From Candidatus Babelota bacterium (lineage in GTDB: Bacteria > Babelota > Babeliae > Babelales > Vermiphilaceae): a stretch of 64,000 bases of DNA. Every line of letters starts with the position of its first letter. Position 1 is the first letter of the stretch. This document shows, one piece after another, positions 1-64,000 of this stretch. The notes beneath the pieces were generated by a model. It saw only the letters and a program-made list of their open reading frames with translations, was not told the DNA's origin and ran no database searches. The position numbers were made by a program, and so were the translations under genes. Location of the stretch: positions 1 through 64,000 of the forward strand of contig JBMOLF010000009.1 of the NCBI GenBank assembly GCA_049325595.1. Reading direction: 5' to 3'.

Positions 1-136
1 CTGCATAACTTCGCTCGTTCAGCTGATAGCTTTTTAGTTCATGTAAAGGCTGCTCTCGCAGCCTACATGCTCAAAAATCTGAGCGAAGTTACTTTAAAAT
101 TAACAATTTAATTCACAATTCGACTAATATAAAAAA

Positions 137-1609
137 TTACGCAAGATGTTTTTTGAGTAATTCTTGTATCACCCGAGGATCGCCCTTACCTTTAGTTTTA
201 GCCATGGCTTGACCAACAAAGAATCCAAACATTTTATCTTTGCCTGACCTATATTGAGCAACTTGCTCAGGGAATTCTGCCAATAAATTTTTGATAATAG
301 CTTCGAGTTCTTCTGTCGAACCAATTTGCTCAAGGCCTTTTTCTTTTACAATTTCTTGGGCAGATTTACCTGTTTGTGCTATTTCAACAAATACCTCTTG
401 CGCAGAACGATTATTAATCACCCCTTTTTCTAACAATAATATAAGTTCAGATAATCGAGTAGGAGTAACTTTAAATTCAACAAGCGGAATTTTATGTTCT
501 TTTAAATACCCCATTACATCTCGCAAGATCCAGTTTATTACTAATTTGCTTGGTGCCAAGGCATATGTTGATTCAAAATAATTTGCAAGCTCTAGATCAT
601 CAACCAAAATATCAGCTTCGTATGCAGAAAGTCCTTTTTCTTTCACAAAGCGCTCAAACTTCTCAAAAGGAAGTTCTGGCATGTTTTTTTTAATTTCAAC
701 GATAAAATCTGGATGCAAAATAACTTCAGGCAAATCAGGATCAATCATGTATCGATAATCAGCCGCCTCTTCTTTGCTACGCATTAAAACAGTTTTTTTA
801 TTTTTTGTGTCCCACAAACGCGTTTCTTGCTTTACGCGTTGTCCGCTTTCTACCAATTCAATTTGACGCTCAATTTCATATTCAATTGCATCGCCAATAA
901 ATTTAAATGAATTAATATTTTTTAATTCGACCTTAGTACCAAAAGTAGTTGCTCCTTTTTTCCGTACCGAAATATTAGTGTCCGCACGAAACGCTCCTTC
1001 CTCCATATTCCCAGAGCAAATTCCTAAGTATTGAACAACCGACCGCAATGTCTTTAAATATTCTTTTGTTTCATACGCACTGGAAATATCTGGATGACTT
1101 ACTATCTCAAGCAATGGAGTGCCAGCACGATTAAAATCAACAAAGCTTTCATTGCTTAAGCCAGCATGAATACTTTTGCCCGCATCTTCTTCCATATGAA
1201 TTCGAATCAATCGAATTTTTTTAATAGAACCATCTTCAAGACGAATTGCAACATAACCATCTTTACAAATTGGTTCATCTGCTTGAGTTGTTTGATAGTT
1301 TTTTGGCAAATCAGGATAAAAATAATGTTTACGAGCAAAATATGATGGAGAAGTTAATTGGCAATTTGTTGCAAGTCCTGCTTTTACCGCATATTCAACC
1401 ACTTTTTTATTTAAGCATGGTAATGAGCCTGGTTGTCCTGTACAAATCTGACAAATATTTGTATTAGGCTGCTTAATTACCTCGTTTGCACAAGTGCAGA
1501 AAATTTTTGTGTTGGTGGTTAACTGAACATGCACTTCCATGCCTATAGTTACTTCATAATCAGGATATCTATCAAGCACAGAAACAGACTTTGACATATT
1601 GCGCCTCAC
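137..1609 (-). CDS. gatB: Asp-tRNA(Asn)/Glu-tRNA(Gln) amidotransferase subunit B
   Basis: IGMEVHVQL, RKHYFYPDLPKNYQ, HMEEDAGK, DFNRAGTPLLEIVS, RSKEEAADYRY motifs and C-terminal YqeY-like region. Confidence 0.98.
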   Translation of the reverse strand: MRRNMSKSVSVLDRYPDYEVTIGMEVHVQLTTNTKIFCTCANEVIKQPNTNICQICTGQPGSLPCLNKKVVEYAVKAGLATNCQLTSPSYFARKHYFYPDLPKNYQTTQADEPICKDGYVAIRLEDGSIKKIRLIRIHMEEDAGKSIHAGLSNESFVDFNRAGTPLLEIVSHPDISSAYETKEYLKTLRSVVQYLGICSGNMEEGAFRADTNISVRKKGATTFGTKVELKNINSFKFIGDAIEYEIERQIELVESGQRVKQETRLWDTKNKKTVLMRSKEEAADYRYMIDPDLPEVILHPDFIVEIKKNMPELPFEKFERFVKEKGLSAYEADILVDDLELANYFESTYALAPSKLVINWILRDVMGYLKEHKIPLVEFKVTPTRLSELILLLEKGVINNRSAQEVFVEIAQTGKSAQEIVKEKGLEQIGSTEELEAIIKNLLAEFPEQVAQYRSGKDKMFGFFVGQAMAKTKGKGDPRVIQELLKKHLA

Positions 1610-1687
1610 ATAGTGTTAGATAACAGAGCATCGATAGTTTAAAGTGTAACACTTTTTTGGTTTTATCATAGAAATAGGATTGTTTTT

Positions 1688-3202
1688 TTATTTTTTTTCA
1701 ATCTTGTATTGATGCCGCGGCATATCTTTTTCTGATAATAAAGTAATTTTACACTTATATGCTTTTTCAAGCGCTAATATTGCATTATATTCAACAGAGG
1801 TAATGTGTTTAAATATTTCGGAATTTAAAACTAACTGTACTTGATTGCCATATTTATTAGCCTTAAGTCCAACTTTAAGAGCGCGCAGAATAGCCTGGGT
1901 TTCAGTTTCTAATGAAGTAATAAACCCTTGCCCTCTACATGCATGGCATTTTTGTGTTAGCTGTTGATAGAGCGTAATACCTGACCGTTTACGCGTCATT
2001 TGCACTAATCCAAATTCCGAAATTTTTAATACCACTGATTGAAATTTATCACGCTCACGCAGATTTTTTTCAAAAAAGTGAAATAGCTTTTGTCGATTGG
2101 CCGGAACACTCATATCGATAAAATCAATAACAATTAATCCACCAATATTACGTAGACGCAATTGCCTTACAATTTCCTCAGCCGCCTCAAGATTGGTAGC
2201 TAAAATAGTTTCTTCTAGACTTTTTTTGCCTGTAAATCGACCAGTATTAACGTCGATAACAGTCATTGCTTCGGTCGTTTCAATAATTAAAGAACCACCT
2301 GATTTGAGTGGAACCTTTTTCTCAAGACCAGCATTGATTTGTTTTTCAATACCATAAAAATCAAATATCTCTGAAGGCCCTTCATAGTAATGAACTTTGT
2401 GAGTATATTCAGGAGCGATACTCTTAATAAATTTATAGATTTTTGACTGACTTTCTTTATTGTCAGTAATAACTGCTTCTACATCATCATCAAGATGGTC
2501 GCGAACAATTTGCAATGGCAATTCAATATCTTCATAAATACGCTCTTTTGGTTTTGCTGTTGCAAATTTCTTTTGAATGTTTTGCCATGTGTCCAATAAA
2601 AACGCCACATCTTTGCCAATGTCTTTGCTGCTTCTTCCTTCAGAAGTTGTTCTGATAATAGCACCCATACCTTCAGGCAATGCAGTTTTTACGATATCCT
2701 TTAAACGATGGCGCTCTTCCTTGTCTTCAATCTTTTTAGAAACACCAATACGAGGAATATTTGGCATTAAAACAATAAATCTTCCAGGTAAAGTAAAACA
2801 GGTTGAAAGTTTTGCACCTTTTTCGTATACCGGCTCTTTGCTAACTTGCACTAAAATTTGGTCACCTTCTTTGAAAATCTTGCTTATATCTAACTTTTGC
2901 TTCATTTTGGCGGTCGGCGATTCTTCCTCTTCATCAACTTGAATTTGACGCGAAATGCGTTCAATTGCCAAGTCGCGATCAATTTCAGAAATATGCAAAA
3001 AACCCGCTTTATCCTGACCTATGTCCACAAAAGCCGTTTGAATGCCTGGTAAAACCTTGGTAACTATACCTTTAAAAAATACCCTTTCAAGAGGGTGTTC
3101 GCTATGACCAGCAAAATAGACATTTTGCAGCTGGCCATCACGCAATATGGCAATTCTTGTTTGCCATATATCTTCGTTTATTAAGATTTTTTTGTTTGCC
3201 AT
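1688..3202 (-). CDS. rng: Rne/Rng family ribonuclease (RNase G-sized)
   Basis: S1 domain (VLPGIQTAFVDIG), IDVNTG and GGLIVIDFIDM motifs, CHACRG Zn-link; 504 aa without long C-terminal scaffold. Confidence 0.93.
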   Translation of the reverse strand: MANKKILINEDIWQTRIAILRDGQLQNVYFAGHSEHPLERVFFKGIVTKVLPGIQTAFVDIGQDKAGFLHISEIDRDLAIERISRQIQVDEEEESPTAKMKQKLDISKIFKEGDQILVQVSKEPVYEKGAKLSTCFTLPGRFIVLMPNIPRIGVSKKIEDKEERHRLKDIVKTALPEGMGAIIRTTSEGRSSKDIGKDVAFLLDTWQNIQKKFATAKPKERIYEDIELPLQIVRDHLDDDVEAVITDNKESQSKIYKFIKSIAPEYTHKVHYYEGPSEIFDFYGIEKQINAGLEKKVPLKSGGSLIIETTEAMTVIDVNTGRFTGKKSLEETILATNLEAAEEIVRQLRLRNIGGLIVIDFIDMSVPANRQKLFHFFEKNLRERDKFQSVVLKISEFGLVQMTRKRSGITLYQQLTQKCHACRGQGFITSLETETQAILRALKVGLKANKYGNQVQLVLNSEIFKHITSVEYNAILALEKAYKCKITLLSEKDMPRHQYKIEKK

Positions 3203-3393
3203 GTTTTTTCGTAAACTAAAATTTTTATGCCTATTTGTATGAAAGATTAATTAAATCTTAGAGTAAAAATTGAGGCTTATTCAATCATCTATTATAACTC
3301 ATATTCTTAAAAATGAGTAGAAAAGAGCCTAAAAACATGCTAAAGTCTTGGTGCATTCCTTAAAAAACGCTAAAAAACTGCAAGGAGACATCT

Positions 3394-4041
3394 ATGAACA
3401 AAAATTATTTATGCCTGGCTCTACTTATGGTTGGAATAGCCGGATGCGGCCGCAAACCTAAAAAGGCAGATCTAAGACCTTCGACAGATGCAGTAATCGC
3501 TTCGGAAATCGATATCCCTGTTGCCCAAGATGAAGTTATAAAAAGTTTTTATGACGGCGACTTAAATGAACTATCTCTTGCTGAAGACATAGATACTATG
3601 GCAGCACAAGACATGACAGAGTTTAACAATGATTTTTCATGGGTTGAAGATACAACTACTCAGCAAGATTTTAAAATAATTTATTTTGATTTTGATAAGC
3701 ACAACATTTCCACAGCTCAAGAGCAAAATGTTATATACGACATTGCTCAACTTAAAAAAATCATTAACGAACACGAAAAACACAATGAATCAGTTGATAT
3801 TAAAATAGTATTACAAGGTCACACTGATGATATTGGCTCAAAAGCTTATAATTTAGCATTGTCAGAAAACCGAGCAAAAGAAGTTAAAGATCGTCTTGTT
3901 GCAGCAGGAATTCCGGAAAAATATATTAGCCTCAAAGGAGTAGGCAAAGAAATGCCAGTAATGGTAAATGGAAAACCACTTAGCGGTACTCCTGATGAGC
4001 AATGGTTGAACCGTCGCGTAGAAGTTCAATTAATACGTTAA
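3394..4041 (+). CDS. OmpA/Pal-family peptidoglycan-associated lipoprotein
   Basis: Lipobox IAGC; IYFDFDK, GHTDDIGSKAYNLALSENRA, NRRVE OmpA-C motifs; AAGGAG RBS. Confidence 0.9.
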   Translation: MNKNYLCLALLMVGIAGCGRKPKKADLRPSTDAVIASEIDIPVAQDEVIKSFYDGDLNELSLAEDIDTMAAQDMTEFNNDFSWVEDTTTQQDFKIIYFDFDKHNISTAQEQNVIYDIAQLKKIINEHEKHNESVDIKIVLQGHTDDIGSKAYNLALSENRAKEVKDRLVAAGIPEKYISLKGVGKEMPVMVNGKPLSGTPDEQWLNRRVEVQLIR

Positions 4042-4061
4042 TAGATTAAAAAACAATCTAG

Positions 4062-4094
4062 AAAAAAAAGGACTCTCAAAAGGAGTCCTTTTTA
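4062..4094 (+). terminator. Intrinsic terminator hairpin
   Basis: AAAAAGGACTC-TCAAAAG-GAGTCCTTTTT just after the OmpA-family stop. Confidence 0.8.
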
Positions 4095-4111
4095 TTTATG
4101 GGAACTTTTTC

Positions 4112-4351
4112 ATGAAGTTATATCAATTTTTTATGTTAATTAACATTACAATGCCTATTATAAGTATGGATAGATCGTGCTGGTGTCTAACAAAACTATT
4201 TAATTTACATAAAGTAAAAACGTATAGTGCAAATCAACACAATCGCACTAAATCAAACAAGAAAAATTTAGAAAAACAAATTAAAGCACAAAAATTATCG
4301 GGATATGATCAATCTTTTTTTTATGAACCTTATTTTCCGGAAAAACCATAA
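4112..4351 (+). CDS. Small hypothetical protein with possible signal peptide
   Basis: 79-aa ORF filling intergenic space; hydrophobic N-terminus followed by S-MD. Confidence 0.5.
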   Translation: MKLYQFFMLINITMPIISMDRSCWCLTKLFNLHKVKTYSANQHNRTKSNKKNLEKQIKAQKLSGYDQSFFYEPYFPEKP

Positions 4352-4359
4352 AGGCTTTT

Positions 4360-4614
4360 ATGTTCAAAAAAATTTTTCTCTTTTCTTTGTTAGTATATTC
4401 TCAACAAAACAATGCTATGTTAAATTCTTCAAATAATAAGTGTGGATTAGTCCAATCTGAAGAGTATTTTTCTTTTTATTCTCCTCAGGATAACACCTTA
4501 ATCCCTCTTATTCAAAGACTTAAAAATAGCGATGAAGCGCATGATCATCGCTATTTAAATCTATTAACATTTAGCATCATTGGCAAACGTCTACCATTAA
4601 TAAGTAAGCTTTGA
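4360..4614 (+). CDS. Small hypothetical secreted protein
   Basis: MFKKIFLFSLLVYSQQNNA signal-like N-terminus; follows previous ORF by 8 bp. Confidence 0.55.
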   Translation: MFKKIFLFSLLVYSQQNNAMLNSSNNKCGLVQSEEYFSFYSPQDNTLIPLIQRLKNSDEAHDHRYLNLLTFSIIGKRLPLISKL

Positions 4615-4621
4615 TAAACGA

Positions 4622-5761
4622 TTAGAGCATTTGCCTAATAAATTCAGGAAATGCCGTTGTTGGATTCACCTTATTAAAAGACTCTAGCCTAGAACGCATT
4701 GTCAATCGTAATTCTTCATTTTGCAACCATTGCGTTACCAACACATTAATGTCGTTCATATGTGTTATACTGGCGCCAAATCCATGTTTTTTAACAAAGG
4801 TATGGTTAAACCGTTCCCAACGCAATAAGGTGCCAGTTGCATCAAACAACATTGGTAAATTCATATAAATTAATTCGGCAACGCTCACTGAACCAGATTT
4901 AGAAATAGCAAAATCAGCCATAGCCATATATTCTGCTATGTTATGGGTAAAACCAACTATAGTGTAAGTGATGTGTTCAGGCACTTGGAATGTTTCTATT
5001 TTTTTTCTTAGAGCATCATACTTGCCAATACAAATTATAATATGAAAAGCTACTGGCACCATGATTAATTGTTCAAAAAAACTAATTATGCTTGATGAAC
5101 CTTGTCCACCCATCATAAGAAATATTACTGGTTTATTAGCCGGAACTTGATGTTGTTTTTTTAATTCGTACTTATCAAGTGGTTCAAAAAATTTTTTTCG
5201 TAAGGGAAAACCCGTGGTAATAATTTGATAAGAAGTTAATCCTGATGCAGCAATGGTCGTTTTTATAGATTCATCATCTAAAGCAGTTGTCATCTTTAGT
5301 TTATCATAATTAATTTTTTTCATACCATTTATAAATGATGTCGCATCAAGATCGGTAGGCACTACTATAAGAGGAATATTACAAGCTTGAGCAGCATCGG
5401 CTAATGCACCATTAATTATCGGCACAACAGAAATAACTAAATCTACTTTTGAGTCAGTAATATATCGTTTAAAAATGGTAGTAATTTTTTTTCTACGTAA
5501 TGCAAAATACCAGGTGCCCAGTTGATACACGATATTTAATACTGAAAACCAACGACGCTTTAAGCAATAATTATAAAAAACTTGTTCTGCTTCAAAAGAA
5601 CCTCTGGTAATTTTTTTTACCACATCAATGTCATAAAGAACATGCATAAAATCAATACTTGCAATATCGTAACTATCTGCAAGATAATCTTTAAGTGCCT
5701 GCGTGGCTGCAATATGCCCCGCACCACCAGAGCTACTTAATATAATAATTTTTTTCTTCAT
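4622..5761 (-). CDS. MGDG-synthase/UgtP-like diacylglycerol glycosyltransferase (GT28)
   Basis: SSGGAGHIAA, PTD, TGFPLR, MGGQG, ISKSGSVSVAE motifs. Confidence 0.85.
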   Translation of the reverse strand: MKKKIIILSSSGGAGHIAATQALKDYLADSYDIASIDFMHVLYDIDVVKKITRGSFEAEQVFYNYCLKRRWFSVLNIVYQLGTWYFALRRKKITTIFKRYITDSKVDLVISVVPIINGALADAAQACNIPLIVVPTDLDATSFINGMKKINYDKLKMTTALDDESIKTTIAASGLTSYQIITTGFPLRKKFFEPLDKYELKKQHQVPANKPVIFLMMGGQGSSSIISFFEQLIMVPVAFHIIICIGKYDALRKKIETFQVPEHITYTIVGFTHNIAEYMAMADFAISKSGSVSVAELIYMNLPMLFDATGTLLRWERFNHTFVKKHGFGASITHMNDINVLVTQWLQNEELRLTMRSRLESFNKVNPTTAFPEFIRQML

Positions 5762-5796
5762 ATCATCCTAAGACTTATCTCATCCCCTAATTAACA

Positions 5797-7164
5797 TCAT
5801 TTACCAACACAAAACTCATTAAAAACCGCGTCCATAGTTTGCTCACTCACTGTTTTCCCTGTTAGCTCACTCAAATGCGCTAATGCGTCATTAAAATGTA
5901 TTGAAAGCAATTCATATTGTGGATTTTCCAACATATGCAAGATTTCATTAAGCTTGTTTTCAAGCGCACCTAACAACTTAAATTGACGAGAATTTAATAA
6001 AAAAGGGGAATCGTATTGCGACATCAATGAAATTATTTTTTCTTGAATCTTTTTTTCTAATGCATCAATACCAATCTTATTCTGTGCAGATAAAGCGACA
6101 CCACTAAAATTATTTGAATCAAAATCAACCACTTGGTCAATTTTATTGCAAACGGTAATTATTTTTGCTTGATGTTGAGCCAAGATTTGACTATATGCCT
6201 CTAATTCTTGAGAAGATAATAAACGAGATGCATCGTAAACCAGCAAAACAATATCTGCTAGAGCTGCCTGTTCTAACGAGCGCTTTATACCTTCTTGTTC
6301 TACAATATCATCGGTAATGCGCAGCCCAGCTGTATCAATAAGAGTCCAAAAAGTACCAAACCGAGTAACACTTGCCTCTATTGAGTCTCGCGTTGTACCG
6401 GCAATAGGGGTAACAATTGCACGAGCAGATCCCAATAAAGCATTAAAAAGAGAGGATTTGCCAGCATTTACCGAACCGACTAGTGCAATTTTAATACCTG
6501 AACGGATGTGCTGCTGTTTATCAAATGATTTTTTTGCACGGGAAATAGTTGTTAATATTTCAGACACCATTACTTTTATTTGATCGGCAAACTCTAGTTC
6601 TTCGTCAATAAATTCAAAGCTCGCCTCACAAAAAGCCATTGCTTTTAGCAACTGTTTTTCAATAATGCTAATCCAATGAGAGAAGCTCCCATCAACTTGA
6701 GCAAGTGCGCGTTTTAAAGCTTGTTGTGTTTGAGCGCCAATCAATTCATTTATTGCTTCTGCCTGTACTAAATCAATTTTTTTATTAAGAACTGCTCTTT
6801 TAGAAAATTCACCTTCTTTAGCCAAACGAGCACCAAAAGATAATGCAATATTAATAATTTCTTCAATAATAAATTGATTATTATGACAACTAATTTCTAT
6901 TACATCTTGACCAGTAAACGTTCTGGGTGCTTTCATAACCAAAAAAAGCACATTATCAATCGAATTACCATGTACATCTCGCACACTTCCATAATGTATA
7001 GTATGCGAGTCAACATCAACGATACGCTTACCTGAAGCAAGCTTTGCCATGCTATCAGCTATAACTAAAGAATTAGCGCCAGACATGCGAAGCAATGCAA
7101 TAGCTCCACTTCCTATGGGAGTGCATTGTGCAATTATGGTTTCATCATCATGAGCAAGAAACAT
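5797..7164 (-). CDS. mnmE: tRNA modification GTPase MnmE
   Basis: APRTFTGQDVIEISCH, GSVNAGKSS, GTTRD, DTAG, NKID and terminal FCVGK. Confidence 0.97.
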   Translation of the reverse strand: MFLAHDDETIIAQCTPIGSGAIALLRMSGANSLVIADSMAKLASGKRIVDVDSHTIHYGSVRDVHGNSIDNVLFLVMKAPRTFTGQDVIEISCHNNQFIIEEIINIALSFGARLAKEGEFSKRAVLNKKIDLVQAEAINELIGAQTQQALKRALAQVDGSFSHWISIIEKQLLKAMAFCEASFEFIDEELEFADQIKVMVSEILTTISRAKKSFDKQQHIRSGIKIALVGSVNAGKSSLFNALLGSARAIVTPIAGTTRDSIEASVTRFGTFWTLIDTAGLRITDDIVEQEGIKRSLEQAALADIVLLVYDASRLLSSQELEAYSQILAQHQAKIITVCNKIDQVVDFDSNNFSGVALSAQNKIGIDALEKKIQEKIISLMSQYDSPFLLNSRQFKLLGALENKLNEILHMLENPQYELLSIHFNDALAHLSELTGKTVSEQTMDAVFNEFCVGK

Positions 7165-7170
7165 TTAGTA

Positions 7171-7902
7171 TTAAACCTTTTTTCGGCTTTCAATTATCAA
7201 ACGCAAGCCACGCGTAGACATTTTAAATTTTTCACGAAGCACTTCATAAATAAGATTGCTCCAACTCTTAAAAAGAACTTCTTCTTGCTTTGGATCTTGG
7301 CTGATTGGCTCGCTTAACTCAACTTTTAAGAAATTACCACTAAAATGAGCGTTGGTATTAATAGATGGATAATCCATCATTATCAAAGTTTCTTTAAGCC
7401 ATTCTTGAGTAGCATCAACCATTTCTTGATTCCAAACTACATCTGAACGTTGCTCTCGCTGATCAATACGACCAGTTGAGCGTGTACGAAAATCTGATCG
7501 CTGCTCTCGTCTACCATCTTTTCTGTAATCGCGACGACTATCCTGTCTGCGTTCTGTTCTTTCAGGCTGCATGCCAACTTTTTCTTCAGAAGCTTCTTGC
7601 ACTGGCGCTGGGCGTACTGCTTGGCGCGCTTGTTCTGGACGACGCTCTCTTCTTTCAACCGGTTGGCGTTGCTCTTGAGTTTTTGGCTGTTTAGAACGGG
7701 TTGATTCTGCAGCACCTTGTGTTCCACTTGCGGGCTGATTAAAAAATAACGCAATTTTTGCCGCTTTAGTGGTTATTCCTAAAAAATTTTTTTGCGGAAG
7801 CTCTAATATTTTTACGGTAAATTCTTGTGGTTTACCAGCACGGTTCCAACAATTTTCTATAGCTTTAAAAACTGACGAAGCTTCTTCCATCATTGATTTC
7901 AT
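7171..7902 (-). CDS. jag: Jag/KhpB (EloR)-like protein: Jag_N domain, low-complexity linker, degenerate KH, no R3H
   Basis: N-terminus VKILELPQKNFLGITTKAAKI fits Jag_N; immediately upstream of mnmE, the usual synteny. Confidence 0.75.
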   Translation of the reverse strand: MKSMMEEASSVFKAIENCWNRAGKPQEFTVKILELPQKNFLGITTKAAKIALFFNQPASGTQGAAESTRSKQPKTQEQRQPVERRERRPEQARQAVRPAPVQEASEEKVGMQPERTERRQDSRRDYRKDGRREQRSDFRTRSTGRIDQREQRSDVVWNQEMVDATQEWLKETLIMMDYPSINTNAHFSGNFLKVELSEPISQDPKQEEVLFKSWSNLIYEVLREKFKMSTRGLRLIIESRKKV

Positions 7903-8060
7903 TAGTCAAAACCTTTTGATTAAATGTATTTTATCTATTTACCTTATGATGCCCAGCTGTAGCTTTCATTATGGGTGAACTCAACATGTAGATTGGTTTT
8001 TCATGAACTTAGCAAGATTTTAATCGGATGCCAAATTACCATTGGCCAGATAAGCATTAT

Positions 8061-8136
8061 TGGAGCGGGAAACGGGACTCGAACCCGCAACCTTTGCCTT
8101 GGCAAGGCAACGCTCTACCAATTGAGCTATTCCCGC
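8061..8136 (-). tRNA. tRNA-Gly (GCC)
   Basis: Reverse complement GCGGGAATAGCTCAATTGGTAGAGCGTTGCCTTGCCAAGGCAAAGGTTGCGGGTTCGAGTCCCGTTTCCCGCTCCA: cloverleaf, anticodon GCC, encoded CCA. Confidence 0.98.
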
Positions 8137-8210
8137 GTTGATATTTTTATAGAGTAAATGCTACCATGCTGGTGACTTTTGTCAATAAATCTCAGCGAGA
8201 ATATACTGTT

Positions 8211-8714
8211 TTAGCTCTTTTTCCTGTTATTTTGATCACCAAGGTCGGTATTTACCTGGCGAGTAGTAACAAGAGTTACTTTTTTTACATTATCTTTTAA
8301 CGGTATTCCCGACATAGACCTATAATAAATAAAGTTGCCGCCTTGCGGTTTTAATTGTGTACCAGTCCAAGTTAGTATAATTTTTTTGGGTCCACTTTCA
8401 GTTTTTGCCGCTTCGAAGCTATAAAGCTGCTCAATAACTGCTCCTTTTTTGTTGGTAAAAGCGATAATTAATTGGGTCGGCTGACTGGTTTTTAATCCTG
8501 CTGCTCGGGCACAAAGATTAATGGGCTGTTTAATAAAAACAGTTTTTTCTCCATTAATAAGAGTAAGGGTAATAGGGCTATGGCTCTTATTCTTTATTTC
8601 AAACGAATATTCAGCCACAGGAAAATAGAGTGGTTTTGTCTGGTCAACTTCCGTAATAAACTGGTGGCCTACTATATTTAATGAATATAACAATAAGACA
8701 ATATATTTCTTCAT
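8211..8714 (-). CDS. Secreted hypothetical protein, 'FELxNK...PQxG...GxxLxxNV' family
   Basis: Signal-like MKKYIVLLLYSLNIVG; motifs shared with ORFs at 21549 and 61509; start moved to the MKKY ATG. Confidence 0.75.
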   Translation of the reverse strand: MKKYIVLLLYSLNIVGHQFITEVDQTKPLYFPVAEYSFEIKNKSHSPITLTLINGEKTVFIKQPINLCARAAGLKTSQPTQLIIAFTNKKGAVIEQLYSFEAAKTESGPKKIILTWTGTQLKPQGGNFIYYRSMSGIPLKDNVKKVTLVTTRQVNTDLGDQNNRKKS

Positions 8715-8852
8715 AACGCACAAGTCCTTTTTTGTTATTAAGATAGCGCCTTGATAAACTTAAGCTCAATATTTGGTAGGTAAGCTTCATTGATTAAGTT
8801 ACCCAATCAGGGTAATACTAAATAAAAACAATTTAAGAAAAAGCAAACTGAC

Positions 8853-9449
8853 ATGATACACACTTTACAAGGCACGATCACCCATAAAACAGAGTATGCA
8901 TTAACTATAATGACCAATGCTATTGGATTTGCCGTAACGGTACCCAATCCAGATCTTTATGAAATTGGCAATACCGTTACATTTCACATTTATTTTCATT
9001 GGAATCAAGAGCAAGGGCCTAGCTTATTTGGCTTTAAAACCGAAATAGAAAAAAAATTATTTGAACTCATTATTAGCTGTTCAGGTATAGGTCCACGCAT
9101 TGGGATTGCTTTACTTGCCGCTATGAGCCCCAGCGAGTTTGTTGGCGCCATACAAAAGGGAGATGAATCAGCATTAAGTTCGGTAAATGGCATTGGTACT
9201 AAAAAAGCTGAACAAATTATTGTGGCCCTCAAGCATAAAGTAGCCAAGTTAGCATTTGAACCAGATTTTAAACGCGATAATTCAGGTGCTGCACGTCACC
9301 AAGTATCAGAAGTATTGAAATCTCTTAATTATTCCAAAACAGAAATACATGCTGCCATGAATTACTTACAAGAACCGGGAATAAGCGAAGCTACCACATT
9401 TGATGCGCTCATGCGCAAAGCATTAGCATATTTAGCAAAAAAAACATAA
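8853..9449 (+). CDS. ruvA: Holliday junction branch migration protein RuvA
   Basis: LFGF, HhH motifs SGIGPRIG and VNGIGTKKAEQI, C-terminal LKSLNY..E domain. Confidence 0.95.
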   Translation: MIHTLQGTITHKTEYALTIMTNAIGFAVTVPNPDLYEIGNTVTFHIYFHWNQEQGPSLFGFKTEIEKKLFELIISCSGIGPRIGIALLAAMSPSEFVGAIQKGDESALSSVNGIGTKKAEQIIVALKHKVAKLAFEPDFKRDNSGAARHQVSEVLKSLNYSKTEIHAAMNYLQEPGISEATTFDALMRKALAYLAKKT

Positions 9450-9474
9450 AAAAAGCCCGCAAAAAGCGGGCTTT
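9448..9474. terminator. Bidirectional terminator
   Basis: AAAGCCCGC-AAAAA-GCGGGCTTT between convergent genes. Confidence 0.8.
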
Positions 9475-9477
9475 ACA

Positions 9478-10224
9478 TTACGCTTGTAATATTTTTAGTA
9501 AATTGGCATTAAGTTTTTGTTTGATTTCTTCATACATTTTGGCTTGAAGATGATCTTTTTCTACTTCAAGTTGCTGTGAATGAGCCTCTATTATTTTTAT
9601 TAGATTCTCATTAAAAGCAAAATCCATGTCGTTTGATTGTTTGAGGTATGAAGCTGCCTCATCAGATATTTTTGCAACTAATTGGTATTTATTGAGACGA
9701 TTTTCTTTTAAAACATTGATTAAATTTGTTTTAGATTCTTCATCTTCAGCTCGTTTTATTTGTTTCTGTATTCGCGTAAAAAGAAAATCTTTTTTATTAA
9801 TTTCATTATGCAACCCAACAATTTCTTCCTTTTTATTGCCGCCGGAATACCAATTGAAAACCTTTAATGCAAGCAATTGCTCCCCTAACATAAGCTTTTG
9901 TGAAACAGATTGACTGACATAAGTATGCAGCCCTAAATAAGCTCCTTGCTCGCCAATTTCTTTAATATTTTTCCATACCGACACAATCGGATTCGCTTTG
10001 GGATAATGATAATTATGTATAGTAGGGGAACCAACTTGTACATAGGGATTGTTACACTTAAATTCTTTCACTGTCTTAAATTGAGCATTAACAACATGAT
10101 CGGTAATAATATGATTAAAAGTTTCTTTGCCTGCTGAAGCTTCATGATTTGTATTATTTTCCATAGAGCTTCCAGTAAAAACTATTAATCCGCATAGCGC
10201 AGTAGTCAAAAATATTTTTTTCAT
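9478..10224 (-). CDS. Secreted hypothetical protein, coiled-coil-rich C-terminus
   Basis: Signal MKKIFLTTALCGLIVFTGSS then MENN; 4-bp overlap with ybeY stop. Confidence 0.75.
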   Translation of the reverse strand: MKKIFLTTALCGLIVFTGSSMENNTNHEASAGKETFNHIITDHVVNAQFKTVKEFKCNNPYVQVGSPTIHNYHYPKANPIVSVWKNIKEIGEQGAYLGLHTYVSQSVSQKLMLGEQLLALKVFNWYSGGNKKEEIVGLHNEINKKDFLFTRIQKQIKRAEDEESKTNLINVLKENRLNKYQLVAKISDEAASYLKQSNDMDFAFNENLIKIIEAHSQQLEVEKDHLQAKMYEEIKQKLNANLLKILQA

Positions 10225-10685
10225 TTCTTAGCCCCTTCTGCTAATTTTTTAAGTAATGCATTCTCCTTGCGCTTCATTACTTTATAGTCTTCATCTTTTA
10301 TGTGATCATAACCAAGTAAGTGGCAAACGCCATGTACTAATAATCGCTGCATATGATGCTCAAAGGTGTCATTCCACCGCGGCAAATCATCGATAATGTA
10401 TTGAGGTGCTAGTATAAGATCACCTAAATTTTTATCATCTTCAGATTTAACCTTAATACGTTCACCTGCTTTGAGAGTATCATGATATGGAAACGATAAA
10501 ACATCAGTTGCTTTATCTTTATTGCGATATTGCTTGTTATAAGATCTAATAGTTTTATTGCTTGTAAACCAAATCCCTAGATCAAAATCAGAATAATCTA
10601 ATGCATCCAATACAATTTGTGCATCTTGTTTTATTTTTTTTAAATCTAACTTTACCGATTTCTGGGTGTTTTTTATTTTAATCAT
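10221..10685 (-). CDS. ybeY: rRNA maturation RNase YbeY
   Basis: YRNKDKATDVLSF and HGVCHLLGYDH. Confidence 0.95.
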   Translation of the reverse strand: MIKIKNTQKSVKLDLKKIKQDAQIVLDALDYSDFDLGIWFTSNKTIRSYNKQYRNKDKATDVLSFPYHDTLKAGERIKVKSEDDKNLGDLILAPQYIIDDLPRWNDTFEHHMQRLLVHGVCHLLGYDHIKDEDYKVMKRKENALLKKLAEGAKK

Positions 10686-10786
10686 GATATCTTTTTTTTG
10701 CGTATATAGTTAAAAAGCAGAAATCATATTATTTGCACAGCATTATAATACAATTTCTGCCTATAGCTAGTTTTTTAAGTGATAAC

Positions 10787-13258
10787 TTATAGATTTATAA
10801 CAATTTCCCATTCCTGCTTATCATTTTGAAGCATCGAACTAGATAATCCTGATTGATTGTTATATTGAACCTGACTTGCTTGGCTTGCGCCCTTAATAAG
10901 AGCCTCTTGCGTTTGCAATCCATCAATAAATTGGTTGCGTTCATCAACGATAGTTAGCTGAGCAACTGCTGTTTTTAAAGAAAGTTGTTTTTCAGTTTTC
11001 AACTTTCTTACTTGTGCAATTACAGCAATAACGGCTTTCATTATTTTGCTACTTTGCTCGAAGACATATTCTACCTGTATTTGCGCAAAGCGTGTTTGGT
11101 GAACTGAATTTTGTAATTCATACTTTTTATAAATCTCTTGATAAAGCGCATCAGTTATGTGAGGAACGTATGGCGCATACAATTGTAATATACGCATGCC
11201 CACATGATACAATGTCCACCTGGTAGCATCGACTTGCTGCGGCGAATAGAGCTCAGGATGAAATAATTGATCTTTAATTAATTCTAAATAATTATCACAA
11301 AAGTCATGCCAGAAAAAATTTTCAACTTCTGCAAGAGCGCTAGTAAATTCATGCGCTTCTAATTGCTTTTGATATTCAGTGAATGTTTTGGTAATTCTAT
11401 CTAACAGCCATTCATTAATTACCTCTAAAGAACCTGGAATAACCGGTTTTGCATCAAACAGTGAAATATGTTCGTTAATAAATCTAAACGCATTCCACAA
11501 TTTAGTAACCAAACGTTGCCCAATTTTTATCTGCATTTCAGAAAAAGCAACATCTTGTCCTAAGGCTCCTGATGCGGTCCAATATCTAATAGAATCAGCT
11601 GAAAACTGCTCTAAAAGTTTTTGTGGCGTTCGTGCATCGCCTCCTTGGGATTTTGATATTTTTTCCTTACTTGATGCCAGCACATGGCCAGAAATAACAA
11701 TGTCTGACCACGGAATTGTTTGGTTATGCATCCATGATTTAACAATGGTATAAAATGCCCATGTTCTTATAATATCATGTGCTTGCGGTCGCATACCCAT
11801 AGGAATAAATCCGGATTTTGCTGCGTCCACAAATACATTCTCTGCATTTTTATCATACAATGAATAGCATATGTAAGGCGTAATAGATGAAGTATTCCAG
11901 GTATCCATTACATCAGTATCAGGTACTACATTTTCTGATTTACATGACGGACACGGCTTGCCATACACCATTTCTTGGGGGTCTACCGGTAGCATGTTTT
12001 CATCGGCTAAGATAATCTCTTTGCAATCCTTGCAATGCCAAACAGGAAAGGGAATTCCATAAAAACGTTGTCGTGATAAACACCAATCCCAACCAATATT
12101 TTCTACCCAATTCTGATAGCGCACTTTCATATATGCCGGGAACCAATTAATTTTATCTGCAAGATCAATAAACTTCTTTTTATGATCAAGAATATTTAAA
12201 AACCATTGCGAAATAAGAACATATTCTATTTCTTTCTTGCACCGCTCATGAACATTTACCGAATGCTTAATTGGCTTTTGCTGCAATAACAATTGTTTAT
12301 CAGCTAATTCAATTAATATTCGTTGTCGCGCTTGGGTTGCATTCATTCCAGCCAAAATGCCTGTTTCAGGCAACCATTTACCATCTAGCCCTAATGCTGG
12401 CCGATATGGTAATTCTAATTTTTTAAACCATTCAATATCAGTTTTATCACCAAAGGTAGCGGTCATAACAAGACCAGTTCCTTTTTCTATTTCTACTTTT
12501 TCATCAGGAAGTATGGGTACCCGATGCCCATAGATTGGCACAATTGCCTGCTTGCCTTTTAAATGCATGTATCGAACATCTTGCGGATTATACAAAAGCG
12601 CTACTACTGCATAAAGCAATTCAGGACGAGTTGTTCCAATAATAAGCTTGTTGTCATCTTCATCGGTAAAAACTATATCATTAAAAAATGAATCTTTTTC
12701 AGCGTCATCCAACTCCGCCTGTGCAACACTAGTACGACATTGAGCGCAGTACAAAGCCGGTTCATTTTTGCGGTAGACAAAACCTTTTCGATATAGGTCT
12801 AAAAAAGATTGTTGTGAGATTTTACGCACTTGGGGAGAAATAGTTGAATAGGACATATTCCAATCAACTGACAGCCCCATACTTTGCCATAATTTTTTAA
12901 ATTCATGTTCTGCATCATGGCTTGCTTGCAAGCACAAATTAATAAATTCAGATCGCGCTATTCTATGGGCGCTAATATTAAGTTTTTTTTCTACAAAGCG
13001 CTCGGTAGCAAGGCCATTGTCATCAAAACCAAATGGGTAAAAAACCGAAAAACCGTTCATGCGCTTATAGCGGGCAATAATATCGGTCTGTGTATAAGAA
13101 AAAACGTGCCCAATATGCAAACTACCAGACACCGTTGGCGGTGGGGTATCTATGCTATACAGGGGACCATCATTATTTTCAGTTGTATAAATTTGTTTAG
13201 ATTCCCACAACTCTTGAAGCTGTTGCTCGTAGCTTTTATGATTGTATTGTTTTTCCAT
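10787..13258 (-). CDS. valS: Valine--tRNA ligase (short, archaeal/type-2-like)
   Basis: DTPPPTVSGSLHIGH, GTGLVM, DWCLSRQR, RPQAHDIIRTW, KISKS; 823 aa. Confidence 0.93.
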   Translation of the reverse strand: MEKQYNHKSYEQQLQELWESKQIYTTENNDGPLYSIDTPPPTVSGSLHIGHVFSYTQTDIIARYKRMNGFSVFYPFGFDDNGLATERFVEKKLNISAHRIARSEFINLCLQASHDAEHEFKKLWQSMGLSVDWNMSYSTISPQVRKISQQSFLDLYRKGFVYRKNEPALYCAQCRTSVAQAELDDAEKDSFFNDIVFTDEDDNKLIIGTTRPELLYAVVALLYNPQDVRYMHLKGKQAIVPIYGHRVPILPDEKVEIEKGTGLVMTATFGDKTDIEWFKKLELPYRPALGLDGKWLPETGILAGMNATQARQRILIELADKQLLLQQKPIKHSVNVHERCKKEIEYVLISQWFLNILDHKKKFIDLADKINWFPAYMKVRYQNWVENIGWDWCLSRQRFYGIPFPVWHCKDCKEIILADENMLPVDPQEMVYGKPCPSCKSENVVPDTDVMDTWNTSSITPYICYSLYDKNAENVFVDAAKSGFIPMGMRPQAHDIIRTWAFYTIVKSWMHNQTIPWSDIVISGHVLASSKEKISKSQGGDARTPQKLLEQFSADSIRYWTASGALGQDVAFSEMQIKIGQRLVTKLWNAFRFINEHISLFDAKPVIPGSLEVINEWLLDRITKTFTEYQKQLEAHEFTSALAEVENFFWHDFCDNYLELIKDQLFHPELYSPQQVDATRWTLYHVGMRILQLYAPYVPHITDALYQEIYKKYELQNSVHQTRFAQIQVEYVFEQSSKIMKAVIAVIAQVRKLKTEKQLSLKTAVAQLTIVDERNQFIDGLQTQEALIKGASQASQVQYNNQSGLSSSMLQNDKQEWEIVINL

Positions 13259-13417
13259 GAACTTTTTTTACGTTAAATGTTTTTTATTACAGAATATCTT
13301 AAGTTAGCAATGGGGTCAAAATTCCCCCGCCAGAGAGTCATCTTAAAAAATCCCTGGTTTGACCGCATTTTTAATTTGTTCTACACTACTAAAAAACCCT
13401 TATTAATGGGATTTATA

Positions 13418-14134
13418 ATGTTTGGTGTAGAAACGGTAGAATTTATTATTACCTTATTTGCTTTTATTTTTGCCTATTTAACATCATCAACACTTGCAGG
13501 AGCTTTTCGTGCATGGACCGCAAAAAAAATGGGTGATGATACTGGCGAGCAATATGGTTTTTTAACGCTAAATCCGGCTCAACACGTTGATTTTTTTGGC
13601 CTTTTATGTTGGATTATAGGCGGAATCGGCTGGGGTAAAATAGCACCAGTGAATGACTCAGCAATTACAGGACGCTTAAAATCCTTAAAGCTTTTATTCC
13701 TTCGTCTTTCTTGCGCAATTGCTTATGTGGCGCTTGCAATTATTGGTCTTGTGATGCTATTCTCCCTCTTTGGCCGCACGGTGTTTTTTCATTTACTAAA
13801 AACATTACAAACTGGCACATTGTATCATCACTCATTGGCACATAGTTTCCCTCATATTTCATCTTGGAATTTATCACTTGGTGTATTGTTGATTACTAAT
13901 ATATACCTTAATGTTGTTTTTGCTTTATTTGCGACACTCAATGTCATTAGCAAAAGCATAGTAACACGCTTTTCACAGATGTTTCCTACCCAGCTAGAGC
14001 ATAACTATCTCTTATTTTTAGCAATTCCACTTATAACTTGGTTTATTCTCCTTCCTTTTTTGGGAGATTTTATTGCAAAATTAATCCTTTATTCTGGCAT
14101 TACAATTGCCTATCTTCTGGGAGTCGTATCATAA
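13418..14134 (+). CDS. Site-2 protease (M50)-like membrane protein lacking HExxH
   Basis: [33 protein letters not shown] fits the small bacterial M50 family; multiple TM helices; start placed at MFGVE (inferred). Confidence 0.7.
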
Positions 14135-15342
14135 TGAACGATAAAGAAAATACGATAGAACAAACATTAGATCTTCTTAAAGCGGGCACCAGTGCTATTA
14201 TCCCCGAAGAAGAATTAAGAAAAAAATTAGAACAAGGAATTCCTTTACGCATAAAGCTGGGTATGGATCCAACAGCCCCTGATTTGCATCTTGGGCATGC
14301 GGTAGTTTTGTCTAAATTAAAACAGTTTCAGGATCTTGGACATACGGTAATTTTTATTATTGGTGATTTTACTGCACGCATTGGAGACCCAACTGGCAAA
14401 TCAAAAACACGCCCTCCTCTCACTCTGCAAGAAATTGCTGAGCATACTAAAACTTATTTTGAACAAGTTGGAAAAATTCTTGATACCTCCAAATTAATTA
14501 TTCACTATAATTCAGAATGGCTCGACGCTTTAAGCGTAAAAGACCTTGTTGAATTGTGCGCTAAAGTCACTTTGGCTCGCTTAACCGAACGCGATGATTT
14601 TGAAAAAAGAATAAAAGCACAACAACCAATCAGTTTTCATGAATTGCTCTATCCCCTATTTCAAGGATATGATTCAGTAGCACTAAAAGCCGATGTAGAA
14701 CTTGGCGGTACTGATCAAACCTTTAATTTATTAATGGGAAGATTTTTACAAGAACAATACGGCCAAACACCTCAAGTTATTATTACAACTCCTATACTTG
14801 AAGGCCTTGATGGCGACAACAAAATGTCAAAATCTCTTGGCAATGCTATTGGCTTATCAGAACCAGCAGAACAAGCATTTGGTAAACTTATGTCTATTTC
14901 CGATGAACTTATGTGGCACTACATAAGTGTGCTATTGCATTTGCCGGATAAAGAAATTGCTACGCAAAAAGAACGAATCGCTCAAGGGCTTGTTCACCCC
15001 ATGGATTTAAAAAAGAATATGGCACAAGCGATTGTAGCACGATTTTGGTCTGCACAAGAAGCTGAACAAGCGCGCCATCAATTTGAAGCACTATTTCAAA
15101 AAAAAGATTATTCGCAAGCACAAGAATTTGAACTCCCACAAAATACCCCTAATCCAATCAGCATTATTGAATTGCTTAAATTGCTTGGAGTTGCAAAAAG
15201 TAACTCAGAAGCAAAGCGACTTATTGAAGGCGGCGCAGTACACTGCGATCATCAAGCAATAAAAGATATTAAAGCTTTAATTACCCATGAAAGCGGGCTT
15301 ATAATAAAAGCAGGTAAACACAAAATATTTAAAATTAAATAG
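14134..15342 (+). CDS. tyrS: Tyrosine--tRNA ligase
   Basis: [33 protein letters not shown]-terminal S4 domain; ATG overlaps upstream TAA (TAATG). Confidence 0.98.
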
Positions 15343-15347
15343 AAAAG

Positions 15348-15767
15348 ATGAAGAGAGTAGTAATTTTAAGCCTGATGTTCTTATTGAATGGATTATTGTT
15401 TTGCGGCACCCATGAATTAAGCAAAAACAAAGTAAGCTTTACTATAACAAGTAGTTTTAATGAACCATTTTACCCTAAAGAAAATGTATTATGGTTTAGC
15501 AACACCAATATTTCTCATGTTGTCGCATATGCATATTCAAATACCTATCCGGTGGTAACACTTAGACTTGATTTAAATAAAAAAAATCTTATTTCTCAAT
15601 TTTCATGCACCGCATCATCAGATTCAATCAAAAAAGGATTTATTAATTATCTTGAAAAAAATTTAGGCAATCATGGTTGTTCTCAAGATGATATAAAAAA
15701 TATAAAAAAAACAATTTTCAAAAAACTATTTCCAGCATCTCCTTTAATTGATAGAAGATTAAAATAA
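15348..15767 (+). CDS. Hypothetical exported protein
   Basis: MKRVVILSLMFLLNGLLFC signal-like N-terminus; 5 bp after tyrS. Confidence 0.6.
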   Translation: MKRVVILSLMFLLNGLLFCGTHELSKNKVSFTITSSFNEPFYPKENVLWFSNTNISHVVAYAYSNTYPVVTLRLDLNKKNLISQFSCTASSDSIKKGFINYLEKNLGNHGCSQDDIKNIKKTIFKKLFPASPLIDRRLK

Positions 15768-15797
15768 CTCCTCAACTTTTTTTAACCAAGGAGAATT

Positions 15798-16205
15798 ATG
15801 GCAATCATACGATGGAAACCTTTTTATGAAATTGATGAACTTTTTGACGAATTAACGCGAAGCAAACAAAATGGCTGGGATCTTGCAGCTGATGTGAGTG
15901 AAGACGATAAGTCGGTAACTGTTGAAATGCATGTACCCGGTGTTGATGTGGACAAATTAGATGTTCATGTTGAAGGTAATCATTTATACGTACATGGTTC
16001 TCGAGAAGAGAAAGAAGAAAAAAAAGACAAGCATTTCTTTAAAAAAGAAATTAGGCGCGGAAGTTTTGAGCGTATAATTAGTTTGCCATGCCCGGTAGAA
16101 TCGGAAAACATACAAGCTACATTTGAAAATGGCGTCTTAAAAATTGTATTACCAAAAGAACAACCACGCGCTAAAAGCAAAAAAATTAATATTATAAAAA
16201 AGTAA
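15798..16205 (+). CDS. Hsp20/alpha-crystallin small heat-shock protein
   Basis: PGV, EIRRGSFERIISLP, ATFENGVLKIVLPK, C-terminal INI; AAGGAG RBS. Confidence 0.95.
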   Translation: MAIIRWKPFYEIDELFDELTRSKQNGWDLAADVSEDDKSVTVEMHVPGVDVDKLDVHVEGNHLYVHGSREEKEEKKDKHFFKKEIRRGSFERIISLPCPVESENIQATFENGVLKIVLPKEQPRAKSKKINIIKK

Positions 16206-16230
16206 ATAGCATCAAGCTGACATAAAAATG

Positions 16231-16761
16231 TCAGCTTTTTTTATCATAAATAATATGCTTACCAACAATACGTCCCCAAGCAGTTAATTCATGCAATCGC
16301 ACTGAATTTTTGCCGATTATATCATACACATCAAAATTTCTGAGCAAGAGCATATCACCAATGAGTGAGCGATGACACCGCCAAGGAACTGCTTCTGCGC
16401 ACATAATAACTGATATTTTTTTCTTTGCAATTACTATAAGCTTTTCTAATCCAATTTCAAATTCCTCAGTTAACATATAATCTGCATACCCTCTAAACGA
16501 GCTATTTTCCCAGGCAATATTCAAAGAATTTTTTAAAGGATGTCGCAAACCACCAAGCAGCTTCATATGTCTGTAACCAATATGTCTATTGCGTAATGTT
16601 TTGCTTAAACAATTTTGATTAAATTGAGGATTGTGTCCTGATTTGGGGATAGTTCTAACGTCAATAACTTGCTTAATATTACTAATCTTGAGTAATTCAA
16701 TAAATTGCTCGATAGTACGGTTAGAATGCCCAATGGTATACAATATGTATTTTTTTGTCAC
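16231..16761 (-). CDS. DUF488 family protein
   Basis: YTIGHSNR, IDVRTIPKS, LGGLR, MCAEAVPWRCHRSLI. Confidence 0.9.
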   Translation of the reverse strand: MTKKYILYTIGHSNRTIEQFIELLKISNIKQVIDVRTIPKSGHNPQFNQNCLSKTLRNRHIGYRHMKLLGGLRHPLKNSLNIAWENSSFRGYADYMLTEEFEIGLEKLIVIAKKKISVIMCAEAVPWRCHRSLIGDMLLLRNFDVYDIIGKNSVRLHELTAWGRIVGKHIIYDKKS

Positions 16762-16820
16762 TGCTTATCCTCAATAGTTATTTTAGAAAAGCAGTACTAA
16801 TAAAATATATAGTACCGTAA

Positions 16821-18020
16821 TTATTCAACGATAAACCGCTTAATAGAGGGATTTATGCGCGTTACAATTTCATAATTTATAGTTTTTATGCGATCTGCTA
16901 ATTGATCAGCATGAACATCTGGATGTTCGCCAAGTAAAATGATTTCATCATCAAGAGTTACTTGAGGAATATCAGTTATATCAACCATCATAAGATTCAT
17001 GGCTATACGGCCAATAATTGCTGCCTTTATCCCTTTTACAACTACATACCCATTATTAGAAAAACCGCGATCATATCCATCCCAGTAACCGATTGGTAAC
17101 GTTGCAACTTTTGTTTCACGCTGAGTTATATAGGTACAATCATATCCAATAGATGTGCCAGAAGGAACTTGTTTTATTTGTATCGGTTTAGTTTTCCAGG
17201 TCATAACGGGTTTTAAAGAGAATGTAGGATATTTTTGTTTTGTTAACAATGCATTTTCTAAAGATGGCCATAATCCATAGATGCCAATGCCCAATCGAGC
17301 CATTGTAAAATGACTCATATCAAGTGCTGTTATAGCAGCAGAGCATGAGATATGTCTTAGGGGAATATGTATACCATCTTTTTCTAGTTGTTGAACAATG
17401 TTAGCAAATCGAACAATTTGTGTTTCTGCAAATGAATTTTTTTCCCGTTCAGAATTTGCAAGATGAGAAAAAATACCACTCACTTGAATAAATTCAAGAC
17501 GAACGACAGAGTTTACTAATGCAATAGCTTCCTCTTGACAGGCACCTATACGCGACAAACCTGTATCAATTTTAAGGTGAATGAGAGCTTTTTTTTGTAA
17601 TTTTTTTGCCACCTCATTATAGTAACATATGGTTTTAAAATCATATGCTACTAGTTCAATATCATTAGAAATAGCATCCCTTACGTGAGCATCGATAATA
17701 CTTAAAACTAAAAGTGGTTTGGTAATACCCAGCATTCTTAAGCCCATCGCTTCTGAAAGGCTAACAACACATAACATGCTCACCGCTTCTAAGCTATTCA
17801 AAATTTGGGCAATGATTCCAATGTCATGACCATAGGCATTGCTTTTGACAACCGGCGCTAACAAAGTGTCTCCAACAATATTTTTATATTGCAAAATATT
17901 GTGAATCAGAGCTGAGCGAGAAATTTCAACCCATGTTTTTATATGTTTGCATAGGGCTACATTTAGACAGCAGTTTTGTGATTGATTAGGATGAACTGAT
18001 AACACGGGGAATCCCTTCAC
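16821..18020 (-). CDS. alr: Alanine racemase family protein (paralogue 1)
   Basis: VVKSNAYGH PLP lysine, HLKIDTGLSRIG, SIGY catalytic Tyr, GYWDG, TINYE; start uncertain. Confidence 0.9.
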   Translation of the reverse strand: MKGFPVLSVHPNQSQNCCLNVALCKHIKTWVEISRSALIHNILQYKNIVGDTLLAPVVKSNAYGHDIGIIAQILNSLEAVSMLCVVSLSEAMGLRMLGITKPLLVLSIIDAHVRDAISNDIELVAYDFKTICYYNEVAKKLQKKALIHLKIDTGLSRIGACQEEAIALVNSVVRLEFIQVSGIFSHLANSEREKNSFAETQIVRFANIVQQLEKDGIHIPLRHISCSAAITALDMSHFTMARLGIGIYGLWPSLENALLTKQKYPTFSLKPVMTWKTKPIQIKQVPSGTSIGYDCTYITQRETKVATLPIGYWDGYDRGFSNNGYVVVKGIKAAIIGRIAMNLMMVDITDIPQVTLDDEIILLGEHPDVHADQLADRIKTINYEIVTRINPSIKRFIVE

Positions 18021-19116
18021 CTATCCGAGTAAGTAATTCTCTTGGATTATAACTTTGCATTATTATTGCAAGATATGACGGATTTATTAATTCTTGAGAA
18101 CCTATTAACGTTACTTGATCCCCAATTTTTGCATCTATTGTTGTTATGTCTACCATCATAGTTGTCATAGCAATGCGACCTACCACAGGTACAAAAGAAT
18201 TATTGATCATTACCAATGCATTGTTGCTAAATCTACGATCATACCCATCAAAATAACCAACTGGGACTATAGCAATCTTTGAATTCTTTTCTGCTTTAAA
18301 AGTGCGATCATAGCCAACATAATCACCAACTTTTAGTTCGCGTATGAATTCAATTTTCGAATGCCAAGATAAAACAGACTCAAGTTCAAATTCAGGAAAT
18401 TTTTTTTTAGTATTTTCTTTATTAGCAACTGATGGCCATAATCCATAAATTCCTAATCCAACACGAACTAAATTGGTATCCCCAAGTTCATATGCTGTTG
18501 TTGCTGCGGTGTTAGCAATGTGCCTAAAGGGTATTGTAATCCCTGCATATGCTAATTGTTGCAAAACGTGATTAAATAATTCTATTTGCTGGACAGTAAA
18601 TTGACTATCTTGTTGCGCTGCTTCTGCAAGATGACTATAAATCCCTTCCAAAACTACCCCTGCAAGTTGTTTAATTGTCAAGGCCACCGATAACGCTTCA
18701 GAAGCTAAAAACCCAAACCGAGATAATCCCGTATCAATTTTTACATGAATTTTAATTGGCCGTATAGATTGTTTACCAATTTCAGAAAGTTGTTGCACTG
18801 TTTGCATCTCGGTAACCATGATCGATATATCAAACAATGAAAGTAGCTTTGGGTCGTCATCAAGATGATACATTGCTAATATAGGTTTTGTTATCCCTTG
18901 TTTTCGCAATAAAATTGCTTCAGATAAGCTCGCAACAAAAAACCAATCCACATGGTTATTTAGCTGTAACAATTTGCCAATTTCTATTAAGCCATGACCG
19001 TAGGCATTACTTTTAATTACCACACCTAGCAAACGACCTTTGCATGCTTTTTTATAGTGTGCAATATTATTTTTTAGAGCAGTGGCATTTAGAGTGATAG
19101 TTGACCTGTTATTCAT
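17986..19116 (-). CDS. alr: Alanine racemase family protein (paralogue 2)
   Basis: VIKSNAYGHG, HVKIDTGLSRFG, YVGY, GYFDG; start placed at MNNRS. Confidence 0.88.
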   Translation of the reverse strand: MNNRSTITLNATALKNNIAHYKKACKGRLLGVVIKSNAYGHGLIEIGKLLQLNNHVDWFFVASLSEAILLRKQGITKPILAMYHLDDDPKLLSLFDISIMVTEMQTVQQLSEIGKQSIRPIKIHVKIDTGLSRFGFLASEALSVALTIKQLAGVVLEGIYSHLAEAAQQDSQFTVQQIELFNHVLQQLAYAGITIPFRHIANTAATTAYELGDTNLVRVGLGIYGLWPSVANKENTKKKFPEFELESVLSWHSKIEFIRELKVGDYVGYDRTFKAEKNSKIAIVPVGYFDGYDRRFSNNALVMINNSFVPVVGRIAMTTMMVDITTIDAKIGDQVTLIGSQELINPSYLAIIMQSYNPRELLTRIGEGIPRVISSS

Positions 19117-19179
19117 TGCAATAGAAATGAGTAAAAAATGATCTAGCAAAAACAGGTATTAGTATAAAGTAGTCTTAGT

Positions 19180-19214
19180 AAAAAAATAGGTGCGAGATAA
19201 AAATATCTCGCACC
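19180..19214 (-). terminator. Intrinsic terminator (minus strand)
   Basis: GGTGCGAGATA-AAAA-TATCTCGCACC, 11-bp stem with A-tract on the left. Confidence 0.8.
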
Positions 19215-19229
19215 GTAGCATCTTAATTT

Positions 19230-19829
19230 TTATTTTTCTTGGTTAGCTTGATTTTTAATTACAACCGGAACTTTGGTAGCTACCCTATTTACATAGGGAA
19301 CATCAACCTGTAAAATCTTCTCTTGCTTATCATATTCAAAACGAGCTTGCGCAAAGTCAATCGCACTTTTTAAAGGAATATAGGTTCGATTGCTCCCAGA
19401 AAAATAATGATACATTGTGGTATTATCTTTTTCTTGTTCATTTTTTGCTTCCTGACTTGTTTTAACAACTAAACCATTTCTTGCTTCTTCAAGCACAATC
19501 TTGCCAGTATTAGTAGCTATCGTCCATTTATTGCCTTTTTCATTTAAATCAGCATTTATTGCCTCATCTTCACTATCAAATCCAGCTACTTTTATTGTGA
19601 GACTTTGATCTTTGGCCTGCTCGAATGAAATCTCAAGAGTGGGTTTTTGTTCTGTCTGTTTTCGCATTTTTTCAAAGCGCTTCATTGATAATTCGTGCAT
19701 ACGATTGGAAAACTCATGCATAAGATTTAATTCTTCAAATATATCTTCGTGAAAAAACGCTTGAGATTCGCCAATTATTAACATGGCTGAAGCATTAAGA
19801 AAAAACATAATTTTTTTAGTATTTTTCAT
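19230..19829 (-). CDS. Signal-peptide protein with divergent alpha-crystallin (sHSP)-like C-terminus
   Basis: Signal ending ESQA; FFHEDIFEEL-type N-region; YIPL..AIDF..ARFEY..KILQVDVP and terminal VPV; AAGGAGG RBS. Confidence 0.6.
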   Translation of the reverse strand: MKNTKKIMFFLNASAMLIIGESQAFFHEDIFEELNLMHEFSNRMHELSMKRFEKMRKQTEQKPTLEISFEQAKDQSLTIKVAGFDSEDEAINADLNEKGNKWTIATNTGKIVLEEARNGLVVKTSQEAKNEQEKDNTTMYHYFSGSNRTYIPLKSAIDFAQARFEYDKQEKILQVDVPYVNRVATKVPVVIKNQANQEK

Positions 19830-20061
19830 GAGATTGCCTCCTTCAAAAAAACAGGTTAATTTTAACTCGCTTTTTCATTAAAAATATATGCCAAATTCTA
19901 TAAAATTTTCAAGCTCTAAATTTTGATTGAACTCTTATAGCCTTCAGCAACATTGTGTATTTCTAAATGAAATTAACAAGCAACATAAAACAAACTAATT
20001 TCTGATTGATTAATTATAAAAAACTTATATGATTGATTGTTATTTTTTAGGAGATTCTTCA

Positions 20062-21072
20062 ATGATTATGCTAACAGCTTTATGTGCGCTTTTGTTAAAT
20101 TTGTCTGTTTACCCGAATGATAGAATTCCTTCGTGGGAAGAGTGTTCGACTAACACTCATAATTTACCTAACATTCAAGACATTATCGGTAACTACTCCA
20201 GATTATTTTCAAACATTGCAGAATGCATGGACAAACCCCATGATGATTGTGAAAAAGGATATGTCTTTTATGGACCGCCAGGAACTGGTAAATCAACAAT
20301 TCCACTTGCCCTAACAAAAGCATTAGATGGTGTCTGTTTAAAAATCTCAGGCGCAATTTTTGAAAACAAAATGCAGGGAAGTGGTCCTGAAATGATCCAA
20401 CTGCTTTTTGATCGCGCAAAAGAAATTGCATATCAAAACCAAAAGGTAATTATATTTATAGACGAAATCGATATTATTGGCGTCAGAAATATTAAACCAG
20501 AATTTAATTCAGAAGCCAATAAAACCTTAACTCAATTGTTAGTAGAAATTGACAATCTGCCAAAAGATCTTCCCATTACCATTATTGGAGCTACCAATTT
20601 TAGAAAAAAATTAGATTTTGCATTAACCCGCGAAGAACGTCTTATTGCTGTAGCAACTAAATTGCCAAACGAAAATGAACGCAAAAACATCTTATTTCAT
20701 TATGCAAACAACTATACAAATCTTAAAAATTCTCCTGAATTCATGGCCGAATTAAATAATTACGTCAAAAAAACAACAAATTTTACCCCAGCAAGTTTAA
20801 AAAAATTCATTGTCGCAGCAGCCCGGCATTATAATCCAACTGAGCCCGATAAAAAACTAATCGAAAAAATATTTCAAGAAATACAAAAAAGACATCTTGA
20901 AAACATGAAATGCTATAAAGACAAAAAAGAACAAGAAGAAGTTCGTTATAAATTGGATAAAAAATTACTCGAAAAAATGGAATTCGATGAATCATTCCAA
21001 GGGAAAGCGTGGAATTTCACAAAATTTGCTGCTTCTAATGCTATAAGCTTTCTTCTGGGTAAATACACTTAA
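20062..21072 (+). CDS. Classic-clade AAA ATPase with hydrophobic N-terminus
   Basis: Walker A GPPGTGKS, Walker B IFIDEID, second region of homology IIGATN..LDFALTREER; AGGAG RBS before ATG 20062. Confidence 0.88.
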   Translation: MIMLTALCALLLNLSVYPNDRIPSWEECSTNTHNLPNIQDIIGNYSRLFSNIAECMDKPHDDCEKGYVFYGPPGTGKSTIPLALTKALDGVCLKISGAIFENKMQGSGPEMIQLLFDRAKEIAYQNQKVIIFIDEIDIIGVRNIKPEFNSEANKTLTQLLVEIDNLPKDLPITIIGATNFRKKLDFALTREERLIAVATKLPNENERKNILFHYANNYTNLKNSPEFMAELNNYVKKTTNFTPASLKKFIVAAARHYNPTEPDKKLIEKIFQEIQKRHLENMKCYKDKKEQEEVRYKLDKKLLEKMEFDESFQGKAWNFTKFAASNAISFLLGKYT

Positions 21073-21094
21073 AAAATTTAACTAGGTCTTAATT

Positions 21095-21604
21095 ATGAAC
21101 TTATCTTTTAAATTGTTAATTTTGATCTTTATTTCTTTTTCAAATTGCTTTGTTCTATCTGATGACAGCAATGGGAATACTGCCCAAGAACTGCAGTTAA
21201 AAAAAATTGCTCTTAATGCTGATATAACAAAATTAGAGGATATGTTAAAAAAACATCATCAAAATCGTATAAGATCATACATAAAATTTGGGATCTTTTT
21301 TATTACCAGTGGGCTTTTATATTGCCTGCCATTTGCACCAGAGACCATCACTATAGAAAAGGAGAATATATTCAAATACGCACTAGCAGTTCTTTTAGCC
21401 AATAGATTTGTTCAACGGTCCTATTGCAATGCATTTGAAATCCCAAAAAAGTTAGCTATAGAAATTGCTGATAAAAAAAACCAGCTGGAGATTCTTGAGC
21501 ACTTAATTCAGCTCATGGATGGGAAATTGCATCAGCAAAATTCCACTACTAGTTGCCAGGAGCCCGATAAATTCTTATATAACGAGTTATATCATCAAAC
21601 GTAA
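21095..21604 (+). CDS. Hypothetical exported/membrane protein
   Basis: Signal-like N-terminus, coiled-coil segments flanking two hydrophobic segments. Confidence 0.65.
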   Translation: MNLSFKLLILIFISFSNCFVLSDDSNGNTAQELQLKKIALNADITKLEDMLKKHHQNRIRSYIKFGIFFITSGLLYCLPFAPETITIEKENIFKYALAVLLANRFVQRSYCNAFEIPKKLAIEIADKKNQLEILEHLIQLMDGKLHQQNSTTSCQEPDKFLYNELYHQT

Positions 21605-22058
21605 CATTATTAGCAAGATCATATCCACGTTCTGTTAATTGGCGAGCACCAAGCAAAGGTCCAGTTTGGGGGCCAAAGATGTAGTTTGTGCCCTGAAAAT
21701 ATTTAATGCCAAACAACATCTTTAAAAAGCGAGTGAGTGTACGCTCGGGTAATAATGCTACACGCACATAAATATCTTTAAATGGCTTAAATTCATAAAT
21801 ATCTACAAGAGAACCTTTGATAATTGGCCTAAGACTTATTAATAAAAATGTTGGTTTTGCCGTATTTACCGTTAATGGTAACCATTTGCCAGCAGACAAT
21901 GTTTGAATCGGTGATGTAAGCACACCGTTTAATGAATCACTTATCGCATAATTGAGATTTTGAGTATGCTTATTCCATAATTCAAAATTAATAAAATCAG
22001 CTTTAATTAAACTGCCTAATAAAAAAACAAAAAAGAGTATTGTTTTTAAAAGCTTCAT
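21549..22058 (-). CDS. Secreted hypothetical protein, 'FELxNK...PQxG...GxxLxxNV' family
   Basis: Signal MKLLKTILFFVFLLGSLIKA; FELWNK, FGPQTG, TERGYDLANNV. Confidence 0.78.
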   Translation of the reverse strand: MKLLKTILFFVFLLGSLIKADFINFELWNKHTQNLNYAISDSLNGVLTSPIQTLSAGKWLPLTVNTAKPTFLLISLRPIIKGSLVDIYEFKPFKDIYVRVALLPERTLTRFLKMLFGIKYFQGTNYIFGPQTGPLLGARQLTERGYDLANNVTFDDITRYIRIYRAPGN

Positions 22059-22074
22059 TACTGCTCTTATAGTT

Positions 22075-22104
22075 AAAAAAAGACCTAGCAAATGATGCTA
22101 GGCC
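22075..22104 (-). terminator. Intrinsic terminator (minus strand)
   Basis: CCTAGCA-AATGA-TGCTAGG with A-tract on the left, just downstream of the 22115-22477 gene. Confidence 0.65.
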
Positions 22105-22114
22105 CTTATACTTT

Positions 22115-22477
22115 TTATCGACGGTCAATAATTAATCGCCCAGAAGATGGATCTTCACTTACCGAGATATTCCATTCTTTTGCTTGACCTAAATCCGCTT
22201 GCGCTTCACGATTTGTTCCTGGAACACTTACGATAACATCAGACGGAACCCATCCACCAGTTTGAAATATACCAGTTTCCCCAGCTTGCAATGCTTGTTT
22301 ACCATATTGGGTATGCCATCCAATTAAACGCAAGGTTACATTGACAGGCCCGCGAGTGTTATTGGTAATTCTATGAACATAACCGAAATTAATGTCATTT
22401 AATCTTACAGTAGCAGCTTGTGTTGTTGCCGCACCAATTCCGAGTATAGCAGCAATTGCTAACATGCTTTTCTTCAT
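22115..22477 (-). CDS. Small secreted beta-rich protein, 'YxxRVxNxT' family
   Basis: Clear Sec signal ending TTQA; YVHRITNNT..VNVTL..IGW..QTGGW shared with genes at 45762-47000; AAGGAG RBS. Confidence 0.82.
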   Translation of the reverse strand: MKKSMLAIAAILGIGAATTQAATVRLNDINFGYVHRITNNTRGPVNVTLRLIGWHTQYGKQALQAGETGIFQTGGWVPSDVIVSVPGTNREAQADLGQAKEWNISVSEDPSSGRLIIDRR

Positions 22478-22655
22478 TACCCTCTCCTTTTATTTAAATT
22501 ACTATAATTAGTATAGATGAATTTATTTCAAATAAGCAATATTTCATGGGAGAATAAATTTTCTAAATTTTTAAAATGCCGATTTCTTTGTTTTTCAGAT
22601 AATCTATGGCATGCTGAATTAAAAACTCATTAAAAATTATAAGTGAATCATTAGT

Positions 22656-23396
22656 ATGGACAAAAAGAATAATAAACCAGTTGGTGAATTAATTTATGGC
22701 ATTCATCCCTTGATAGAAGTATTAAAGGCAAAGCGCCGTAAGGTTATCAGCATTTACACAACCAAGCCAGAGCCAAAAGCATGGCAACAACACATTGCTC
22801 CTTTAATTGCTGAAAAAAGAATCCCTATTCAATATGTACAAAGACCTATTTTGGATCGCATGGCAGGCACAACTGATCATCAAAGTATTGTTGCTTGGGT
22901 ACAACCATTTGTATTTCGCTCTAAACCTTTCGATACTCAAAAACATCCTTTTTTATTAATGCTTGATGGCATACAAGACACCAAAAATTTAGGCGCTATT
23001 TTGCGCTCTGCTTATTGCACAGGAGTATCTGGCATTATTCTCACTAAAAAATTTAGCGCTCCAATTAATGCTGCCACATTAAAAGCATCTGCTGGACTTG
23101 CTGAACATCTAGAAATACATATAGCTCAAACTCCATTAACTGCTGCGCAAGATTTAACAAAACAAGGCTACCATTTGTACCTTGCAGCATTTAATGGCCA
23201 AGATGCTACTACTGTGAATTATACAAAGCCATTAGTAATTGTAATTGGAAGTGAAGGAGAAGGAATCAGTCAAGGAATGCAAAAATTTGGCACAGTTGTA
23301 ACACTGCCACAACGAACACCAGATATTTCTTATAACGCTTCAGTTGCAGCAGGGATTTTACTTTTTATTATTTCACAAAATATTAAATTATCTTAA
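22656..23396 (+). CDS. rlmB: TrmH/SpoU RNA methyltransferase (23S rRNA G2251 RlmB-like)
   Basis: IYGIHP, HQSIVA, LDGIQDTKNLGAILRSA, IGSEGEG, SYNASVAAG. Confidence 0.88.
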   Translation: MDKKNNKPVGELIYGIHPLIEVLKAKRRKVISIYTTKPEPKAWQQHIAPLIAEKRIPIQYVQRPILDRMAGTTDHQSIVAWVQPFVFRSKPFDTQKHPFLLMLDGIQDTKNLGAILRSAYCTGVSGIILTKKFSAPINAATLKASAGLAEHLEIHIAQTPLTAAQDLTKQGYHLYLAAFNGQDATTVNYTKPLVIVIGSEGEGISQGMQKFGTVVTLPQRTPDISYNASVAAGILLFIISQNIKLS

Positions 23397-23626
23397 CGAT
23401 CAGAAAGTGGACTTTCATTGGTATTTTTTATTTGGCCAATGGGTCCCCATTCAACTCCTGTCATATAAACATTTTTCAATGCATCATAAGCGAGATTTTT
23501 TACCCCTGAAGAACTTCTTTTTCTATGATTTTTGGGTAATTGCTTTATATTATTTTTTTCTTCCATGCTCCAAGCTAAACATGGAATTGCAAGAAACATT
23601 ACAATAAAAAACATTGAAACTTTCAT
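23393..23626 (-). CDS. Small secreted hypothetical protein
   Basis: Signal MKVSMFFIVMFLAIPCLAWS then MEEK. Confidence 0.6.
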   Translation of the reverse strand: MKVSMFFIVMFLAIPCLAWSMEEKNNIKQLPKNHRKRSSSGVKNLAYDALKNVYMTGVEWGPIGQIKNTNESPLSDR

Positions 23627-23818
23627 ATAAACCCTTTTTGGCAAGAAAAATACTAGCATTATAGGGTAAGAAAAATTTATAAGATTGCAAAAAAAATTTA
23701 TCTATCACTCAATTGCTGCATGCAAAGCTGGAAAAGTGTTGACTATTAAAACATAAAAATAATAAAAAGAAAGAAAGTATCGCCTTTAAACATTGTTTTG
23801 GGGAAAGTAGGGAAAACA

Positions 23819-24514
23819 ATGACCATGAAGGTTTCCAATTTCTTTACCGGCATTGCACCTTTATTAACATTTGTTGTTTTATTTTTATGCCCTTATTTTT
23901 TATTCGTATTTAAGGGAGTGCATACAAAAATTTTGTGGGACCAAGATCAACTTTCTCAAGATTATTTAAAAACAATATCCACACATTTAAAAACAACAAC
24001 AAAAATTTTTGATTTTAAAAAAAATAATTTTGTTGAAATTAACGATATGGCAATGCGCTTTTTAAATAATGGCACTACTGAAATCAGATTAGTGGCAGAT
24101 GAACCAGTGGTGAATTTAGGTAATCGATGGATAGTCACAAAAAGGGCAATTTTAAAAGATATTAATAGTTATATTGCCTATAAAAATATTCCTTTTATTC
24201 AGCTAGCTGAAGATATTGCGCCCTCTCAATGTTTTGTTGAATGGTTAACACATATTCCTACTTCTATTTTTGAACAATTCACGCTTACTTATTTCAATGA
24301 CTTTTTCATTAAACTAACACCAAAAAAAAATAGCCTTTTTACTATAACCTGCAGTTGCCATATACCACTTTATGAAGAAACAATTTTTAATTGTCTTAAC
24401 ATAGAAAAACAACTTCTTAAAAAAACTCCTTCCAGAGAGTATTTGAATGCTGACGTTCGATTTGAAAATCAAATTATTATAAAGAAAAATAAAAAGGGGG
24501 TTTTTTATGGTTAA
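23819..24514 (+). CDS. ftsQ: Divergent FtsQ/DivIB-like cell division protein
   Basis: Single N-terminal TM, C-terminal ADVRFENQIII (FtsQ DLR motif), overlaps ftsA start. Confidence 0.6.
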   Translation: MTMKVSNFFTGIAPLLTFVVLFLCPYFLFVFKGVHTKILWDQDQLSQDYLKTISTHLKTTTKIFDFKKNNFVEINDMAMRFLNNGTTEIRLVADEPVVNLGNRWIVTKRAILKDINSYIAYKNIPFIQLAEDIAPSQCFVEWLTHIPTSIFEQFTLTYFNDFFIKLTPKKNSLFTITCSCHIPLYEETIFNCLNIEKQLLKKTPSREYLNADVRFENQIIIKKNKKGVFYG

Positions 24515-25742
24515 AAATAGGGGAGGAAACATTTTTGTTTCAATCGATATAGGAACCACAAAAATTTGTGTTCTAGTAGCTCAATCACTTGATAAAGACC
24601 ACCTTGAAATTATAGGAATAGGCAAATCTGAATCTGATGGTTTAAAAAAAGGTGTTGTTGTTGATATTGCTAAAACAATTCAATCTATAAAAAAAGCCGT
24701 AAAAGAAGCCGAGCTTATGGCTGGCATGCAAATTGAAGCTGCATGTATTGGCATCTCAGGTGCACATATTCACTCAACTAATTCACAAGGTGTTGTTCCC
24801 ATTAAACGTGGAGAAATTAGTTCATCTGATATTGCAAATGTATTAGCTGCTGCACGCGCAGTTCCCATACCAGAAGGTCAACAAATTTTACATGTGCTAC
24901 CTCAATATTTTGTAATCGATTCTCGCGAACGTGTTATAAATCCTAAAGGCATGCATGGTATCCGTCTTGAAGTTCAAGCTCATATCGTCATGGGAGCAAT
25001 CAGTTCTGTTCAAAATCTCATTAAATGCTGTCAAATGGCTGGTGTATCAGTTACTGATATAATTTTAGAACAATTAGCTTCTGCTGATGCTGTTTTAACT
25101 CCCGATGAAAAAGAAATTGGTGTCGCCGTGTTAGATATTGGCGGAGGTACTTCCGATTTAGCTATTTATCAAAACAATAGCATTCGTCACACGATGGTCT
25201 TGCCAATTGCCGGCTCTCACTTTACCAATGATTTAGCTATTGGGCTCTGCACTTCATTAAAAGAAGCTGAATTTATAAAAAAAGAATTTGGCATAGTTCA
25301 CAGCTCCTTAATAGATCACCACAGACAAATTACTATTAAAAATATCGACCAAAACACGAGTCATCTTTTGCTGCAAGAAGAAATATTTAACATTTTGCAA
25401 CCCCGTTCTTTTGAACTTTTAACGTTAATCAAAAAAGAAATTACCAACAAATATTTAAAAAGTTTTATGGCTAGTGGCTTAGTTATTACCGGCGGTGGAT
25501 CTTTGTTGAAAGGAATACAAAAACAAGCTCAAGAAATTTTTAATATGCCCATACGAATTGGAAACCCTAAAAGTTCGTATCTTTTGCCAGAATCGCTTAA
25601 TAGCCCCATTTATGCAACAGGATATGGTCTTTTAGTGCAGCTGCTTGAACAAAAAAAATCAATATTACAAGACACAAGTGAAGGACCACTGACAAAACGT
25701 ATTTATATACGCATGAAATCTTGGGTGACGGACTTTTTTTAA
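24507..25742 (+). CDS. ftsA: Cell division protein FtsA
   Basis: IDIGTTKI, GLKKGVVVDI, LDIGGGTSD, ITGGGS, YATGYGL, amphipathic C-terminal helix. Confidence 0.98.
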   Translation: MVKNRGGNIFVSIDIGTTKICVLVAQSLDKDHLEIIGIGKSESDGLKKGVVVDIAKTIQSIKKAVKEAELMAGMQIEAACIGISGAHIHSTNSQGVVPIKRGEISSSDIANVLAAARAVPIPEGQQILHVLPQYFVIDSRERVINPKGMHGIRLEVQAHIVMGAISSVQNLIKCCQMAGVSVTDIILEQLASADAVLTPDEKEIGVAVLDIGGGTSDLAIYQNNSIRHTMVLPIAGSHFTNDLAIGLCTSLKEAEFIKKEFGIVHSSLIDHHRQITIKNIDQNTSHLLLQEEIFNILQPRSFELLTLIKKEITNKYLKSFMASGLVITGGGSLLKGIQKQAQEIFNMPIRIGNPKSSYLLPESLNSPIYATGYGLLVQLLEQKKSILQDTSEGPLTKRIYIRMKSWVTDFF

Positions 25743-25759
25743 CTTTTAAGGAGAAGTAA

Positions 25760-26905
25760 ATGATTGAGCTTGAATTAGAACAATACCAAATGCCTGGTGC
25801 CACAATTAAAGTGATAGGAATTGGTGGTGCTGGGGGCAATACTATCAATAGCATTATTCAATCTGGCTATTACGGAATAGATTTTATTGCAGCAAACACT
25901 GACAAACAAGCCTTAGAACAATCTTCTGCGACAACAAAAATCCATCTAGGAGTAAAATCAACTAAAGGCCTTGGTACAGGTGCTAATCCTGAATTAGGAA
26001 AACGAGCAGCAGAAGAAGATCTTGATAACATTTTACAAAAACTTGAAGATGCTGACATTGTATTTTTAACTGCTGGAATGGGCGGCGGAACAGGCTCGGG
26101 GGCACTGCCAGTTATTGCCAAAGCACTTAAAGAAAAGGGCATTTTGTGTATTGCAGTTGTTACCAAGCCTTTTATTTTTGAGGGCAAGCGTCGTGCAGCT
26201 ATAGCAGAAGAAGTAATAGAAAAATTAAAACATGACGTAGACACACTCATTGTAGTACCTAATCAAAAACTTTTAGATGCTGTTGATCAAAATATATCAA
26301 TGATCGATGCATTTAATATGATTAATAACCTGCTTGGGCAATCGGTAAAAGGAATTGCTGATATTATTTCTAAACCAGGTCACATCAATGTAGATTTTGC
26401 TGATGTAAAAACCATTATGAAAGATCGCGGCTTAGCTTTAATGGGCACGGCAGTTGCCCGCGGTTCTCGACGAGCAGAAGAAGCTGTTCTTGAGGCAATA
26501 TCTTCCCCATTGCTTGAGAATATGAGCATAGATGGTGCTCAGGGAGTACTGCTTAATATTACGGGAAGTAAAAATTTAAGCCTTCACGAAATTAGCCAAG
26601 CAGCATCAATCATTTATGAAATGGCTCACCCTGATGCACAGATAATTTTAGGTGCAGTTGTCGATGAAGCACTTCAAGATGAAGTACGCGTTACTATTAT
26701 TGCGACAGGGTTCCCTGCGTTACAAAATAAAGAACAAAAAAACCAAACTATGGCTACTAAGCCTAATGAAAAAACAATTATTGTCGAAAAAATAGCTCCC
26801 GCACGGCAATTTGAACCTTTATCTTATGAAACCTCTTCTGTTGAAACAGATAACTTTGATACACCTGCATTTATGCGCAATCGCGAAAACAACGAAAATA
26901 TTTAA
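25760..26905 (+). CDS. ftsZ: Cell division protein FtsZ
   Basis: GIGGAGGN, GMGGGTGSG, INVDFADV, C-terminal DTPAFMR. Confidence 0.99.
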   Translation: MIELELEQYQMPGATIKVIGIGGAGGNTINSIIQSGYYGIDFIAANTDKQALEQSSATTKIHLGVKSTKGLGTGANPELGKRAAEEDLDNILQKLEDADIVFLTAGMGGGTGSGALPVIAKALKEKGILCIAVVTKPFIFEGKRRAAIAEEVIEKLKHDVDTLIVVPNQKLLDAVDQNISMIDAFNMINNLLGQSVKGIADIISKPGHINVDFADVKTIMKDRGLALMGTAVARGSRRAEEAVLEAISSPLLENMSIDGAQGVLLNITGSKNLSLHEISQAASIIYEMAHPDAQIILGAVVDEALQDEVRVTIIATGFPALQNKEQKNQTMATKPNEKTIIVEKIAPARQFEPLSYETSSVETDNFDTPAFMRNRENNENI

Positions 26906-26917
26906 GATACGATTCTC

Positions 26918-26953
26918 AAAAAGTAGCCAGAACTCTAAGCCTGGCTACTTTTT
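26918..26953. terminator. Bidirectional terminator
   Basis: AAAAAGTAGCCAG-10 nt-CTGGCTACTTTTT between convergent ftsZ and M16 peptidase. Confidence 0.85.
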
Positions 26954-26969
26954 CATCATAAACTATTTA

Positions 26970-29720
26970 CTAATCATTTTTTGGTGATGCAGGAACACGA
27001 CCAATTTTAAATGTTGTTAGATTATCTGCATTAAGCACACCATTAACGGCCTTCTTCATATCGTCAAAATTAATCTGTGACAATTGTTCTGCGCGTTTAT
27101 CAAAAAAATCTGGTGCAAAACCATAACGATCCAGCCACAAGAAAACTTCAGCTATACTTTGATTAGTTTCAAACGCTGATACGAGTGAATGTACTATTGC
27201 ATGCTTAGCTTCTTCAAATTCTTCTGGTGTAATAATTTCAAGAGCAGTTCTAATAGTATTTTTAATCGCCTTTTCTGCTTCAGGTAAACGATCTAAAGAA
27301 ACAATAGTCTTTATTAATACCATTCCTGGTTCCTCATTAGATTGGGACACTAATGATCCGCCAATCGTATAAAATAAGCCCGATTGTTCACGTAGCCTAA
27401 ATAATAACGAATGCATCGATCCTAATGCGCCGCCGCTAAACATTTGATCAAAAAGCAAAAGCTTATCATAATCAGGATGTTTGCGATTTACCGAAAGTCC
27501 AACAAATGCAAGCACCACTTGGTCTCTGTTTATTGGGTAACATACTTCAGTAGGCTTTTGTTTTTGAATAACAGGAAATTCAATTTGTTTTACCGGATTG
27601 CCTTTCCAATTACCAAATTCTTTTTCAATAATTTTAGAAACATCATAATTTAGTAAATCACCTACTATAGCAATTTTTGCCCCATCTGGTGAAATAAATT
27701 GCTTGTATGCATCAACAATTTCTTTTTTACTGATTTTTTTGAGTGACTCTTCGGTGCCCAATGCATTTTTACTATAAGGATGCCCCTTGTAAATACATTG
27801 TGAAATCAAATGACTAGCAAATGCTTTTGGCTCATCCCAGAAATTTTTTAAATTAACTAACAACTGTTCACGAATTTTTTCTATACTTTTTTCATCAAAA
27901 CGTGGATGAAATAAAATTTCTTTAAGTAACTCAAGCCCTTTTTCAAAATCAGAACTCAATAGAGAAAAAGTTACTCTGCCTGGCGTTGCATTAAAAGACA
28001 TACCACGTTGTTCTAATTCTTGTGCAAGCTGAGCAGCAGTATATTTTTCTGTTCCTTCAGCCAAAAGACGTGTCATAAAAGTGCTAAGACCCTCAAGACC
28101 TTCTGGGTCATAAAATGACTTAGCTTTAAAATCAATAATAATATCAATTTTAGGCGTTATTTTGTTGTCATAATAAAAGAGTTTTATACCGTTTGAAAGA
28201 ATCTTTTGCTGCGCACGAGGAAAATGAAATGGTTTTCCATCTTTTATTTTTAATGTCTTTGCAAACTGCGGTTCTTCAATCGGAGTTGTGCGTACATGTG
28301 TATCTAAAATTTTTTGGTCATCAAGATCCGATTCGTGTTGAATTTTGACAAGCTCTTTTTTATCGCTCTCAGAAGCAGGTAACAATAACGCTTTATGCAT
28401 CACCGATGGTCGCAAATAGGTTGCAAGAAGCTCTTGCACTTGTTTTTCAAGCCCTGGTGTTGGTTCTTGTAGATATTTAAATATATGGTTTTCATCGCCC
28501 GTTGCCAAATATGATTTACCGATTTCATAGGCTTGAGATTCAATATCTTCAAGAGTAGAATAATAATCCATTTGTGCTTTTTTGACCGCTCGTATTAATT
28601 CTTCTTTTGATAAGCCATTGTTCACAATATCAGCAATTTCTTTATTAATTTGAGCAATTATGTGATCCAAATTCTCCATATTTTTTGGTTCAAAGGCTAC
28701 AAAAAATAATCCATGATCAAACAGCATAAATGAAAATGCTTCTAAAGAAGTAACCAATTGCAACTCATCAACCAACTTCTTTTGCAAGCGCGAACCTTTA
28801 CCAGTTCCTAATATCCAAGATGCAATATCAACAATTTGGTCAACTTTTTGAGTTCTTCCCGGGATAAGCCAGCTTACTATTGCTACTGGTTGCTTTACAT
28901 CGCGGTATAATGCAACTTGTTTTGCAACCACATCGTTATGAAAATAAAATTTTTCTTTTTTATAACTTAAATTTGGCTTGATCGCTCCAAAGCTTTTTTC
29001 AGCTTCTGCAAAAACTTCTTCTGGATCAACATCCCCCACAACTACTAAAGTAGCATTATTAGGAATATAATGTTTTAAATAAAATTTGCGTAGATCTTGG
29101 GCATGGGCTTCCCAAAGATCTTGTTTAAATCCAATTATTGGATAATGGTATGGATGCTCAGCAAATATAGCAGGCAAAAGATAATCCATTATCAATGAGC
29201 GCTGATAGTTATCTCTATACATTTTAAGCTCTTGTATCACCGCTTTCATTTCAGAGCTTAAATGATCTTCCTTAAACGATGCATTCTGCATAACATCAGC
29301 CATAAGTGGCAATACTTGGTGCCAATGATGGGAAGGAGTTATCCAATAAAACGCGGTGAAATCATGCGACGTCATTGCATTTATTCGAGCTGAAAGTTTA
29401 TGGGCAATAACATTTTGATCAGACTCTGAAAGCTTTTTTGTTCCTTTGAAAATCATATGCTCAATTAAATGCGCAATCCCCTTTTCACCTGTTTTTTCAT
29501 CTTTAGAACCAACAAAGTACCACATTTCCATAATAACTTTTGGTAGCGTTTTTACGCTGCGCACGAGCACAGTGAGTCCATTTGATAAAACTTTTTTATA
29601 AACATGAGTTTCAGAAGCTTGGTTTGTATTCATTGTTTCCTTTTGAGGCGGTAGATCGCAGACAGCATGTATATTACCAAATATCATTAATAAGCCTGCT
29701 AATAATTTTTTTTGCATCAT
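26970..29720 (-). CDS. M16 family zinc protease (PqqL-like, two fused M16 units), exported
   Basis: Signal peptide; HLIEHMIFKGT (HxxEH), NAMTS, downstream E; second unit inactive with LREQSGLFY. Confidence 0.93.
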   Translation of the reverse strand: MMQKKLLAGLLMIFGNIHAVCDLPPQKETMNTNQASETHVYKKVLSNGLTVLVRSVKTLPKVIMEMWYFVGSKDEKTGEKGIAHLIEHMIFKGTKKLSESDQNVIAHKLSARINAMTSHDFTAFYWITPSHHWHQVLPLMADVMQNASFKEDHLSSEMKAVIQELKMYRDNYQRSLIMDYLLPAIFAEHPYHYPIIGFKQDLWEAHAQDLRKFYLKHYIPNNATLVVVGDVDPEEVFAEAEKSFGAIKPNLSYKKEKFYFHNDVVAKQVALYRDVKQPVAIVSWLIPGRTQKVDQIVDIASWILGTGKGSRLQKKLVDELQLVTSLEAFSFMLFDHGLFFVAFEPKNMENLDHIIAQINKEIADIVNNGLSKEELIRAVKKAQMDYYSTLEDIESQAYEIGKSYLATGDENHIFKYLQEPTPGLEKQVQELLATYLRPSVMHKALLLPASESDKKELVKIQHESDLDDQKILDTHVRTTPIEEPQFAKTLKIKDGKPFHFPRAQQKILSNGIKLFYYDNKITPKIDIIIDFKAKSFYDPEGLEGLSTFMTRLLAEGTEKYTAAQLAQELEQRGMSFNATPGRVTFSLLSSDFEKGLELLKEILFHPRFDEKSIEKIREQLLVNLKNFWDEPKAFASHLISQCIYKGHPYSKNALGTEESLKKISKKEIVDAYKQFISPDGAKIAIVGDLLNYDVSKIIEKEFGNWKGNPVKQIEFPVIQKQKPTEVCYPINRDQVVLAFVGLSVNRKHPDYDKLLLFDQMFSGGALGSMHSLLFRLREQSGLFYTIGGSLVSQSNEEPGMVLIKTIVSLDRLPEAEKAIKNTIRTALEIITPEEFEEAKHAIVHSLVSAFETNQSIAEVFLWLDRYGFAPDFFDKRAEQLSQINFDDMKKAVNGVLNADNLTTFKIGRVPASPKND

Positions 29721-29755
29721 TAATTCCTTTTTTCATACAGAATATAATCATTATT

Positions 29756-30112
29756 TCATTGATTATATTTAAGTGATTTTCCCTTAAACTGATCTATGGG
29801 ATATTTCTTTCTGTTTATTTCTATTTTTCTTGCAAAGGCTTTAGCCAAGTTTATATCACAGGTATTGCATAATGCAAGCAATGCAAATAATATATCAGCA
29901 GCCTCATTTTCAATGTTTTCTCTTTTTTTCTCCAGCGTTGCAGCAACTGCTTCACTTGATTCCCATAATAACTCTTCCATTAACTCTGAAGATTCAATTG
30001 CAATGGCCATCGATAAATTTTTAGTATTATGGTATTGATTCCATTCTCGCTCATCAACAAATTCCTTTACCATTTCTTTTAACTCTAAGATTGTTGTTTT
30101 TTGATCGGTCAT
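29756..30112 (-). CDS. MazG-like nucleotide pyrophosphohydrolase
   Basis: EREWNQYH..KNLSMAIAIESSELME..ENEAADI..KIEINRKKYP. Confidence 0.9.
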   Translation of the reverse strand: MTDQKTTILELKEMVKEFVDEREWNQYHNTKNLSMAIAIESSELMEELLWESSEAVAATLEKKRENIENEAADILFALLALCNTCDINLAKAFARKIEINRKKYPIDQFKGKSLKYNQ

Positions 30113-30185
30113 TACTATTTTCCTATTTGTTGATATATTAAAAAACAATAGACACAAAATATTCTTATAAGCAATAGCGTACTAC

Positions 30186-31304
30186 ATGAGCTGGTCATTT
30201 TTTAAATCTATTTTTTATTCATTTATTCTTATCGATTTTCATGGGCTTACTTTTTGCACCTTTTCTTTTATCATGGGCATTGCTACGCAATTTTTCGGAT
30301 ATAACCACCTAATAATAAGCGCTTTTTTAATAAGTATATTTTTTTTATTACATAACAAAATCAATTGTATTCTTTTGTTAAGTTTTATTTCATTTATCTG
30401 TGGTGCACACATTTTACAAATGCATACAAATTATCATAATGCATTATCTGAATTCTATGGCAAAAAGATATCACTGCAAGGACATATAACCAATATCGAG
30501 ACTACAAAAAACAATTATTTTCCAACAAAAATTACCTTAAAAATTCATACCATTTTTTATAACAACAAAAACCACAAAAAATCACATACCTTGTATCTTT
30601 ATGTTTCAGCGAATGAAGGTAATGATGTAGGCGACGAAATCAAGGTAAAAAACATTGTGTTAACACCGCAATCTAAAAACTCATATGAACAATATTTGCA
30701 CAAAGAAGGAATTAGCAAAAGCATTTTTGCGCAACACAATTCAATTAAATTAATTAAACCCCCAGTCTATTCATTAAACAGATATATTCATCAATTGCGA
30801 AATCAATTGTTATTTAAAATTTCTCAATTGATAGGTCCTGAGTCCCAGGGAATAGTAAATACACTTTTTTTAGGCAATAGAAATAGCGAAACAGATACTA
30901 TTAAAAACTCATTTAAATATTGGGGAATTTCTCATTATCTTGCACGTTCAGGATTGCATCTGATCATGCTTATTATAGTGTGGCAATTTTTGCTTTCATT
31001 TTTACCTTTACCGTTTTTTCTAAAAGAAATCATAATAACAATTCTTGTTTTGATATATAGCATTTTTAGTTGGGCAAGCATTTCATTTAATCGCGCTCTT
31101 TGTATGTTTGTTTTAATTAAAACTTCTTTCTTTTTAAAGCGGCCGGTACACTACATGCATCTTATTTGTTTAACAGCACTCGTTATCTTAATACATAATC
31201 CCTTTCAACTCTTTTTTTTAGATTTTCAACTAAGCTTTGGGCTTACTTTTGCTATTGCCTGGTTTAACCATCTTCTATTTTTAAAAGAACAACAAATAAC
31301 ATAA
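30186..31304 (+). CDS. comEC: ComEC/Rec2-family membrane protein (short, no beta-lactamase domain)
   Basis: OB-like region then GISHYLARSGLHL, RA, NPFQLFFLDFQLSFG competence-domain motifs. Confidence 0.8.
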   Translation: MSWSFFKSIFYSFILIDFHGLTFCTFSFIMGIATQFFGYNHLIISAFLISIFFLLHNKINCILLLSFISFICGAHILQMHTNYHNALSEFYGKKISLQGHITNIETTKNNYFPTKITLKIHTIFYNNKNHKKSHTLYLYVSANEGNDVGDEIKVKNIVLTPQSKNSYEQYLHKEGISKSIFAQHNSIKLIKPPVYSLNRYIHQLRNQLLFKISQLIGPESQGIVNTLFLGNRNSETDTIKNSFKYWGISHYLARSGLHLIMLIIVWQFLLSFLPLPFFLKEIIITILVLIYSIFSWASISFNRALCMFVLIKTSFFLKRPVHYMHLICLTALVILIHNPFQLFFLDFQLSFGLTFAIAWFNHLLFLKEQQIT

Positions 31305-31366
31305 AAATATTGCAGGTTTATGATTCAAACCCCTATGATGTACCTAGTAACAGAAAGGGAGTCGTC

Positions 31367-32710
31367 ATGGTTTTGCATCAAATTAATAAAAAAATAACAA
31401 CTGGATTGTTTGTACTATTTGTTCTTACTAACAATCTTCATGCACATATGCATCAAATGGCAGACACTCTTGTATGTGTATTTATGGCAGGAATCAACAA
31501 CTTAGCAGGATTTGCACCACGCAACATTAAACAAATGGCTGCAATTGGGTCCAATGAAAATCTTCATATTGCCGTACACTTAGACATTAAACTTAATGGT
31601 AATAAAAAAGTTTCTCGCCGTTATTATATTGAGCCTAACAAAATAAATCATGTAAATGCTCATGATCCTGCAAGCCAACAAATGGATAGCGGCAACCCAG
31701 AAACAGCAATTACATTTTTTAATTGGTGTGTTGATAATTGCCCTGCAAAACATTATGTTTTCATTTTTTGGAATCACGGATATGGTATTATTGACCCACA
31801 AAATGGGTATGCTATTGATACCTCAAAATTATTTCATCTAAATCCAAGCATACATAAATTAGAACTTGATCGCAGTGTGGACTTTTTAGAATTAATAGAA
31901 AAGCCTCTTATTGATCCTAAAGGAATTTGCTGGGATGATATAACAGGCAATTATCTCACCAATCAAAAATTAGAGTATGTTCTTGAAAAAATGACTGAAA
32001 AAATAGGTAGAAAATTAGACATTGTTGTGTTTGATGCCTGTTTAATGTCTATGATTGAAATTGCTGATATTTTAAAAAAATATGCTCATTACATGGTCGG
32101 GTCGCAAGAAGTTGTTCTCGGGCCTGGATATAATTACAAAGAATTATTATCTCCTTATTTGCAAACAACACCACTAGACATGGAATCATTTGCAAAACAT
32201 ATTGTTACTTCATACAAAAAAACCTATAGCAATATTACAAACGACTACACACAATCAGCTCTCTGTCTAGATGAGCTTTTTGCCCTTGAAAACAACATCA
32301 ATCAAGTGTCAACTCTATTGCTTGAATGTCTTTCACTGCAATACCAGCAAAGCGTAAAAAATGTGATCAATATATGCAAAAGCCCATCTTATTGCACCCA
32401 TTTTGACCTTACCAGCTACATTGACTTGCAACATTTTTATAAAAACTTGTTAAACAACCTCAATCGAATGAATTTAAAAGATGAAAACAGAAAATATCAA
32501 CTACTAAATGAACTGCAAACAAATCTGCAAACTGGACTTGATATTATCAATCGTATAGTAATTGAAAATGTAGCGGGTCCAAATCTTTCACAAGCCTCTG
32601 GAATAGCAATTTATTTCCCTGATCGCAAAATTCACACTTCATACAAAAAAACAAACTTTTCAAAAGAAAATGCATGGGGAACACTGCTAACCCGTTACAT
32701 TTTGTCCTAA
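31367..32710 (+). CDS. Clostripain-family (C11) cysteine peptidase, exported
   Basis: DSGNPET, FWNHGYG (His), FDACLMS (Cys), GSQE, YIDL, GIAIYFP; AAGGGAG RBS before ATG 31367. Confidence 0.9.
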   Translation: MVLHQINKKITTGLFVLFVLTNNLHAHMHQMADTLVCVFMAGINNLAGFAPRNIKQMAAIGSNENLHIAVHLDIKLNGNKKVSRRYYIEPNKINHVNAHDPASQQMDSGNPETAITFFNWCVDNCPAKHYVFIFWNHGYGIIDPQNGYAIDTSKLFHLNPSIHKLELDRSVDFLELIEKPLIDPKGICWDDITGNYLTNQKLEYVLEKMTEKIGRKLDIVVFDACLMSMIEIADILKKYAHYMVGSQEVVLGPGYNYKELLSPYLQTTPLDMESFAKHIVTSYKKTYSNITNDYTQSALCLDELFALENNINQVSTLLLECLSLQYQQSVKNVINICKSPSYCTHFDLTSYIDLQHFYKNLLNNLNRMNLKDENRKYQLLNELQTNLQTGLDIINRIVIENVAGPNLSQASGIAIYFPDRKIHTSYKKTNFSKENAWGTLLTRYILS

Positions 32711-32782
32711 CCCACATAGAGGTAGAGGTTCTATAAATTTTTAACTATACTAATTACTTATTTAAAAACTATAGAGCCCTTT

Positions 32783-33376
32783 ATGACCCCACAAGAATTC
32801 AAGCAACAATTACTCAATAAACTTTATGAACCTTATAAAAAATGTACCATGTGTCCACTTGGTTTAATGGGAAGAAAAAATGTTGTATTTGGACAAGGAA
32901 ATCCAGATGCCGACTTAATGTTTATAGGAGAGGGGCCAGGACAGGAGGAAGATAATCAAGGGTTGCCATTTGTTGGGAGATCGGGGCAACTACTCAATAA
33001 AATTTTACAAGCAGTCAACATGTCCCGCGAAGAGGTTTTTATCACCAATATTGTAAAATGTCGTCCACCTAATAATAGAAAACCTATGCCCCAGGAAAGC
33101 GAGACCTGCAAAAACTTGCTCCTCATTAACCAAATTAAAATTATTAGGCCTACCATTATTTGCACACTTGGATCGGCCGCAATTCAAGGCCTTCTTAATG
33201 ACTATGACATTAAAATAAGCAAAATTCGTGGAAGTTTCTTAAGTTATCAAGAAATTCCTGTTTTGCCCACGTATCACCCTGCTTATATTTTGCGAAACCC
33301 TAAGGAACTAGATACCCTCTATACCGATATTGAACATGCAGTAAAATATGCAACAACCTGTACCAAAAAAAGCTAA
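32783..33376 (+). CDS. udg: Uracil-DNA glycosylase family 4
   Basis: CxxC, GEGPG..ED..G.PFVGRSG, NIVKCRPPNNR, TYHPA. Confidence 0.95.
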   Translation: MTPQEFKQQLLNKLYEPYKKCTMCPLGLMGRKNVVFGQGNPDADLMFIGEGPGQEEDNQGLPFVGRSGQLLNKILQAVNMSREEVFITNIVKCRPPNNRKPMPQESETCKNLLLINQIKIIRPTIICTLGSAAIQGLLNDYDIKISKIRGSFLSYQEIPVLPTYHPAYILRNPKELDTLYTDIEHAVKYATTCTKKS

Positions 33377-34881
33377 GGCTGTAATGGCGTATCTCGCTTT
33401 AAATCAAGACGATTTGATGCACCCTTTTCCATTGTTTCAATAAAATATAAAAGCAGCTTTAATTCATAGCTCGGTTCTTTAATCGACTCATATAACTCGA
33501 GCTCTTTGCTTACCAATCGCTCGCTAAATTCTGTATATAAATAATATTTTGTTGCTTGAGAATCAATTACCACATATTGGGTAGTGTTGCCACTTTTTAT
33601 TATAGATAAACTATAATAATGACCTATTCCTTTACCCATTTGTGTTTTTTCTTCATTGCCTACCACAAGCGTGTAAAAAAATTGATCTTTTTTTAATCCA
33701 TCTTGTATAATCTGCTTAGTTTTTTCTACAACTTGTTGCATAGAGGGTTCAGCCAACTGATAATACTCATCATTTACCAATAACAATGTGGGTAAAAATG
33801 CTATCTTGTCTTTAATCGGACCAAATGCTTTTGCTTGGAAAAATTTTTCTATTTCTTCTATAGAAGCCCATTTAATACAACCATAGACATTTATAAAACT
33901 GGCCGCCTCTGTAGAACTTGGCACCGATTTAAGAAAATTAACATCACCCGAACTGACAAAATCAAACATTTGTAAAGAATTACGCAATGCAAGTGTTGGA
34001 CAAGCGCCAACAGTCTCTGAAACTTCATCTTGATTTATCGTTTTAAGTTGTATTAATTGAACAGCCCTATTGGATATGCCAAGCTCAGCAGATATATCAA
34101 TCCAACAAGGAAGCTTTTGTATTTGTAGCTTAGTTTTTTCTAATGCAGCTTGTTCGCCCTCAATGCCTTGCTCTTTTATTTTTTGGCTAATCTCAACAAT
34201 TTGCCAATCTGGTTGAGGAATTTTTACTACTTTTGAATAATGAACAGGCAACACACTTTCAACTGTTTGGCCATTGATTTTTATCGTTTCAATGCGAGGA
34301 TATAAGGGACAAAGCCCAAGCTCTTGTAAATTATTTACTGGAACAAGAGAAGCAACTTCACTTCCAACTCCCCTTTTTTCACCTAAGGAATCAAGCGTTG
34401 CCAAAACCAATCCCTCTAAATCAACAAAGCCTTCGGGCTTATTTGTTGCAATTCTATAGGTAATAATACTGCTCAAGAGGCTATTCAAAAAATCGACATT
34501 CAAAGGCAAAGCTTCTTCACTTGTTGCATAACCAACTAGCTCTTCCTCTAAATCTTTAATATCTGAAAGTCGGTGTTTTGACTGAACCTCAACTGCACGA
34601 CGCGACAATTCATCATTAAGACTGCTAGCAAGAGCCGATTCCCAGGGATTTCTAAATTGCTTATTTTTTAGATAATTCAATACTAGCTTAACATCAGCCT
34701 CATCGGCCACTCGCGGATTAAATCTTCCGCCCCTTAATTGGTTTGCCCACTCATCAACAATCGACTCTATACGAATTGACTCCTCAATGGGCTCCTCTTG
34801 CTCACGCTCCATACAAAATACAATACCAATTAACGCAACAGAAAAACCCATAAGGAATAGGAATTTTTTACAAAACCTCAT
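33373..34881 (-). CDS. Secreted hypothetical protein with candidate papain-fold Cys-His-Asp triad
   Basis: Signal then MERE; NQ..GACPTLALRN, GHYYSL, YVVIDS in the C-terminal half. Confidence 0.6.
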   Translation of the reverse strand: MRFCKKFLFLMGFSVALIGIVFCMEREQEEPIEESIRIESIVDEWANQLRGGRFNPRVADEADVKLVLNYLKNKQFRNPWESALASSLNDELSRRAVEVQSKHRLSDIKDLEEELVGYATSEEALPLNVDFLNSLLSSIITYRIATNKPEGFVDLEGLVLATLDSLGEKRGVGSEVASLVPVNNLQELGLCPLYPRIETIKINGQTVESVLPVHYSKVVKIPQPDWQIVEISQKIKEQGIEGEQAALEKTKLQIQKLPCWIDISAELGISNRAVQLIQLKTINQDEVSETVGACPTLALRNSLQMFDFVSSGDVNFLKSVPSSTEAASFINVYGCIKWASIEEIEKFFQAKAFGPIKDKIAFLPTLLLVNDEYYQLAEPSMQQVVEKTKQIIQDGLKKDQFFYTLVVGNEEKTQMGKGIGHYYSLSIIKSGNTTQYVVIDSQATKYYLYTEFSERLVSKELELYESIKEPSYELKLLLYFIETMEKGASNRLDLKRDTPLQP

Positions 34882-34999
34882 ACCCTTTTCCTTGTGAAAA
34901 ATTACAAATATCAATTTTAAAATAACAAATCGCCAATATCTTATTCAATAAAAAAATTAAATACTGCTTTGTTTATAAAAAAATGGCCAAAGATAGGCG

Positions 35000-35043
35000 G
35001 TGGTGGATAAGTGGTGGATAAGTGGTGGATAAGTGGTGGATAA
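35000..35043 (-). repeat. Tandem 11-bp repeat x4 (GTGGTGGATAA), each a DnaA-box variant TTATCCACC on the minus strand
   Basis: Four exact copies starting 35000, 35011, 35022, 35033. Confidence 0.95.
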
Positions 35044-35310
35044 CTTTACCCCCTATCCCCCTTTTTATTCTCTACCAAGACAATCCGAGGGTAGGCGCGT
35101 TGCATTGAGCGTCCAAATCAATGTTTTCGACTTTCTAGAAAAACTTATCCACAAGTTGTCCACCAACAATCCACCACTTATCCACCAAGAACACATTTAA
35201 AAAAAAGCCTTTATTAATCGATATTTTTTTATTATTTCCTTAAGTTATCCACCAAAATTGATGTTGCTTATTATAATTATATATATAACTATATTTATAT
35301 AGGATTATTG
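35000..35310. other. oriC: Probable chromosomal replication origin (oriC)
   Basis: Nine DnaA-box-like 9-mers (four minus; plus-strand at 35145 perfect TTATCCACA, 35156, 35167, 35178, 35245) followed by an AT-rich tract in a ~550-bp intergenic region; apparent C-rich to G-rich shift across it (by eye). Confidence 0.85.
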
Positions 35311-35326
35311 TTTGGCCTAAAAAAGG

Positions 35327-35355
35327 TTGCGGTTCTATGTTGTTTTTTATAAACT
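35327..35355 (+). promoter_or_regulatory. Candidate sigma70 promoter for nusA-infB
   Basis: TTGCGG-17 bp-TAAACT about 80 bp upstream of nusA. Confidence 0.45.
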
Positions 35356-35437
35356 ATAACAGTGTGCTTCAAAAAGCTGCTCTTCTGTTTATTGTATCAA
35401 TACACAAAAACAAAACCCAACTTAAGGAAATATACCA

Positions 35438-36508
35438 GTGAAACTTGCCGATGTTATAGACGAACTCGTTGAAGAGCGTGGTCTAGATAAAGAAATATTA
35501 AGCGATATAGTCTGCGAAGGTCTATTGGCCGCTTATCAAAAAAGATACCCATATCTTACTCTCCGCGTAGCCTATGATAAAAAAACTGGAGAAATACAAA
35601 TCGAGGTTGAGAAAGAAATTGTCTCAACAGTCGAAGACGACGAATTTGAAATTAGTTTGCGCAAGGCACGGTCACTTGGCTTAAATCAAGAAGTTGGAGA
35701 AAAAGTCTATCTGCCCTTTGATGGAAAAATTGGCCGCATAGAAATTTTGCGTGCTAAACAAGTTATTGCAAGCAAAATAAGAACCATTGAGTCTGCTGCA
35801 GTTTATAATGAATTTAAAGAAAAAGAGGGCTCAATTGTATTGGGTACCATACACAAGTGTGAGCGTGATGGATATGTGGTTAAAATACAAGAAACGATGG
35901 CTTTCTTGCCAAAATCACTTACCATTCCTACCGACAAATGTGTTGTGGGTTATACCATTCGCGCATTGCTTAAAGAAGTTCTTCCAGAGCCTAGAAATGA
36001 TAACCAGTTGATTCTTGATCGCGTATCAGAAAAGTTTTTGCAACGCCTATTTGAGTTGGAAATACCTGAAGTTTTTGAAAAATTAGTTGAAATTAAAAAA
36101 ATCGTTCGCGCGCCTGGTTACAAGTCCAAGGTTGTGGTTATGTCTCACGACAAGAATATTGATCCTGTGGGAACTTGTGTTGGTGTTGGTGGCGCCCGAA
36201 TTAAGCCTATATTAAAAGAATTAGGCGGTGAAAAAATAGATATTGTTGCAGCGAGTGACTCTATTGAGCAATTAATAAAAGATGCATTAAAGCCTGCTGA
36301 AATAAATCGCGTGCAAATTATTGATGAGCAAAATGTAAATGTGTGGCTTGATGACGATCAACGTTCACTGGCAATTGGGAAAATGGGACAAAATATAAGC
36401 CTTGCTTCTCGATTGGTGGGTTTAAATATTCACCTTGTAAAAAATGAGACAAATAGGTCTATAGAAAATCGATACAACGATGAAATAGAAGGGCTTGATT
36501 TAGATTAA
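35438..36508 (+). CDS. nusA: Transcription termination factor NusA
   Basis: AKQVI, S1 domain, LFELEIPE, RAPGYKSK, DPVGTCVGVGGARI, AIGKMGQN; GTG start with AAGGA. Confidence 0.97.
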   Translation: MKLADVIDELVEERGLDKEILSDIVCEGLLAAYQKRYPYLTLRVAYDKKTGEIQIEVEKEIVSTVEDDEFEISLRKARSLGLNQEVGEKVYLPFDGKIGRIEILRAKQVIASKIRTIESAAVYNEFKEKEGSIVLGTIHKCERDGYVVKIQETMAFLPKSLTIPTDKCVVGYTIRALLKEVLPEPRNDNQLILDRVSEKFLQRLFELEIPEVFEKLVEIKKIVRAPGYKSKVVVMSHDKNIDPVGTCVGVGGARIKPILKELGGEKIDIVAASDSIEQLIKDALKPAEINRVQIIDEQNVNVWLDDDQRSLAIGKMGQNISLASRLVGLNIHLVKNETNRSIENRYNDEIEGLDLD

Positions 36509-36565
36509 ATTGCAATAAAGGTTGGGATTTTTGGTAGCAATAAAGCTTGCGGGTAAGAATACACG

Positions 36566-38632
36566 ATGCGTGTTTATGAATTTTCAAAAAAAAATGAGAT
36601 AACATCAAAAGAAGTATTGGCGTTGTTGCAAGAAAATGGATTTGCGGTTGCGAGCCATATGTCAGTTTTGGCTGACGATGCGTTACAATTCTTGGAAAAC
36701 CACTATAAGAAAAAAACAAGTCAGCCTCCGCACGAAGAAGCTCCACAAAAAAAAGAAACTAAACAGATTGAATCGGTGCCAATGACACAGCAAGAACCAA
36801 TAAAAAAAGAAATCAAAGTAACAAAACCAACAGAACTCAAGCCTGTTGAAAAGCCTATTGTTAAAAAAGAACAAGGGGCAAAACCAACCTTTACTCAATC
36901 AAAGGTTGCTGTAGCGCCTGCGGTTGCAACGCAAGAAAGTAAAGCGCTTGCGCTAGAGCCAATAAGCCTTGCAGATTTTGCCAGCAAGGCGCAAAAACCA
37001 TTCACAGATGTGATTGTCACGCTCATGAAGTGGGGCATTTTGTCAAACAAGAATCAAATTTTAACTGAAGATTTGGTTGAAAGATTGGCAGCCCATTATC
37101 AATTAAAGTTGGTAAAAAAAGAAGAAAAAAAACAAGAACATGGCAAGATAGAGGCAGTTGAGGGTGCGCAATTAGAAGAGCGTGTGCCTGTTGTGGTTGT
37201 AATGGGTCATGTTGACCATGGAAAAACAACCCTGCTTGATTTTATAAGAAATACTCGTGTTGCCGCGCGTGAAAAAGGTGGCATAACCCAGCATTTGGGT
37301 GCATATGAGGCAAAAACACCTCAGGGCTCCATTGTTTTCTTGGACACTCCCGGCCATGAAGCTTTTTCAAAAATTAGACAACGTGGAATTAAGGTCGCCG
37401 ATATTGCAATTTTAGTAGTTGCGGCAGATGATAGCGTTATGCCACAAACTATTGAAGCGATTAAGCATGCGCAGTCTATGAAAGTTCCCATTATTGTAGC
37501 AATTAATAAAATTGATAAAGTGGATTCATCGCGCTTTGATGTCGTAAAAAGAGATTTAACGCAGCATGGTTTAGTGCCAGAAGAATGGGGTGGCGATGTA
37601 ATATTTGTCCCGCTTTCAGCAAAAGTTGGCACTGGGGTTGATAAGCTTCTTGAAATGATTATTCTTCAGTCGCAAATTATGGAACTTCGTGCTGATGTTT
37701 CGGGTTCGGGAAGAGGATATGTTCTTGAATCAAAATTAGAAAAAGGCCGTGGACCGGTAGCAACAGTATTGTTTCAACATGGAAATGCTCGTGTTGGAGA
37801 CTATTTTGTTGCAGGAAATACGCAAGGACGCATTACTTCCATGGTTGATTCTTATGGTAAAAGAATAGAATCAGTGGGCCCTGCTGTGCCTGTGCAAGTT
37901 GCTGGGTTTACTGAGCTTCCAGAGGCTGGCGACTTTTTTGAAATAGTTGATAAAACAGCATACCTTAAATCGCGACAAGCAGCTCCAATTGCAAAAACTC
38001 AGCCTATGATGCGTGTAGCGGATCAAGGATCAATTAAATTAATTGTAAAAACAGATTCAAATTCTTCAAAAGAAGCACTTTTAGAGTCAATTGAAAAATT
38101 GTCTAAAAAGAGCGAAAAAGGCTTTACTATAATCAATTCAGGACTTGGTAATGTTCTAGAAAGTGATGTGGAATTAGCTGCTGATACCGGATCTCGCATC
38201 CTTACGCTACATGTTAAAACAGAACCTAATGCTGCTACCTTGGCTCAACGGCTAGGGGTAACTATAGATGTTTATGATATAATTTATAAACTACTTGAAT
38301 CATTAGAAGAATTGGCTGAGCGTGGAAAAGAAATAAAATACATACGCAAAAAAATTGGTGAAGCTGTAGTTCGCAAAGTTTTTGATATAAAAAATCTTGG
38401 CGTTATTGCAGGGTCATATATTAAAGAAGGTATATTTACTCGCGAAGGAACAGTTATTGCTTTCAGGGGCAATAAAAAAATCGGTGGCGGTAAAATTGTT
38501 AGCCTTCAGCGCGATAAGAAAAATGTGAAAGAAGTTCACACTGGTTATGAATGTGCCTTTATGGTTGAAGGATTTAATGACTGGGAAGTTGATGATCGCG
38601 TTGAATGCTACATTGATGTACCAGAAAAATAA
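36566..38632 (+). CDS. infB: Translation initiation factor IF-2
   Basis: MRVYE N-terminus, MGHVDHGKTTLLD, GGITQH, DTPGHEAF, NKID. Confidence 0.98.
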   Translation: MRVYEFSKKNEITSKEVLALLQENGFAVASHMSVLADDALQFLENHYKKKTSQPPHEEAPQKKETKQIESVPMTQQEPIKKEIKVTKPTELKPVEKPIVKKEQGAKPTFTQSKVAVAPAVATQESKALALEPISLADFASKAQKPFTDVIVTLMKWGILSNKNQILTEDLVERLAAHYQLKLVKKEEKKQEHGKIEAVEGAQLEERVPVVVVMGHVDHGKTTLLDFIRNTRVAAREKGGITQHLGAYEAKTPQGSIVFLDTPGHEAFSKIRQRGIKVADIAILVVAADDSVMPQTIEAIKHAQSMKVPIIVAINKIDKVDSSRFDVVKRDLTQHGLVPEEWGGDVIFVPLSAKVGTGVDKLLEMIILQSQIMELRADVSGSGRGYVLESKLEKGRGPVATVLFQHGNARVGDYFVAGNTQGRITSMVDSYGKRIESVGPAVPVQVAGFTELPEAGDFFEIVDKTAYLKSRQAAPIAKTQPMMRVADQGSIKLIVKTDSNSSKEALLESIEKLSKKSEKGFTIINSGLGNVLESDVELAADTGSRILTLHVKTEPNAATLAQRLGVTIDVYDIIYKLLESLEELAERGKEIKYIRKKIGEAVVRKVFDIKNLGVIAGSYIKEGIFTREGTVIAFRGNKKIGGGKIVSLQRDKKNVKEVHTGYECAFMVEGFNDWEVDDRVECYIDVPEK

Positions 38633-38666
38633 TAAATCATAAAAATATTACATATTTTAAGTAAGC

Positions 38667-38697
38667 AAGGACTGCAAAAAACTGCAGTCCTTTTTTT
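38667..38697 (+). terminator. Intrinsic terminator after infB
   Basis: AAGGACTGCA-AAAAAC-TGCAGTCCTT followed by T-tract. Confidence 0.88.
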
Positions 38698-39033
38698 ATA
38701 CGTTAGAAAAAACCATTTAAAATAGGGCGTTGTTACTGAATGAAAATTTTGTTGTTTTTTTGTTGTTTTTTAAAAAAATTAACATCTTTTTTTAAAAAAT
38801 GCGTTAAATGGCGAGTTTTCGTGTTGTTGCTTTTTTAAAAAAACAAAGATTCATTGTTTTTTATTTTTTTTATATCACAATGAATATCACCCTAGGTTGA
38901 AAAGTTACTCCTCCTTACTTATCAACAATAAGGGAATATGGTTAAATTCACTGCTTATGAGTAAGTAATAGATAAGAATGATTATTACAATTCCTTCTTA
39001 GCTCAAACACTTTATTCTTGTCTATTACTTGGC

Positions 39034-39927
39034 TCAATCTTCTAATTCTAAACTTTTTTTTGTTTTACTATCTAAAAGTTGTTTTAATATATGCATGTTT
39101 CGTGCATAATCCTCTAAAGTATCTCTAGGCGTTTCCAGAATTTTAGGAATATCAAAAAGGCGCTTGTCATTCATAAAAAGCTTAAATGACTCTATGCCCA
39201 TTTTCCCCTTGCCAATATCTTCATGGCGGTCTACTTTAGAGCCAAGCTCTTTTTTTGAATCATTAAGATGTATCATTTTTAAGTGTTCAAGTCCTAGGTG
39301 TTTATCAAATTTTTCCCAAACATCGGTATATTCTTTTTCGCTTCTTAAATCGTAGCCCGCTGCAAATGCATGACAGGTGTCAAAACAAAAACCAATTTTG
39401 CGCTTGTGGCTGATTAAGTTTTTTAATTCTGCTAGCTGTTCAAATGTTGAGCAGACCGCGGATCCCTGGCCGGCCATATTTTCAAGAAGGATAGAACAAT
39501 GAGCATTGGTAGTTTCGTATATATCATCTATAAATTGTGCAATTTGTTTAAGGGCAGTCTCTTGAGAATTTTCAAGCCGAGAGCCGGGATGCAATACCAA
39601 ATAGGGAATTCCTAATTGATCACAACGTTGCAACTCTATAGCCAGAGCTTGTATTGATTTATGTTGCATTTCTTTATTTGAGGCGCCCAGATTAATCAAA
39701 TAGCTTGCGTGAGCGGCAATGAATGAAATAGAAGAATTTTTAAGCGCCTTTTTAAATAGATCGGCTTGTTCAGTTGAAATGGGCTTTGCCTGCCATTGCC
39801 GATTGCTTTTTGTAAAGATTTGAATGGCGGTACAATCTATTGATTGTCCTCTAGCAATAGATAGATCAAATCCTCCCGCTATAGACATATGGGCGCCAAG
39901 TAAAAGAGAATGTTTTTTGTGTTTCAT
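39034..39927 (-). CDS. nfo: Endonuclease IV (AP endonuclease)
   Basis: GAHMSIAGG, HASYLINL, HPG, ENMAGQG, DTCHAFAAG, HLNDSK, DRH, LETP. Confidence 0.97.
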   Translation of the reverse strand: MKHKKHSLLLGAHMSIAGGFDLSIARGQSIDCTAIQIFTKSNRQWQAKPISTEQADLFKKALKNSSISFIAAHASYLINLGASNKEMQHKSIQALAIELQRCDQLGIPYLVLHPGSRLENSQETALKQIAQFIDDIYETTNAHCSILLENMAGQGSAVCSTFEQLAELKNLISHKRKIGFCFDTCHAFAAGYDLRSEKEYTDVWEKFDKHLGLEHLKMIHLNDSKKELGSKVDRHEDIGKGKMGIESFKLFMNDKRLFDIPKILETPRDTLEDYARNMHILKQLLDSKTKKSLELED

Positions 39928-40011
39928 AAGTAATATGCGTTTAAGAGTAAAACTGATTAATTCTACTAATTAGCCTATACAGAAAAAGCCCTGTTTAACA
40001 GAGTTATTTTG

Positions 40012-40039
40012 TTGACAAATGAATAAATCGAAGTACGCT
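40012..40039 (+). promoter_or_regulatory. Candidate sigma70 promoter for the outer-membrane protein gene
   Basis: TTGACA-16 bp-TACGCT. Confidence 0.4.
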
Positions 40040-40168
40040 ACTAATATAAACAATTAAGAGCGTATTCGCGCTTGTAATGTACATTATTACAATATCACTA
40101 GTGGAAATGAAGCTCCCATATGAGGGGGCTATTACTTTTTTTAGGGTTTACTGCAGGAGCCTTGGATT

Positions 40169-42115
40169 ATGAACAAATCTCAGAGTATCAGATATATACT
40201 CGCGCTTATTTTTGGTGCAACCACCTTATTGTTTTCTTATTCTATACATGCTAAATGCGGATTTAAAACTGATACCGATTTTGAATTTGCGTTGTGGGGT
40301 TTGTATAAGCCTGAAACATTCTATGGCAAGAACATAAGTTTATTAAATAATAAAAATCATCAAGATCGAATCTTTTTTTCGCGCCATGTTTTTGATGTTA
40401 ATATAAATATTTTATATGGCCAAGAATGCTATGGTATTCCAGTTGCTGAATTTATGAGCACCTTCAGAAATAAAGCAATATGGGGTCTTCCTACGAGTAT
40501 TTCTCCAAGTACTGAGGCTAACTTTAAAATTCTTGATGTTGCAACTGGTGCACATAAGCACTTTTTGCCGCGTTTATTTATGTGGATCCGTGAGTTGTGG
40601 TTGGATTTTTCAATCAATGAAGCTTTGGGGCTTGGGTTCTCTAATGAGCATCGTTTTAAAATAGGTGCTTTCCCTTTTGAGCTTGGACGTGGTATCTCGC
40701 TTGGTTCTGCTTTTGGTGTAGGTCCAGACTTGCTAGGTTTTTATAGTGATAGTATTATTGACCAGTATGCTTTTGGTGCTAAATTTGGTGGCGATCTTGT
40801 TGAAGGCAAATTGAGTTATGATGTGTATGGCGCAATGCTTAACAATAATAGCGCAACATTAAGTGATACTAATGCTAAAGTGTTGGGTCAGTTGGTTAAT
40901 TTCAAAGACAACCCTATTCGCGGTTTTGGCAAGATTAACTATTTAGTTGCTGGACGTTTAAACTGGACTGTCTTTAAAAATGATACTGTTGGCAAGTTAA
41001 TGGTTGAGCCATATTGCCTTTACAACAATGATCCGGAGCAAAAAATTGAACATGCAGCAAGTGCTTCAAGTCATTTAGGCACCTTTGGTTTAGCAGCAGA
41101 ATTTATTGCCCCACGTTTTGAATGCGGTTTTGATACGGCATTCAACGTTGGTGCGCAATCAGTAAAAGCGCTTGACCGCAACCGTCCTGAGCTTGAAAAT
41201 CGCAATGGTACCGTTGTTGTAGTGAATAGTCATGTTGTTGATCAAAATGGCGACAAAATTCCATTTGTTCCTGGTAGCGATTCGCAAAAATTAATTAGTC
41301 GTTGTGAGCAAGGCTCAGAATTTAATTGCAAACAAGTTGGGCCTGTTTTACAAAGTGATGTGGGATATCTTACTGCTCCAGTTACCATGTTTAATAAGCA
41401 ACATAGATTTAGAGATGCATACAAAAATGCGTATCAAGGATTGATGTTTGTTGGTGATGCTGGTTGGTGGGTATACAAAAAAGACCTTATGCTTGCTCTA
41501 ACGGCAGGATATGCAAGCGGTGATGAAGATCCTAATACTATCCCAACCGATGGTAATTTTGGTGGATTTGTTGGATTGCAAGAATTGTATTCAGGTAAGC
41601 GTGTGCGTAGCGCGTTCTTTTTTGGATCAGGCAAATTGCAACGGCCAATAGCTGGTGTTACTGATGGTATCGTAAATCCAACAGCTTTCCCGCAAACTAT
41701 CGTTGGATTTACTAATATAGCCTTGCTTGGTGGTGGTGCTCTTTACCGACCGTGCGCTTCTCAACGAAGAGTAAGTATAAATCCTAACATTTTAGTATAT
41801 TGGCAACCAGCTACGGGTAAGTGTTTTGATATTGTTACCAAAAAAGAAACAGAGTTTCATGCGCGTTCATTTTTAGGATTTGAAACTAATATTTTTGCCC
41901 ATGTATATTTGCTTGAAAATTTAAAGCTTTTTGGTGTTGCTTCAGTGTTCTTCCCGGGAGATCATTTTAAAGATATCCGCGGTAAACCATTAAATTCTGA
42001 TCAGCAAAAATTGCTTGAACGTCTTGATACCACCTGTATTCAAAAATGTGATATTCCTAACATCGGCACTGACCGAGCAGTTACATTGAACGTTGGGCTC
42101 GAGTTTACCTTCTAA
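40169..42115 (+). CDS. Putative outer-membrane beta-barrel protein
   Basis: Signal ending IHA; many amphipathic Gly/aromatic strands; terminal VGLEFTF (BamA-type C-terminal Phe); AGGAG RBS. Confidence 0.72.
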   Translation: MNKSQSIRYILALIFGATTLLFSYSIHAKCGFKTDTDFEFALWGLYKPETFYGKNISLLNNKNHQDRIFFSRHVFDVNINILYGQECYGIPVAEFMSTFRNKAIWGLPTSISPSTEANFKILDVATGAHKHFLPRLFMWIRELWLDFSINEALGLGFSNEHRFKIGAFPFELGRGISLGSAFGVGPDLLGFYSDSIIDQYAFGAKFGGDLVEGKLSYDVYGAMLNNNSATLSDTNAKVLGQLVNFKDNPIRGFGKINYLVAGRLNWTVFKNDTVGKLMVEPYCLYNNDPEQKIEHAASASSHLGTFGLAAEFIAPRFECGFDTAFNVGAQSVKALDRNRPELENRNGTVVVVNSHVVDQNGDKIPFVPGSDSQKLISRCEQGSEFNCKQVGPVLQSDVGYLTAPVTMFNKQHRFRDAYKNAYQGLMFVGDAGWWVYKKDLMLALTAGYASGDEDPNTIPTDGNFGGFVGLQELYSGKRVRSAFFFGSGKLQRPIAGVTDGIVNPTAFPQTIVGFTNIALLGGGALYRPCASQRRVSINPNILVYWQPATGKCFDIVTKKETEFHARSFLGFETNIFAHVYLLENLKLFGVASVFFPGDHFKDIRGKPLNSDQQKLLERLDTTCIQKCDIPNIGTDRAVTLNVGLEFTF

Positions 42116-42124
42116 ATGAAATTG

Positions 42125-42158
42125 AAAAAATAGAGGGGCCTATTAAGGCCCCTTTTTT
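42125..42158 (+). terminator. Intrinsic terminator
   Basis: AGGGGCCT-ATTA-AGGCCCCT followed by T-tract. Confidence 0.85.
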
Positions 42159-42238
42159 GATGAAGATTAATTATCAGTATTAATAAAAGTTGATAAAATA
42201 TAAAAAAAGTTACGTTCCCATTTTTGCAAAGAGGTTCT

Positions 42239-44017
42239 ATGCAATTCAAGCGAACAATTTCGTGTGGTCTGGTTGAAAAACAACATATTAATAAAACTAT
42301 AGATTTATGCGGATGGGTAAATCGACGCCGCGATCATGGCGGGCTAATCTTCATAGACTTGCGTGATCGGTCGGGGATCATGCAATTAGTTTTTAATGCT
42401 GATTTTTCAAAAACTGCTCATGAAGAAGCACACAAATTAAGAAGTGAATTTGTAATTTGGGTAACTGGTACTGTTGTGGAACGTTCTGCAGAAACCGTTA
42501 ATGCTGATATTGCAACTGGACGCTATGAGCTGCAAGTAAATAATTTAGTTATTTTAAATAAAGCAAAAACATTGCCATTTACTCTTGAAGAAGCGGCAAG
42601 TGTTGATGAAGAGTTGCGACTCAAATATCGCTACTTAGATTTGCGCCGTCCAGAAATGTTGCATCGCATGCAATTACGCAATGCCGTATTTTTTGCAATG
42701 CGAGAGTTTTTACAAAAAGAAGGGTTTTATGAGGTTGAGACGCCAATCTTGACTAAAAATACTGGGGAAGGTGCTCGAGAGTTTTTGGTTCCATCGCGCA
42801 TTCATCAAGGTTCATTCTATGCATTGCCACAATCCCCACAGCTCTACAAGCAATTATTAATGGCTGGTGGCATAGAACGATATTTTCAAATTGCTCGTTG
42901 TTTTCGTGATGAAGACTTACGTGCTGATAGACAGCCAGAGTTTACTCAGCTTGATTTAGAAATGTCATTTATAAATGAGAAAGATATTCAAACTACTATC
43001 GAGCAATTACTTAATCACGTATGGAAAACAGCTTTTGGTAAAGAACTAGCATTACCTTTTGCCCGTATGACATGGGATGATGCATTGGCATATTATGGTT
43101 CTGATAAGCCAGACTTACGTTTTGGGCTAAAAATACATGACTGCACTTCTCTGTTTGCAAATACCGAACTTAAATTTTTAAAATTAGTACTCTCATCTGG
43201 TGGAAAAATAGGTGCATTGCATATTGAAAAGCACGCATTTTCTCGTTCTGAGCTTGAAGGATATGTAAACAAAGCGCAACAAATGGGTGCGCAAGGTTTA
43301 GTATGGATCCGTGTAAAAGATGGTGTGGTTGAGTCGCCAATTGCCAAATTTTTACCTGAAGATTTTATAGCAAAAGCGCAACAAATATTCCCAACATTTG
43401 AAAACGATAGCACACTTTTTGTAGTTGCCGGTGAATATCAAGATGCGTGGACTATATTAGGACGTTTGCGTTTACAGCTTGGAAATGATCTGAATTTAAT
43501 ACCGCACGATGAATTTAATTTTTCATGGGTAACTGATTTCCCACTTTTTGCGTATGATAAAGAAACTAAAAAATGGCAATCAGTAAACCACCCTTTCACC
43601 AGCCCACAAACAGGCTGGGAAACCCAAGATAATAGCCAAATGAAAGCACGCGCTTATGACGTGATTTTAAATGGCATTGAGCTTGGCGGTGGTTCTATCC
43701 GAATCTATGACGCGGACATTCAAGATAAAGTTTTCCAAATTTTAGGCTTAAACAAACAAGAGATGCAAGATCAATTTGGCTTCTTGCTAGAAGCGCAAGA
43801 GTTAGGATTTCCACCACATGGAGGTATTGCTTTAGGGCTTGATCGGTTAGTAATGCTTATGAGTAATTCTTCGTCTATTCGTGAAGTAATCGCATTCCCT
43901 AAAACAGCGCGTGGCCATGATCCAATGATGGATGCCCCAACAGTGGTAAATCCAGATAAATTGAAGGATTATGGATTGCGTTTAAGTGAGAAGCTTCTTA
44001 AAAAAGAAACTAAATAA
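42239..44017 (+). CDS. aspS: Aspartate--tRNA ligase
   Basis: RRRDHGGLIFIDLRD, RLKYRYLDLRR, YALPQSPQ, RQPEFTQLD, PPHGGIALGLDR; ATG 42239 with GAGG RBS. Confidence 0.98.
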   Translation: MQFKRTISCGLVEKQHINKTIDLCGWVNRRRDHGGLIFIDLRDRSGIMQLVFNADFSKTAHEEAHKLRSEFVIWVTGTVVERSAETVNADIATGRYELQVNNLVILNKAKTLPFTLEEAASVDEELRLKYRYLDLRRPEMLHRMQLRNAVFFAMREFLQKEGFYEVETPILTKNTGEGAREFLVPSRIHQGSFYALPQSPQLYKQLLMAGGIERYFQIARCFRDEDLRADRQPEFTQLDLEMSFINEKDIQTTIEQLLNHVWKTAFGKELALPFARMTWDDALAYYGSDKPDLRFGLKIHDCTSLFANTELKFLKLVLSSGGKIGALHIEKHAFSRSELEGYVNKAQQMGAQGLVWIRVKDGVVESPIAKFLPEDFIAKAQQIFPTFENDSTLFVVAGEYQDAWTILGRLRLQLGNDLNLIPHDEFNFSWVTDFPLFAYDKETKKWQSVNHPFTSPQTGWETQDNSQMKARAYDVILNGIELGGGSIRIYDADIQDKVFQILGLNKQEMQDQFGFLLEAQELGFPPHGGIALGLDRLVMLMSNSSSIREVIAFPKTARGHDPMMDAPTVVNPDKLKDYGLRLSEKLLKKETK

Positions 44018-44031
44018 TTGATAGTGTTATC

Positions 44032-44064
44032 AGGCCGCTAAATAAAAAGCGGCCTTAATTATTT
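44032..44064 (+). terminator. Hairpin terminator after aspS
   Basis: AGGCCGCT-8 nt-AGCGGCCT followed by AT-rich tail. Confidence 0.65.
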
Positions 44065-44065
44065 A

Positions 44066-44116
44066 GTAAACATTTATTACAACCTTTTTTATGTATTAGT
44101 GGTAATAAATGTTTAC
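44066..44116. repeat. Perfect 15-bp inverted repeat with 21-bp spacer upstream of parA
   Basis: GTAAACATTTATTAC (44066-44080) and GTAATAAATGTTTAC (44102-44116). Confidence 0.85.
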
Positions 44117-44432
44117 ATACGCAATATTATTTACTCAGTAATTTAATACGCTGTTTTATTGTTATATTTTTTCTGATTACCTAGATTGAGTTGATTTACC
44201 AATGTGTTGATGTCTTATTAAAAATATTTGTATACATTGCTTATTGCTTTTACTTAATAGCCTTTTGTTATCATTCTTATCTTTATTTCACAATTTAATG
44301 AGTAAGTTTTGTTGTTCTTTAAAAATAATTTACTGATTAATTGTCAATTAAAACTATTGCAATGTAATTACGGTTGCGTTTATGGTATCGGTACTATCTG
44401 TTTACCATGTTTTCACATAAGGAGAGAGTTAC

Positions 44433-45185
44433 ATGAAAACCAAAGTAATTGCATTTTTAAATCAAAAAGGAGGAGTTGGGAAAACAACTTCAACAATTAA
44501 TATTGGCGCTGGTCTTGCCAAGTTAGGAAAAAGAGTTTTATTAATTGATTTTGATCCGCAAGCAAGTTTGTCTTGCTCTCTTGGTATAGAAACACCGGTT
44601 AACTCTATTTATGAACTTTTGAAAAATGAAGTGTTGTTTGAAGAGGTCTTAGTAAAAAAAGATAAGTTGTCGGTTTTGCCTTCATCAATCAATTTATCGG
44701 CACTTGAATATGAATTTGGTGCAACCAACAATAAAGAATATTTGCTTAAATCAATAATAAAGTCTATTAAGGGATATGATTTTATATTTATCGATTGTCC
44801 ACCAAGTTTAGGACTGCTTACCATTAACGCATTAACTGCGGCTCAAGAAGTTTATATTCCCGTGCAGACTGAGTTTTTAGCTTTGCAAGGGCTCGGACAA
44901 TTAATGGAAACATTGTCATTGATTACTTCTCATACAAACCCTGAGCTTGCAGTGGGTGGGATAATCGGTACTCGTTTTAATCGACGTAAAATAAATAAAG
45001 AAGTAGTTTCTTTTCTAAAGACTAACTTTAAAGGGAAAGCATTTAAGACCGTTATTCGCGAAAATGTTGCATTAACCGAAGCACCAAGTTTTGGCAAAGA
45101 TATATTTAGTCATAATCCAGAATCTAATGGCGCCAAAGATTATTCAGCTTTATGTAAAGAAATTGTTGCACGGCTGAGCAAATAA
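44433..45185 (+). CDS. parA: ParA/Soj family ATPase
   Basis: NQKGGVGKTT deviant Walker A, IDFDPQAS, IDCPPSLGLLTINAL, EAPSFG; AAGGAG RBS. Confidence 0.95.
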   Translation: MKTKVIAFLNQKGGVGKTTSTINIGAGLAKLGKRVLLIDFDPQASLSCSLGIETPVNSIYELLKNEVLFEEVLVKKDKLSVLPSSINLSALEYEFGATNNKEYLLKSIIKSIKGYDFIFIDCPPSLGLLTINALTAAQEVYIPVQTEFLALQGLGQLMETLSLITSHTNPELAVGGIIGTRFNRRKINKEVVSFLKTNFKGKAFKTVIRENVALTEAPSFGKDIFSHNPESNGAKDYSALCKEIVARLSK

Positions 45186-45252
45186 TCACATAAAACATAG
45201 TTTATTTAGTGATAGTGTTTTATTTATAAAATAATGTTTACAAGGAAAACAT

Positions 45253-45606
45253 ATGAAAAATGGATTAGGTCGTATCCCGAAAAGTTTAACAATGCTCAAC
45301 CAAAAAAAAGATAAACAAGAAAAAAATAATGCACAGTATCAAGAGAAAATTGAGCAAGAGCCTAAAATAGTTCCATTAGCTCAGATATATCAAGAAAAAG
45401 CAAAAAAAACTACGCAAAAAGGGCTTCCTGCTGGTTGGACAAGAGCGACATTTATCATAGAAGAAAAAATGAATGATAAAATTAGAGCACTAGCTTATTG
45501 GGAACGGCTGACTGTTAAAGAAATTGTATATGAAGCGTTAAGAGATTATCTCAAAGGCAAACAAATTAAACCTATCCCCGAAAAAAGAATAATTATTAAG
45601 CAGTAA
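45253..45606 (+). CDS. Small ribbon-helix-helix DNA-binding protein (putative type Ib ParB-like adaptor)
   Basis: Charged flexible N-terminus then TRATFII (ribbon), EKMNDKIRALAYW (helix), TVKEIVYEALRDYL (helix); directly downstream of parA. Confidence 0.72.
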   Translation: MKNGLGRIPKSLTMLNQKKDKQEKNNAQYQEKIEQEPKIVPLAQIYQEKAKKTTQKGLPAGWTRATFIIEEKMNDKIRALAYWERLTVKEIVYEALRDYLKGKQIKPIPEKRIIIKQ

Positions 45607-45761
45607 TAAACTAATTATTGGGGAGATTGTTCAAAAAAAGATTCAATTTATTTCAATAAAAGAATTTATGCCTCAATTTGTTTAATTAATAGTATTTGCG
45701 ATCTGACATTTGATATTCTAATTGTAAATATAGTTGTTTTTAAACTATTGAGGTTTTTCTT

Positions 45762-46151
45762 ATGCAGGTAAAATATACTTTTTTATTTATTATTGCTTTT
45801 GTTCCACTACTTTCTCACGCGTATGTTTTCAGAGTTAGTAATGAAACCAATCATCGTATTAATGTAACTCTTAATGAAATTGGGCGATGGCGTAACAGAA
45901 CTCATCAAGTAGATCCGCGTAGTACTATTCAAATAAACACCGGCATTTTTTGTGTAAATAGAATCGATGCGCTGGTTCCATCTTTTGATTTTATAAATCG
46001 TTTGCAATATCAACTGGAACTTCGTGGAAATGCCTGCAGAAATAGAAATTTTGTAATAAGAAGCCGCACGGTTATGCGCAAAAGCATTGTACATCATATT
46101 GTTCCACAACCGCCTCATCCCGCTGAAGAAATATACATAGAAGAGGTGTAA
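45762..46151 (+). CDS. Small secreted beta-rich protein, 'YxxRVxNxT' family
   Basis: Signal ending SHA; YVFRVSNET, NTGIFCVNRI, GNACR. Confidence 0.82.
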   Translation: MQVKYTFLFIIAFVPLLSHAYVFRVSNETNHRINVTLNEIGRWRNRTHQVDPRSTIQINTGIFCVNRIDALVPSFDFINRLQYQLELRGNACRNRNFVIRSRTVMRKSIVHHIVPQPPHPAEEIYIEEV

Positions 46152-46230
46152 GATTAAAAAATTATTTAATATTGTTTATTTGTAAATATTGTCGCTGTTA
46201 TACTAAAAGTAAAAAGGGGAGAGAGTACAT

Positions 46231-46602
46231 ATGAAATATAAATTATTAGCGCTATTTCTAATTACGGGCGTTTATAACATAAATGCTTATATAATGAGAG
46301 TTCACAATACGACCGATGGTATTGTTTCGGTTGCCATACGAACAACAGCTGGGCCAACTTACACACAAGATATTGATGCGCATGGATTTTGGCAAGTTGA
46401 TACCATTGGCTGGTGTCCAAGAGAAATTTCGGTTTCAGGAGTAACTGGCCCTAACGTTGGCTTATCTAATACCAACTCTAATATTACCGGTAATCGTTGC
46501 CGGAGCAGAACTATTCACATTGTTCCGCGTTTACCGTTAGCCCGAAATTTACAAACTAATATTGTGCAATATCAAGGACTTGATATTCTTCTTTCTAATT
46601 AA
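46231..46602 (+). CDS. Small secreted beta-rich protein, 'YxxRVxNxT' family
   Basis: Signal ending INA; YIMRVHNTT, DTIGWCPREI, GNRCR. Confidence 0.82.
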   Translation: MKYKLLALFLITGVYNINAYIMRVHNTTDGIVSVAIRTTAGPTYTQDIDAHGFWQVDTIGWCPREISVSGVTGPNVGLSNTNSNITGNRCRSRTIHIVPRLPLARNLQTNIVQYQGLDILLSN

Positions 46603-46613
46603 AGGATATAGTC

Positions 46614-47000
46614 ATGAAAATAAAATTATTGATCATCGCATTATGTGTTACCTCAATAGCACATGCATACAGATACCGTGTAAATAATAATACTCAAGGA
46701 CAAGTTTACGTTGAATTAAATGCTATTGGTAGGTGGTCAAACCCTCACAATGTTATCGAGCCGGGTCAAAGTTGGGAAATTAATACACGCGGCTACTGTG
46801 TAAACAGAGTTACTGCTATTGGCCGTAGTGGCGTGGTCGAAGGGTTACATACAACTCATGAAGTGCGTGGTATAGCATGCCAAGGTCGTACATTTAATAT
46901 ACGTGCATTAGGTGAAATACGCGATGTACTAGAACGAGTTGATGAAAGCGGCAGACCATTATATGTGCCACAAGCATTGAGAATCGAAGATTCTAATTAA
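46614..47000 (+). CDS. Small secreted beta-rich protein, 'YxxRVxNxT' family
   Basis: Signal ending AHA; YRYRVNNNT, NTRGYCVNRV, GIACQ. Confidence 0.82.
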   Translation: MKIKLLIIALCVTSIAHAYRYRVNNNTQGQVYVELNAIGRWSNPHNVIEPGQSWEINTRGYCVNRVTAIGRSGVVEGLHTTHEVRGIACQGRTFNIRALGEIRDVLERVDESGRPLYVPQALRIEDSN

Positions 47001-47031
47001 AAAAATCTTCAATTTTTTAGATTTTTGCAAA

Positions 47032-47063
47032 GGGAGAAAGATATTATTCTTTCTCCCCTTTTT
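47032..47063 (+). terminator. Intrinsic terminator
   Basis: GGGAGAAAGA-TATTAT-TCTTTCTCCC then CTTTTT. Confidence 0.8.
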
Positions 47064-47272
47064 AATCTCCAGGTAAAGGAGTAAAAATAAAATTTTCTTT
47101 TTCTTTGCTGCAAGAAATAGCAGCAGCTATCGCTTATCATGATTCAAAGAATTTACTGGAGCAAATGCGAGCCAAAAAAATCTGCAAAATTTTTAAACCA
47201 TGTTCCATCTTCCCTAAACTGTGTATAGTAGCAAGTAAGATCCATACAATTATGTTAATAGGGGAGTTGTTA

Positions 47273-48526
47273 ATGAAAATTACTAAAATAATCGGCCGTG
47301 AAATTTATGACTCCCGTGGTATGCCAACGCTTGAATGTGAGTTGTTTTTAGAAGAAGGATATTCAGTTACCTCATCGGTTCCATCAGGAACCTCTAAAGG
47401 ACAATTTGAAGCAAAAGAACTGCGTGATGCAAAGCGTCTTGGTGGTCATGGTGTTGCAGTAGCTATTGAAAACTTAGAAAATATCATTGCACCTGCGCTA
47501 ATTGGACAAGAGCCAGAAGCTATCACCATGGATCTGCACATGATTGAGCTTGATGGCACTATCGATAAATCAAAACTTGGTGCCAATACTATTTTAGCGG
47601 CAAGCATGTGCATTTTTCGGGCACAGTCTCTAATTGCTGGCGTGGAGCCATATGAATTAGCAGGCCATTTATGTGACTTTAATTCAGTAAGTTTACCATT
47701 TCCTATGTTTAATGTATTAAATGGCGGCGTGCATGCGGATAATGGTTTAATGATACAAGAAATAATGGTTATCCCCGTTGGTGCGCAAAGTTTTAGAGAT
47801 TCGATGGAAGGCGGCTTTGTTGTAAACCAAGAATTAAAACAAGTGCTTAAAGAAAAAAAACGTTCAACCTTAGTTGGTGATGAAGGTGGCTTTGCGCCAG
47901 TTTGTACCGATGAAGAAGAAGCGCTTGATATTATGATGCTTGCCATTGAACGTGCACAGCAAAAAACAGGCTTACGCTATGTATTAGCACTTGATGTTGC
48001 AGCAAGCCAATTTTATGATTATGAAAAACAAACCTATCGCTGGCATGAGCAAACAAAAACAACGCAAGAACTAGTCGATTGGTATGAAAAACTGGCACAT
48101 GCATATCCGCTTTATTCGATTGAAGACGGCCTTGCAGATACCGATTTTGATGGATGGAAAGAGCTTACCAGCCGTCTAGGTGAAAAAATTCTAATTATTG
48201 GTGATGATTTATTTGCTACTAATCAACATCGCATTGTACAAGGTATTGAGCAAGGTCTTGCGACCGGTGTAATCATTAAACCAAATCAAGTTGGTACAGT
48301 TACTGAGACATTGCAAGCAATTAAATTATGCAAAGCGTATGATCTACAAGCTATTGTATCTCATCGATCCGGTGAAACGAATGACACGTTTATCGTTGAT
48401 TTAGTAGTAGGGTGTAGTGTTCCCTATATTAAAGCAGGTGGTTTTTCACGAGGAGAGCGCATGGCTAAATACAATCAGCTCATGCGCATCGAAGACTTTT
48501 TGATGTTCTCGCTGCTAGGTTCGTGA
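47273..48526 (+). CDS. eno: Enolase
   Basis: REIYDSRG, VPSG, NGGVHA, GDEGG, IEDG, GDDLF, IKPNQ, SHRSGET, ERMAKYNQL; ATG 47273 with GGGGAG RBS. Confidence 0.96.
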   Translation: MKITKIIGREIYDSRGMPTLECELFLEEGYSVTSSVPSGTSKGQFEAKELRDAKRLGGHGVAVAIENLENIIAPALIGQEPEAITMDLHMIELDGTIDKSKLGANTILAASMCIFRAQSLIAGVEPYELAGHLCDFNSVSLPFPMFNVLNGGVHADNGLMIQEIMVIPVGAQSFRDSMEGGFVVNQELKQVLKEKKRSTLVGDEGGFAPVCTDEEEALDIMMLAIERAQQKTGLRYVLALDVAASQFYDYEKQTYRWHEQTKTTQELVDWYEKLAHAYPLYSIEDGLADTDFDGWKELTSRLGEKILIIGDDLFATNQHRIVQGIEQGLATGVIIKPNQVGTVTETLQAIKLCKAYDLQAIVSHRSGETNDTFIVDLVVGCSVPYIKAGGFSRGERMAKYNQLMRIEDFLMFSLLGS

Positions 48527-50878
48527 AAAAGGATTTTCTTCAATTTGATTAACAAGATCTTTTAGCTGTTTATCTTTGTTGTCATCTAATTGAGCAGGCG
48601 ATTGTTGAGAAGCAATATGAAAGCTTTCTTCTATGCCTGCTTCATCTAAAAGATCTTTTTCATACGCATCGGCTGCTATTTCAGGGTCAGTTGCCAAGTA
48701 TTGATCGACCAATGCCTGCGATGGTTCCCTCGTTGGTTGGAAGAACCAGCGCGTAATCGGATCACGAAGATTGTCAAAGATATAGTTTTCATTGCTGTAG
48801 TTTTGAGCAATTTCAACATAATCTTTGGTCATTTCACTAATGCCAGCACGCAAACGTGGCTTAATAATAGTTGGCGAAATAAATACCGTTAAAAAGGTCT
48901 TAGTTGCAGCACTGCTTCTGCGTTTAAAGAACCAACCCAAAATAGGAATTTGGCCGAGTAATGGTGTTTCATTTAAGGCATCCAGCATATCAATTCGGGT
49001 AAGTCCGCCCAATGCAAGTACGCACCCATTTGCAACATTAGCATTGGTTATTACTTTACGGGCAAGGCGGTTTCCATCAGATACATTAGCAGACGTAAAT
49101 TGTACGATGTCCACTTCTATGTGAAGGTTTACCGTATTTGCTGAACTTATACGTGGGGTAATACCAACAGTTAATTGTGCTGGAATCCATTTACGTGTTG
49201 CATTTATAGCACCACCAGAAGAACCTGCAGCCGCGTCTTGTAAAAAGCGATCTTCAGTTACCGTGATCATTGCTTGCTTGTTATTAATTGCAATTACGTG
49301 TGGGTGACTTAAAACCTTGGTATTATCAAGCAATTTTTGAATTTGCAAGATTCCCCAGGTTTGTCCGCTATTAGGATCATTAAATGCAACTGCCATTGAT
49401 CCCGGACTAAAAAAACTTGCCGCACTGCGATTATCCCCGCCCGGCGTTGTGGGAGGATAGGCATTACGCAATAGATCAGATTGAAGGGTATTTGCCGGAG
49501 GCACCGTATTTTCATTAAGTAAAATATTTGGTGTTGTTTGCGCTGATTGGAAATTCACTAAATGCGGGAATGGTAATTGTGCTGGGTTCCGAATCGAGCT
49601 ACCAAGTAATCGAACATCATTTAAGGTTAAATCAGCAATTAAAACTTGCAGCATTACAATGTCTTGCGGGCGATCAACTTGCTCAATAAATTTTTTGATA
49701 TATTCCCAATCATCAGAACGTGCTGCAATAATTAAGTTATTATTACCAGCAAATTTACCCTCTGCCGCTTCTTTATTACCAAGATTGAGTGTTTTATCGC
49801 TTTTTACAATAACACTTTGTAAAAGGCGTTCAGGACCACCTTCTGTCGCTTCGCCACCTCGTGCTTGCTCAGGTCCGCCACCGCGCTGGCCTTTAATAAT
49901 TGACTCAAGAACAGGAACAAATGAATCAGCATCTAGGTATTGTAATTGATACACATGCAAAATTGATTTACCCGTACCGATCTCTACATCGATATATTTC
50001 ATTATAAAATCTTTGAGTCGCTCAACTGCTTGTGCGCGCCCCCTTAAGATAATTGAATTGGTGCGAGGTACGGCTGCAACGGCAACAGGTTGAAAATAAG
50101 TACCTTCTGGTTTTTTACTGCCGGGTAGCTTGTTTGGCTCAACGGTTACTTGTAACTCTTTGAGAATTTGATCAACAACAAATGAGGCTTGTACAAAATG
50201 TAAACGCAATACTTCTAGTGTTTCTTTGTAGGTTGTTTGATCGAGTGCATTTAAAATTTGAATTGCTGCGCGAATATTACTTCCTCTATCGGTTATTAAA
50301 AAACTATTAGTAGCAACATCAACTTTAATATCTGCTTTGAATAAGGCGCTATCAGATAAAACATTTTTTAATATAGCAAGCAATTCGCTATCGGCTGCAT
50401 CAGATGCGCGAATGTTTGATAAATAGTGTAAGTATCGAACTGGTTGATCAGTATCGGGGGGCAATACACCAACATACAGTGGCAATGATTCACGAATAAG
50501 ATCAGGTGTAGTTTTTATAATTTGATAATTTCCTGCGTGAGGAACAATGTTGTACCCAGCGATATTAAGAAGTGTTTGAAAAATGTCCCATGCTTCAGAC
50601 AACGTTAATTTTTCTTCAATATGTAAGGTTACTTTTTGATTAATAGGTTCTTTTGGCAAGACGACATTAATTCTTTTTTCAGCACTCATTAAGTTGATGA
50701 TATCAACCAGATCTTCATTATCAAAATAAAAGCTAATTTTTCTTTTGCGATTTTTCTTTTGTTTACCATTAGGCTTTGCAGAAATTTTTTCATTCAATGC
50801 GCTTGGATGAAAAATGCTTTTTATATCTTCTGCCCATACTGTATTGCTTAAGAGAATTATGATAAATAAAAAAATCAT
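48515..50878 (-). CDS. gspD: Type II secretion secretin GspD (paralogue 2)
   Basis: Signal; N0 (FYFDNEDL), N-domain repeats (PRTNSIIL, NNNLII), secretin domain (SHPHV, ITPRIS, ALGGL, PLLGQIPILGWFFK). Confidence 0.9.
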   Translation of the reverse strand: MIFLFIIILLSNTVWAEDIKSIFHPSALNEKISAKPNGKQKKNRKRKISFYFDNEDLVDIINLMSAEKRINVVLPKEPINQKVTLHIEEKLTLSEAWDIFQTLLNIAGYNIVPHAGNYQIIKTTPDLIRESLPLYVGVLPPDTDQPVRYLHYLSNIRASDAADSELLAILKNVLSDSALFKADIKVDVATNSFLITDRGSNIRAAIQILNALDQTTYKETLEVLRLHFVQASFVVDQILKELQVTVEPNKLPGSKKPEGTYFQPVAVAAVPRTNSIILRGRAQAVERLKDFIMKYIDVEIGTGKSILHVYQLQYLDADSFVPVLESIIKGQRGGGPEQARGGEATEGGPERLLQSVIVKSDKTLNLGNKEAAEGKFAGNNNLIIAARSDDWEYIKKFIEQVDRPQDIVMLQVLIADLTLNDVRLLGSSIRNPAQLPFPHLVNFQSAQTTPNILLNENTVPPANTLQSDLLRNAYPPTTPGGDNRSAASFFSPGSMAVAFNDPNSGQTWGILQIQKLLDNTKVLSHPHVIAINNKQAMITVTEDRFLQDAAAGSSGGAINATRKWIPAQLTVGITPRISSANTVNLHIEVDIVQFTSANVSDGNRLARKVITNANVANGCVLALGGLTRIDMLDALNETPLLGQIPILGWFFKRRSSAATKTFLTVFISPTIIKPRLRAGISEMTKDYVEIAQNYSNENYIFDNLRDPITRWFFQPTREPSQALVDQYLATDPEIAADAYEKDLLDEAGIEESFHIASQQSPAQLDDNKDKQLKDLVNQIEENPFSRT

Positions 50879-51438
50879 GTTGCCTCACGAGCCAATGGTG
50901 GTAATAATGTGGCAATAGTTAAGGTTGAATTAATTGTTTGTGGATTTTTTTCTGAGCGGGTAATTTCTAGGTCTTTTATGTAAAGCCTATTGGTTTGTTC
51001 GATTGTTGATAAAAATTGTGCAAGTTGTTTCATGTTAATACCGGCTAAGGTTACTTTCTCAGCTTGCTCACGATAATTATCTTCAACAACAGTAGTAGTA
51101 AATTCTCCAGAGGTAAAATTTTGTTCTAAGTTTAGCTGTTTGGTAATATCTCGAATAAAACCATCTATTTTAAACTCAGGGTCTTGCGCTAAAATTGCAT
51201 CAACTGCTTTACGTTGTTGCTGCACTTTTTGTGCTTTTTGTAAAATTTCACGCGTTTGCTCGCGCGCTTCATTAATAATATTAATGTGTCTGGTAGCTGA
51301 TGCTATGCCCCAAAAATAATTTATTACTAACAATAGAGCGATAAGAAAAATAATACCCCAATACACAACAATGTATCTGATAAATGATCGTTCATTTAAG
51401 TTTTGAATGAATTCTTGTATTTTTTTTATAAGGGTCAT
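50875..51438 (-). CDS. gspM: GspM/PilO-like inner-membrane platform protein
   Basis: LNER before a single TM, coiled coil, then VTLAGINMKQLAQFLSTIEQ..LYIKDLEI; position in operon. Confidence 0.75.
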   Translation of the reverse strand: MTLIKKIQEFIQNLNERSFIRYIVVYWGIIFLIALLLVINYFWGIASATRHINIINEAREQTREILQKAQKVQQQRKAVDAILAQDPEFKIDGFIRDITKQLNLEQNFTSGEFTTTVVEDNYREQAEKVTLAGINMKQLAQFLSTIEQTNRLYIKDLEITRSEKNPQTINSTLTIATLLPPLAREAT

Positions 51439-53063
51439 GATTTCTCCTGACCGTTTTTAAGCAATCGAATAACAATAGTAAACTGTGGCTCTTTGCCTTC
51501 TTCTATGAGTTTAAATAATTTCGATTTTTTTAAATCGCGTTCGAGATTTTTTAATGCCTCATAATCGTTTACTTTGCCTTGCAGAGTAAGAATACCATCT
51601 GCAGAAAAAGTAATTTTTTCAAGATCTAGACCTAGAGCTTCTTTATCAATTTTATCAGTTAGCTCCAAAAGATATTTTAAATATGAAGTCCGAGCAGTGG
51701 TTAAAACAGCAAATCGTCTTTCTTCATCATTAACTGCGCGCTCTGCTTCAGCGATTAAGTCATCAAGGTCGGTTACTTCTTCTGGGATTTTAGGGAAACG
51801 CTCTTTAAGCGTTTCAATCACTTCTTCTTGAGAGGTATACGCTTCATTATGCAAGCGACGCAATCCAGCAAGACTAAAAATTAATAATGAGCCAATGATT
51901 AAGAGTGATAAAACAAGGCTTACTAATAATTGTTTGGAAAGCTCCCAGGTCGAGGCGGTTGCAAATTCTTCTTTGCGCACATTAAAACGTGCCATACTGG
52001 TATTGGGCAATGCTACTGCTAGACTGACCACATTGTCATCGGGGAAATTATTTTTTGCTGATATTGAAATTCCTGTTTGGGAAATTGCCTGATGGAGGTT
52101 AAAAACATTAGTAGCAACCTGCAAGTGTTCAGAAAAATAACCAAGCATACCCTTTAAATGTGCTGTTTGACCAAAAAACAACAACGAATCCATCGATTCA
52201 TGCTCAAGCGCTGTAAATGATTTAATAGTAAAATCTATATCTTTTGCAAGAGTTGCAAAGCCAGAATCAATTGCTTGGGCATAAGTATCGGTATGAGCAT
52301 GCTTTTCTAGGCCGTAGCGTAAGGTATAATCCAGTGCTTCGGCTATAGAAATATGTAATTGCTCACTTGCTAATTTGGCGACATCATAAATTCCTTTGGG
52401 CAGTGTTCGCATTGCTCGTAACTGGCCGCGTTGAATATAGGCCATTCGGGTTCCTTGAATGCCAATTTCAATCAAGGTTACATTTTCATTAAGTGATCGA
52501 TAATAAGGTAGTGCGGTATACAAACCATAAAGGGCAAGCAAATCGATGGTAATTTTTTGAGGACTAATTCCTGCTGCTTCAAATAATGCCAGATGATGAG
52601 CAATATGTTGCTTTTGTACAGCGACAATAAGTACTTCAACACTTTTTTCGTCAGGTAATTGTTTGGTAATAACAAAATCGACGACCGCATCTTGAATAGG
52701 AAAGGGCAGTAATGGCTCAATTTCATTTTGAACAACTCGCGCAATCATATCATAATCAGTAAAGGGAAATTTTAGTTCTTTAAAGATTGTTTGTGCGCTA
52801 CTCATAGAGCTATAAACCGCTTGATAACGAGCATCAATCGAATCGATAATTTTTTTTATTGCAGAGCTAATTCGACTATCGTTATCATTACCATCGGTGA
52901 CATCTAATTGTTCTTGAAACCATTTTTCAATTATTATGTTACGACCTTTTGCTAATATTTGGGTAGCGGTAACATGGGTCTTGCCGATATCAAATCCAAT
53001 AATGCGCGTTGGAATTACATAGTAATTGCGAATTTCCTGCGGGATAAATAGATCTTTAATCAT
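51435..53063 (-). CDS. gspL: GspL-like protein (PilM-like actin-fold domain + TM + PilN-like domain)
   Basis: IGFDIG, ELKFPF, EIEPLLPFP..VVDF, AAGI, IEIG; TM near residue 385; LTLQG..YEAL..L..S.LF. Confidence 0.82.
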   Translation of the reverse strand: MIKDLFIPQEIRNYYVIPTRIIGFDIGKTHVTATQILAKGRNIIIEKWFQEQLDVTDGNDNDSRISSAIKKIIDSIDARYQAVYSSMSSAQTIFKELKFPFTDYDMIARVVQNEIEPLLPFPIQDAVVDFVITKQLPDEKSVEVLIVAVQKQHIAHHLALFEAAGISPQKITIDLLALYGLYTALPYYRSLNENVTLIEIGIQGTRMAYIQRGQLRAMRTLPKGIYDVAKLASEQLHISIAEALDYTLRYGLEKHAHTDTYAQAIDSGFATLAKDIDFTIKSFTALEHESMDSLLFFGQTAHLKGMLGYFSEHLQVATNVFNLHQAISQTGISISAKNNFPDDNVVSLAVALPNTSMARFNVRKEEFATASTWELSKQLLVSLVLSLLIIGSLLIFSLAGLRRLHNEAYTSQEEVIETLKERFPKIPEEVTDLDDLIAEAERAVNDEERRFAVLTTARTSYLKYLLELTDKIDKEALGLDLEKITFSADGILTLQGKVNDYEALKNLERDLKKSKLFKLIEEGKEPQFTIVIRLLKNGQEKS

Positions 53064-55633
53064 GTATTAATCCCTTTGGTTTGTTCATCATTAAAGAGTT
53101 CCACTAATGATTTTTTAGTCGTTGATTGCGCTAATGATCGTGTTCTTGGCATGCTAGCAGCAGGAGTTATACTTTTTGGTTGCTCAATGGTTGCATGAGC
53201 TAAATCGATCGGTCTTTGGGATCCTATTGGAGGCAAAGGTGGCTCGGGATTTACCGGACAATTATTATTCTTACGTTGGAAAATGAAATCGTCAGCCGCG
53301 CGTTCAGTTCCTTCACGACTTGGTTGGAAGAATAATAGATCAACTGGGTCGCGCTTTTGTGAAACATCACGCATGTCATCAGTGGTTAACTCGTACGCAT
53401 TAATATGTTTTTGAGTAAATTGTTTTATCGAACTTTGATCAAACGGCTCAATAATGGTTGTTGATATTAAGATCAGAAGATCTTGTTTTCGTTCTGCCTG
53501 GCGCTTATTTTTAAATAACCAACCAAGTACCGGAATATCGCCTAAAATTGGCACTTTAGAAACGTTATTGGTAACCGTGTTTTGAATCAAACCACCAAGT
53601 GCAATAACTTCTCTATTTGCAGAAATGGTAGTTGTGTTAATTTTTCGGGTAATACGTGCGGCATTCACCGGATCAGCTGCAGTGATAAAGTTTGAGAGCT
53701 CAATACCAAGGTCAAGTACAATCATGCCATCGGAGTTAATCTGAGGGGTAACATTAATTTCGAGCTTAGCAGTTTCATCACCAAACGTATTTGCTGTAGC
53801 ATTACTAATAATTTGGCTGGTAATCAAACGACGAATTTCACCAAGTGTTACGGTTGCTTTAGTTTTATTAGTTGCAACAACAAAAGGGTTTGAAACTACT
53901 TGTGTATTGCTCACGGTTTGCAACAACTGCAATATTGCCCATACGTTAAGATTATCCCCAAGAGAAATAACGGTATTACCAGCAGGTGCAAAGTTCACCA
54001 GACTTAATAAATTTCCTAACAAACGATTGGCTCCAGGTCCGAACGTGTTTTCTACGATACCTTTGGCGGCACCACCAGCGCGTAAGCCTGATGTTTGAAA
54101 GTCAACATTGTATCCTGTTAATCCTTCAACTCCAGGAACACGCGTTCTTATTTGTGCACCGAGCTCTTTTGTGTTTACTAAATCAACAAGTAAAATGAGT
54201 ACTTCTACGGCAACCTGACGTTGTGGAGCGTCAAGCATTGCAATAATGTCTTTTACTTTCAAAAAGTCTTCATAATCAGCGCGAACAACTAATTGGTTTC
54301 CTTCTGGTTCATGTACAAATGTCATAGGTTTGAAAAATTTGTCGCCATCACGAACAGCGCCAAATGCAGCTTGCGGCCCTGTTTGCCCCAGAGTTGTAAC
54401 ACTATTCATAATGTTAGCGATAGTGCGCGCATCAGCATAGCGCATTTTAATGACATGAATGGGAGAATATGGTTGGGTTAACTCGACGTCAATAAATCGA
54501 GTAATAAAATCTTCAATTTTTTTAATACCTTCTGCAGAGCCTAAAATAATTAATGAATTAGTGCGCGGTTCTGCAAAAATTTTGGTTCCTTCAGGAAAAT
54601 ACTGACCGGTTGGTGTTCTGCGCCCAGGGAATAATCGAGCCGTTACACTTTGACGATCTTCTTCAGGATTAAGTTGCTTATAAAGTTTTGCAACATCCAT
54701 GGCATCTGCGCGACGAAGTTTTAATACCGACATTGCTTGTGGAGCATTAGCTTTATCTAATTCTTTGATGATCTGCATTAAGCTTTTAATATTATAAGCT
54801 TTATCAGTTATCACGAGTGCTCTTAGTTCTTGTAAAATCACTACAGCAGATGATGGACTACGTAATCCCGGCTTGTTTTCGTCACCAATTAATGATCGAA
54901 GCGTATCAGTTGAAATATTGTCATAAAAATATACAAAGCGAACCATTTCATCGCTGTCTGGCAATGTTTCAGCAGGTACACCAATAAAGGCCGGAAGCGG
55001 CATTCGCCGTGCATTTTCAACCGCCGTAATGCGCATAACACGCGGTGTTGGCTCCGGAACAATTGCAAGGCCTGCAATAGACAAAAAGGTATTAAAAAGA
55101 TTCCACGCAGCTTTTCGCGTTAAAGGCTTTTCTGTTTTAAAAGAAATTTTATTTCCTTTAATTGGACGTGACAATGCTCCTTGTGCGCCAGGAGTTACCG
55201 TATCATCTGTAATAAAGGTAACGCCGTAAATATCTTCTATTTGTTTTACCAGTTGTTCAAGGTCGGCATTTTCAAAATAAAATTCAATAAGTTCTTCTTG
55301 CTCAGGCAATTGAATTTGAGGTTCTTCTATGGGTAATTCTTTTTGGTCTAATAATTTGTGTGCTTGTTCGGTAGGGCTTTCTTTATAGCCTTTATCGACT
55401 AATGGCGGTTGCTCTGGTACCGGAGCAGTAGGTGCAAAAACAGGATTTTCAGCTTTTACTTCAGGTATTGCTGGTTCACTTGATAATACCGGTTTTGCAT
55501 GCTCAACAGGCTTTGCTTTTTTTGTGCACAATTCTTCTTGCTGTGGTATACAATTTTGTTTTTTAGCGCATGATGGAGTAATGCCAATGAGTGTGAGTAA
55601 GAGCCACGCTAAAGGAATACGATATAAATTCAT
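53060..55633 (-). CDS. gspD: Type II secretion secretin GspD (paralogue 1)
   Basis: N0 (FYFENADL), EPRTNSLII, LDAPQRQVAVEV, SNPFV, VTPQIN, ALGGLI, KVPILGDIPVLGWLFK; Pro-rich N-terminal extension. Confidence 0.93.
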   Translation of the reverse strand: MNLYRIPLAWLLLTLIGITPSCAKKQNCIPQQEELCTKKAKPVEHAKPVLSSEPAIPEVKAENPVFAPTAPVPEQPPLVDKGYKESPTEQAHKLLDQKELPIEEPQIQLPEQEELIEFYFENADLEQLVKQIEDIYGVTFITDDTVTPGAQGALSRPIKGNKISFKTEKPLTRKAAWNLFNTFLSIAGLAIVPEPTPRVMRITAVENARRMPLPAFIGVPAETLPDSDEMVRFVYFYDNISTDTLRSLIGDENKPGLRSPSSAVVILQELRALVITDKAYNIKSLMQIIKELDKANAPQAMSVLKLRRADAMDVAKLYKQLNPEEDRQSVTARLFPGRRTPTGQYFPEGTKIFAEPRTNSLIILGSAEGIKKIEDFITRFIDVELTQPYSPIHVIKMRYADARTIANIMNSVTTLGQTGPQAAFGAVRDGDKFFKPMTFVHEPEGNQLVVRADYEDFLKVKDIIAMLDAPQRQVAVEVLILLVDLVNTKELGAQIRTRVPGVEGLTGYNVDFQTSGLRAGGAAKGIVENTFGPGANRLLGNLLSLVNFAPAGNTVISLGDNLNVWAILQLLQTVSNTQVVSNPFVVATNKTKATVTLGEIRRLITSQIISNATANTFGDETAKLEINVTPQINSDGMIVLDLGIELSNFITAADPVNAARITRKINTTTISANREVIALGGLIQNTVTNNVSKVPILGDIPVLGWLFKNKRQAERKQDLLILISTTIIEPFDQSSIKQFTQKHINAYELTTDDMRDVSQKRDPVDLLFFQPSREGTERAADDFIFQRKNNNCPVNPEPPLPPIGSQRPIDLAHATIEQPKSITPAASMPRTRSLAQSTTKKSLVELFNDEQTKGINT

Positions 55634-55638
55634 ATTTT

Positions 55639-56745
55639 TTACTCGGTGTTAGATAACATATTTTGTATTGGCCGCTTCCCTTTTTCCAACATATTTTTTC
55701 TTTCTCTGGCCCTCAATTCATCAATTGTTGGTGCAAATGTTTCACGTTCTTCAAGTCGTTTTAATTGCTCTCTTGTTATTTGATCTGCCGTTCTTCTTTG
55801 GGTGTCTCGTGCTGGCGGCTTGGCAATAGTATCACGCAATTCGTAGTAAATGGTGGTTTCTCTGCCATTTCTTATTACTTTAACTGGAATTGTTCGATTT
55901 GTCTTTAATGTAGTAAGTTCTTGGTAAATAGTAAAACGATTTGCCGTAGTTGTTGCCGGAATATCGTTAATAGCAATCACCATATCGCCACGCTCTAAGC
56001 CTATTGCAGCAGCAAGTGACGGAGGGTTTATCGTGCCAATACGACAGCCAATGCTAGCCCCTTGACTATACACACCAGTTAAATCAAGCATATCGATAAA
56101 TTGTGCAAGGCTATGAACTCTGCCAGCAAATTCATGTACATTTACCATAAATTTATTTGATGAAATAGGTTTGATAACAGATGACCAATCTTCAATAAAC
56201 GTATAAGCAGGATCTGATTTTGCATCACGTTCTTTAAGGTACAATACTTCTTGCTGGCCATTAGAACGTAAGAATATAACTTTATTACTCATAATCCGAA
56301 TAAGTTGTGCATCTTCAATACGATCACCAATTTGATAACTGGATTCTTGTCCAGTTGCATTGTCGGCAATAATCGCTCTGTTTCTTGTGTCATCATGAAC
56401 AATCACAATTATGCCACGCAACGTTATAGCCAGTGGCTCTTGAAATTGCGGCTTGGGCTCTTCTGGTTTGTAGATAGGATGCGGCGCGGGTGGCTCGGGT
56501 GCAACTGCCGTGAATGTTGGCACGCGCTCAATAGGCGCTTCAGGAATTACTGTATTGAATAAATCATTTTGGTATATTTTACTCAAATTAATTTGCGCAG
56601 ATGTTGTAGTAATTGGCTTTACATACTCGACAGGTACAATTTCTTCTCGCTCGGGAATAGATATAGACGAAAAGAGCATAAATCCGAGTACAGAGATAAA
56701 AAGGAAAAGGAGTGCGCTGTTTAAAAGCCAAAATGGTTGTCTCAT
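55639..56745 (-). CDS. gspC: Type II secretion protein GspC (TM, HR domain, PDZ)
   Basis: N-terminal TM, LRGII..RAII..Y.IGD.I.DA.L..I..NKV HR domain, GLERGDMVIAIND PDZ. Confidence 0.88.
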   Translation of the reverse strand: MRQPFWLLNSALLFLFISVLGFMLFSSISIPEREEIVPVEYVKPITTTSAQINLSKIYQNDLFNTVIPEAPIERVPTFTAVAPEPPAPHPIYKPEEPKPQFQEPLAITLRGIIVIVHDDTRNRAIIADNATGQESSYQIGDRIEDAQLIRIMSNKVIFLRSNGQQEVLYLKERDAKSDPAYTFIEDWSSVIKPISSNKFMVNVHEFAGRVHSLAQFIDMLDLTGVYSQGASIGCRIGTINPPSLAAAIGLERGDMVIAINDIPATTTANRFTIYQELTTLKTNRTIPVKVIRNGRETTIYYELRDTIAKPPARDTQRRTADQITREQLKRLEERETFAPTIDELRARERKNMLEKGKRPIQNMLSNTE

Positions 56746-56852
56746 TCATTCATTCCTTGTGATAAGTACCTTTCACACAATACCCCTCATATTTGCATTT
56801 TGTCAAGTTCCATAATTGTGTGAAAATGACTTACCGTTGCGGCCTTTGCGTA

Positions 56853-57845
56853 TCACGGTGACGGTATTGTTTGCAAGATTTTATTGATAACCATGTCGGG
56901 GCTGAGTCCATCCGCTTCAGCTTGGTATGTTAATACTAAGCGATGGCGCAAAGCGGGAAGAGCTACTGCTTTTATATCATCAGGCGTAACAAAATGACGT
57001 TTTCTTAAAAACGCATATGCTTTTGCTGATTGATATAATGTTATGGTGGCTCGCGGTGAAACCCCCGATTGAATATAAGATTTTAAATTGGTCAATCCAT
57101 AACTTTCAGGTGCTCGTGTCGCAAAAATAATATTTACCAAATATTCAATTATCTTGTCATCAACATAAACAGCTTCTACTAATTTTTGAGCAAGTAGAAT
57201 ATCTGCTTCAGTTAAAATTTGTATTAGGTCGTTAGTATTGCGAGAGCGCAGAAGAAGTTCTTTTTCTTCATGCTTATTAGGATAGTTTACCAATAGTTTA
57301 AACATAAAGCGGTCTACTTGAGCTTCAGGCAACTGATAGGTTCCTTCTTGCTCAATAGGATTTTGTGTTGCAAAAACTAAAAATGGTTCTTGCAGCTTAA
57401 ATGTTTGAGATCCGATAGTTACTTGTTTTTCTTGCATTGCTTCAAGTAAAGCTGCCTGCACTTTTGCCGGCGCACGATTTATTTCATCGGCAAGAATAAG
57501 ATTTGCAAAAATAGGGCCTTTTTTGGTCTCGAACTCTTGTGTTTTAGGATTGTATATTAACGTTCCGATAACATCTGATGGTAATAAATCTGGTGTAAAT
57601 TGTATGCGATTAAATTTAAGCCCCAACGCTTTGGTGAGCGCTTTAATCATAGTTGTTTTTGCAACCCCTGGCACTCCTTCAAGAAGAATGTGCCCATCAC
57701 ATAAAATAGCGATCATCATAAATTGTATAATGTCCTGATGACCAATAATAACTTTGCCTACTTCGTGACTAAGCCCTTGAAATTGAGCAGTTGTATCTTT
57801 TATTTGTTCAATGATAGAACTATCTGGCAGTGCTGTTTCTATCAT
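56853..57845 (-). CDS. MoxR family AAA+ ATPase
   Basis: LLEGVPGVAKT, RIQFTPDLLPSD, LADEINRAPAKVQAALLEAMQE, ATQNPIEQEGTY.LPEAQ.DRF. Confidence 0.96.
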   Translation of the reverse strand: MIETALPDSSIIEQIKDTTAQFQGLSHEVGKVIIGHQDIIQFMMIAILCDGHILLEGVPGVAKTTMIKALTKALGLKFNRIQFTPDLLPSDVIGTLIYNPKTQEFETKKGPIFANLILADEINRAPAKVQAALLEAMQEKQVTIGSQTFKLQEPFLVFATQNPIEQEGTYQLPEAQVDRFMFKLLVNYPNKHEEKELLLRSRNTNDLIQILTEADILLAQKLVEAVYVDDKIIEYLVNIIFATRAPESYGLTNLKSYIQSGVSPRATITLYQSAKAYAFLRKRHFVTPDDIKAVALPALRHRLVLTYQAEADGLSPDMVINKILQTIPSP

Positions 57846-57984
57846 AGGATACCTTTCATTATCGATCGCGCATTACTAATTAAAAAATAATGGTTTCATT
57901 GTATCAAGCTTATGGTAATCTTACAACTGATACCATTCGTATGTAAAACAAGTACAATTTTCTTTTTTTCGTAGGTTATACACA

Positions 57985-58509
57985 ATGATTCTTTCTGGTA
58001 AAGAAATAAAAAATAAATTAGGCAAACAGATTATAATTGACCCATTTAATGAAAAACAGCTTGGCCCTAATAGTTATAATTTGCGTCTTCACAATGAATT
58101 AATGGTATATGAAGATCCTATTTTGGATATGAAAAAAAAGCATGCAACTAAATCCTTAATTATTCCACCAGAAGGTCTTGTATTAGAAACGGGTAAATTG
58201 TATTTAGGAAGAACAATGGAATACACTCAAACTGACGAGTATGTTCCTATGCTCGAAGGTCGTTCTTCAATTGGTCGTCTTGGCTTGTTTATTCACATCA
58301 CTGCTGGTTTTGGCGATGTTGGATTTAATGGTTTTTGGACACTAGAAATTTTCTGCGTACAACCAATTCGTATTTACCCAGGCGTTGAAATTTGCCAAAT
58401 CTTCTATCACTCAATAGAAGGCGCATATGAGCGTTATTCGAGTAATAAATATCAAAATAATCGCAGCATTCAAGCAAGTATGTTATATAAAGATTTTGAG
58501 TTGTTATAA
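57985..58509 (+). CDS. dcd: dCTP deaminase
   Basis: MILSG, PNSYNLRL, GRSSIGRLG, TAGFGDVGF, TLEI, ICQI, KYQ. Confidence 0.95.
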   Translation: MILSGKEIKNKLGKQIIIDPFNEKQLGPNSYNLRLHNELMVYEDPILDMKKKHATKSLIIPPEGLVLETGKLYLGRTMEYTQTDEYVPMLEGRSSIGRLGLFIHITAGFGDVGFNGFWTLEIFCVQPIRIYPGVEICQIFYHSIEGAYERYSSNKYQNNRSIQASMLYKDFELL

Positions 58510-58534
58510 AACATAACAATAACGGGTAAATACT

Positions 58535-59191
58535 ATGCTTTTTAAGTATCCAATATGGTTACTGTGTTTTTTCTCTTGTCTTAACAGTATGGAAAAAAAT
58601 CCAGCCATATATGATTGGAGTATGTTTAAAACTGATTTAGAAAGAAGAGCAAAAAGAGCAGAGCATATGTTTGCTTGTAGGGATACAGTAACAGCGTCGA
58701 TTTTAATGGAAAATGCCTTTAATGATTGTTGTGCATTTAATGTTGTAGATCAAGCAAGCAAACAAGATCAACTCAAATGTTCAAGCGCGCTAGCATTGAG
58801 GGCAGGATTGTTTGCGCGAGCCAATTATGATAATGAAAAAGCAGTTAGTTTTTTTCAATATGCAGCGGATAATTTTCCAGAAAGTGCAATAGGTTATGAG
58901 GGCTTCTATTGCCTGGGTGCAATTTATTTAGAGAAAAATAATTTAGAATTAGCGAAAAAACATCTACACGGTGCATACGAAAAATGGTTTCCAGAGCTCG
59001 ATAAAGGGCCCGTATTGTTTAGCTTGGGCGAACTGTATCAAAAAAAAGGAAAATTAGCTCAAGCAAAAAAATTTTATCAAGAATGTCTAGATGAAGCTCA
59101 AGATTATGACGTCCAAAGACTAGCTGAAGGTGCACTCCAATTGCTAGAAGGAACAGTTTGTAATGCAAATATATCAAGAAATAAAAGATAA
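58535..59191 (+). CDS. Secreted tetratricopeptide-repeat protein
   Basis: Signal then MEKN; YCLGAIYLEKNNLELAKK and FSLGELYQKKGKLAQAKKFYQECL TPR motifs. Confidence 0.8.
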   Translation: MLFKYPIWLLCFFSCLNSMEKNPAIYDWSMFKTDLERRAKRAEHMFACRDTVTASILMENAFNDCCAFNVVDQASKQDQLKCSSALALRAGLFARANYDNEKAVSFFQYAADNFPESAIGYEGFYCLGAIYLEKNNLELAKKHLHGAYEKWFPELDKGPVLFSLGELYQKKGKLAQAKKFYQECLDEAQDYDVQRLAEGALQLLEGTVCNANISRNKR

Positions 59192-59426
59192 ATTTTAAAC
59201 AAAAGCATCCATAATTACTTCTTGCTTATTGTAAAGCGGAAATTGTTGGATTATTAATATGAAATGGTTTTTATAGTTTATTTATCATATTGTTTGTTAA
59301 TGTTTTAACTGACTGCTCAGAAAAAAATGCCGACCTATTTTGGTCGGAGTGTCTAAAATTGGCGCAAGAATATTTGATGGCTAAGTGGAAATTTTATTAA
59401 TTTTGTTTCTAAAAAAGGATTTTAAG

Positions 59427-60074
59427 ATGTTACGCATGCGCTTTTATTGTTTACTTGTAGCATTAATAAGCACTAATCTATGTATAGCCATGGAGTATGA
59501 TGATATTAATAAAACACTGGAGAGACTTTACGATACAGCGCGTAATCTTAAAAATCTTAATACGCATGACCAATTTGAATTGTTTAATGAAACATTTGAA
59601 CTTTTTAAAATGATAAAGCATGATCCTGAAATAGAATTGATCAAACAAGAACATCTAGCACATCTTGCTTTTAGAGCCGCGACAATAGCTTTTTTAGATA
59701 ATAGTGAGATTGATAGAAGTATTCCGTTGTATAGCTTTGTAGTACATTCTGATGCGCCGACTGATATTCGTTCTGCTGCTGCACTTTCTTTAGCGAACAT
59801 ATATTTACGTAAGAAAAAATTCATAGCAGCTGAATTTTATAACGCGATCGCTCAGAAAAATTGGCCTCAAGAAGAAAGTAAGGGTTTTTTATTTTTATCT
59901 AAAGCACGAGTACAGTTTGCAAAAAATAACTTGGCAAGTGCACAGTCTCATTATGAATTATGTATGCAAAATACTGATGAACCAGACATCGTAGAGAGTG
60001 CATTAGAGGAATTATCTGTTTTGAAAAAAATGAAACAAAATGATAATAAGAACTGCAAATGTATTATTCTTTAA
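59427..60074 (+). CDS. Secreted TPR-like protein with C-terminal CaaX box
   Basis: Signal ending CIA then MEYD; TPR-like helices alignable with the upstream gene; ends NCKCIIL-stop; AAGGA RBS before ATG 59427. Confidence 0.8.
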   Translation: MLRMRFYCLLVALISTNLCIAMEYDDINKTLERLYDTARNLKNLNTHDQFELFNETFELFKMIKHDPEIELIKQEHLAHLAFRAATIAFLDNSEIDRSIPLYSFVVHSDAPTDIRSAAALSLANIYLRKKKFIAAEFYNAIAQKNWPQEESKGFLFLSKARVQFAKNNLASAQSHYELCMQNTDEPDIVESALEELSVLKKMKQNDNKNCKCIIL

Positions 60075-60280
60075 AAAGCATGTTTTTTATAAAATCTCCT
60101 ATGATCTAAAGTAATTACGAAATCTAAAAACAAGAATTTTTATTTGCACAATAATAAAAAAAATGCTCATATAAATAACACATAAATATATATTGATAAA
60201 TAAGCAATCAAGTTACCAAAACTATTTATACAGGCGCCTTTTGCTTAGCAATATCATGTAATTTAAACAAGGAAGAACGT

Positions 60281-60520
60281 ATGGATGAGCAAGACAAAAA
60301 ACATACCCAAGCCTTAAAAAAAGATGCAGATCTTATTAGTTTTGACCGTTGTCGTTATTTGCATAAGCGAAAAGAAAAAGAGTTAAGAACTCGTGCCTTA
60401 ATAGGAGCATTGTTGGCAGGAATTTTTGGATTTTGGCTAGGTTATCTTGCAAGAGATAAAAACTTAACACGTTGCTTATTGCCAGGTAGTGCTCCTGCAA
60501 CTATCACTGCACCATATTGA
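60281..60520 (+). CDS. Small single-TM hypothetical protein
   Basis: AAGGAAG RBS; hydrophobic ALIGALLAGIFGFWLGYL helix. Confidence 0.6.
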   Translation: MDEQDKKHTQALKKDADLISFDRCRYLHKRKEKELRTRALIGALLAGIFGFWLGYLARDKNLTRCLLPGSAPATITAPY

Positions 60521-60528
60521 TTATTGGA

Positions 60529-61356
60529 TTAGTTCTCTCTCCACTCATAGATGGTATTGTTATGGTGCACTGCCCATACGGTGCCATCTTGAGCTACTGT
60601 AATCGCTTTAAATCCCTTGAGTGATCCTTTTAAATCCCACTTTTGAGTGGTTTTGTTCCATTTAAATGCAAATAATTGTTTAGGTGTTTCTCCTTGCAAG
60701 GACCAAATGTCTTTTGCGACTCCAGTTGCTAATTTAAAAATGCGAGGCCCAACTTGTTGTGTTAACAATCGCCATAGTTTTGTCTTAGGGTTCCATTGTT
60801 TTAATTTAATAAATAAGGTTGTTTGGCGGCCTTGTCCAATAATTTCTTTTTCTACAGCCCAAATAAAACCTGAGCTATCAACCGCGAAATCTGAAACATT
60901 AGTAAGGTCTGATAAATGCCAAATGTTTTCACTTTGCGCATTTAATATGCGAATAATGGCATTTTTTATAATGAATATATCTTGTTCATATGGTAAAAAA
61001 TTAATAATTGGCTCTTTACTCTCAAAGCGGTAAATGGAAGAAATTTGTTGATTAAAAAAAAGCAACAACTCTTGAGGATCGGCTTGAGTGAGTAAAAATA
61101 ATGAATCATCTATGGCCTGCATTTTTAAAATATCGTGCTCAAGCATTCTTGCCTTGATCCACTGTGTTCCAGTCCACGTAAAGAGTGTCGGCTTATCAAA
61201 TTCATTTATTTTAGTAAGAAGGTAGCCGGTAGTAGTTTTATAGCGGGTAATATCTTGAATAATTCCTATTACATTCTTGTTTGCATCACTTGTAACCCAA
61301 TTTCCTTGTAAGGTAAAAACACAAGAAAGAAAAGCAAGCAATTCTTTATATTTCAT
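60529..61356 (-). CDS. Secreted beta-propeller protein with tectonin-like repeats
   Basis: Signal; repeated Trp-containing blades such as FAVDSSGFIWAV and KAITVAQDGTVWAV..NTIYEW. Confidence 0.62.
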   Translation of the reverse strand: MKYKELLAFLSCVFTLQGNWVTSDANKNVIGIIQDITRYKTTTGYLLTKINEFDKPTLFTWTGTQWIKARMLEHDILKMQAIDDSLFLLTQADPQELLLFFNQQISSIYRFESKEPIINFLPYEQDIFIIKNAIIRILNAQSENIWHLSDLTNVSDFAVDSSGFIWAVEKEIIGQGRQTTLFIKLKQWNPKTKLWRLLTQQVGPRIFKLATGVAKDIWSLQGETPKQLFAFKWNKTTQKWDLKGSLKGFKAITVAQDGTVWAVHHNNTIYEWREN

Positions 61357-61508
61357 TCTTTTACTCCGTGACTATTGGTACTAATTAAGATAGTGAAGTG
61401 AAAACGAATAATACAATGATCTGATGAAAAAATTTTAAATTGAAATTATAAATTGCATATTGCTATGCTATAATTGGATATTAAATAATAAGAGGGAGGG
61501 GCGAGCTT

Positions 61509-61982
61509 ATGAATCGGATCGTATTACCAAGCTTGCTAGCAATAATTATTACGCTGGGTTGTAGTGTGATCAGTTATGCTTTGATGATTGAGTACTGCGC
61601 AAATGCCTCAAATAAAGAATTCTTTTTTGAGTTAAAAAATAAAAGTAATCAAGATGTAGAGTTTATTTTATATGTCGATTATATACCAATTACGCATTCT
61701 CGCATAAAAAAAATGAGAAGTGGCAAAACTCATTTAATTCGTATTGGGGATATTGAAGCTGAAAATTCTCTTTCTTTAAAAATATGGCCTGTTGGACAAT
61801 ATTATAAATCGCAGCATTATCAATTTCCGCTAGATAAAACGATTTATATTAAATATAAAAATAACGTGATTCAACCACAAAAGGGCTCAGCCAAAGGTAG
61901 AACTAAGTCAGGGTTGTCATTAGCTAACAATATTTCAGACAAAGACATTATGAGATGGCAGCCAACCCCGCCCAAGTTTTAA
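61509..61982 (+). CDS. Secreted hypothetical protein, 'FELxNK...PQxG...GxxLxxNV' family
   Basis: Hydrophobic N-terminus; FELKNKS, IQPQKG, TKSGLSLANNI; GGAGG RBS. Confidence 0.78.
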   Translation: MNRIVLPSLLAIIITLGCSVISYALMIEYCANASNKEFFFELKNKSNQDVEFILYVDYIPITHSRIKKMRSGKTHLIRIGDIEAENSLSLKIWPVGQYYKSQHYQFPLDKTIYIKYKNNVIQPQKGSAKGRTKSGLSLANNISDKDIMRWQPTPPKF

Positions 61983-62743
61983 GTTGCATTAGTGTTGTCA
62001 GATTGTATGGGGCCTAAGGTGCTGCCTCTTATAAATTGATAGATATAAGGATTATCACATTCCCATATGGTTTTGGCATTCCCTACATATTTAATAGTGC
62101 CTTCGTGTAACAGGGCCACATTGTCAGCATATTTGAATATTTCAGTATCATGAGAAATGGCAATTGAAGTTATGTTAAGTTTTTGTTGCATCTCATGCAT
62201 AAGCTCATGAATAACGCGGGTGGTTACTGGATCTAAGCCGGTAGTTGGCTCATCATACAAAATAACCTGTGGATTAGTTATTAAGGTGCGTGCTAGCCCA
62301 ACTCGCTTACGCATACCTCCTGAAAGCTCTGACGGATATTTGTGCAAGGTATTTTGGCTCAAATTTACTAAAGCTAATTTTTCTTTCACAATGGGTAGTA
62401 CTTCTTGGCGTGAATGACCAGCTTCAAGGAGGGTAATGGCAATATTTTCAAATACCGTTAGCGAATCAAGCAGTGCAGCAAATTGAAATACATAGCCAAA
62501 CATTTTGTAATGACTTTCTAACTGATCATCGGACAATGTTGTAATATCAATACCATTGACAATAATTGAACCAGAGGTTGGTTTTATAAGCCCAATAATT
62601 TGCTTGAGCAAAACAGATTTGCCTTCACCAGATCGCCCAATGATTACGGTCATTTGCCCAGCAGGTATGGAAAGATTTACCCCTTTAGTTATCCAATGAG
62701 AGTCAAACTTTTTTTTTAGATTCACAATTTCTATAAGGGACAT
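61979..62743 (-). CDS. mlaF: MlaF-type ABC transporter ATP-binding protein
   Basis: GRSGEGKS, FQFAALLDSL, LSGGMRKRVGLAR, YDEPTTGLDP, NPYIYQF. Confidence 0.92.
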   Translation of the reverse strand: MSLIEIVNLKKKFDSHWITKGVNLSIPAGQMTVIIGRSGEGKSVLLKQIIGLIKPTSGSIIVNGIDITTLSDDQLESHYKMFGYVFQFAALLDSLTVFENIAITLLEAGHSRQEVLPIVKEKLALVNLSQNTLHKYPSELSGGMRKRVGLARTLITNPQVILYDEPTTGLDPVTTRVIHELMHEMQQKLNITSIAISHDTEIFKYADNVALLHEGTIKYVGNAKTIWECDNPYIYQFIRGSTLGPIQSDNTNAT

Positions 62744-62763
62744 AGAATAATTCCTGCTGTTGT

Positions 62764-63543
62764 TTATAAGTGCTCAAGGAGTTTTGTAAGAAAGTAATTA
62801 CTTATTAAAATAAATATTGAAGCAACAACTACGCTTTGTGTAGTAGAAATGCCAACACCACGAGCGCCACCAGTTGTATTGTATCCTTTATAGGCACCAA
62901 CGGTTGAAAGAATGAGTCCAAAAAAAGAGGCTTTTATTAAACCGCCTTTTATGTCAGATAGCTCAACATATGTTTTTATGTTGCTTAGATAATCTTCAGG
63001 GCTTAGGTGTAAAACATATACACATAAAAAATAACCACCCATAATACCACAAATCATGCTAAAAACAGCCAAAAAGGGTAGAGCAACCGTTCCTGCCAAA
63101 ATTCGCGGTACAATGAGATATTGAAAAGGATTAATGCGTAAGGTAATAAGTGCATCAATTTGCTCGGTAATGCTCATGGTGCCAAGCTCGGCTGCAATTG
63201 CTGATCCAGCGCGACCAGTTACCATTAAACCCGTAAGAACCGGTCCAAGTTCTCGGATCATACCAAGAGCTACTACCGCACCAATAAACTGTTCGCCACC
63301 TACCCGTTGAAAGCCGATATAGCTTTGAAGTGCAAATACCATGCCACTAAATGTGCCTGTTAACACCACGATATAAAATGAATCAACGCCAATGCGATTA
63401 ACTTGTTCAAAAAACTTGTGCCATTTAAGCTGCGTAGTGAACAAAACCTTGATGCTTTTTATAAAAAAAAGTGTAAAGGTGCCGATGACGGTACACAAAG
63501 ATAATGTGCGTGCTCCCACGTTTTGTATTAAGCCATTAATCAC
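62764..63543 (-). CDS. mlaE: MlaE-type ABC transporter permease
   Basis: RELGPVLTGLMVTGRAGSAIAAELGTM..TEQIDAL, PR, GGARGVG.STT. Confidence 0.95.
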   Translation of the reverse strand: MINGLIQNVGARTLSLCTVIGTFTLFFIKSIKVLFTTQLKWHKFFEQVNRIGVDSFYIVVLTGTFSGMVFALQSYIGFQRVGGEQFIGAVVALGMIRELGPVLTGLMVTGRAGSAIAAELGTMSITEQIDALITLRINPFQYLIVPRILAGTVALPFLAVFSMICGIMGGYFLCVYVLHLSPEDYLSNIKTYVELSDIKGGLIKASFFGLILSTVGAYKGYNTTGGARGVGISTTQSVVVASIFILISNYFLTKLLEHL

Positions 63544-63581
63544 GCAAGCCCTTGTTGTTGGTAGCTTTAAAAAAATGTTTT

Positions 63582-63890
63582 TTATTCTTGGCTTGTTCCT
63601 GGAACAGCTGGTGCTGATTGGGTAGTTAGTGGGCGTACTGAGCGAGTATACGTTTCAAGTTGGGAAGATTTCATAACGGCCAATAGCAATGACCCAGCCA
63701 TAAAAATTGCCCCAAGAATCCAGGTAATTTTTTGGAAAATATCTTGTCCGCCAGAGCCACCAAAAAGCATTTGAGCGCCACCGCCAAGGTTGCCAAGGCC
63801 CATATTGCCTTTTCCTTGTTGGATAAGAATAAGCAGTACGAGTAAAAATGAGTTGAATATAAAGAAAGTTACTAACATGCCATATAACAC
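63582..63890 (-). CDS. secG: Preprotein translocase subunit SecG
   Basis: Two TMs, ILIQQGKG..LGGG..LFG..KITW; GTG start with AAGGAG RBS. Confidence 0.93.
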   Translation of the reverse strand: MLYGMLVTFFIFNSFLLVLLILIQQGKGNMGLGNLGGGAQMLFGGSGGQDIFQKITWILGAIFMAGSLLLAVMKSSQLETYTRSVRPLTTQSAPAVPGTSQE

Positions 63891-64000
63891 GGAAGATCTC
63901 CTTGCATTATTGTTTGTCTATTATACATGAGCGTACTATTTTTTTAAATTTTTGAGAATCAAGACTTGCGCCACCAACCAATAATCCCGATAGATTTGAT

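Follow-up and report, generated by a model that had tools for sequence, protein, structure and literature searches.

Candidate exported proteins in the window

The window analysed here is a stretch of 64,000 nucleotides from a Candidatus Babelota bacterium, a protist parasite of the phylum Dependentiae (contig JBMOLF010000009.1, positions 1 to 64,000). Seven orphan ORFs in the window had been singled out in a preliminary description as carrying a Sec-like signal followed directly by a new Met. Five of them are as described, with a basic n-region, a hydrophobic core and small residues at -3 and -1, then an ATG and a Glu codon (Table 1). The other two differ, in that 4112..4351 is not signal-like and the Met of 4360..4614 is followed by Leu. 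For a signal peptide to be called, the net charge had to be +1 or higher, together with an uncharged run of 8 residues or more whose Kyte-Doolittle hydropathy averaged 1.9 or above. Five of the seven ORFs passed this charge and core heuristic, plus 4360..4614. Cleavage sites were then predicted from the -3 and -1 residues by a procedure blind to Met. The cut fell directly before the Met in 4/5 confirmed ORFs, including 23393..23659 (AWS↓MEEK), and one residue earlier in 9478..10224. In 4360..4614 the favoured site was VYS↓QQNN. It is doubtful that 4112..4351 belongs to the Met class, and perhaps also that it is a gene.

Table 1. Named ORFs of the window and their predicted junctions (marked by an arrow).
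Position	Strand	Feature	Junction	Junction Met codon	Remarks
4112..4351	+	small ORF			fails signal-peptide heuristic; coding score 11.0; no homolog in G001
4360..4614	+	small ORF, signal-like N-terminus, weak member	Met then Leu	4417-4419	coding score 9.5
9478..10224	-	putative orphan exported protein, 248 aa	TGSS↓MENN	10164-10162	predicted signal peptide 10224-10165; predicted mature start MENN
23393..23659	-	putative small orphan exported protein	AWS↓MEEK	23566-23564	
33373..34914	-	putative exported protein, ~502 aa	VFC↓MERE	34812-34810	
58535..59191	+	putative exported TPR protein, 218 aa	LNS↓MEKN	58589-58591	TPR_2 E=2.6e-6
59385..60074	+	putative exported protein with polybasic CaaX box	CIA↓MEYD	59490-59492	

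Likely starts were assigned within three of the ORFs: Met12 (23626) with AAAAAGGG upstream in 23393..23659, ATG 34881 with AAGGAAAAGGGT upstream in 33373..34914, and ATG 59427 with AAGGA upstream in 59385..60074. No RNA run is listed as covering positions 57900-60300. The 9478..10224 protein has no Pfam family, and no ortholog was found in the 1.141 Mb examined of G001 (Noda2021), a genome of the same genus. The 33373..34914 protein has a G001 ortholog with 49.5% identity, in which the signal peptide has fully diverged and the junction reads AVFS↓MHREQEEP. The Met is kept in 6/6 database members of this family, own record included.

The cargo had been described as cytosol-type. It includes the TPR protein and 59385..60074, which ends in ...KNCKCIIL, a Cys-aliphatic-aliphatic-X sequence after a basic tract that forms a CaaX box. 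The 33373..34914 protein is at most a candidate Cys protease. Sequence searches of Pfam and PDB gave no match for it (lowest PDB E-value 0.08), and the atlas hints to papain-like effector proteases (C58/Cif/C39-like) score only 0.80-0.82, a chance level reached by shuffled proteins one third of the time. The envelope proteins of the window that had been set against these ORFs indeed have no Met at the junction (M16 IHA↓VCDL, OMP IHA↓KCGF, small proteins A↓Y and A↓A). The OmpA-family protein at 3394 has a true lipobox, AGC↓G.

A junction Met is over-represented in the genome and conserved

The heuristic classified 663/1317 predicted proteins of the genome as signal-like, about half of the genes, although it is crude, as is the cleavage heuristic, and also flags Rossmann-fold and transmembrane N-termini (SecA, FtsH, MDH). 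For Chromulinavorax, a published passage gives 44% signal-peptide proteins (PMC6561590).

Between the end of the hydrophobic run and +8, Met-Glu or Met-Asp (M[ED]) was found in 88/663 signal-like proteins. From the dipeptide frequency in the mature parts, 6.9 would be expected, or ~9 once corrected for the definition of the run end. Met occupied the end of the hydrophobic run in 8.9% of proteins vs 1.6% background. With the Met-blind predictor Met was the commonest +1 residue (79/633, 7.8x background). About one exported protein in 7-8 has a predicted cut directly before a conserved Met, usually followed by an acidic residue. Chance is excluded on the genome-wide scale, not from the window alone.

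The residue after the junction Met was tabulated for 186 proteins: Glu in 59, Asp in 29, Gln in 17 and Asn in 16, with Lys in 1 and Leu, Ile, Phe, Tyr and Trp together in 22. D/E/N/Q, the sequence of a NatB-type N-terminus, thus follow in 121/186 vs 22% background. BLAST clustering divides these 121 proteins into 96 groups, 73 of which have a single member, and paralogy is therefore no explanation of the pattern. Beyond this residue, with paralogs removed, each position holds only 0.1-0.4 bits (K, N and E weakly), and no PEXEL/RxLR-like linear motif was found downstream of the Met in this reduced set.

The residues before the Met are those of a signal peptidase site. Among the 121 proteins, -1 is A in 40, S in 19, G in 18, T in 15 and C in 7 (99/121), and -3 is L in 31, I in 21, S in 14, A in 14, T in 12 and V in 9, with L/I/S/A/T/V/C in 107/121. 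In the 96 proteins left after paralog removal -1 is still A 32%, S 16%, T 14% and G 14%. Placing Met at -1 instead would put mostly F/Y/H at -3. The -3/-1 rule is satisfied when the cut is placed directly before Met, and from these residues we infer that the proteins are cut there. Met and non-Met classes have equal core length and hydrophobicity. PF10502 matches one 342-aa ORF, on contig C1, and this is the single LepB gene of the genome. LepB occurs in 61/61 of the Dependentiae genomes that were sampled. Split or duplicated forms occur in several genomes, with no relation to rule strength in the few genomes measured, and no feature of LepB could be linked to the rule.

The pattern is restricted to the lineage. 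G001 contains 74 M[ED] junctions vs 6.2 expected and +1 Met in 67/587. Samples of 100 kb were taken from each of four other Dependentiae families, and three of them show the pattern, with 7 vs 0.7 expected in G034, 3 vs 0.5 in G072 and 2 vs 0.8 in G066; the G067 sample has 0 vs 0.4. Thirty non-Dependentiae control loci (527 kb) show no excess, with 2 M[ED] vs 2.0 expected. This amounts to 2/95 control signal-like proteins vs 88/663 here (Fisher p=5e-4). The same script recovered the Q-rule from Bacteroidales control loci, with Q at +1 in 9/38.

No N-terminal position is better conserved between orthologs than the junction Met. It is kept in 34/56 orthologs vs 76/224 for other Mets of the same proteins (p=3.8e-4), and the flanking columns are conserved at 20-46%.

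Start sites and cargo of the Met class

A Shine-Dalgarno-like core precedes the signal-peptide start in 56% of 120 genes and the junction Met in 1.7%, against 6.2% for random internal ATGs. The junction Met has no ribosome-binding site of its own. It is highly improbable that the junction ATG is a second in-frame start producing cytoplasmic isoforms, or a mis-called one behind an untranslated ORF extension. Gene callers do sometimes begin there, and ~45% of genes here are without a Shine-Dalgarno core anyway. Yet the leaders have complete n-, h- and c-regions and are still signal-like in 48/56 orthologs despite sequence divergence, and one Met-bearing family, an outer-membrane barrel, needs its leader.

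This barrel family is FapF/COG4313-like and phylum-wide. Its junction reads A↓MN, with Met kept in 103/120 homologs and -1 residues of A (54), G (29) and S (10). The AlphaFold model (pLDDT 93) best matches the FapF and COG4313 channels (E=8e-14). Among the 120 database homologs, the annotated start is the junction Met in 6, and the leader is truncated in 3 others. Starts called at these places hide the signal peptide in 9/120 homologs, and likewise in P0121, the database record of a window protein. The related-locus search with the barrel protein returned Noda2021 only. Barrel N-termini were surveyed in 20 stretches of 300 bp, of which G040 (family f17) was unreadable. Met was absent from the position in 12 genomes examined (families f5, f13, f7, f3, f4, f6 and f12), so the barrel Met is derived, not ancestral.

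The preliminary description had also offered signal cassettes grafted in front of old start codons, and this alternative, like the second start, fares poorly. If signal peptides had been added by 5' extension or as cassettes before cytoplasmic genes, the old initiator Met would survive at the junction. The enrichment of the Met class in young, lineage-specific genes agrees with such an origin, and AT-rich upstream DNA would easily encode leaders rich in Lys, Phe, Ile and Leu. We consider it improbable, since Met is conserved above every neighbouring column and other Mets, and remnants of a Shine-Dalgarno core are found less often than ahead of random internal ATGs. E or D follows the junction Met in 47% of cases and is residue 2 in only 7.4% of 364 cytoplasmic proteins. 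No homolog lacking a signal peptide and beginning at the Met was found among 56 orthologs and the within-genome paralog matches. The barrel Met, finally, arose within a protein that already bore a signal peptide.

The Met class differs from other signal-peptide proteins in its cargo. Pfam hits are fewer (29/120 vs 58/145, p=0.008), as are orthologs in the same-genus genome (47% vs 67%, p=7e-5). Met-class genes form 27 adjacent pairs vs 10.4 +/- 2.9 in shuffles. C-terminal CaaX boxes occur in 5/120 vs 1/435 (p=0.002). The single CaaX protein outside the class reads HIDA↓MDDV by eye. LPxE[ILVM] shortly after the leader is found in 8/120 vs 3/435. An F-box link of the class was rejected: its best match is 2EXR with E=0.0036, and the LPxE proteins are about four paralog families. 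Most clear envelope housekeeping proteins (BamA, TamB, Skp, TolC, ZnuA, MlaD, S41, secretins, M16) are without a junction Met. The rule thus does not apply evenly to all cargo, and there are also ankyrin, F-box and CaaX proteins that lack the Met.

Interpretation and comparison with known systems

The junction had been interpreted as an effector signature, in which cleavage would expose a eukaryote-like Met-acidic N-terminus and, once in the host cytosol, Sec/T2SS-exported effectors would be kept stable or become acetylated. The residues found after the junction Met agree with it: D, E, N and Q behind an initial Met define the substrates of NatB, and such ends escape the degrons made of Met and a hydrophobic residue. 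N-end-rule control of Sec-secreted proteins is reported for Listeria LLO and ActA, according to paper titles. The larger share of orphans, the faster evolution, the gene clustering and the polybasic CaaX boxes of the Met class all favour this reading. So does the proposal, in the Babela paper, that signal-peptide ankyrins reach the amoeba cytoplasm and that the bacterium has no secretion system other than a T2SS (PMC4378268).

We nevertheless find an effector signature rather unlikely. The outer-membrane barrel, which resides in the envelope, keeps the Met, and eukaryote-like repeat proteins are not significantly enriched (16/120 vs 11/145, p=0.15). The sole Pfam-confirmed F-box protein (E=1.9e-4) reads NA↓SEQ. 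In the sister genome G001, 2/5 CaaX proteins are without Met, and in the present genome (G000), 3/5 CaaX proteins are paralogs. Ala, Ser and Gly at +1 would be stabilising too, yet they are not enriched, and delivery to the host cytosol is itself putative. A related proposal is that the Met-acidic end is a host-facing adaptation, by which the N-termini of Dependentiae proteins exported through Sec and T2SS would resemble those of freshly synthesised eukaryotic proteins, N-degron-resistant and possibly NatB-acetylated. We judge this unlikely. If it were true, much of the host-directed secretome of a barely studied phylum could be recognised by one simple rule of sequence.

On balance we lean towards +1 Met being a lineage-specific export rule of Dependentiae, under selection, and not an effector address tag. 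The single LepB would cleave ordinary Sec signal peptides after a small -1 residue and directly before Met, so that the mature protein would begin with Met-Glu or Met-Asp, less often with Met-Gln, Met-Asn or Met-His. The rule would cover exported proteins generally, from secreted orphans and ankyrin, LRR, TPR and CaaX proteins to at least one outer-membrane barrel, and would be commonest among the fast-evolving accessory secreted proteins. The benefit of the Met is a matter of speculation. We take it to be an adaptation in export itself, where Met may provide a P1'/P2' processing optimum, or an N-terminus that resists trimming or degradation. The enrichment of CaaX proteins and orphans fits a host-directed role at least equally well.

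No description of a +1 Met rule was found in the literature searched, nor is one mentioned in the signal-peptide passages of PMC6561590, PMC4378268 and PMC11495043.

The signal peptides resemble classical SPase I substrates in their basic n-region, core of ~12 residues, small -1 and small or aliphatic -3 residues, length of mostly 17-22 residues and LepB. They differ in that Met is the commonest +1 residue, at ~12% of sites, an excess at +1 that is not seen in the 95 signal-like proteins of the controls, and -3 is most often Leu or Ile. The Leu/Ile-rich -3, the Ala/Gly/Ser at -1 and one dominant +1 residue recall the SPase II lipobox. Unlike in L-x-x-C, +1 is Met and not an invariant lipidated Cys, and it is Met in all five window cases. 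A prepilin (class III) signal, in which a short basic leader is cut off behind Gly, ahead of the hydrophobic segment, and Glu stands at +5, was rejected: here the hydrophobic segment precedes Met, polar or acidic residues follow it, and Glu is the fifth mature residue in only 16%.

As with N-degron control of Listeria LLO and ActA, a residue exposed by cleavage would set stability in the eukaryotic cytosol. In the Listeria proteins the exposed residue is said to be destabilising, and in Dependentiae both cytosolic delivery and a stability effect are putative. Legionella has CaaX-box prenylated effectors with a type IV secretion signal. Similarly, 59385..60074 and at least five other signal-peptide proteins have a C-terminal CaaX after a basic tract, but they carry Sec signal peptides and their prenylation is putative.

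In kind, a +1 Met rule would compare with the Bacteroidetes Q-rule. We know of no enzyme that modifies the +1 Met of Dependentiae, which are intracellular parasites of protists. In Bacteroidetes, Gln is at +1 of SPase I substrates and is cyclised to pyroglutamate (PMC5837995, PMC10653852); the words 'methionine', 'TM6' and 'Dependentiae' are absent from the text of PMC5837995. The residue here is Met and not Gln, which is at +1 in 51/633 (8%, 1.6x background) vs 79/633 for Met, and Met marks a minority of substrates (~12-18%), not most. Both are lineage-restricted preferences for a single +1 residue over many unrelated exported proteins, and a +1 Met rule would be only the second such rule after the Q-rule.

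Methionine after signal-like leaders

The genome under study (G000; 1.286 Mb, 24 contigs, ~35% G+C) has an enolase 86% identical to that of 'Candidatus Dependentiae bacterium Noda2021' (AP025250.1; G001), its closest named relative in an enolase search, labelled as a member of the same genus. Genes in the window (C9:1-64000) include those for FtsA/FtsZ, two secretins and T2SS C/L/M-like proteins. A crude gene caller generated 1325 genes in G000. Signal-like proteins were then identified with a crude heuristic that requires a net positive charge ahead of a hydrophobic run of 8-24 uncharged residues. By this heuristic 663/1317 predicted proteins, about half, and 27/61 window genes were signal-like, while the same script selected 95/464 proteins from control loci. 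A passage of PMC6561590 gives the share of signal-peptide proteins in Chromulinavorax as 44%.

A preliminary description of the window listed seven ORFs with a signal followed directly by Met and proposed a host-effector signature. All seven were translated and their codons checked. Five are as described, and in three of these an AAGG/AGGA-like stretch lies upstream of an internal ATG that is the plausible start. The ORF beginning at 4360 is signal-like, with Leu and not Glu/Asp after Met; that beginning at 4112 was not signal-like by the heuristic and has a weak coding score. The contrasting cases without a junction Met were described correctly (M16 A/VC, OMP A/KC, small proteins A/Y and A/A). 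The 'small beta proteins' of that description are three neighbouring small exported paralogs with HA/Y or NA/Y junctions, for which no Pfam family was matched. The window also contains a tandem pair of adjoining alanine racemase genes.

Coordinates of the features discussed; a slash marks the predicted signal peptide cut
Feature	Coordinates	Strand	Junction or remark
ORF with junction Met	window 9478-10224	-	TGSS/MENN
ORF with junction Met	window 23393-23659	-	AWS/MEEK; plausible start ATG 23626
ORF with junction Met	window 33373-34914	-	VFC/MERE; plausible start ATG 34881
ORF with junction Met	window 58535-59191	+	LNS/MEKN
ORF with junction Met, CaaX	window 59385-60074	+	CIA/MEYD; plausible start ATG 59427
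Other listed ORF	window 4112-4351		
Other listed ORF	window 4360-4614		
Alanine racemase	window 16821-18020	-	
Alanine racemase	window 17986-19149	-	
Three small exported paralogs	window 45762-47000		
CaaX signal-peptide protein	C7:82316-83404		
CaaX signal-peptide protein	C15:101998-104586		
CaaX signal-peptide protein	C15:170568-170936		
LepB	C1:92612-93436		
Barrel protein	C22:7198-8445 (L067:7201-8445)	-	A/MNLLRPYD
Eukaryote-type enzyme	L050:13875-14903	-	
Eukaryote-type enzyme	L048:12346-12882	+	
Eukaryote-type enzyme	L037:9611-10183	-	
Eukaryote-type enzyme	L044:9936-10562	+	
Eukaryote-type enzyme	L041:17647-18414	-	
Eukaryote-type enzyme	L013:7594-8199	+	

Across G000, Met is the final residue of the hydrophobic run in 8.9% of cases versus 1.6% in mature parts, and 186 signal-like proteins have a Met between the run end and +8. 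The residue following this Met (n=186) is E59 D29 Q17 N16 H12 L11, with K just 1. Met followed by Glu or Asp, M[ED], occurs 88 times versus 6.9 expected, or ~9 after correcting for the run-end definition. By this heuristic the M[ED] pattern is well beyond chance genome-wide. A Met-blind -3/-1 cleavage predictor placed Met at +1 in 79/633 sites (7.8x background), more often than any other residue; the runner-up in enrichment was Cys (2.25x). The 121 M[EDQN] proteins form 96 BLAST clusters, 73 of which are singletons. These proteins are referred to as the Met class (~120), and the 435 signal-like proteins that lack a Met of this kind as non-Met.

Cleavage register and translation starts

The residues before the junction Met (n=121) are A40 S19 G18 T15 C7 at -1 and L31 I21 S14 A14 T12 V9 at -3. 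With the predicted cut directly before Met, this is by sequence the pattern of signal peptidase I (SPase I). A register with Met at -1 would instead place F/Y/H at -3. G000 has one gene for this peptidase, LepB; the S26 model matched its single 342-aa ORF in two pieces, suggestive of an insertion. Two tandem LepB genes are found in other Dependentiae (G067, G065, G025, G072, G068, G064 and G055).

The junction Met could instead be an initiator: the true start of a mis-called gene, a dedicated second start, or a simple relic of an old start codon, the latter two having been raised in the preliminary description. A Shine-Dalgarno-like core (at least 4 nt) precedes the leader start in 56% of 120 Met-class genes versus 52% of non-exported genes. 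Before the junction ATG it is found in 1.7%, rarer than before 5172 random internal ATGs (6.2%). Glu and Asp make up 47% of residues after the junction Met versus 7.4% at residue 2 of 364 cytoplasmic proteins, a position held mainly by K/I/S/N/A. Together with the -3/-1 register, these data argue against all three kinds of start. Public calls for database proteins P0017, P0025, P0026, P0027, P0040, P0118 and P0121 begin at the junction Met or a leader-internal Met, which hides the signal peptide.

Reciprocal best hits paired 860 proteins of G000 and G001, including 56/120 of the Met class. Among these 56 orthologs 48 are again signal-like, and no leaderless homolog starting at the junction Met was found. 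Of the 56 pairs, 34 (61%) share the junction Met. Columns up to 12 residues either side are 20-46% identical, and for other mature-part Mets in this set of proteins conservation is 76/224 (34%; p=3.8e-4 versus the junction Met). The G001 ortholog of the VFC/MERE protein (49.5% identity) reads AVFS/MHREQEEP after a completely different leader. Met is kept in 6/6 database members of this family, followed by E, E, E, D, H and H.

Cargo of the Met class and an outer-membrane barrel

Pfam was run on the 120 Met-class proteins and 145 drawn at random from the 435 non-Met proteins (E<=1e-4, counted by hand). Any Pfam family was found in 29/120 and 58/145, respectively (p=0.008). Clear envelope housekeeping proteins (BamA, TamB, Skp, TolC, ZnuA, MlaD, S41, S49, thioredoxins) are nearly all non-Met, and Amidase_3 is present among the Met class. 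A same-genus ortholog exists for 47% of the Met class, 67% of other signal-like proteins and 68% of the rest, with median identities of 40, 58 and 78. The proposed enrichment among orphan and repeat proteins therefore stands for the orphans; ankyrin/LRR/WD40/TPR proteins number 16/120 versus 11/145, which is not significant (p=0.15). Adjacent Met-class gene pairs number 27 versus 10.4 +/- 2.9 in 2000 shuffles, and tandem paralogy accounts for part of this clustering.

A C-terminal CaaX box, mostly after a basic tract (for example ...KKKKKRRNKICLVI), ends 5/120 Met-class versus 1/435 non-Met proteins (p=0.002), although 3/5 Met-class cases are paralogs and the Met is missing from 2/5 CaaX signal proteins of G001. 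The lone non-Met exception reads HIDA/MDDV by eye. The CaaX signal-peptide proteins are candidate substrates of host prenyltransferases. An F-box link to the Met class failed the Pfam check. In the non-Met Pfam sample, signal-like leaders also precede enzymes of eukaryote nucleus or cytosol type. Four are GNAT acetyltransferases, including one RimJ/RimL-like member of Acetyltransf_3, and the other two are a histone deacetylase and a SET-domain protein. Such leaders are likewise present on a NUDIX protein and several AAA ATPases.

The Met-D/E/N/Q pattern, the CaaX link and the orphan excess favor a host-mimicking N-terminus for a secreted part of the Met class, putatively delivered to the host; we regard this as possible but rather doubtful. 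A Met-class barrel protein serves as a counter-example to reading the junction Met as an exclusive effector marker. Its unannotated family is present in 61/61 Dependentiae genomes sampled, usually with paralogs. The AlphaFold model (104-sequence alignment) is a beta-barrel with pLDDT 93.1 and pTM 0.86, and the best solved fold matches are the FapF transporter and a COG4313 channel of the outer membrane (E=8e-14 to 2e-11; TM by target 0.70-0.76). The protein is thus predicted to be an envelope resident. At -1 the best 120 database homologs have A54 G29 S10, and 103 of them have Met in the junction column. This is close to core positions (N116, P111, Y106) of the conserved mature N-terminal motif, N-L-L-R-P-Y-D.

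N-terminal stretches of the barrel were taken from 20 other genomes, one of which (G040, family f17) was unreadable. The Met is present in 6/7 genomes examined of the window's own family, including G000 and G001. In families f5, f13, f7, f3, f6 and f12 the barrel reads A/x-x-P-x-N with no Met at the junction. The Met was therefore gained by a conserved protein that was already being exported, and was later kept. Such gain and retention favor pressure from the export pathway or a general benefit to the mature N-terminus, and argue against relic starts and an effector-only tag.

Spread of the +1 Met and comparison with the Gln rule

The same script applied to 1,141,000/1,222,284 bases of G001 found 74 M[ED] versus 6.2 expected, and Met at +1 in 67/587. 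Controls were 30 non-Dependentiae loci (526,562 bp) from Spirochaetes, Bacteroidales, Proteobacteria and others, and Firmicutes, excluding L142 (the Noda2021 sequence) and L172 (a fragment of 4 kb). Their 95 signal-like proteins showed no M[ED] excess (2 versus 2.0 expected); G000 differs from them by Fisher test for M[ED] (p=5e-4) and M[EDQN] (p=6e-4). As a positive control, the published Gln preference of Bacteroidetes was recovered in 7 Bacteroidales loci, with Gln at +1 in 9/38. Within G000, contigs C2, C3, C4, C18 and C20 (each <7 kb) carry signal-like proteins whose FAQ, AQ or C/Q-type junctions seem to resemble Bacteroidetes more than those elsewhere do, and may be contamination.

Four other Dependentiae families were sampled at 100 kb each. 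M[ED] was found 7 times in G034 (0.7 expected; Met the top +1 residue, 6/45), 3 times in G072 (0.5 expected; 8 M[EDQN]) and twice in G066 (0.8 expected; 6 M[EDQN]); none was found in the 100 kb of G067 (0.4 expected). In these small samples the rule is therefore spread across the phylum, yet unevenly.

No published description of such a rule was found in a literature search or in the signal-peptide passages of the papers examined. The most likely reading, which we hold with modest confidence, is a lineage-specific rule in Dependentiae by which SPase I substrates carry Met at +1 and an acidic residue at +2. Processing efficiency or N-terminal protection would be the two simple options for the benefit of this rule. 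It would be a variation on the ordinary Sec signal and similar in kind to the preference for Gln at +1 of SPase I substrates in Bacteroidetes.

Follow-up and report, generated by a model that had tools for sequence, protein, structure and literature searches.

A type II secretion operon with two secretin genes

The window, by which we mean the whole 64,000-nucleotide stretch of DNA that was analysed, comes from a 1.29-Mb genome of the Dependentiae (TM6, Babeliales), a widespread phylum whose members are obligate protist parasites. It carries a type II secretion system (T2SS) operon, gspC-gspD1-gspL-gspM-gspD2, whose two secretins are called D1 and D2 below. The genes and the upstream features are as follows:

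56853..57845, minus strand: MoxR-type AAA+ ATPase (PF07726 AAA_3, 221.6 bits), an upstream context gene for which we claim no role in secretion
56777..56806, minus strand: promoter-like TTGACA-18-TATTGT in the 107-bp MoxR-gspC spacer, a weak candidate by consensus match only (10/12)
55639-56745, minus strand: gspC, 368 aa, T2SS inner-membrane/periplasmic protein with HR region and PDZ domain
53060-55633, minus strand: gspD1, 857 aa, GspD-type secretin
51435-53063, minus strand: gspL, 542 aa, PilM/actin-like cytoplasmic domain and GspL-type periplasmic half
50875-51438, minus strand: gspM, 187 aa
48515-50878, minus strand: gspD2, 787 aa, second GspD-type secretin

The five genes are co-oriented and joined, as the first-pass annotation of this DNA had it, by one 5-bp gap (TAA-aaaat-ATG) and three 4-bp ATGA overlaps. 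The gspC product matches PF11356 (T2SSC) at 30.5 bits (cut-off 27), with weak PDZ matches in Pfam, and scores 85.5 bits on NF041515 (GspC_delta) and 68.2 bits on TIGR01713, both below the NCBIfam cut-offs. GspL is the sole strong PilM_2 match in the genome (PF11104, 85.7 bits) and matches TIGR01709 (GspL) over residues 353-515 at 34 bits, while GspM is the sole T2SSM match (PF04612, 30.4 bits, cut-off 27.8). Profile searches of the genome returned one gspC, one gspL and one gspM. In 47 of 50 related loci the gene immediately upstream of gspC is the one for the MoxR-type ATPase; of the three exceptions, two are truncated loci. The order MoxR-C-D1-L-M-D2 is conserved throughout Dependentiae. A scan of the region gave no excess of promoter-like sites (31 found, 34.5 expected from shuffles) and no usable signal from terminator-like sites (5 found, 8.8 expected).

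D1 and D2 are secretins of the GspD type

The two secretin genes carry the following additional features:

55568..55633, minus strand: D1 signal peptide, ending in the lipobox-like ...ITPSC (Cys22), a possible lipid anchor
53312..53353, minus strand: D1 tail motif RDPVDLLFFQPSRE, aa 761-774, S-domain region
48725..48766, minus strand: D2 tail motif RDPITRWFFQPTRE, aa 705-718

Pfam and NCBIfam agree with the earlier description of both secretins as full length with GspD-type N-domains. Each contains PF21305 (GspD-type N0; 34.7 bits in D1 and 29.5 bits in D2, cut-off 27), PF03958 (Secretin_N; 76.7 bits over two stretches and 72.5 bits over three) and PF00263 (Secretin; 107.5 and 106.1 bits, cut-off 27.5). 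The best NCBIfam model is TIGR02517 (GspD), with 272.2 bits for D1 and 248.6 bits for D2, both below the equivalog cut-off of 351.35; PilQ (TIGR02515; 152.5 and 106.4 bits), SctC (102.8 and 70.1 bits) and MshL (85 and 68 bits) score lower. T2SS GspD was ranked first for both copies by Pfam, NCBIfam, PDB sequence search and fold search. D1 consists of a signal peptide, a disordered linker of about 95 aa, N0-N1-N2-N3, the secretin barrel, S-domain helices and a disordered tail; D2 runs from a plain signal peptide through N0-N1-N2-N3 and the barrel to the S-domain helices. The AF2 models reproduce four alpha/beta N-domains in each protein and the N0-N1-N2-N3-barrel-S arrangement, with helices of low confidence after the last barrel strand. 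The closest solved structures for D1 in the PDB sequence search are T2SS GspD 15-mers, and the D2 alignment with V. cholerae GspD extends through the S domain, to chain residue 634 of 650. For D2, Foldseek placed PulD (6hcg) at the top (2.8e-29) and gave 2e-18 for the T3SS secretin InvG. We regard D1 and D2 as, very probably, both functional GspD paralogues.

The C-terminal tail motif reported as common to the two copies reads as it had been quoted in each, and forms a short helix (763-769) in the AF2 model of D1. Its pattern, DP[IV]xxx[FY]F, occurs in 41 of 44 D1 and 39 of 41 D2 orthologues and in none of 65 non-Dependentiae secretins, nine references and four third secretins (see below); judged from the sequences compared, it is specific to the D1/D2 clade of Dependentiae. 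At the other end of the protein, D1 residues 15-22 read ...LIGITPSC, and residues 18-112 form a disordered stretch. A lipobox-like [LI][PSA][GSA]C is found only in the window D1 and in 5 of 43 other D1 orthologues (L013, L015, L016, L018 and L025), and was rejected as a general feature of D1. A liposecretin has an N-terminal lipobox cysteine and then a long flexible linker before N0. HxcQ, a self-piloting liposecretin with an N-terminal lipid anchor and linker, resembles in this respect the start of the window D1, with its lipobox-like cysteine and linker.

Origin and retention of the two copies

In an IQ-TREE phylogeny of 60 rows, D1, D2 and five other TM6 rows form one clade (SH-aLRT 100) nested among the GspD-type secretins and apart from PilQ/HofQ. 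A FastTree phylogeny of 123 rows recovers the same grouping with a support of 94, and in both trees PilQ/HofQ is separated from D1 and D2 at a support of 98-99. Phage pIV, which was left out of the 60-row tree, groups in the 123-row tree with the GspD references from Proteobacteria and not with D1 and D2. Neither copy, then, groups with PilQ or phage pIV, two affiliations that the first-pass annotation had singled out for checking; for T3SS secretins, which are in neither tree, the comparison is by HMM score and Foldseek rank only. D1 and D2 share the secretin barrel with PilQ/HofQ but group elsewhere, score lower on TIGR02515 than on the GspD model, and have gspC/L/M rather than pilMNOP as neighbours. 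The two copies are 25-31% identical to each other in every domain. Because D1 and D2 form a single, Dependentiae-only clade among GspD-type secretins, the trees indicate that one ancient, lineage-specific duplication in the Dependentiae stem lineage gave rise to both.

The old duplication with both copies retained that had been suggested from the sequence alone is well supported by this Dependentiae-specific clade, and retention is visible at several levels. Firstly, two or more secretin-domain matches were obtained in 149 of the 151 Dependentiae genomes sampled (a match count does not equal a copy number, and genomes of relatives are non-independent samples). Secondly, all five genes are intact and in order at 37 of 50 related loci. 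Thirdly, dN/dS is low in the two unsaturated pairs available for each copy (0.087 and 0.132 for D1, 0.080 and 0.087 for D2); D1 and D2 are both under purifying selection. On an independent metagenome contig with 287 differing positions the indels are all frame-preserving, and every domain, N0 included, is conserved within each paralogue.

Decay in close relatives, for which the first-pass annotation had proposed to look, was seen once: in the closest relative (AP025250.1), a 1-nt deletion splits D1 into ORFs of 440 and 417 aa. These pieces are still 78-86% identical to the window D1, and the lesion may therefore be very recent or an assembly error. The broken D1 is what would be expected if one of the two secretins were a decaying or functionless duplicate. 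We find this extremely improbable, and already close to refuted, in view of the copies that are both intact at 37 of 50 loci throughout the phylum, the dN/dS values of 0.08-0.13 for both, the independent strain with frame-preserving indels only, and the identity that the split D1 has kept. One copy had seemed to be absent from one genome (L055), a candidate case that we rejected, since D2 was found there on another contig, relocated beside enolase and still retained.

Genome-wide inventory of type II secretion genes

Genes for GspE, GspF, pseudopilins and prepilin peptidase are absent from the operon and its immediate neighbours, in agreement with the first-pass annotation; genome-wide searches located gspE, gspF-G-H-I-J-K and the prepilin peptidase gene, all on other contigs. 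GspE scores 654.7 bits on TIGR02533 (cut-off 630.25), GspF 352.6 bits (below its cut-off of 424), GspG 96.3 bits (cut-off 88.85) and the prepilin peptidase (Peptidase_A24) 61 bits; GspH-, GspI- and GspK-like proteins are encoded in a single cluster. The complete set of T2SS parts, including the ATPase and the pseudopilins that had been left to be sought elsewhere in the genome, is therefore present, spread over contigs C9, C10, C7 and C1 with no single locus. These are the parts of a classical T2SS (Gsp/Pul/Eps/Xcp), namely C (HR and PDZ), D (N0-N3, barrel and S domain), E, F, G-K, L, M and prepilin peptidase, and the nearest solved relatives of D1 and D2 are the GspD/PulD 15-mers 5zdh, 6hcg and 5wq7-9. 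Unlike a classical T2SS, which has one GspD, the operon has two paralogous secretins; the T2SS genes are dispersed across four contigs; GspL has a clearly PilM-like N-terminal domain; the components other than GspE and GspG fall below the NCBIfam equivalog cut-offs; and the S-domain motif is clade-specific.

The window's genome also encodes a second GspE/PilB-type ATPase, split into 196 and 390 aa, together with a second, PilC/HofC-like platform protein and a PilA-like pilin. A PilT identity for the 391-aa ATPase was rejected (481.7 bits for GspE against 166.5 bits for the PilT family); going by these scores, it is the core of the split GspE/PilB-type ATPase, and relatives carry the same short form. 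No dedicated PilQ-type secretin for this second set was found in the window's genome, nor a separate PilN, PilO or second PilM.

The presence of two gspD copies is not new, although the first-pass annotation had treated it as such: it was published in 2015/16 (PMC4776705). Yeoh et al. 2016 reported two gspD copies in all TM6 genomes, seven in number, left their role open, stated that pilQ was absent and proposed one gspD copy as a PilQ substitute (PMC4776705). Operon order, phylogeny and phyletic pattern, absent from the passages of that account considered here, are what we add (PMC4776705), and the gain is one of sharper constraints, not of discovery. Literature searches, judged by title and abstract, returned nothing on two secretins in one operon for two secretins and type II secretion and nothing relevant for Dependentiae and secretin, while Dependentiae and gspD returned only Yeoh et al. 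(PMC4776705).

According to the PilQ-substitute hypothesis, which was echoed by Deeg et al., one gspD copy would replace the missing PilQ as the conduit of a type IV (or competence) pilus, and protein secretion would be left to the other. Apart from being in print (PMC4776705, PMC6561590), the idea suits the window's genome, with its second ATPase, second platform protein, PilA-like pilin and prepilin peptidase and no PilQ-type secretin. The phyletic pattern, however, points elsewhere. Thirty-one of the 151 sampled genomes have two secretin matches together with a single ATPase match and no more than one platform match (counts of matches, as above, in related genomes). Among five of these 31 that were checked for GspG, only GspG and an adjacent pseudopilin, that is, pseudopilins of the GspG cluster, were found in each. 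Conversely, 46 genomes have a third secretin match (a fourth in one case). Where it was examined, in four genomes, the third secretin is short, stops right after the barrel and groups with PilQ/HofQ at a support of 98-99, and D1 and D2 are retained alongside it; it is preceded by two to three small ORFs, one with a weak PilO match (E 0.0017). A genuine PilQ-type secretin thus occurs in several other Dependentiae families, and D1 and D2 persist where a second ATPase or platform protein is lacking, two points on which our results differ from the published passages (PMC4776705). Finally, D1 and D2 both retain the GspD-type N0 and adjoin gspC/L/M. Because 31 of 151 genomes keep both copies with one ATPase and at most one platform protein, we assign the pair to a single core T2SS: that D1 and D2 both serve it is likely, and the PilQ-substitute idea is weakened to the point of being quite unlikely, even if, in the window's family, a pilus could also run through one of the two channels. 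The same pattern, one system with two secretins, weighs against the split between export and DNA uptake that the first-pass annotation had suggested.

Architecture of the secretin channels

Textbook models of the T2SS have one homo-oligomeric secretin per machine. Several GspD-type secretins can occur in one bacterium, as in Pseudomonas aeruginosa with XcpQ, the liposecretin HxcQ and XqhA; to our knowledge, these belong to separate loci or systems or are orphan spares, and are not two conserved paralogues in one operon sharing C/L/M. The window holds the outer-membrane and assembly-platform half of the bacterium's single T2SS. For the protein contacts, oligomer composition and cargo of the D1/D2 system, we infer the following. 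Each secretin would form its own homo-oligomeric outer-membrane channel, and the conserved N0 domains would attach both channels to one shared GspC/GspL/GspM-GspE-GspF platform, giving two exits with different properties or cargo. That D1 and D2 form two separate channels is a reading that we favour slightly, at somewhat less than even chances. The explanation as a whole, with a stem duplication, both copies kept for one T2SS and two channels on one platform, is in our judgement the best available and about as likely to be right as wrong.

D1 and D2 may instead co-assemble into a single hetero-oligomeric secretin complex, mixed or layered, in which the targeting or assembly of D2 may be aided, in some lineages, by a lipid-anchored D1. 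The genes are translationally coupled in one operon, the copies are almost constantly retained together (149 of 151 genomes), and the clade-specific S-domain motif is preserved in both. The contrast between D1, with its long disordered N-terminal linker and lipobox-like cysteine, and D2, with a plain signal peptide, would also fit such a complex. In an exploratory analysis of rate covariation, in which pairs are non-independent and paralogues share fold and location, D1-D2 had the highest distance-matrix correlation of any pair among six proteins (r 0.86) and the only positive residual (+0.26), a weak hint that is just as compatible with the two assembling into a single ring. However, with only 25-31% identity between the two copies in every domain, there is no default expectation that their lateral interfaces are cross-compatible; a lipobox occurs only in the window D1 and in 5 of 43 other D1 orthologues; and D2 was kept in one genome after its unlinking from the operon. 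Moreover, T2SS secretins of solved structure are homo-15-mers, and two subunits cannot alternate around a ring with an odd number of members. Taking both sides together, a hetero-oligomeric secretin seems to us rather unlikely.

Two separate channels might also be used in turn, by life-cycle stage or by place, one in the free infectious cell and the other in the intracellular replicating cell; a more exotic variant would have one copy act beyond the bacterial outer membrane. Such use is compatible with all the data. Apart from the T2SS, no dedicated secretion system is reported for Dependentiae in the passages considered (PMC4378268), and many signal-peptide-bearing ankyrin proteins are described as exported (PMC6561590). 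However, because the genes are translationally coupled by ATGA overlaps, independent regulation is argued against, and we hold stage-specific use to be improbable.

That a paralogous pair has been kept since the phylum arose implies either a division of labour or co-assembly of a kind beyond current T2SS models. We would give only a modest chance to the Dependentiae T2SS being an obligate two-secretin machine, built either as one mixed or layered complex or as one platform alternating between two dedicated channels; if true, this would be an architecture without description in any secretin-based system and the sole export route for large effector sets to protist hosts. The two-secretin question can now be tested in cultured strains.

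Even genomes of 0.8 Mb that have a single ATPase retain both secretins.

Operon structure and the remainder of the secretion system

The two-secretin observation is real, accurate and of biological interest. Reading the junctions across 48515-56745 established that the five genes are co-oriented, as the first-pass annotation had described, with a single 5-bp gap between gspC and gspD1 (TAA-aaaat-ATG) and ATGA overlaps at the three other junctions (D1/L, L/M and M/D2).

Genes of the operon (window coordinates, strand, product)
55639-56745 (-) gspC: 368 aa ORF; T2SSC and PDZ matches (Pfam, NCBIfam)
53060-55633 (-) gspD1: 857 aa ORF; N0, Secretin_N, Secretin; TIGR02517, 272 bits
51435-53063 (-) gspL: 542 aa ORF; N-terminal half clearly PilM-like
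50875-51438 (-) gspM: 187 aa ORF; GspM (Pfam, NCBIfam)
48515-50878 (-) gspD2: 787 aa ORF; N0, Secretin_N, Secretin; TIGR02517, 249 bits

The domain matches agree with the proposal that both secretins are GspD-type proteins with N-domains, and TIGR02517 was the top-scoring NCBIfam model for each, both scores lying under its equivalog cut-off of 351 bits. The two C-terminal tail motifs quoted in that annotation were found in the D1 and D2 sequences.

No gspE, gspF, pseudopilin or prepilin peptidase gene had been seen in the window, and a genome search indeed places the remainder of the T2SS on other contigs: GspE (571 aa; 654.7 bits on TIGR02533, over the cut-off), a gspF-gspG-gspH-gspI-(J)-gspK cluster and the prepilin peptidase gene. 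The source genome (1.29 Mb, 24 contigs, of which C9 holds the window, 95% complete; closest public relative, 'Candidatus Dependentiae bacterium Noda2021') encodes no secretin other than D1 and D2 elsewhere on its 24 contigs. It also carries a partial second type IV filament set, made up of a HofC/PilC-like platform protein, a PilA-like pilin and a second GspE/PilB-type ATPase divided between two genes; a genome-wide search found no second PilM/GspL, GspM or PilN.

Contig C1:88582-90348 of the source genome, G000 (= L064:5583-7349) (-): split second ATPase, adjacent genes for an MshEN-type N-domain protein (196 aa) and the core (390 aa)

At least five other Dependentiae genomes also have the second ATPase as short open frames of ~394-424 aa, and because of this recurrence the split looks conserved, not a fresh pseudogene.

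Conservation and origin of the two secretins

We compared 50 related loci, all from Dependentiae/Babeliales or MAGs, throughout which the order MoxR-C-D1-L-M-D2 recurs with a convergent enolase gene downstream.

State of the operon in the 50 loci
37/50: all five genes single intact ORFs in standard order
5/50: contig end before or inside D2
6/50: at least one gene fragmented (several genes in four loci; D2 alone in L049), which fits indel-rich assemblies
1/50 (AP025250.1): D1 alone split, by a single 1-nt deletion
1/50 (L055): D2 absent downstream of gspM

The lesion in AP025250.1, a complete genome and the closest relative, lies at L011:11220-11390 (~window 54250-54420) and leaves ORFs of 440 and 417 aa; it may be a real loss in that strain or a mistake in the assembly. 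The L055 genome has its D2 on a different contig, adjoining enolase. The D2-enolase pairing is kept across the phylum and has shifted as a unit in the sole genome with D2 outside the operon; in the window gspD2 (-) and enolase (+) converge and overlap by 12 bp at their 3' ends (48515-48526).

The first-pass annotation had also proposed an old duplication with both copies retained. Firstly, we built trees from D1 and D2 orthologues, four third secretins (additional short secretins of some Dependentiae families), outgroup secretins from many phyla and named references (E. coli GspD, HofQ and EtpD; Providencia, Neorhizobium and Nitratiruptor GspD; N. gonorrhoeae PilQ; Legionella MshL; phage IKe pIV). 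D1 and D2 formed sister clades (FastTree, 123 rows, support 94). With IQ-TREE (60 rows, mixture model, the long branches pIV and MshL omitted), D1, D2 and five other TM6 rows, each from the D1 or D2 slot of the same operon, made one clade (SH-aLRT 100) nested in the GspD-type part of the tree; it is the third secretins, not D1 or D2, that cluster with PilQ/HofQ (support 98). T3SS secretins, compared with D1 and D2 only by HMM score and fold search, rank behind GspD. Secondly, 41/44 D1, 39/41 D2 and 7/8 other Dependentiae rows carry the motif DP[IV]xxx[FY]F in their tail, as against none of 9 references, 4 third secretins and 65 non-Dependentiae outgroups, so the motif is older than the duplication and marks the D1 + D2 clade. 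Its position is within the S-domain region; the V. cholerae GspD S domain is alignable with D2, and AF2 models of D1 and D2 place helices after the barrel with low confidence. Thirdly, in the two locus pairs where dS was not saturated (0.27-0.56), D1 gave dN/dS of 0.087 and 0.132 and D2 of 0.080 and 0.087, with C, L and M near these values, which bears out the retention of both copies. Mean identity is even over N0, N1, N2, N3 and barrel among orthologues of D1 (0.53-0.58) and of D2 (0.41-0.55); between D1 and D2 it is 0.25-0.31 per domain. A 139-kb contig from an independent metagenome covers the whole operon with 287 differences, and its indels all preserve the frame: D2 has two compensated pairs and D1 a single 3-nt insertion.

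Which system the two secretins serve

The two-gspD trait is already published at gene-content level, since Yeoh et al. (PMC4776705) report two copies in all genomes; they also give pilQ as absent in TM6 and suggest that one gspD copy may stand in for it, 'an open question'. Deeg et al. echo this suggestion. We counted secretin, T2SSE ATPase (E <= 1e-40) and platform matches over a sample of 151 Dependentiae genomes; the figures are numbers of matches rather than curated copy numbers, from genomes that are related and not independent samples. Two secretin-domain matches were obtained in 103 genomes, three in 45, and four, one and none in one genome each. In 31 of the 151, mostly of 0.8-1.2 Mb (families f4, f5, f9, f16 and part of f8), two secretin matches go with a single ATPase match and no more than one platform match. 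In each of the five of these 31 that were checked, the GspG model found only GspG and an adjacent pseudopilin, beside gspF; in contrast, the PilA-like pilin of the window genome matches that model. The D1 + D2 pair is thus retained in genomes that can have no more than one T2SS. Of the 46 genomes having at least three secretin matches, 44 have two or more ATPase matches. The window's family (f1) has a second ATPase and platform, with neither the third secretin nor its small ORFs. The phyletic pattern of the pair argues against substitution for PilQ. The data show that D1 and D2 are both functional paralogues of the GspD type, linked to a single C/L/M set and in many genomes to a single E/F set.

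The third secretin of other families is short (453-563 aa), lacks the S-domain tail and is preceded by two to three small ORFs, of which one matches PilO weakly; in family f10 it adjoins the long GspE-type ATPase.

Third secretins placed in the PilQ/HofQ group of the tree
L073:9650-11341 (-)
L075:9849-11531 (-)
L076:9052-10413 (+)
L074:8741-10378 (+)

This PilQ-type secretin contradicts the absence of pilQ from TM6 stated in PMC4776705. A literature search did not find in print the conserved MoxR-C-D1-L-M-D2 order, the single-origin phylogeny of D1/D2, the tail motif specific to their clade, a third secretin of PilQ type in other families or a phyletic case against PilQ substitution.

The slightly favoured reading is that D1 and D2 each form a homo-oligomeric channel of their own and share one platform, because the paralogues are only ~28% identical, each conserves its own N0, and one genome keeps D2 although it has left the operon. 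Co-assembly into one mixed complex is the less favoured reading; tight translational coupling of the genes and the common S-domain motif speak for it, as do exploratory comparisons among six proteins, where the distance matrices of D1 and D2 show the highest correlation (0.86) and the only positive residual one (+0.26). D1, unlike D2, has a disordered linker of ~95 aa, and a lipobox-like cysteine occurs in D1 of the window and of 5/43 other orthologues, features which we take to be reminiscent of liposecretins.

Neighbouring genes

A MoxR-type AAA+ ATPase gene (window 56853-57845, (-)) is the immediate upstream neighbour of gspC, in the same orientation, in 47/50 related loci; no VWA partner is found near it, and its product could conceivably help to assemble the secretion complex. 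Four successive small ORFs (117, 129, 123 and 128 aa; window 45253-47000, (+)), flanked by a ParA/MinD-like ATPase gene and enolase, gave no Pfam matches. The prepilin peptidase and PilA-like pilin genes flank a gene on contig C1 of the source genome (144170-145144, (+); = L065:4171-5145) whose 324-aa product is a possible eukaryote-like effector, its F-box-like match being weak (E 0.00045, under the cut-off).

Follow-up and report, generated by a model that had tools for sequence, protein, structure and literature searches.

An intracellular bacterium of the amoeba type, a member of the phylum Dependentiae (TM6/Babeliales), encodes a small helical-repeat protein that begins with a Sec-type signal peptide and ends in a Ras-like CaaX box, CIIL. 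This tail looks selected rather than accidental. The best reading, which we hold with moderate confidence and which is drawn from sequence, is that the protein is an effector that would be exported by Sec and the type II secretion system (T2SS) and geranylgeranylated in the host cytosol.

The gene encodes a signal-peptide precursor ending in CIIL

Within the window, by which we mean the whole 64,000-nucleotide stretch of DNA analyzed, an open frame at 59427-60074 on the forward strand, TAA included, encodes a 215-aa precursor. The gene is identical to P0001, and its orthologue P0002 is 87% identical. Read from the sequence, a Shine-Dalgarno-like AAGGA (59415..59419, forward strand) precedes the ATG at 59427 with a 7-nt spacer. 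A longer frame starting with GTG at 59385 was judged less likely because P0002, which was called independently, also begins MLR(I)RF. An Rfam scan of the window gave a tRNA as its sole match, and in a promoter and terminator scan nothing exceeded the shuffled sequences except one hairpin (59330-59347).

The codons TGT ATT ATT CTT TAA close the frame at 60060-60074, and the sequence and its translation give the terminus NCKCIIL-stop; the full C-terminus of the protein reads KKMKQNDNKNCKCIIL. At the other end, residues 1-21 (59427..59489, forward strand), composed of MLRMR, FYCLLVALISTNL and CIA, form a Sec-type signal peptide. We assigned it by rule, on inspection of its n/h/c layout and the small residues at -3 and -1. 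The n-region is basic and followed by a hydrophobic h-region, and the genome (G000) encodes Sec and signal peptidase I (Peptidase_S26). The original prediction had described a signal peptide and a terminal CIIL preceded by a second Cys and basic residues; the frame and codons confirm this ending, and the n/h/c layout and the -3 and -1 residues fit a signal peptide. In the AlphaFold model described below, the signal-peptide region is a low-confidence helix. The corresponding cleavage junctions of homologues are SWA/AE and SWG/SE. We rejected a lipoprotein reading: the family has no consistent lipobox, and only P0005 has LSSC.

The predicted mature N-terminus is Met22-Glu23 (59490..59495, forward strand), a junction belonging to a genome-wide class in which Ala, Gly or Ser is followed by Met and then Glu or Asp. 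Approximately 80 proteins of the genome have a conserved Met immediately past the signal peptide. Met22 was rejected as the true start: of the 78 genes in this signal-peptide class, one has a Shine-Dalgarno-like motif ahead of the junction Met, compared with 47 that have it ahead of the signal-peptide start.

The body of the protein is putatively TPR-like

The body, from approximately residue 74 to 208 (59646..60050, forward strand), resembles a TPR-like helical repeat in weak Pfam matches, a PDB profile search, an AlphaFold model and a Foldseek search. Pfam TPR_16 matched with an E value of 0.0099 and 16.8 bits, under its 32.7-bit cut-off, and TPR_21 with 15.0 bits against a cut-off of 25.5; no Pfam TPR model scored above its gathering threshold. 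When a profile of the six family sequences was compared with the PDB, the top matches were all TPR proteins (E 1.2e-4 to 7e-3). The AlphaFold model built from the six-sequence alignment (pLDDT 80.2, pTM 0.75) consists entirely of helical hairpins, with body helices at residues 74-90, 92-106, 112-128, 132-145, 153-165, 169-181 and 186-208. An earlier run on a two-sequence alignment was unusable (pLDDT 46.6). Foldseek against the PDB likewise gave TPR domains as best matches, with TM scores of about 0.5-0.6 and a top E value of 6.3e-3 (none at 0.001). The TPR-like helices that had been proposed from the sequence are weakly backed by these matches and by the model. The final 6-7 residues have no ordered structure there and would therefore be reachable by a transferase.

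The cysteine tail is kept within an otherwise variable C-terminus

Three elements make up the tail, all on the forward strand. A variable basic stretch, K200 plus KMKQNDNKN, is defined by the alignments (60024..60053) and lies ahead of the Cys pair. It is followed by the upstream cysteine, Cys210 (60054..60056), which is invariant in the four-member alignment, and by the CaaX box Cys212-Ile-Ile-Leu215 (60060..60071), in which X is Leu, the geranylgeranyltransferase I type. H-Ras ends in CKCVLS; Leu at X leads to geranylgeranylation, and Ser, Met or Gln leads to farnesylation. By likeness to H-Ras and RhoB, Cys210 is a possible palmitoylation site.

Conservation of the terminal Cys in orthologues had been proposed as a check on the original prediction, and the Cys at -4 is kept, together with the second Cys, in all three full-length homologues (87%, 27% and 24% identity). 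P0002 ends in KKCNCAIL. P0003, which is 27% identical over 171 residues (pairwise E 3e-14, with the alignment reaching the last residue), ends in KKSCCFLL, and P0005 (24% identity) in KKSCCFLV. The basic patch, the two Cys and the aaX pattern are thus kept in 3/3 non-self homologues with end-to-end alignments. Both C210 and C212 are invariant, yet a comparison at 87% overall identity already shows differences at about 11 of the last 25 positions, and, these conserved elements aside, the tail varies more than any other part of the protein in the family alignment. The CaaX box is absent in two remoter TPR relatives. One is P0004; the other is a paralogue-like TPR protein encoded upstream, at 58535..59191 on the forward strand (218 aa; 24% identity, E 1.2e-4; profile E 1.7e-8), which has a signal peptide with the junction CLNS/MEKN and matches Pfam TPR_2 and TPR_8 at about their cut-offs.

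In related strains, the stretch 59996..60129 (forward strand), comprising the last ~25 codons and 55 nt of 3' flank, is replaced rather than point-mutated. Over this interval, contigs of two other runs omit 132 and 126 bases and bear 118 and 112 different letters; contigs from runs X2-X4 span the gene body, with the tail replaced there. Despite tail replacement in related strains, the P0002 allele still terminates in CNCAIL. A check for expression found no RNA dataset among 10 runs.

The family is tiny. Three relatives were found in 5.8 billion clusters plus 1.84 billion representatives, and no eukaryotic homologue was found among those representatives. A word-indexed search recovered P0002 alone, and a search among 40 relatives returned nothing real (two matches at E ~0.1). 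A profile search of 261 Dependentiae genomes matched G000 only, plus a weak match (E 1.1e-4) in a 507-aa frame, and the family was not found in the same-genus genome G001. Scanning genome contigs with the target gave 59 pattern matches and no relatives; scanning metagenome contigs with P0003 gave only one contig, of 1093 bases, which carries the P0003 C-terminal end.

Terminal CaaX boxes are in excess in G000 and kept between genomes

G000 is a 1.29-Mb, 95%-complete Dependentiae genome in which we called 1402 ORFs of at least 50 aa. The ORF caller and signal-peptide heuristic are crude, flagging 571 to 706 of these ORFs as signal-peptide-like. We counted the terminal motif C-[AVILMTSC]-[AVILMF]-X and used 29 shifted positions as the control. 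Terminal C-a-a-X occurs 13 times, compared with a mean of 3.6 at the shifted positions (P = 1e-4), and terminal C-a-a-L 6 times, compared with 0.31 (P = 1e-6). Counting proteins with both a signal peptide and a CaaX box had also been suggested at the outset, and this count, like the orthologue check, speaks for the originally proposed host-anchored effector: nine signal-peptide-like ORFs end in C-a-a-X versus 1.2 at the shifted positions (Poisson P = 5e-6). Only in G000 does the plain count show a strong excess. It was not significant in G001 (6 terminal versus a mean of 3.5 shifted) or in 800 kb of G010 (5 versus 2.5), and 800 kb of G088 gave 8 versus 3.1.

An orthologue test compared G000 with G001 across 946 reciprocal-best pairs, 229 of which are less than 50% identical. 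Among these 229 pairs, a Cys at -4 was kept in 8/9 cases, compared with 7/41 for Cys at the remaining 14 of the positions -1 to -15 (Fisher P = 9e-5). Kept tails include those of a WD40 protein (CLLM/CITM at 31% identity), the pair KKKKKRRNKICLVI/KKQHKKTKCIII at 38% identity, CTIL/CTIL and CTIQ/CSIQ. A NamZ-like housekeeping enzyme that ends in CKLL in G000 serves as a chance control, because its G001 counterpart ends in QIVLL.

The residues around the conserved Cys are also skewed. G000 has 11 signal-peptide proteins in which the Cys at -4 is conserved, and all of them have L, I, M or Q as X; in the background, the a priori set of prenyl-acceptor residues (A, C, S, M, Q, L, F, I, V) accounts for a fraction of 0.46 of final residues. 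At a2, nine of the 11 have I, L or V, compared with a background of 26%. Lys and Arg at -14 to -5 average 2.9 in signal-peptide proteins with Cys at -4 versus 1.4 in all signal-peptide-like ORFs. Some conserved tails (CHSQ, CDLQ, CQQQ and CMGI) fit the classical CaaX box poorly. A search of 80 family genomes recovered the C15:170568 family from G000 and G001 alone.

CaaX tails recur on unrelated families in a second genus, g10. All five members of one family carry them (CLCIIS, CTCIVS, CSCTIS, ICIIS and KKCILF; 34-42% identity), as do 5/7 members with complete 3' ends in another (CTIL, CAIL, CVIQ, CTIQ and CTIQ). The CaaX box is not universal within families: it is missing in 2/7 members of one g10 family and in 3/5 of another. 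In an orthologue test on 800 kb each of G010 and G088 (261 reciprocal-best pairs), Cys at -4 was kept in 0/2 pairs below 50% identity, at least one of which is a false match that arose because a third of each genome was missing. No partner for any CaaX candidate occurs among the 261 pairs. The frame at G010:576585-576911, with the tail HCSCTLL, had no homologue in 10 other g10 genomes.

Sec and the T2SS are the export machinery found in the genome

The presumed outer-membrane route is encoded 2.7 kb upstream of the gene, in a T2SS cluster identified by Pfam matches on the reverse strand (48515..56745). This cluster comprises GspC (55639-56745), GspD (53060-55633), a PilM/GspL-like protein (51435-53063), GspM (50875-51438) and a second GspD (48515-50878). 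Two gspD copies are described as a core feature of TM6 (PMC4776705). G000 also encodes two T2SSE ATPases. Neither VirB4 (T4SS) nor FHIPEP (T3SS/flagellar) was found in this 95%-complete genome. Nor was an Rce1-like CPBP protease (PF02517) found there, by a search that matched 11/14 control genomes. A prenyltransferase beta subunit was likewise not found in G000, a negative that says little because the control search matched 0/14 control genomes. The T2SS is the sole secretion system found, alongside Sec, and on this gene content it would be a plausible route for export of the 215-aa protein.

Signal-peptide-like N-termini occur on 25 of the 28 ankyrin-repeat ORFs of G000. The Babela report similarly gives signal peptides on 79 of 126 ankyrin proteins and the T2SS as the only secretion system detected (PMC4378268). 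The same report describes Babela as growing "in one unique vacuole," in which case a substrate of the T2SS would be separated by a host membrane from the prenyltransferases of the cytosol. Chromulinavorax is described as one that "has invaded the host cytoplasm" (PMC6561590). For this phylum, arrival of Sec substrates in the host cytosol has already been published as a hypothesis (PMC4378268, PMC6561590).

Proposed mechanism and alternatives

On the best reading, the signal peptide would route the precursor through Sec, and signal peptidase I would cleave after CIA to leave a mature protein beginning Met-Glu. The folded protein would then exit the periplasm by the T2SS, with outer-membrane vesicles or lysis as less likely exits, and the mature form would arrive in the host cytosol, without a detour in the case of a bacterium lying free in the cytoplasm. 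There, host geranylgeranyltransferase I would prenylate Cys212 of CIIL, after which the host would trim -IIL and methylate the newly exposed C-terminus. As in the hypervariable regions of Ras/Rho, a second membrane signal would come from the basic stretch and from Cys210, possibly palmitoylated. The lipid anchor would keep the TPR module at a host membrane, on its cytosolic side, and the module may bind a host partner there. We infer the cleavage, the T2SS dependence, the arrival in the host cytosol, the prenylation and the TPR partner. Among the points against this reading, a Sec substrate enters the oxidizing periplasm first, and growth in a vacuole, as described for Babela, would set a host membrane in the way.

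The basic-Cys-x-Cys-aaX tail might instead act within the bacterial envelope, as an undescribed C-terminal lipidation or sorting signal or as a disulfide or metal site, with no host prenylation. The signal peptide would deliver the protein to the periplasm first, and the conserved tails CHSQ, CDLQ and CQQQ are not classical CaaX boxes. Moreover, bacteria have Cys-based C-terminal sorting signals whose bearers are handled by the CaaX-protease family and exported by the T2SS, namely MYXO-CTERM/myxosortase (PMC11980579). However, a signal of the MYXO-CTERM type, as that report presents it, needs a transmembrane helix and an Arg-rich end past the Cys, and only three residues follow the Cys here. 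The protease search, with its matches in most control genomes, found no Rce1-like/CPBP enzyme in G000. The X and a2 residues match the preferences of eukaryotic prenyltransferases, the tails are borne by interaction modules of eukaryotic type (TPR and WD40), and a basic patch with a second Cys is the Ras/Rho pattern. We consider an envelope role unlikely.

The position of the Cys bears on the two further alternatives. A tail that works in the host by S-palmitoylation alone, by electrostatic membrane binding through the basic patch or as a Cys metal or redox site is favored by the rank of the two Cys and the basic stretch as the most conserved features, by the variation of aaX (IIL, AIL, FLL, FLV) and by the non-aliphatic residues past the Cys in some genome-mates. 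However, neither palmitoylation nor metal binding has need of the -4 spacing, and Cys lies exactly there in 8/9 divergent orthologue pairs, which is true of no other terminal position; a2 and X, too, are strongly skewed to prenyl-acceptor residues. Such a tail strikes us as quite improbable. A functionless CIIL, arising by chance in an AT-rich genome rich in Ile, Leu and Lys codons, is scarcely credible. The terminal pattern Cys-x(0-1)-Cys-a-a-[L/V] stands at the very end of 3/3 full-length homologues, down to 24-27% identity, and the excess of C-a-a-L in G000 and the retention of Cys at -4 between divergent orthologues argue the same way. In favor of chance are the very small size of the family, the clear chance case of the NamZ-like enzyme in the same genome and the nonsignificant excess in G001 and G010.

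Comparison with known systems

The hypervariable regions of Ras/Rho proteins, like the tails of RhoB, Ral and G-gamma, end, as here, in a disordered segment that carries basic residues, an additional Cys or both directly before the CaaX box. The g10 tails CLCIIS, CTCIVS and CSCTIS are closely similar to that of H-Ras. In contrast to the GTPase body of Ras/Rho, the 215-aa protein is a bacterial TPR-like repeat with an export signal.

Legionella pneumophila AnkB and the other prenylated effectors (Pels) offer the nearest parallel in lifestyle: an amoeba-associated intracellular bacterium with a eukaryotic CaaX box at the protein end. The expected outcome is also the same, namely anchoring on the cytosolic membrane face by host farnesyl- or geranylgeranyltransferase. 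In both cases the box occurs on several unrelated proteins of a genome, with 7 to 11 Pels given for Legionella (PMC13081727) and approximately 9 to 12 candidates in G000. The Legionella effectors lack a Sec signal peptide and are injected by the Dot/Icm type IV system, with T4SS-dependent localization reported (PMC13081727), whereas every G000 candidate has a Sec-type signal peptide, and the VirB4 and FHIPEP markers of the dedicated T3SS/T4SS injection typical of the AnkB/Pel class were not found in G000. Prenylation is experimentally demonstrated in Legionella, whereas we infer it for the G000 candidates. There is no homology to the Legionella effectors, because no search returned a Legionella protein. 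The combination of Sec/T2SS export with a CaaX box would be a new take on the Pel/AnkB strategy.

MYXO-CTERM proteins share with the 215-aa protein an N-terminal Sec signal, an invariant Cys near the C-terminus and an implication of the T2SS in final export (PMC11980579). They are reported to require a transmembrane helix, an Arg-rich cluster and a CPBP-family protease (PMC11980579); the 215-aa protein has only three residues past the Cys, and no CPBP protease was found in G000. Closer in phylogeny are the signal-peptide ankyrin and eukaryote-like proteins of Babela and Chromulinavorax, which belong to the same phylum, combine a Sec signal with a eukaryote-type module and are proposed to take the same Sec/T2SS route (PMC4378268, PMC6561590). 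The available text of these two papers makes no mention of CaaX boxes or prenylation, and "prenyl" is absent from that of PMC4378268. Our literature search found no publication joining Dependentiae with CaaX or prenylation.

Implications for Dependentiae

A broader proposal, unlikely as a whole, is that Dependentiae, equipped with Sec and the T2SS only, run an entire host-cytosol effector program through signal-peptide proteins with two eukaryote-directed end signals. The C-terminal signal, a CaaX/Ras-like tail gained and lost as a module on unrelated families and directed to host prenylation, is fairly well supported. The N-terminal signal, a selected mature Met in approximately 80 proteins per genome that follows Ala, Gly or Ser and is mostly Met-Glu or Met-Asp, is speculative. 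The Met-Ile and Met-Leu junctions of g10 families partly contradict it. If true, the Met N-terminus would mimic that of a normally initiated eukaryotic protein, for example in N-terminal acetylation or escape from N-degrons.

The published answer to how Dependentiae manipulate their protist hosts with no injection system, namely simple secretion of signal-peptide proteins to the host cytoplasm, rests solely on domain content. A CaaX box is useful only beside eukaryotic prenyltransferases, in the host cytosol, and a conserved box that recurs on Sec-signal proteins therefore supports the host-cytosol route independently, at the sequence level. The tail behaves as a portable module, found on TPR, WD40 and orphan proteins, and it offers a simple criterion by which to sort true host-cytosolic effectors from hundreds of orphan secreted proteins. 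Hijacking of host lipidation would be extended from T3SS/T4SS pathogens to a T2SS-only phylum. Collectively, these sequences suggest that Dependentiae may deliver ordinary secreted proteins to the cytosol of the host and anchor them to host membranes.

Features of the predicted secreted protein

The open frame at 59427-60074 (+ strand), read from the sequence, comprises 215 codons, with AAGGA 7 nt 5' of its ATG at 59427 and a start Met that coincides with that of an independently called orthologue. As originally predicted, the codons TGT ATT ATT CTT TAA are present at 60060-60074, and the C-terminal sequence is KKMKQNDNKNCKCIIL, ending in a CaaX motif (Cys at -4, two mostly aliphatic residues, and X last). 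Residues 1-21 (MLRMR, FYCLLVALISTNL, CIA) likewise have the expected layout of a Sec-type signal peptide, and positions -3 and -1 are occupied by small residues.

The body had been predicted to consist of TPR-like helices. By sequence, it is only weakly recognizable as TPR, and the Pfam TPR_16 match (E 0.0099, 16.8 bits) falls below the 32.7-bit cut-off. Profile, model, and Foldseek results lean the same way. The top PDB matches of a six-member family profile were all TPR proteins (Naa15, IFT88, CDC16, CpoB/YbgF, and designed CTPRs; E 1.2e-4 to 7e-3). An AlphaFold model from two sequences was unusable; that from the six-member alignment predicts stacked helical hairpins (pLDDT 80.2, pTM 0.75) with the last 6-7 residues disordered, and its best Foldseek matches were TPR domains, all with E of at least 6e-3.

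A type II secretion cluster at 48515-56745 (- strand), encoding two GspD secretins, GspC, a PilM/GspL-like protein, and GspM, sits 2.7 kb upstream of the target gene. It is immediately upstream of a MoxR ATPase, dcd, and a small island of secreted orphans, the target among them. The upstream neighbor (58535-59191) is a remote paralogue lacking the CaaX tail. Nearby are two signal-peptide orphans, one of 275 aa at 60529-61356 (- strand) with a weak, sub-threshold Tectonin beta-propeller match (E 0.0065) and one at 61509-61982 (+ strand) with no Pfam match. Between the two TPR paralogues, a GC-rich hairpin (CCGACC...GGTCGG, 59330-59347) is the sole terminator-like site within 58300-60600; it scores as a minus-strand terminator, where no gene ends.

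Conservation of the terminal Cys within a fast-changing tail

The target family is tiny. A word-indexed search of 5.8 billion clusters returned one orthologue, P0002 (87% identity, terminus KKCNCAIL), and two more relatives emerged when 1.84 billion representatives were searched exhaustively with HMMER. P0003 aligns at 27% identity over 171 residues (pairwise E 3e-14), with the alignment reaching the last residue, and terminates in KNKQKKSCCFLL; P0004 (E 4.5e-4) lacks a CaaX motif. A profile search added P0005 (24% identity, terminus KTKQKKSCCFLV). The Cys at -4, on which the original prediction turned, is kept in P0002, P0003, and P0005, down to 24% identity. Each of these three also carries a Sec-type signal peptide, and C210 and C212 are invariant in the four-member alignment. 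We found no homologue in the same-genus genome (G001) and only one weak match across 260 other Dependentiae genomes.

The target and P0002 are ~95% identical in the body but disagree at ~11 of the final 25 residues, with an additional indel. Contigs from two other sequencing runs carry only point changes in the gene body, but have 118 and 112 unrelated letters in place of the final ~25 codons and 55 nt of 3' flank (59996-60129). The tail is thus the fastest-changing part of the gene, and the region is cassette-like and hypervariable. Despite this rapid change, the pattern basic-Cys-(x)-Cys-a-a-[L/V] is retained.

CaaX termini among signal-peptide proteins

The target's genome (G000) comprises 1,286,077 bases in 24 contigs, of which the window's is contig 9, at 95% completeness and 34.7% GC; genome sizes in its order are 0.8-1.7 Mb. 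A simple caller with overlap filtering yielded 1402 ORFs of at least 50 aa, and each terminal motif was also counted at 29 shifted positions as a control. C-[AVILMTSC]-[AVILMF]-X occurred at 13 termini among all ORFs (shifted mean 3.6, Poisson p 1e-4), and C-a-a-L at 6 (0.31, p 1e-6). Among 571 signal-peptide-like soluble ORFs, the first of these motifs occurred 9 times versus 1.2 (p 5e-6), the genome-wide excess that would be anticipated from the original prediction. The plain count excess was not significant in G001 (6 versus 3.5) or in G010 (5 versus 2.5), and was modest in G088 (8 versus 3.1); G010 and G088, from a second Dependentiae genus (g10), were each covered over 800 kb.

The G000 carriers are mutually unrelated, save for three clustered paralogues. 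Besides the target, the carriers include a 362-aa orphan ending in NCPRCIIL, a 104-aa orphan ending in CTIL, a 122-aa protein ending in KKKKKRRNKICLVI, and a Pfam WD40 protein ending in CLLM. The paralogues (C15:101998-104586; 125-133 aa, 23-32% mutual identity, no Pfam match) end in CTIL, CAIL, and CTIQ, and counterparts in G001 (C1:533808-534715) end in CTIL and CSIQ. G000 signal-peptide proteins with a Cys at -4 average 2.9 K/R residues upstream of it, versus 1.4 across the whole set of signal-peptide-like ORFs.

We compared 946 reciprocal-best G000/G001 pairs, with 1.2 of 1.22 Mb of G001 covered. Among 229 pairs below 50% identity, with Cys counted in G000, Cys at -4 was kept in 8 of 9 cases versus 7 of 41 across the 14 remaining positions between -1 and -15 (Fisher p 9e-5). 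Conserved pairs (G000/G001) include CLLM/CITM (31% identity), CLVI/CIII (38%), CTIL/CTIL (37%), CTIQ/CSIQ (42%), CHSQ/CQTL (39%), CDLQ/CLLQ (28%), and CMGI/CMGI (48%). A NamZ-like enzyme ending in CKLL in G000 and QIVLL in G001, at 66% identity, is a clear case of a CaaX arising by chance. The 11 G000 signal-peptide proteins in which Cys at -4 is conserved, three of them paralogues, all have L, I, M, or Q as X; at the last residue, the frequency of the a priori acceptor set (A, C, S, M, Q, L, F, I, V) is 0.46. Just before X, nine of the 11 have I, L, or V, versus a 26% background.

In g10, where 800 kb from each of two genomes yielded only 261 orthologue pairs, Cys at -4 was kept in 0 of 2 cases. 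Targeted searches within the genus were more informative, although they found no homologue of one CaaX candidate. One family (CLCIIS, CTCIVS, CSCTIS, ICIIS, KKCILF) keeps the Cys in 5/5 members. A second carries CTIL, CAIL, CVIQ, CTIQ, and CTIQ in five of seven members with complete ends, and a third carries CTIL in 2/5. With some families mixed for the tail, it acts as a module subject to gain and loss; its distribution within single families (L250-L263) points to repeated gain or loss beyond vertical inheritance alone. Judged from these termini, CaaX tails occur well beyond the window's genus.

A Met at the signal-peptide junction

Met-Glu/Asp directly follows the hydrophobic segment in 78 of the 571 signal-peptide-like G000 ORFs, versus a 0.67% background, with the junction logo [A/G/S]|M-[E/D]-K-N. 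This class includes the target (CIA|MEYDD, 59487-59495) and seven other CaaX proteins; Met-junction ORFs lie, for example, at C15:101998-104586 and C7:34826-38765. The upstream paralogue has NS|ME at 58586-58594. An SD-like motif precedes the Met in 1 of 78 genes, ruling out a second start. The class is fast-evolving. M[DE] is kept in 21 of 36 G000/G001 orthologue pairs, with Met-Q/N/H in at least six more. Enrichment of the junction extends to G001, G010, and G088. In g10 families it reads Met-Ile/Leu/Thr/Ser; the following residue varies, and Met itself is therefore the constant feature. It may mimic a normally initiated eukaryotic N-terminus, reflect a preference of the phylum's signal peptidase, or be a retained ancestral start codon; all three are possible.

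Secretion capacity

G000 encodes signal peptidase I and two T2SSE ATPases outside the type II cluster, whereas VirB4 and FHIPEP were not found in this 95%-complete genome. This content agrees with the published TM6/Chromulinavorax picture, in which the TM6 core is described as including a T2SS and two gspD copies (PMC4776705). Ank_2 matched 51 times in 28 ORFs (e.g., C10:41247-43705 and C7:34826-37929), 25 of which have signal-peptide-like N-termini by a heuristic call and at least 8 a Met junction. The ankyrin/signal-peptide share matches published Dependentiae figures; for Chromulinavorax, PMC6561590 puts the share with signal peptides at 44% for CDS and 78% for ankyrin proteins.

Interpretation of the CaaX tail

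Chance alone would hardly account for a tail kept by all three homologues that align end to end, down to 24% identity. The tail could instead be a bacterial Cys-based sorting signal of the MYXO-CTERM type. Such signals are described as depending on a CPBP protease and on a transmembrane helix that follows the Cys (PMC11980579), but no such helix follows the target Cys, and a search for an Rce1-like CPBP protease, positive in 11 of 14 control genomes, found none in G000. A search for prenyltransferase beta also found none in G000, but matched no control genome either. Alternatively, the tail might act in the host without prenylation, although this would leave the exact -4 spacing unexplained.

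For host prenylation, the nearest known system is found in Legionella, whose CaaX effectors comprise AnkB and 7-11 Pels (PMC13081727). The target would resemble these in its proposed working; unlike them, it lacks delivery by an injection system, a defining feature of theirs, and has no homology to them. Literature joining CaaX, type II secretion, and signal peptides comprised myxosortase work and one review. The best-matching TM6-related literature did not mention CaaX, and we found no link between Dependentiae and prenylation or CaaX in the non-subscription literature searched.

We observed directly the gene content and the sequence features, including how conserved and over-represented the latter are. 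The most economical reading is a five-step path of export followed by prenylation, in which we infer all transport and modification steps. The precursor would be exported by Sec and cleaved after CIA, cross the outer membrane via the T2SS, and reach the host cytosol. Topology is the weakest link. Babela is described as growing in a vacuole (PMC4378268), and if this holds here, a T2SS substrate would also have to cross the vacuolar membrane; for a bacterium free in the cytoplasm, like Chromulinavorax, which "has invaded the host cytoplasm" by 3 h (PMC6561590), the route would be direct. Cys212 would then be modified, by geranylgeranylation because X is Leu, with Cys210 and the basic residues as the second membrane signal. 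The TPR module would finally be displayed on a host membrane.
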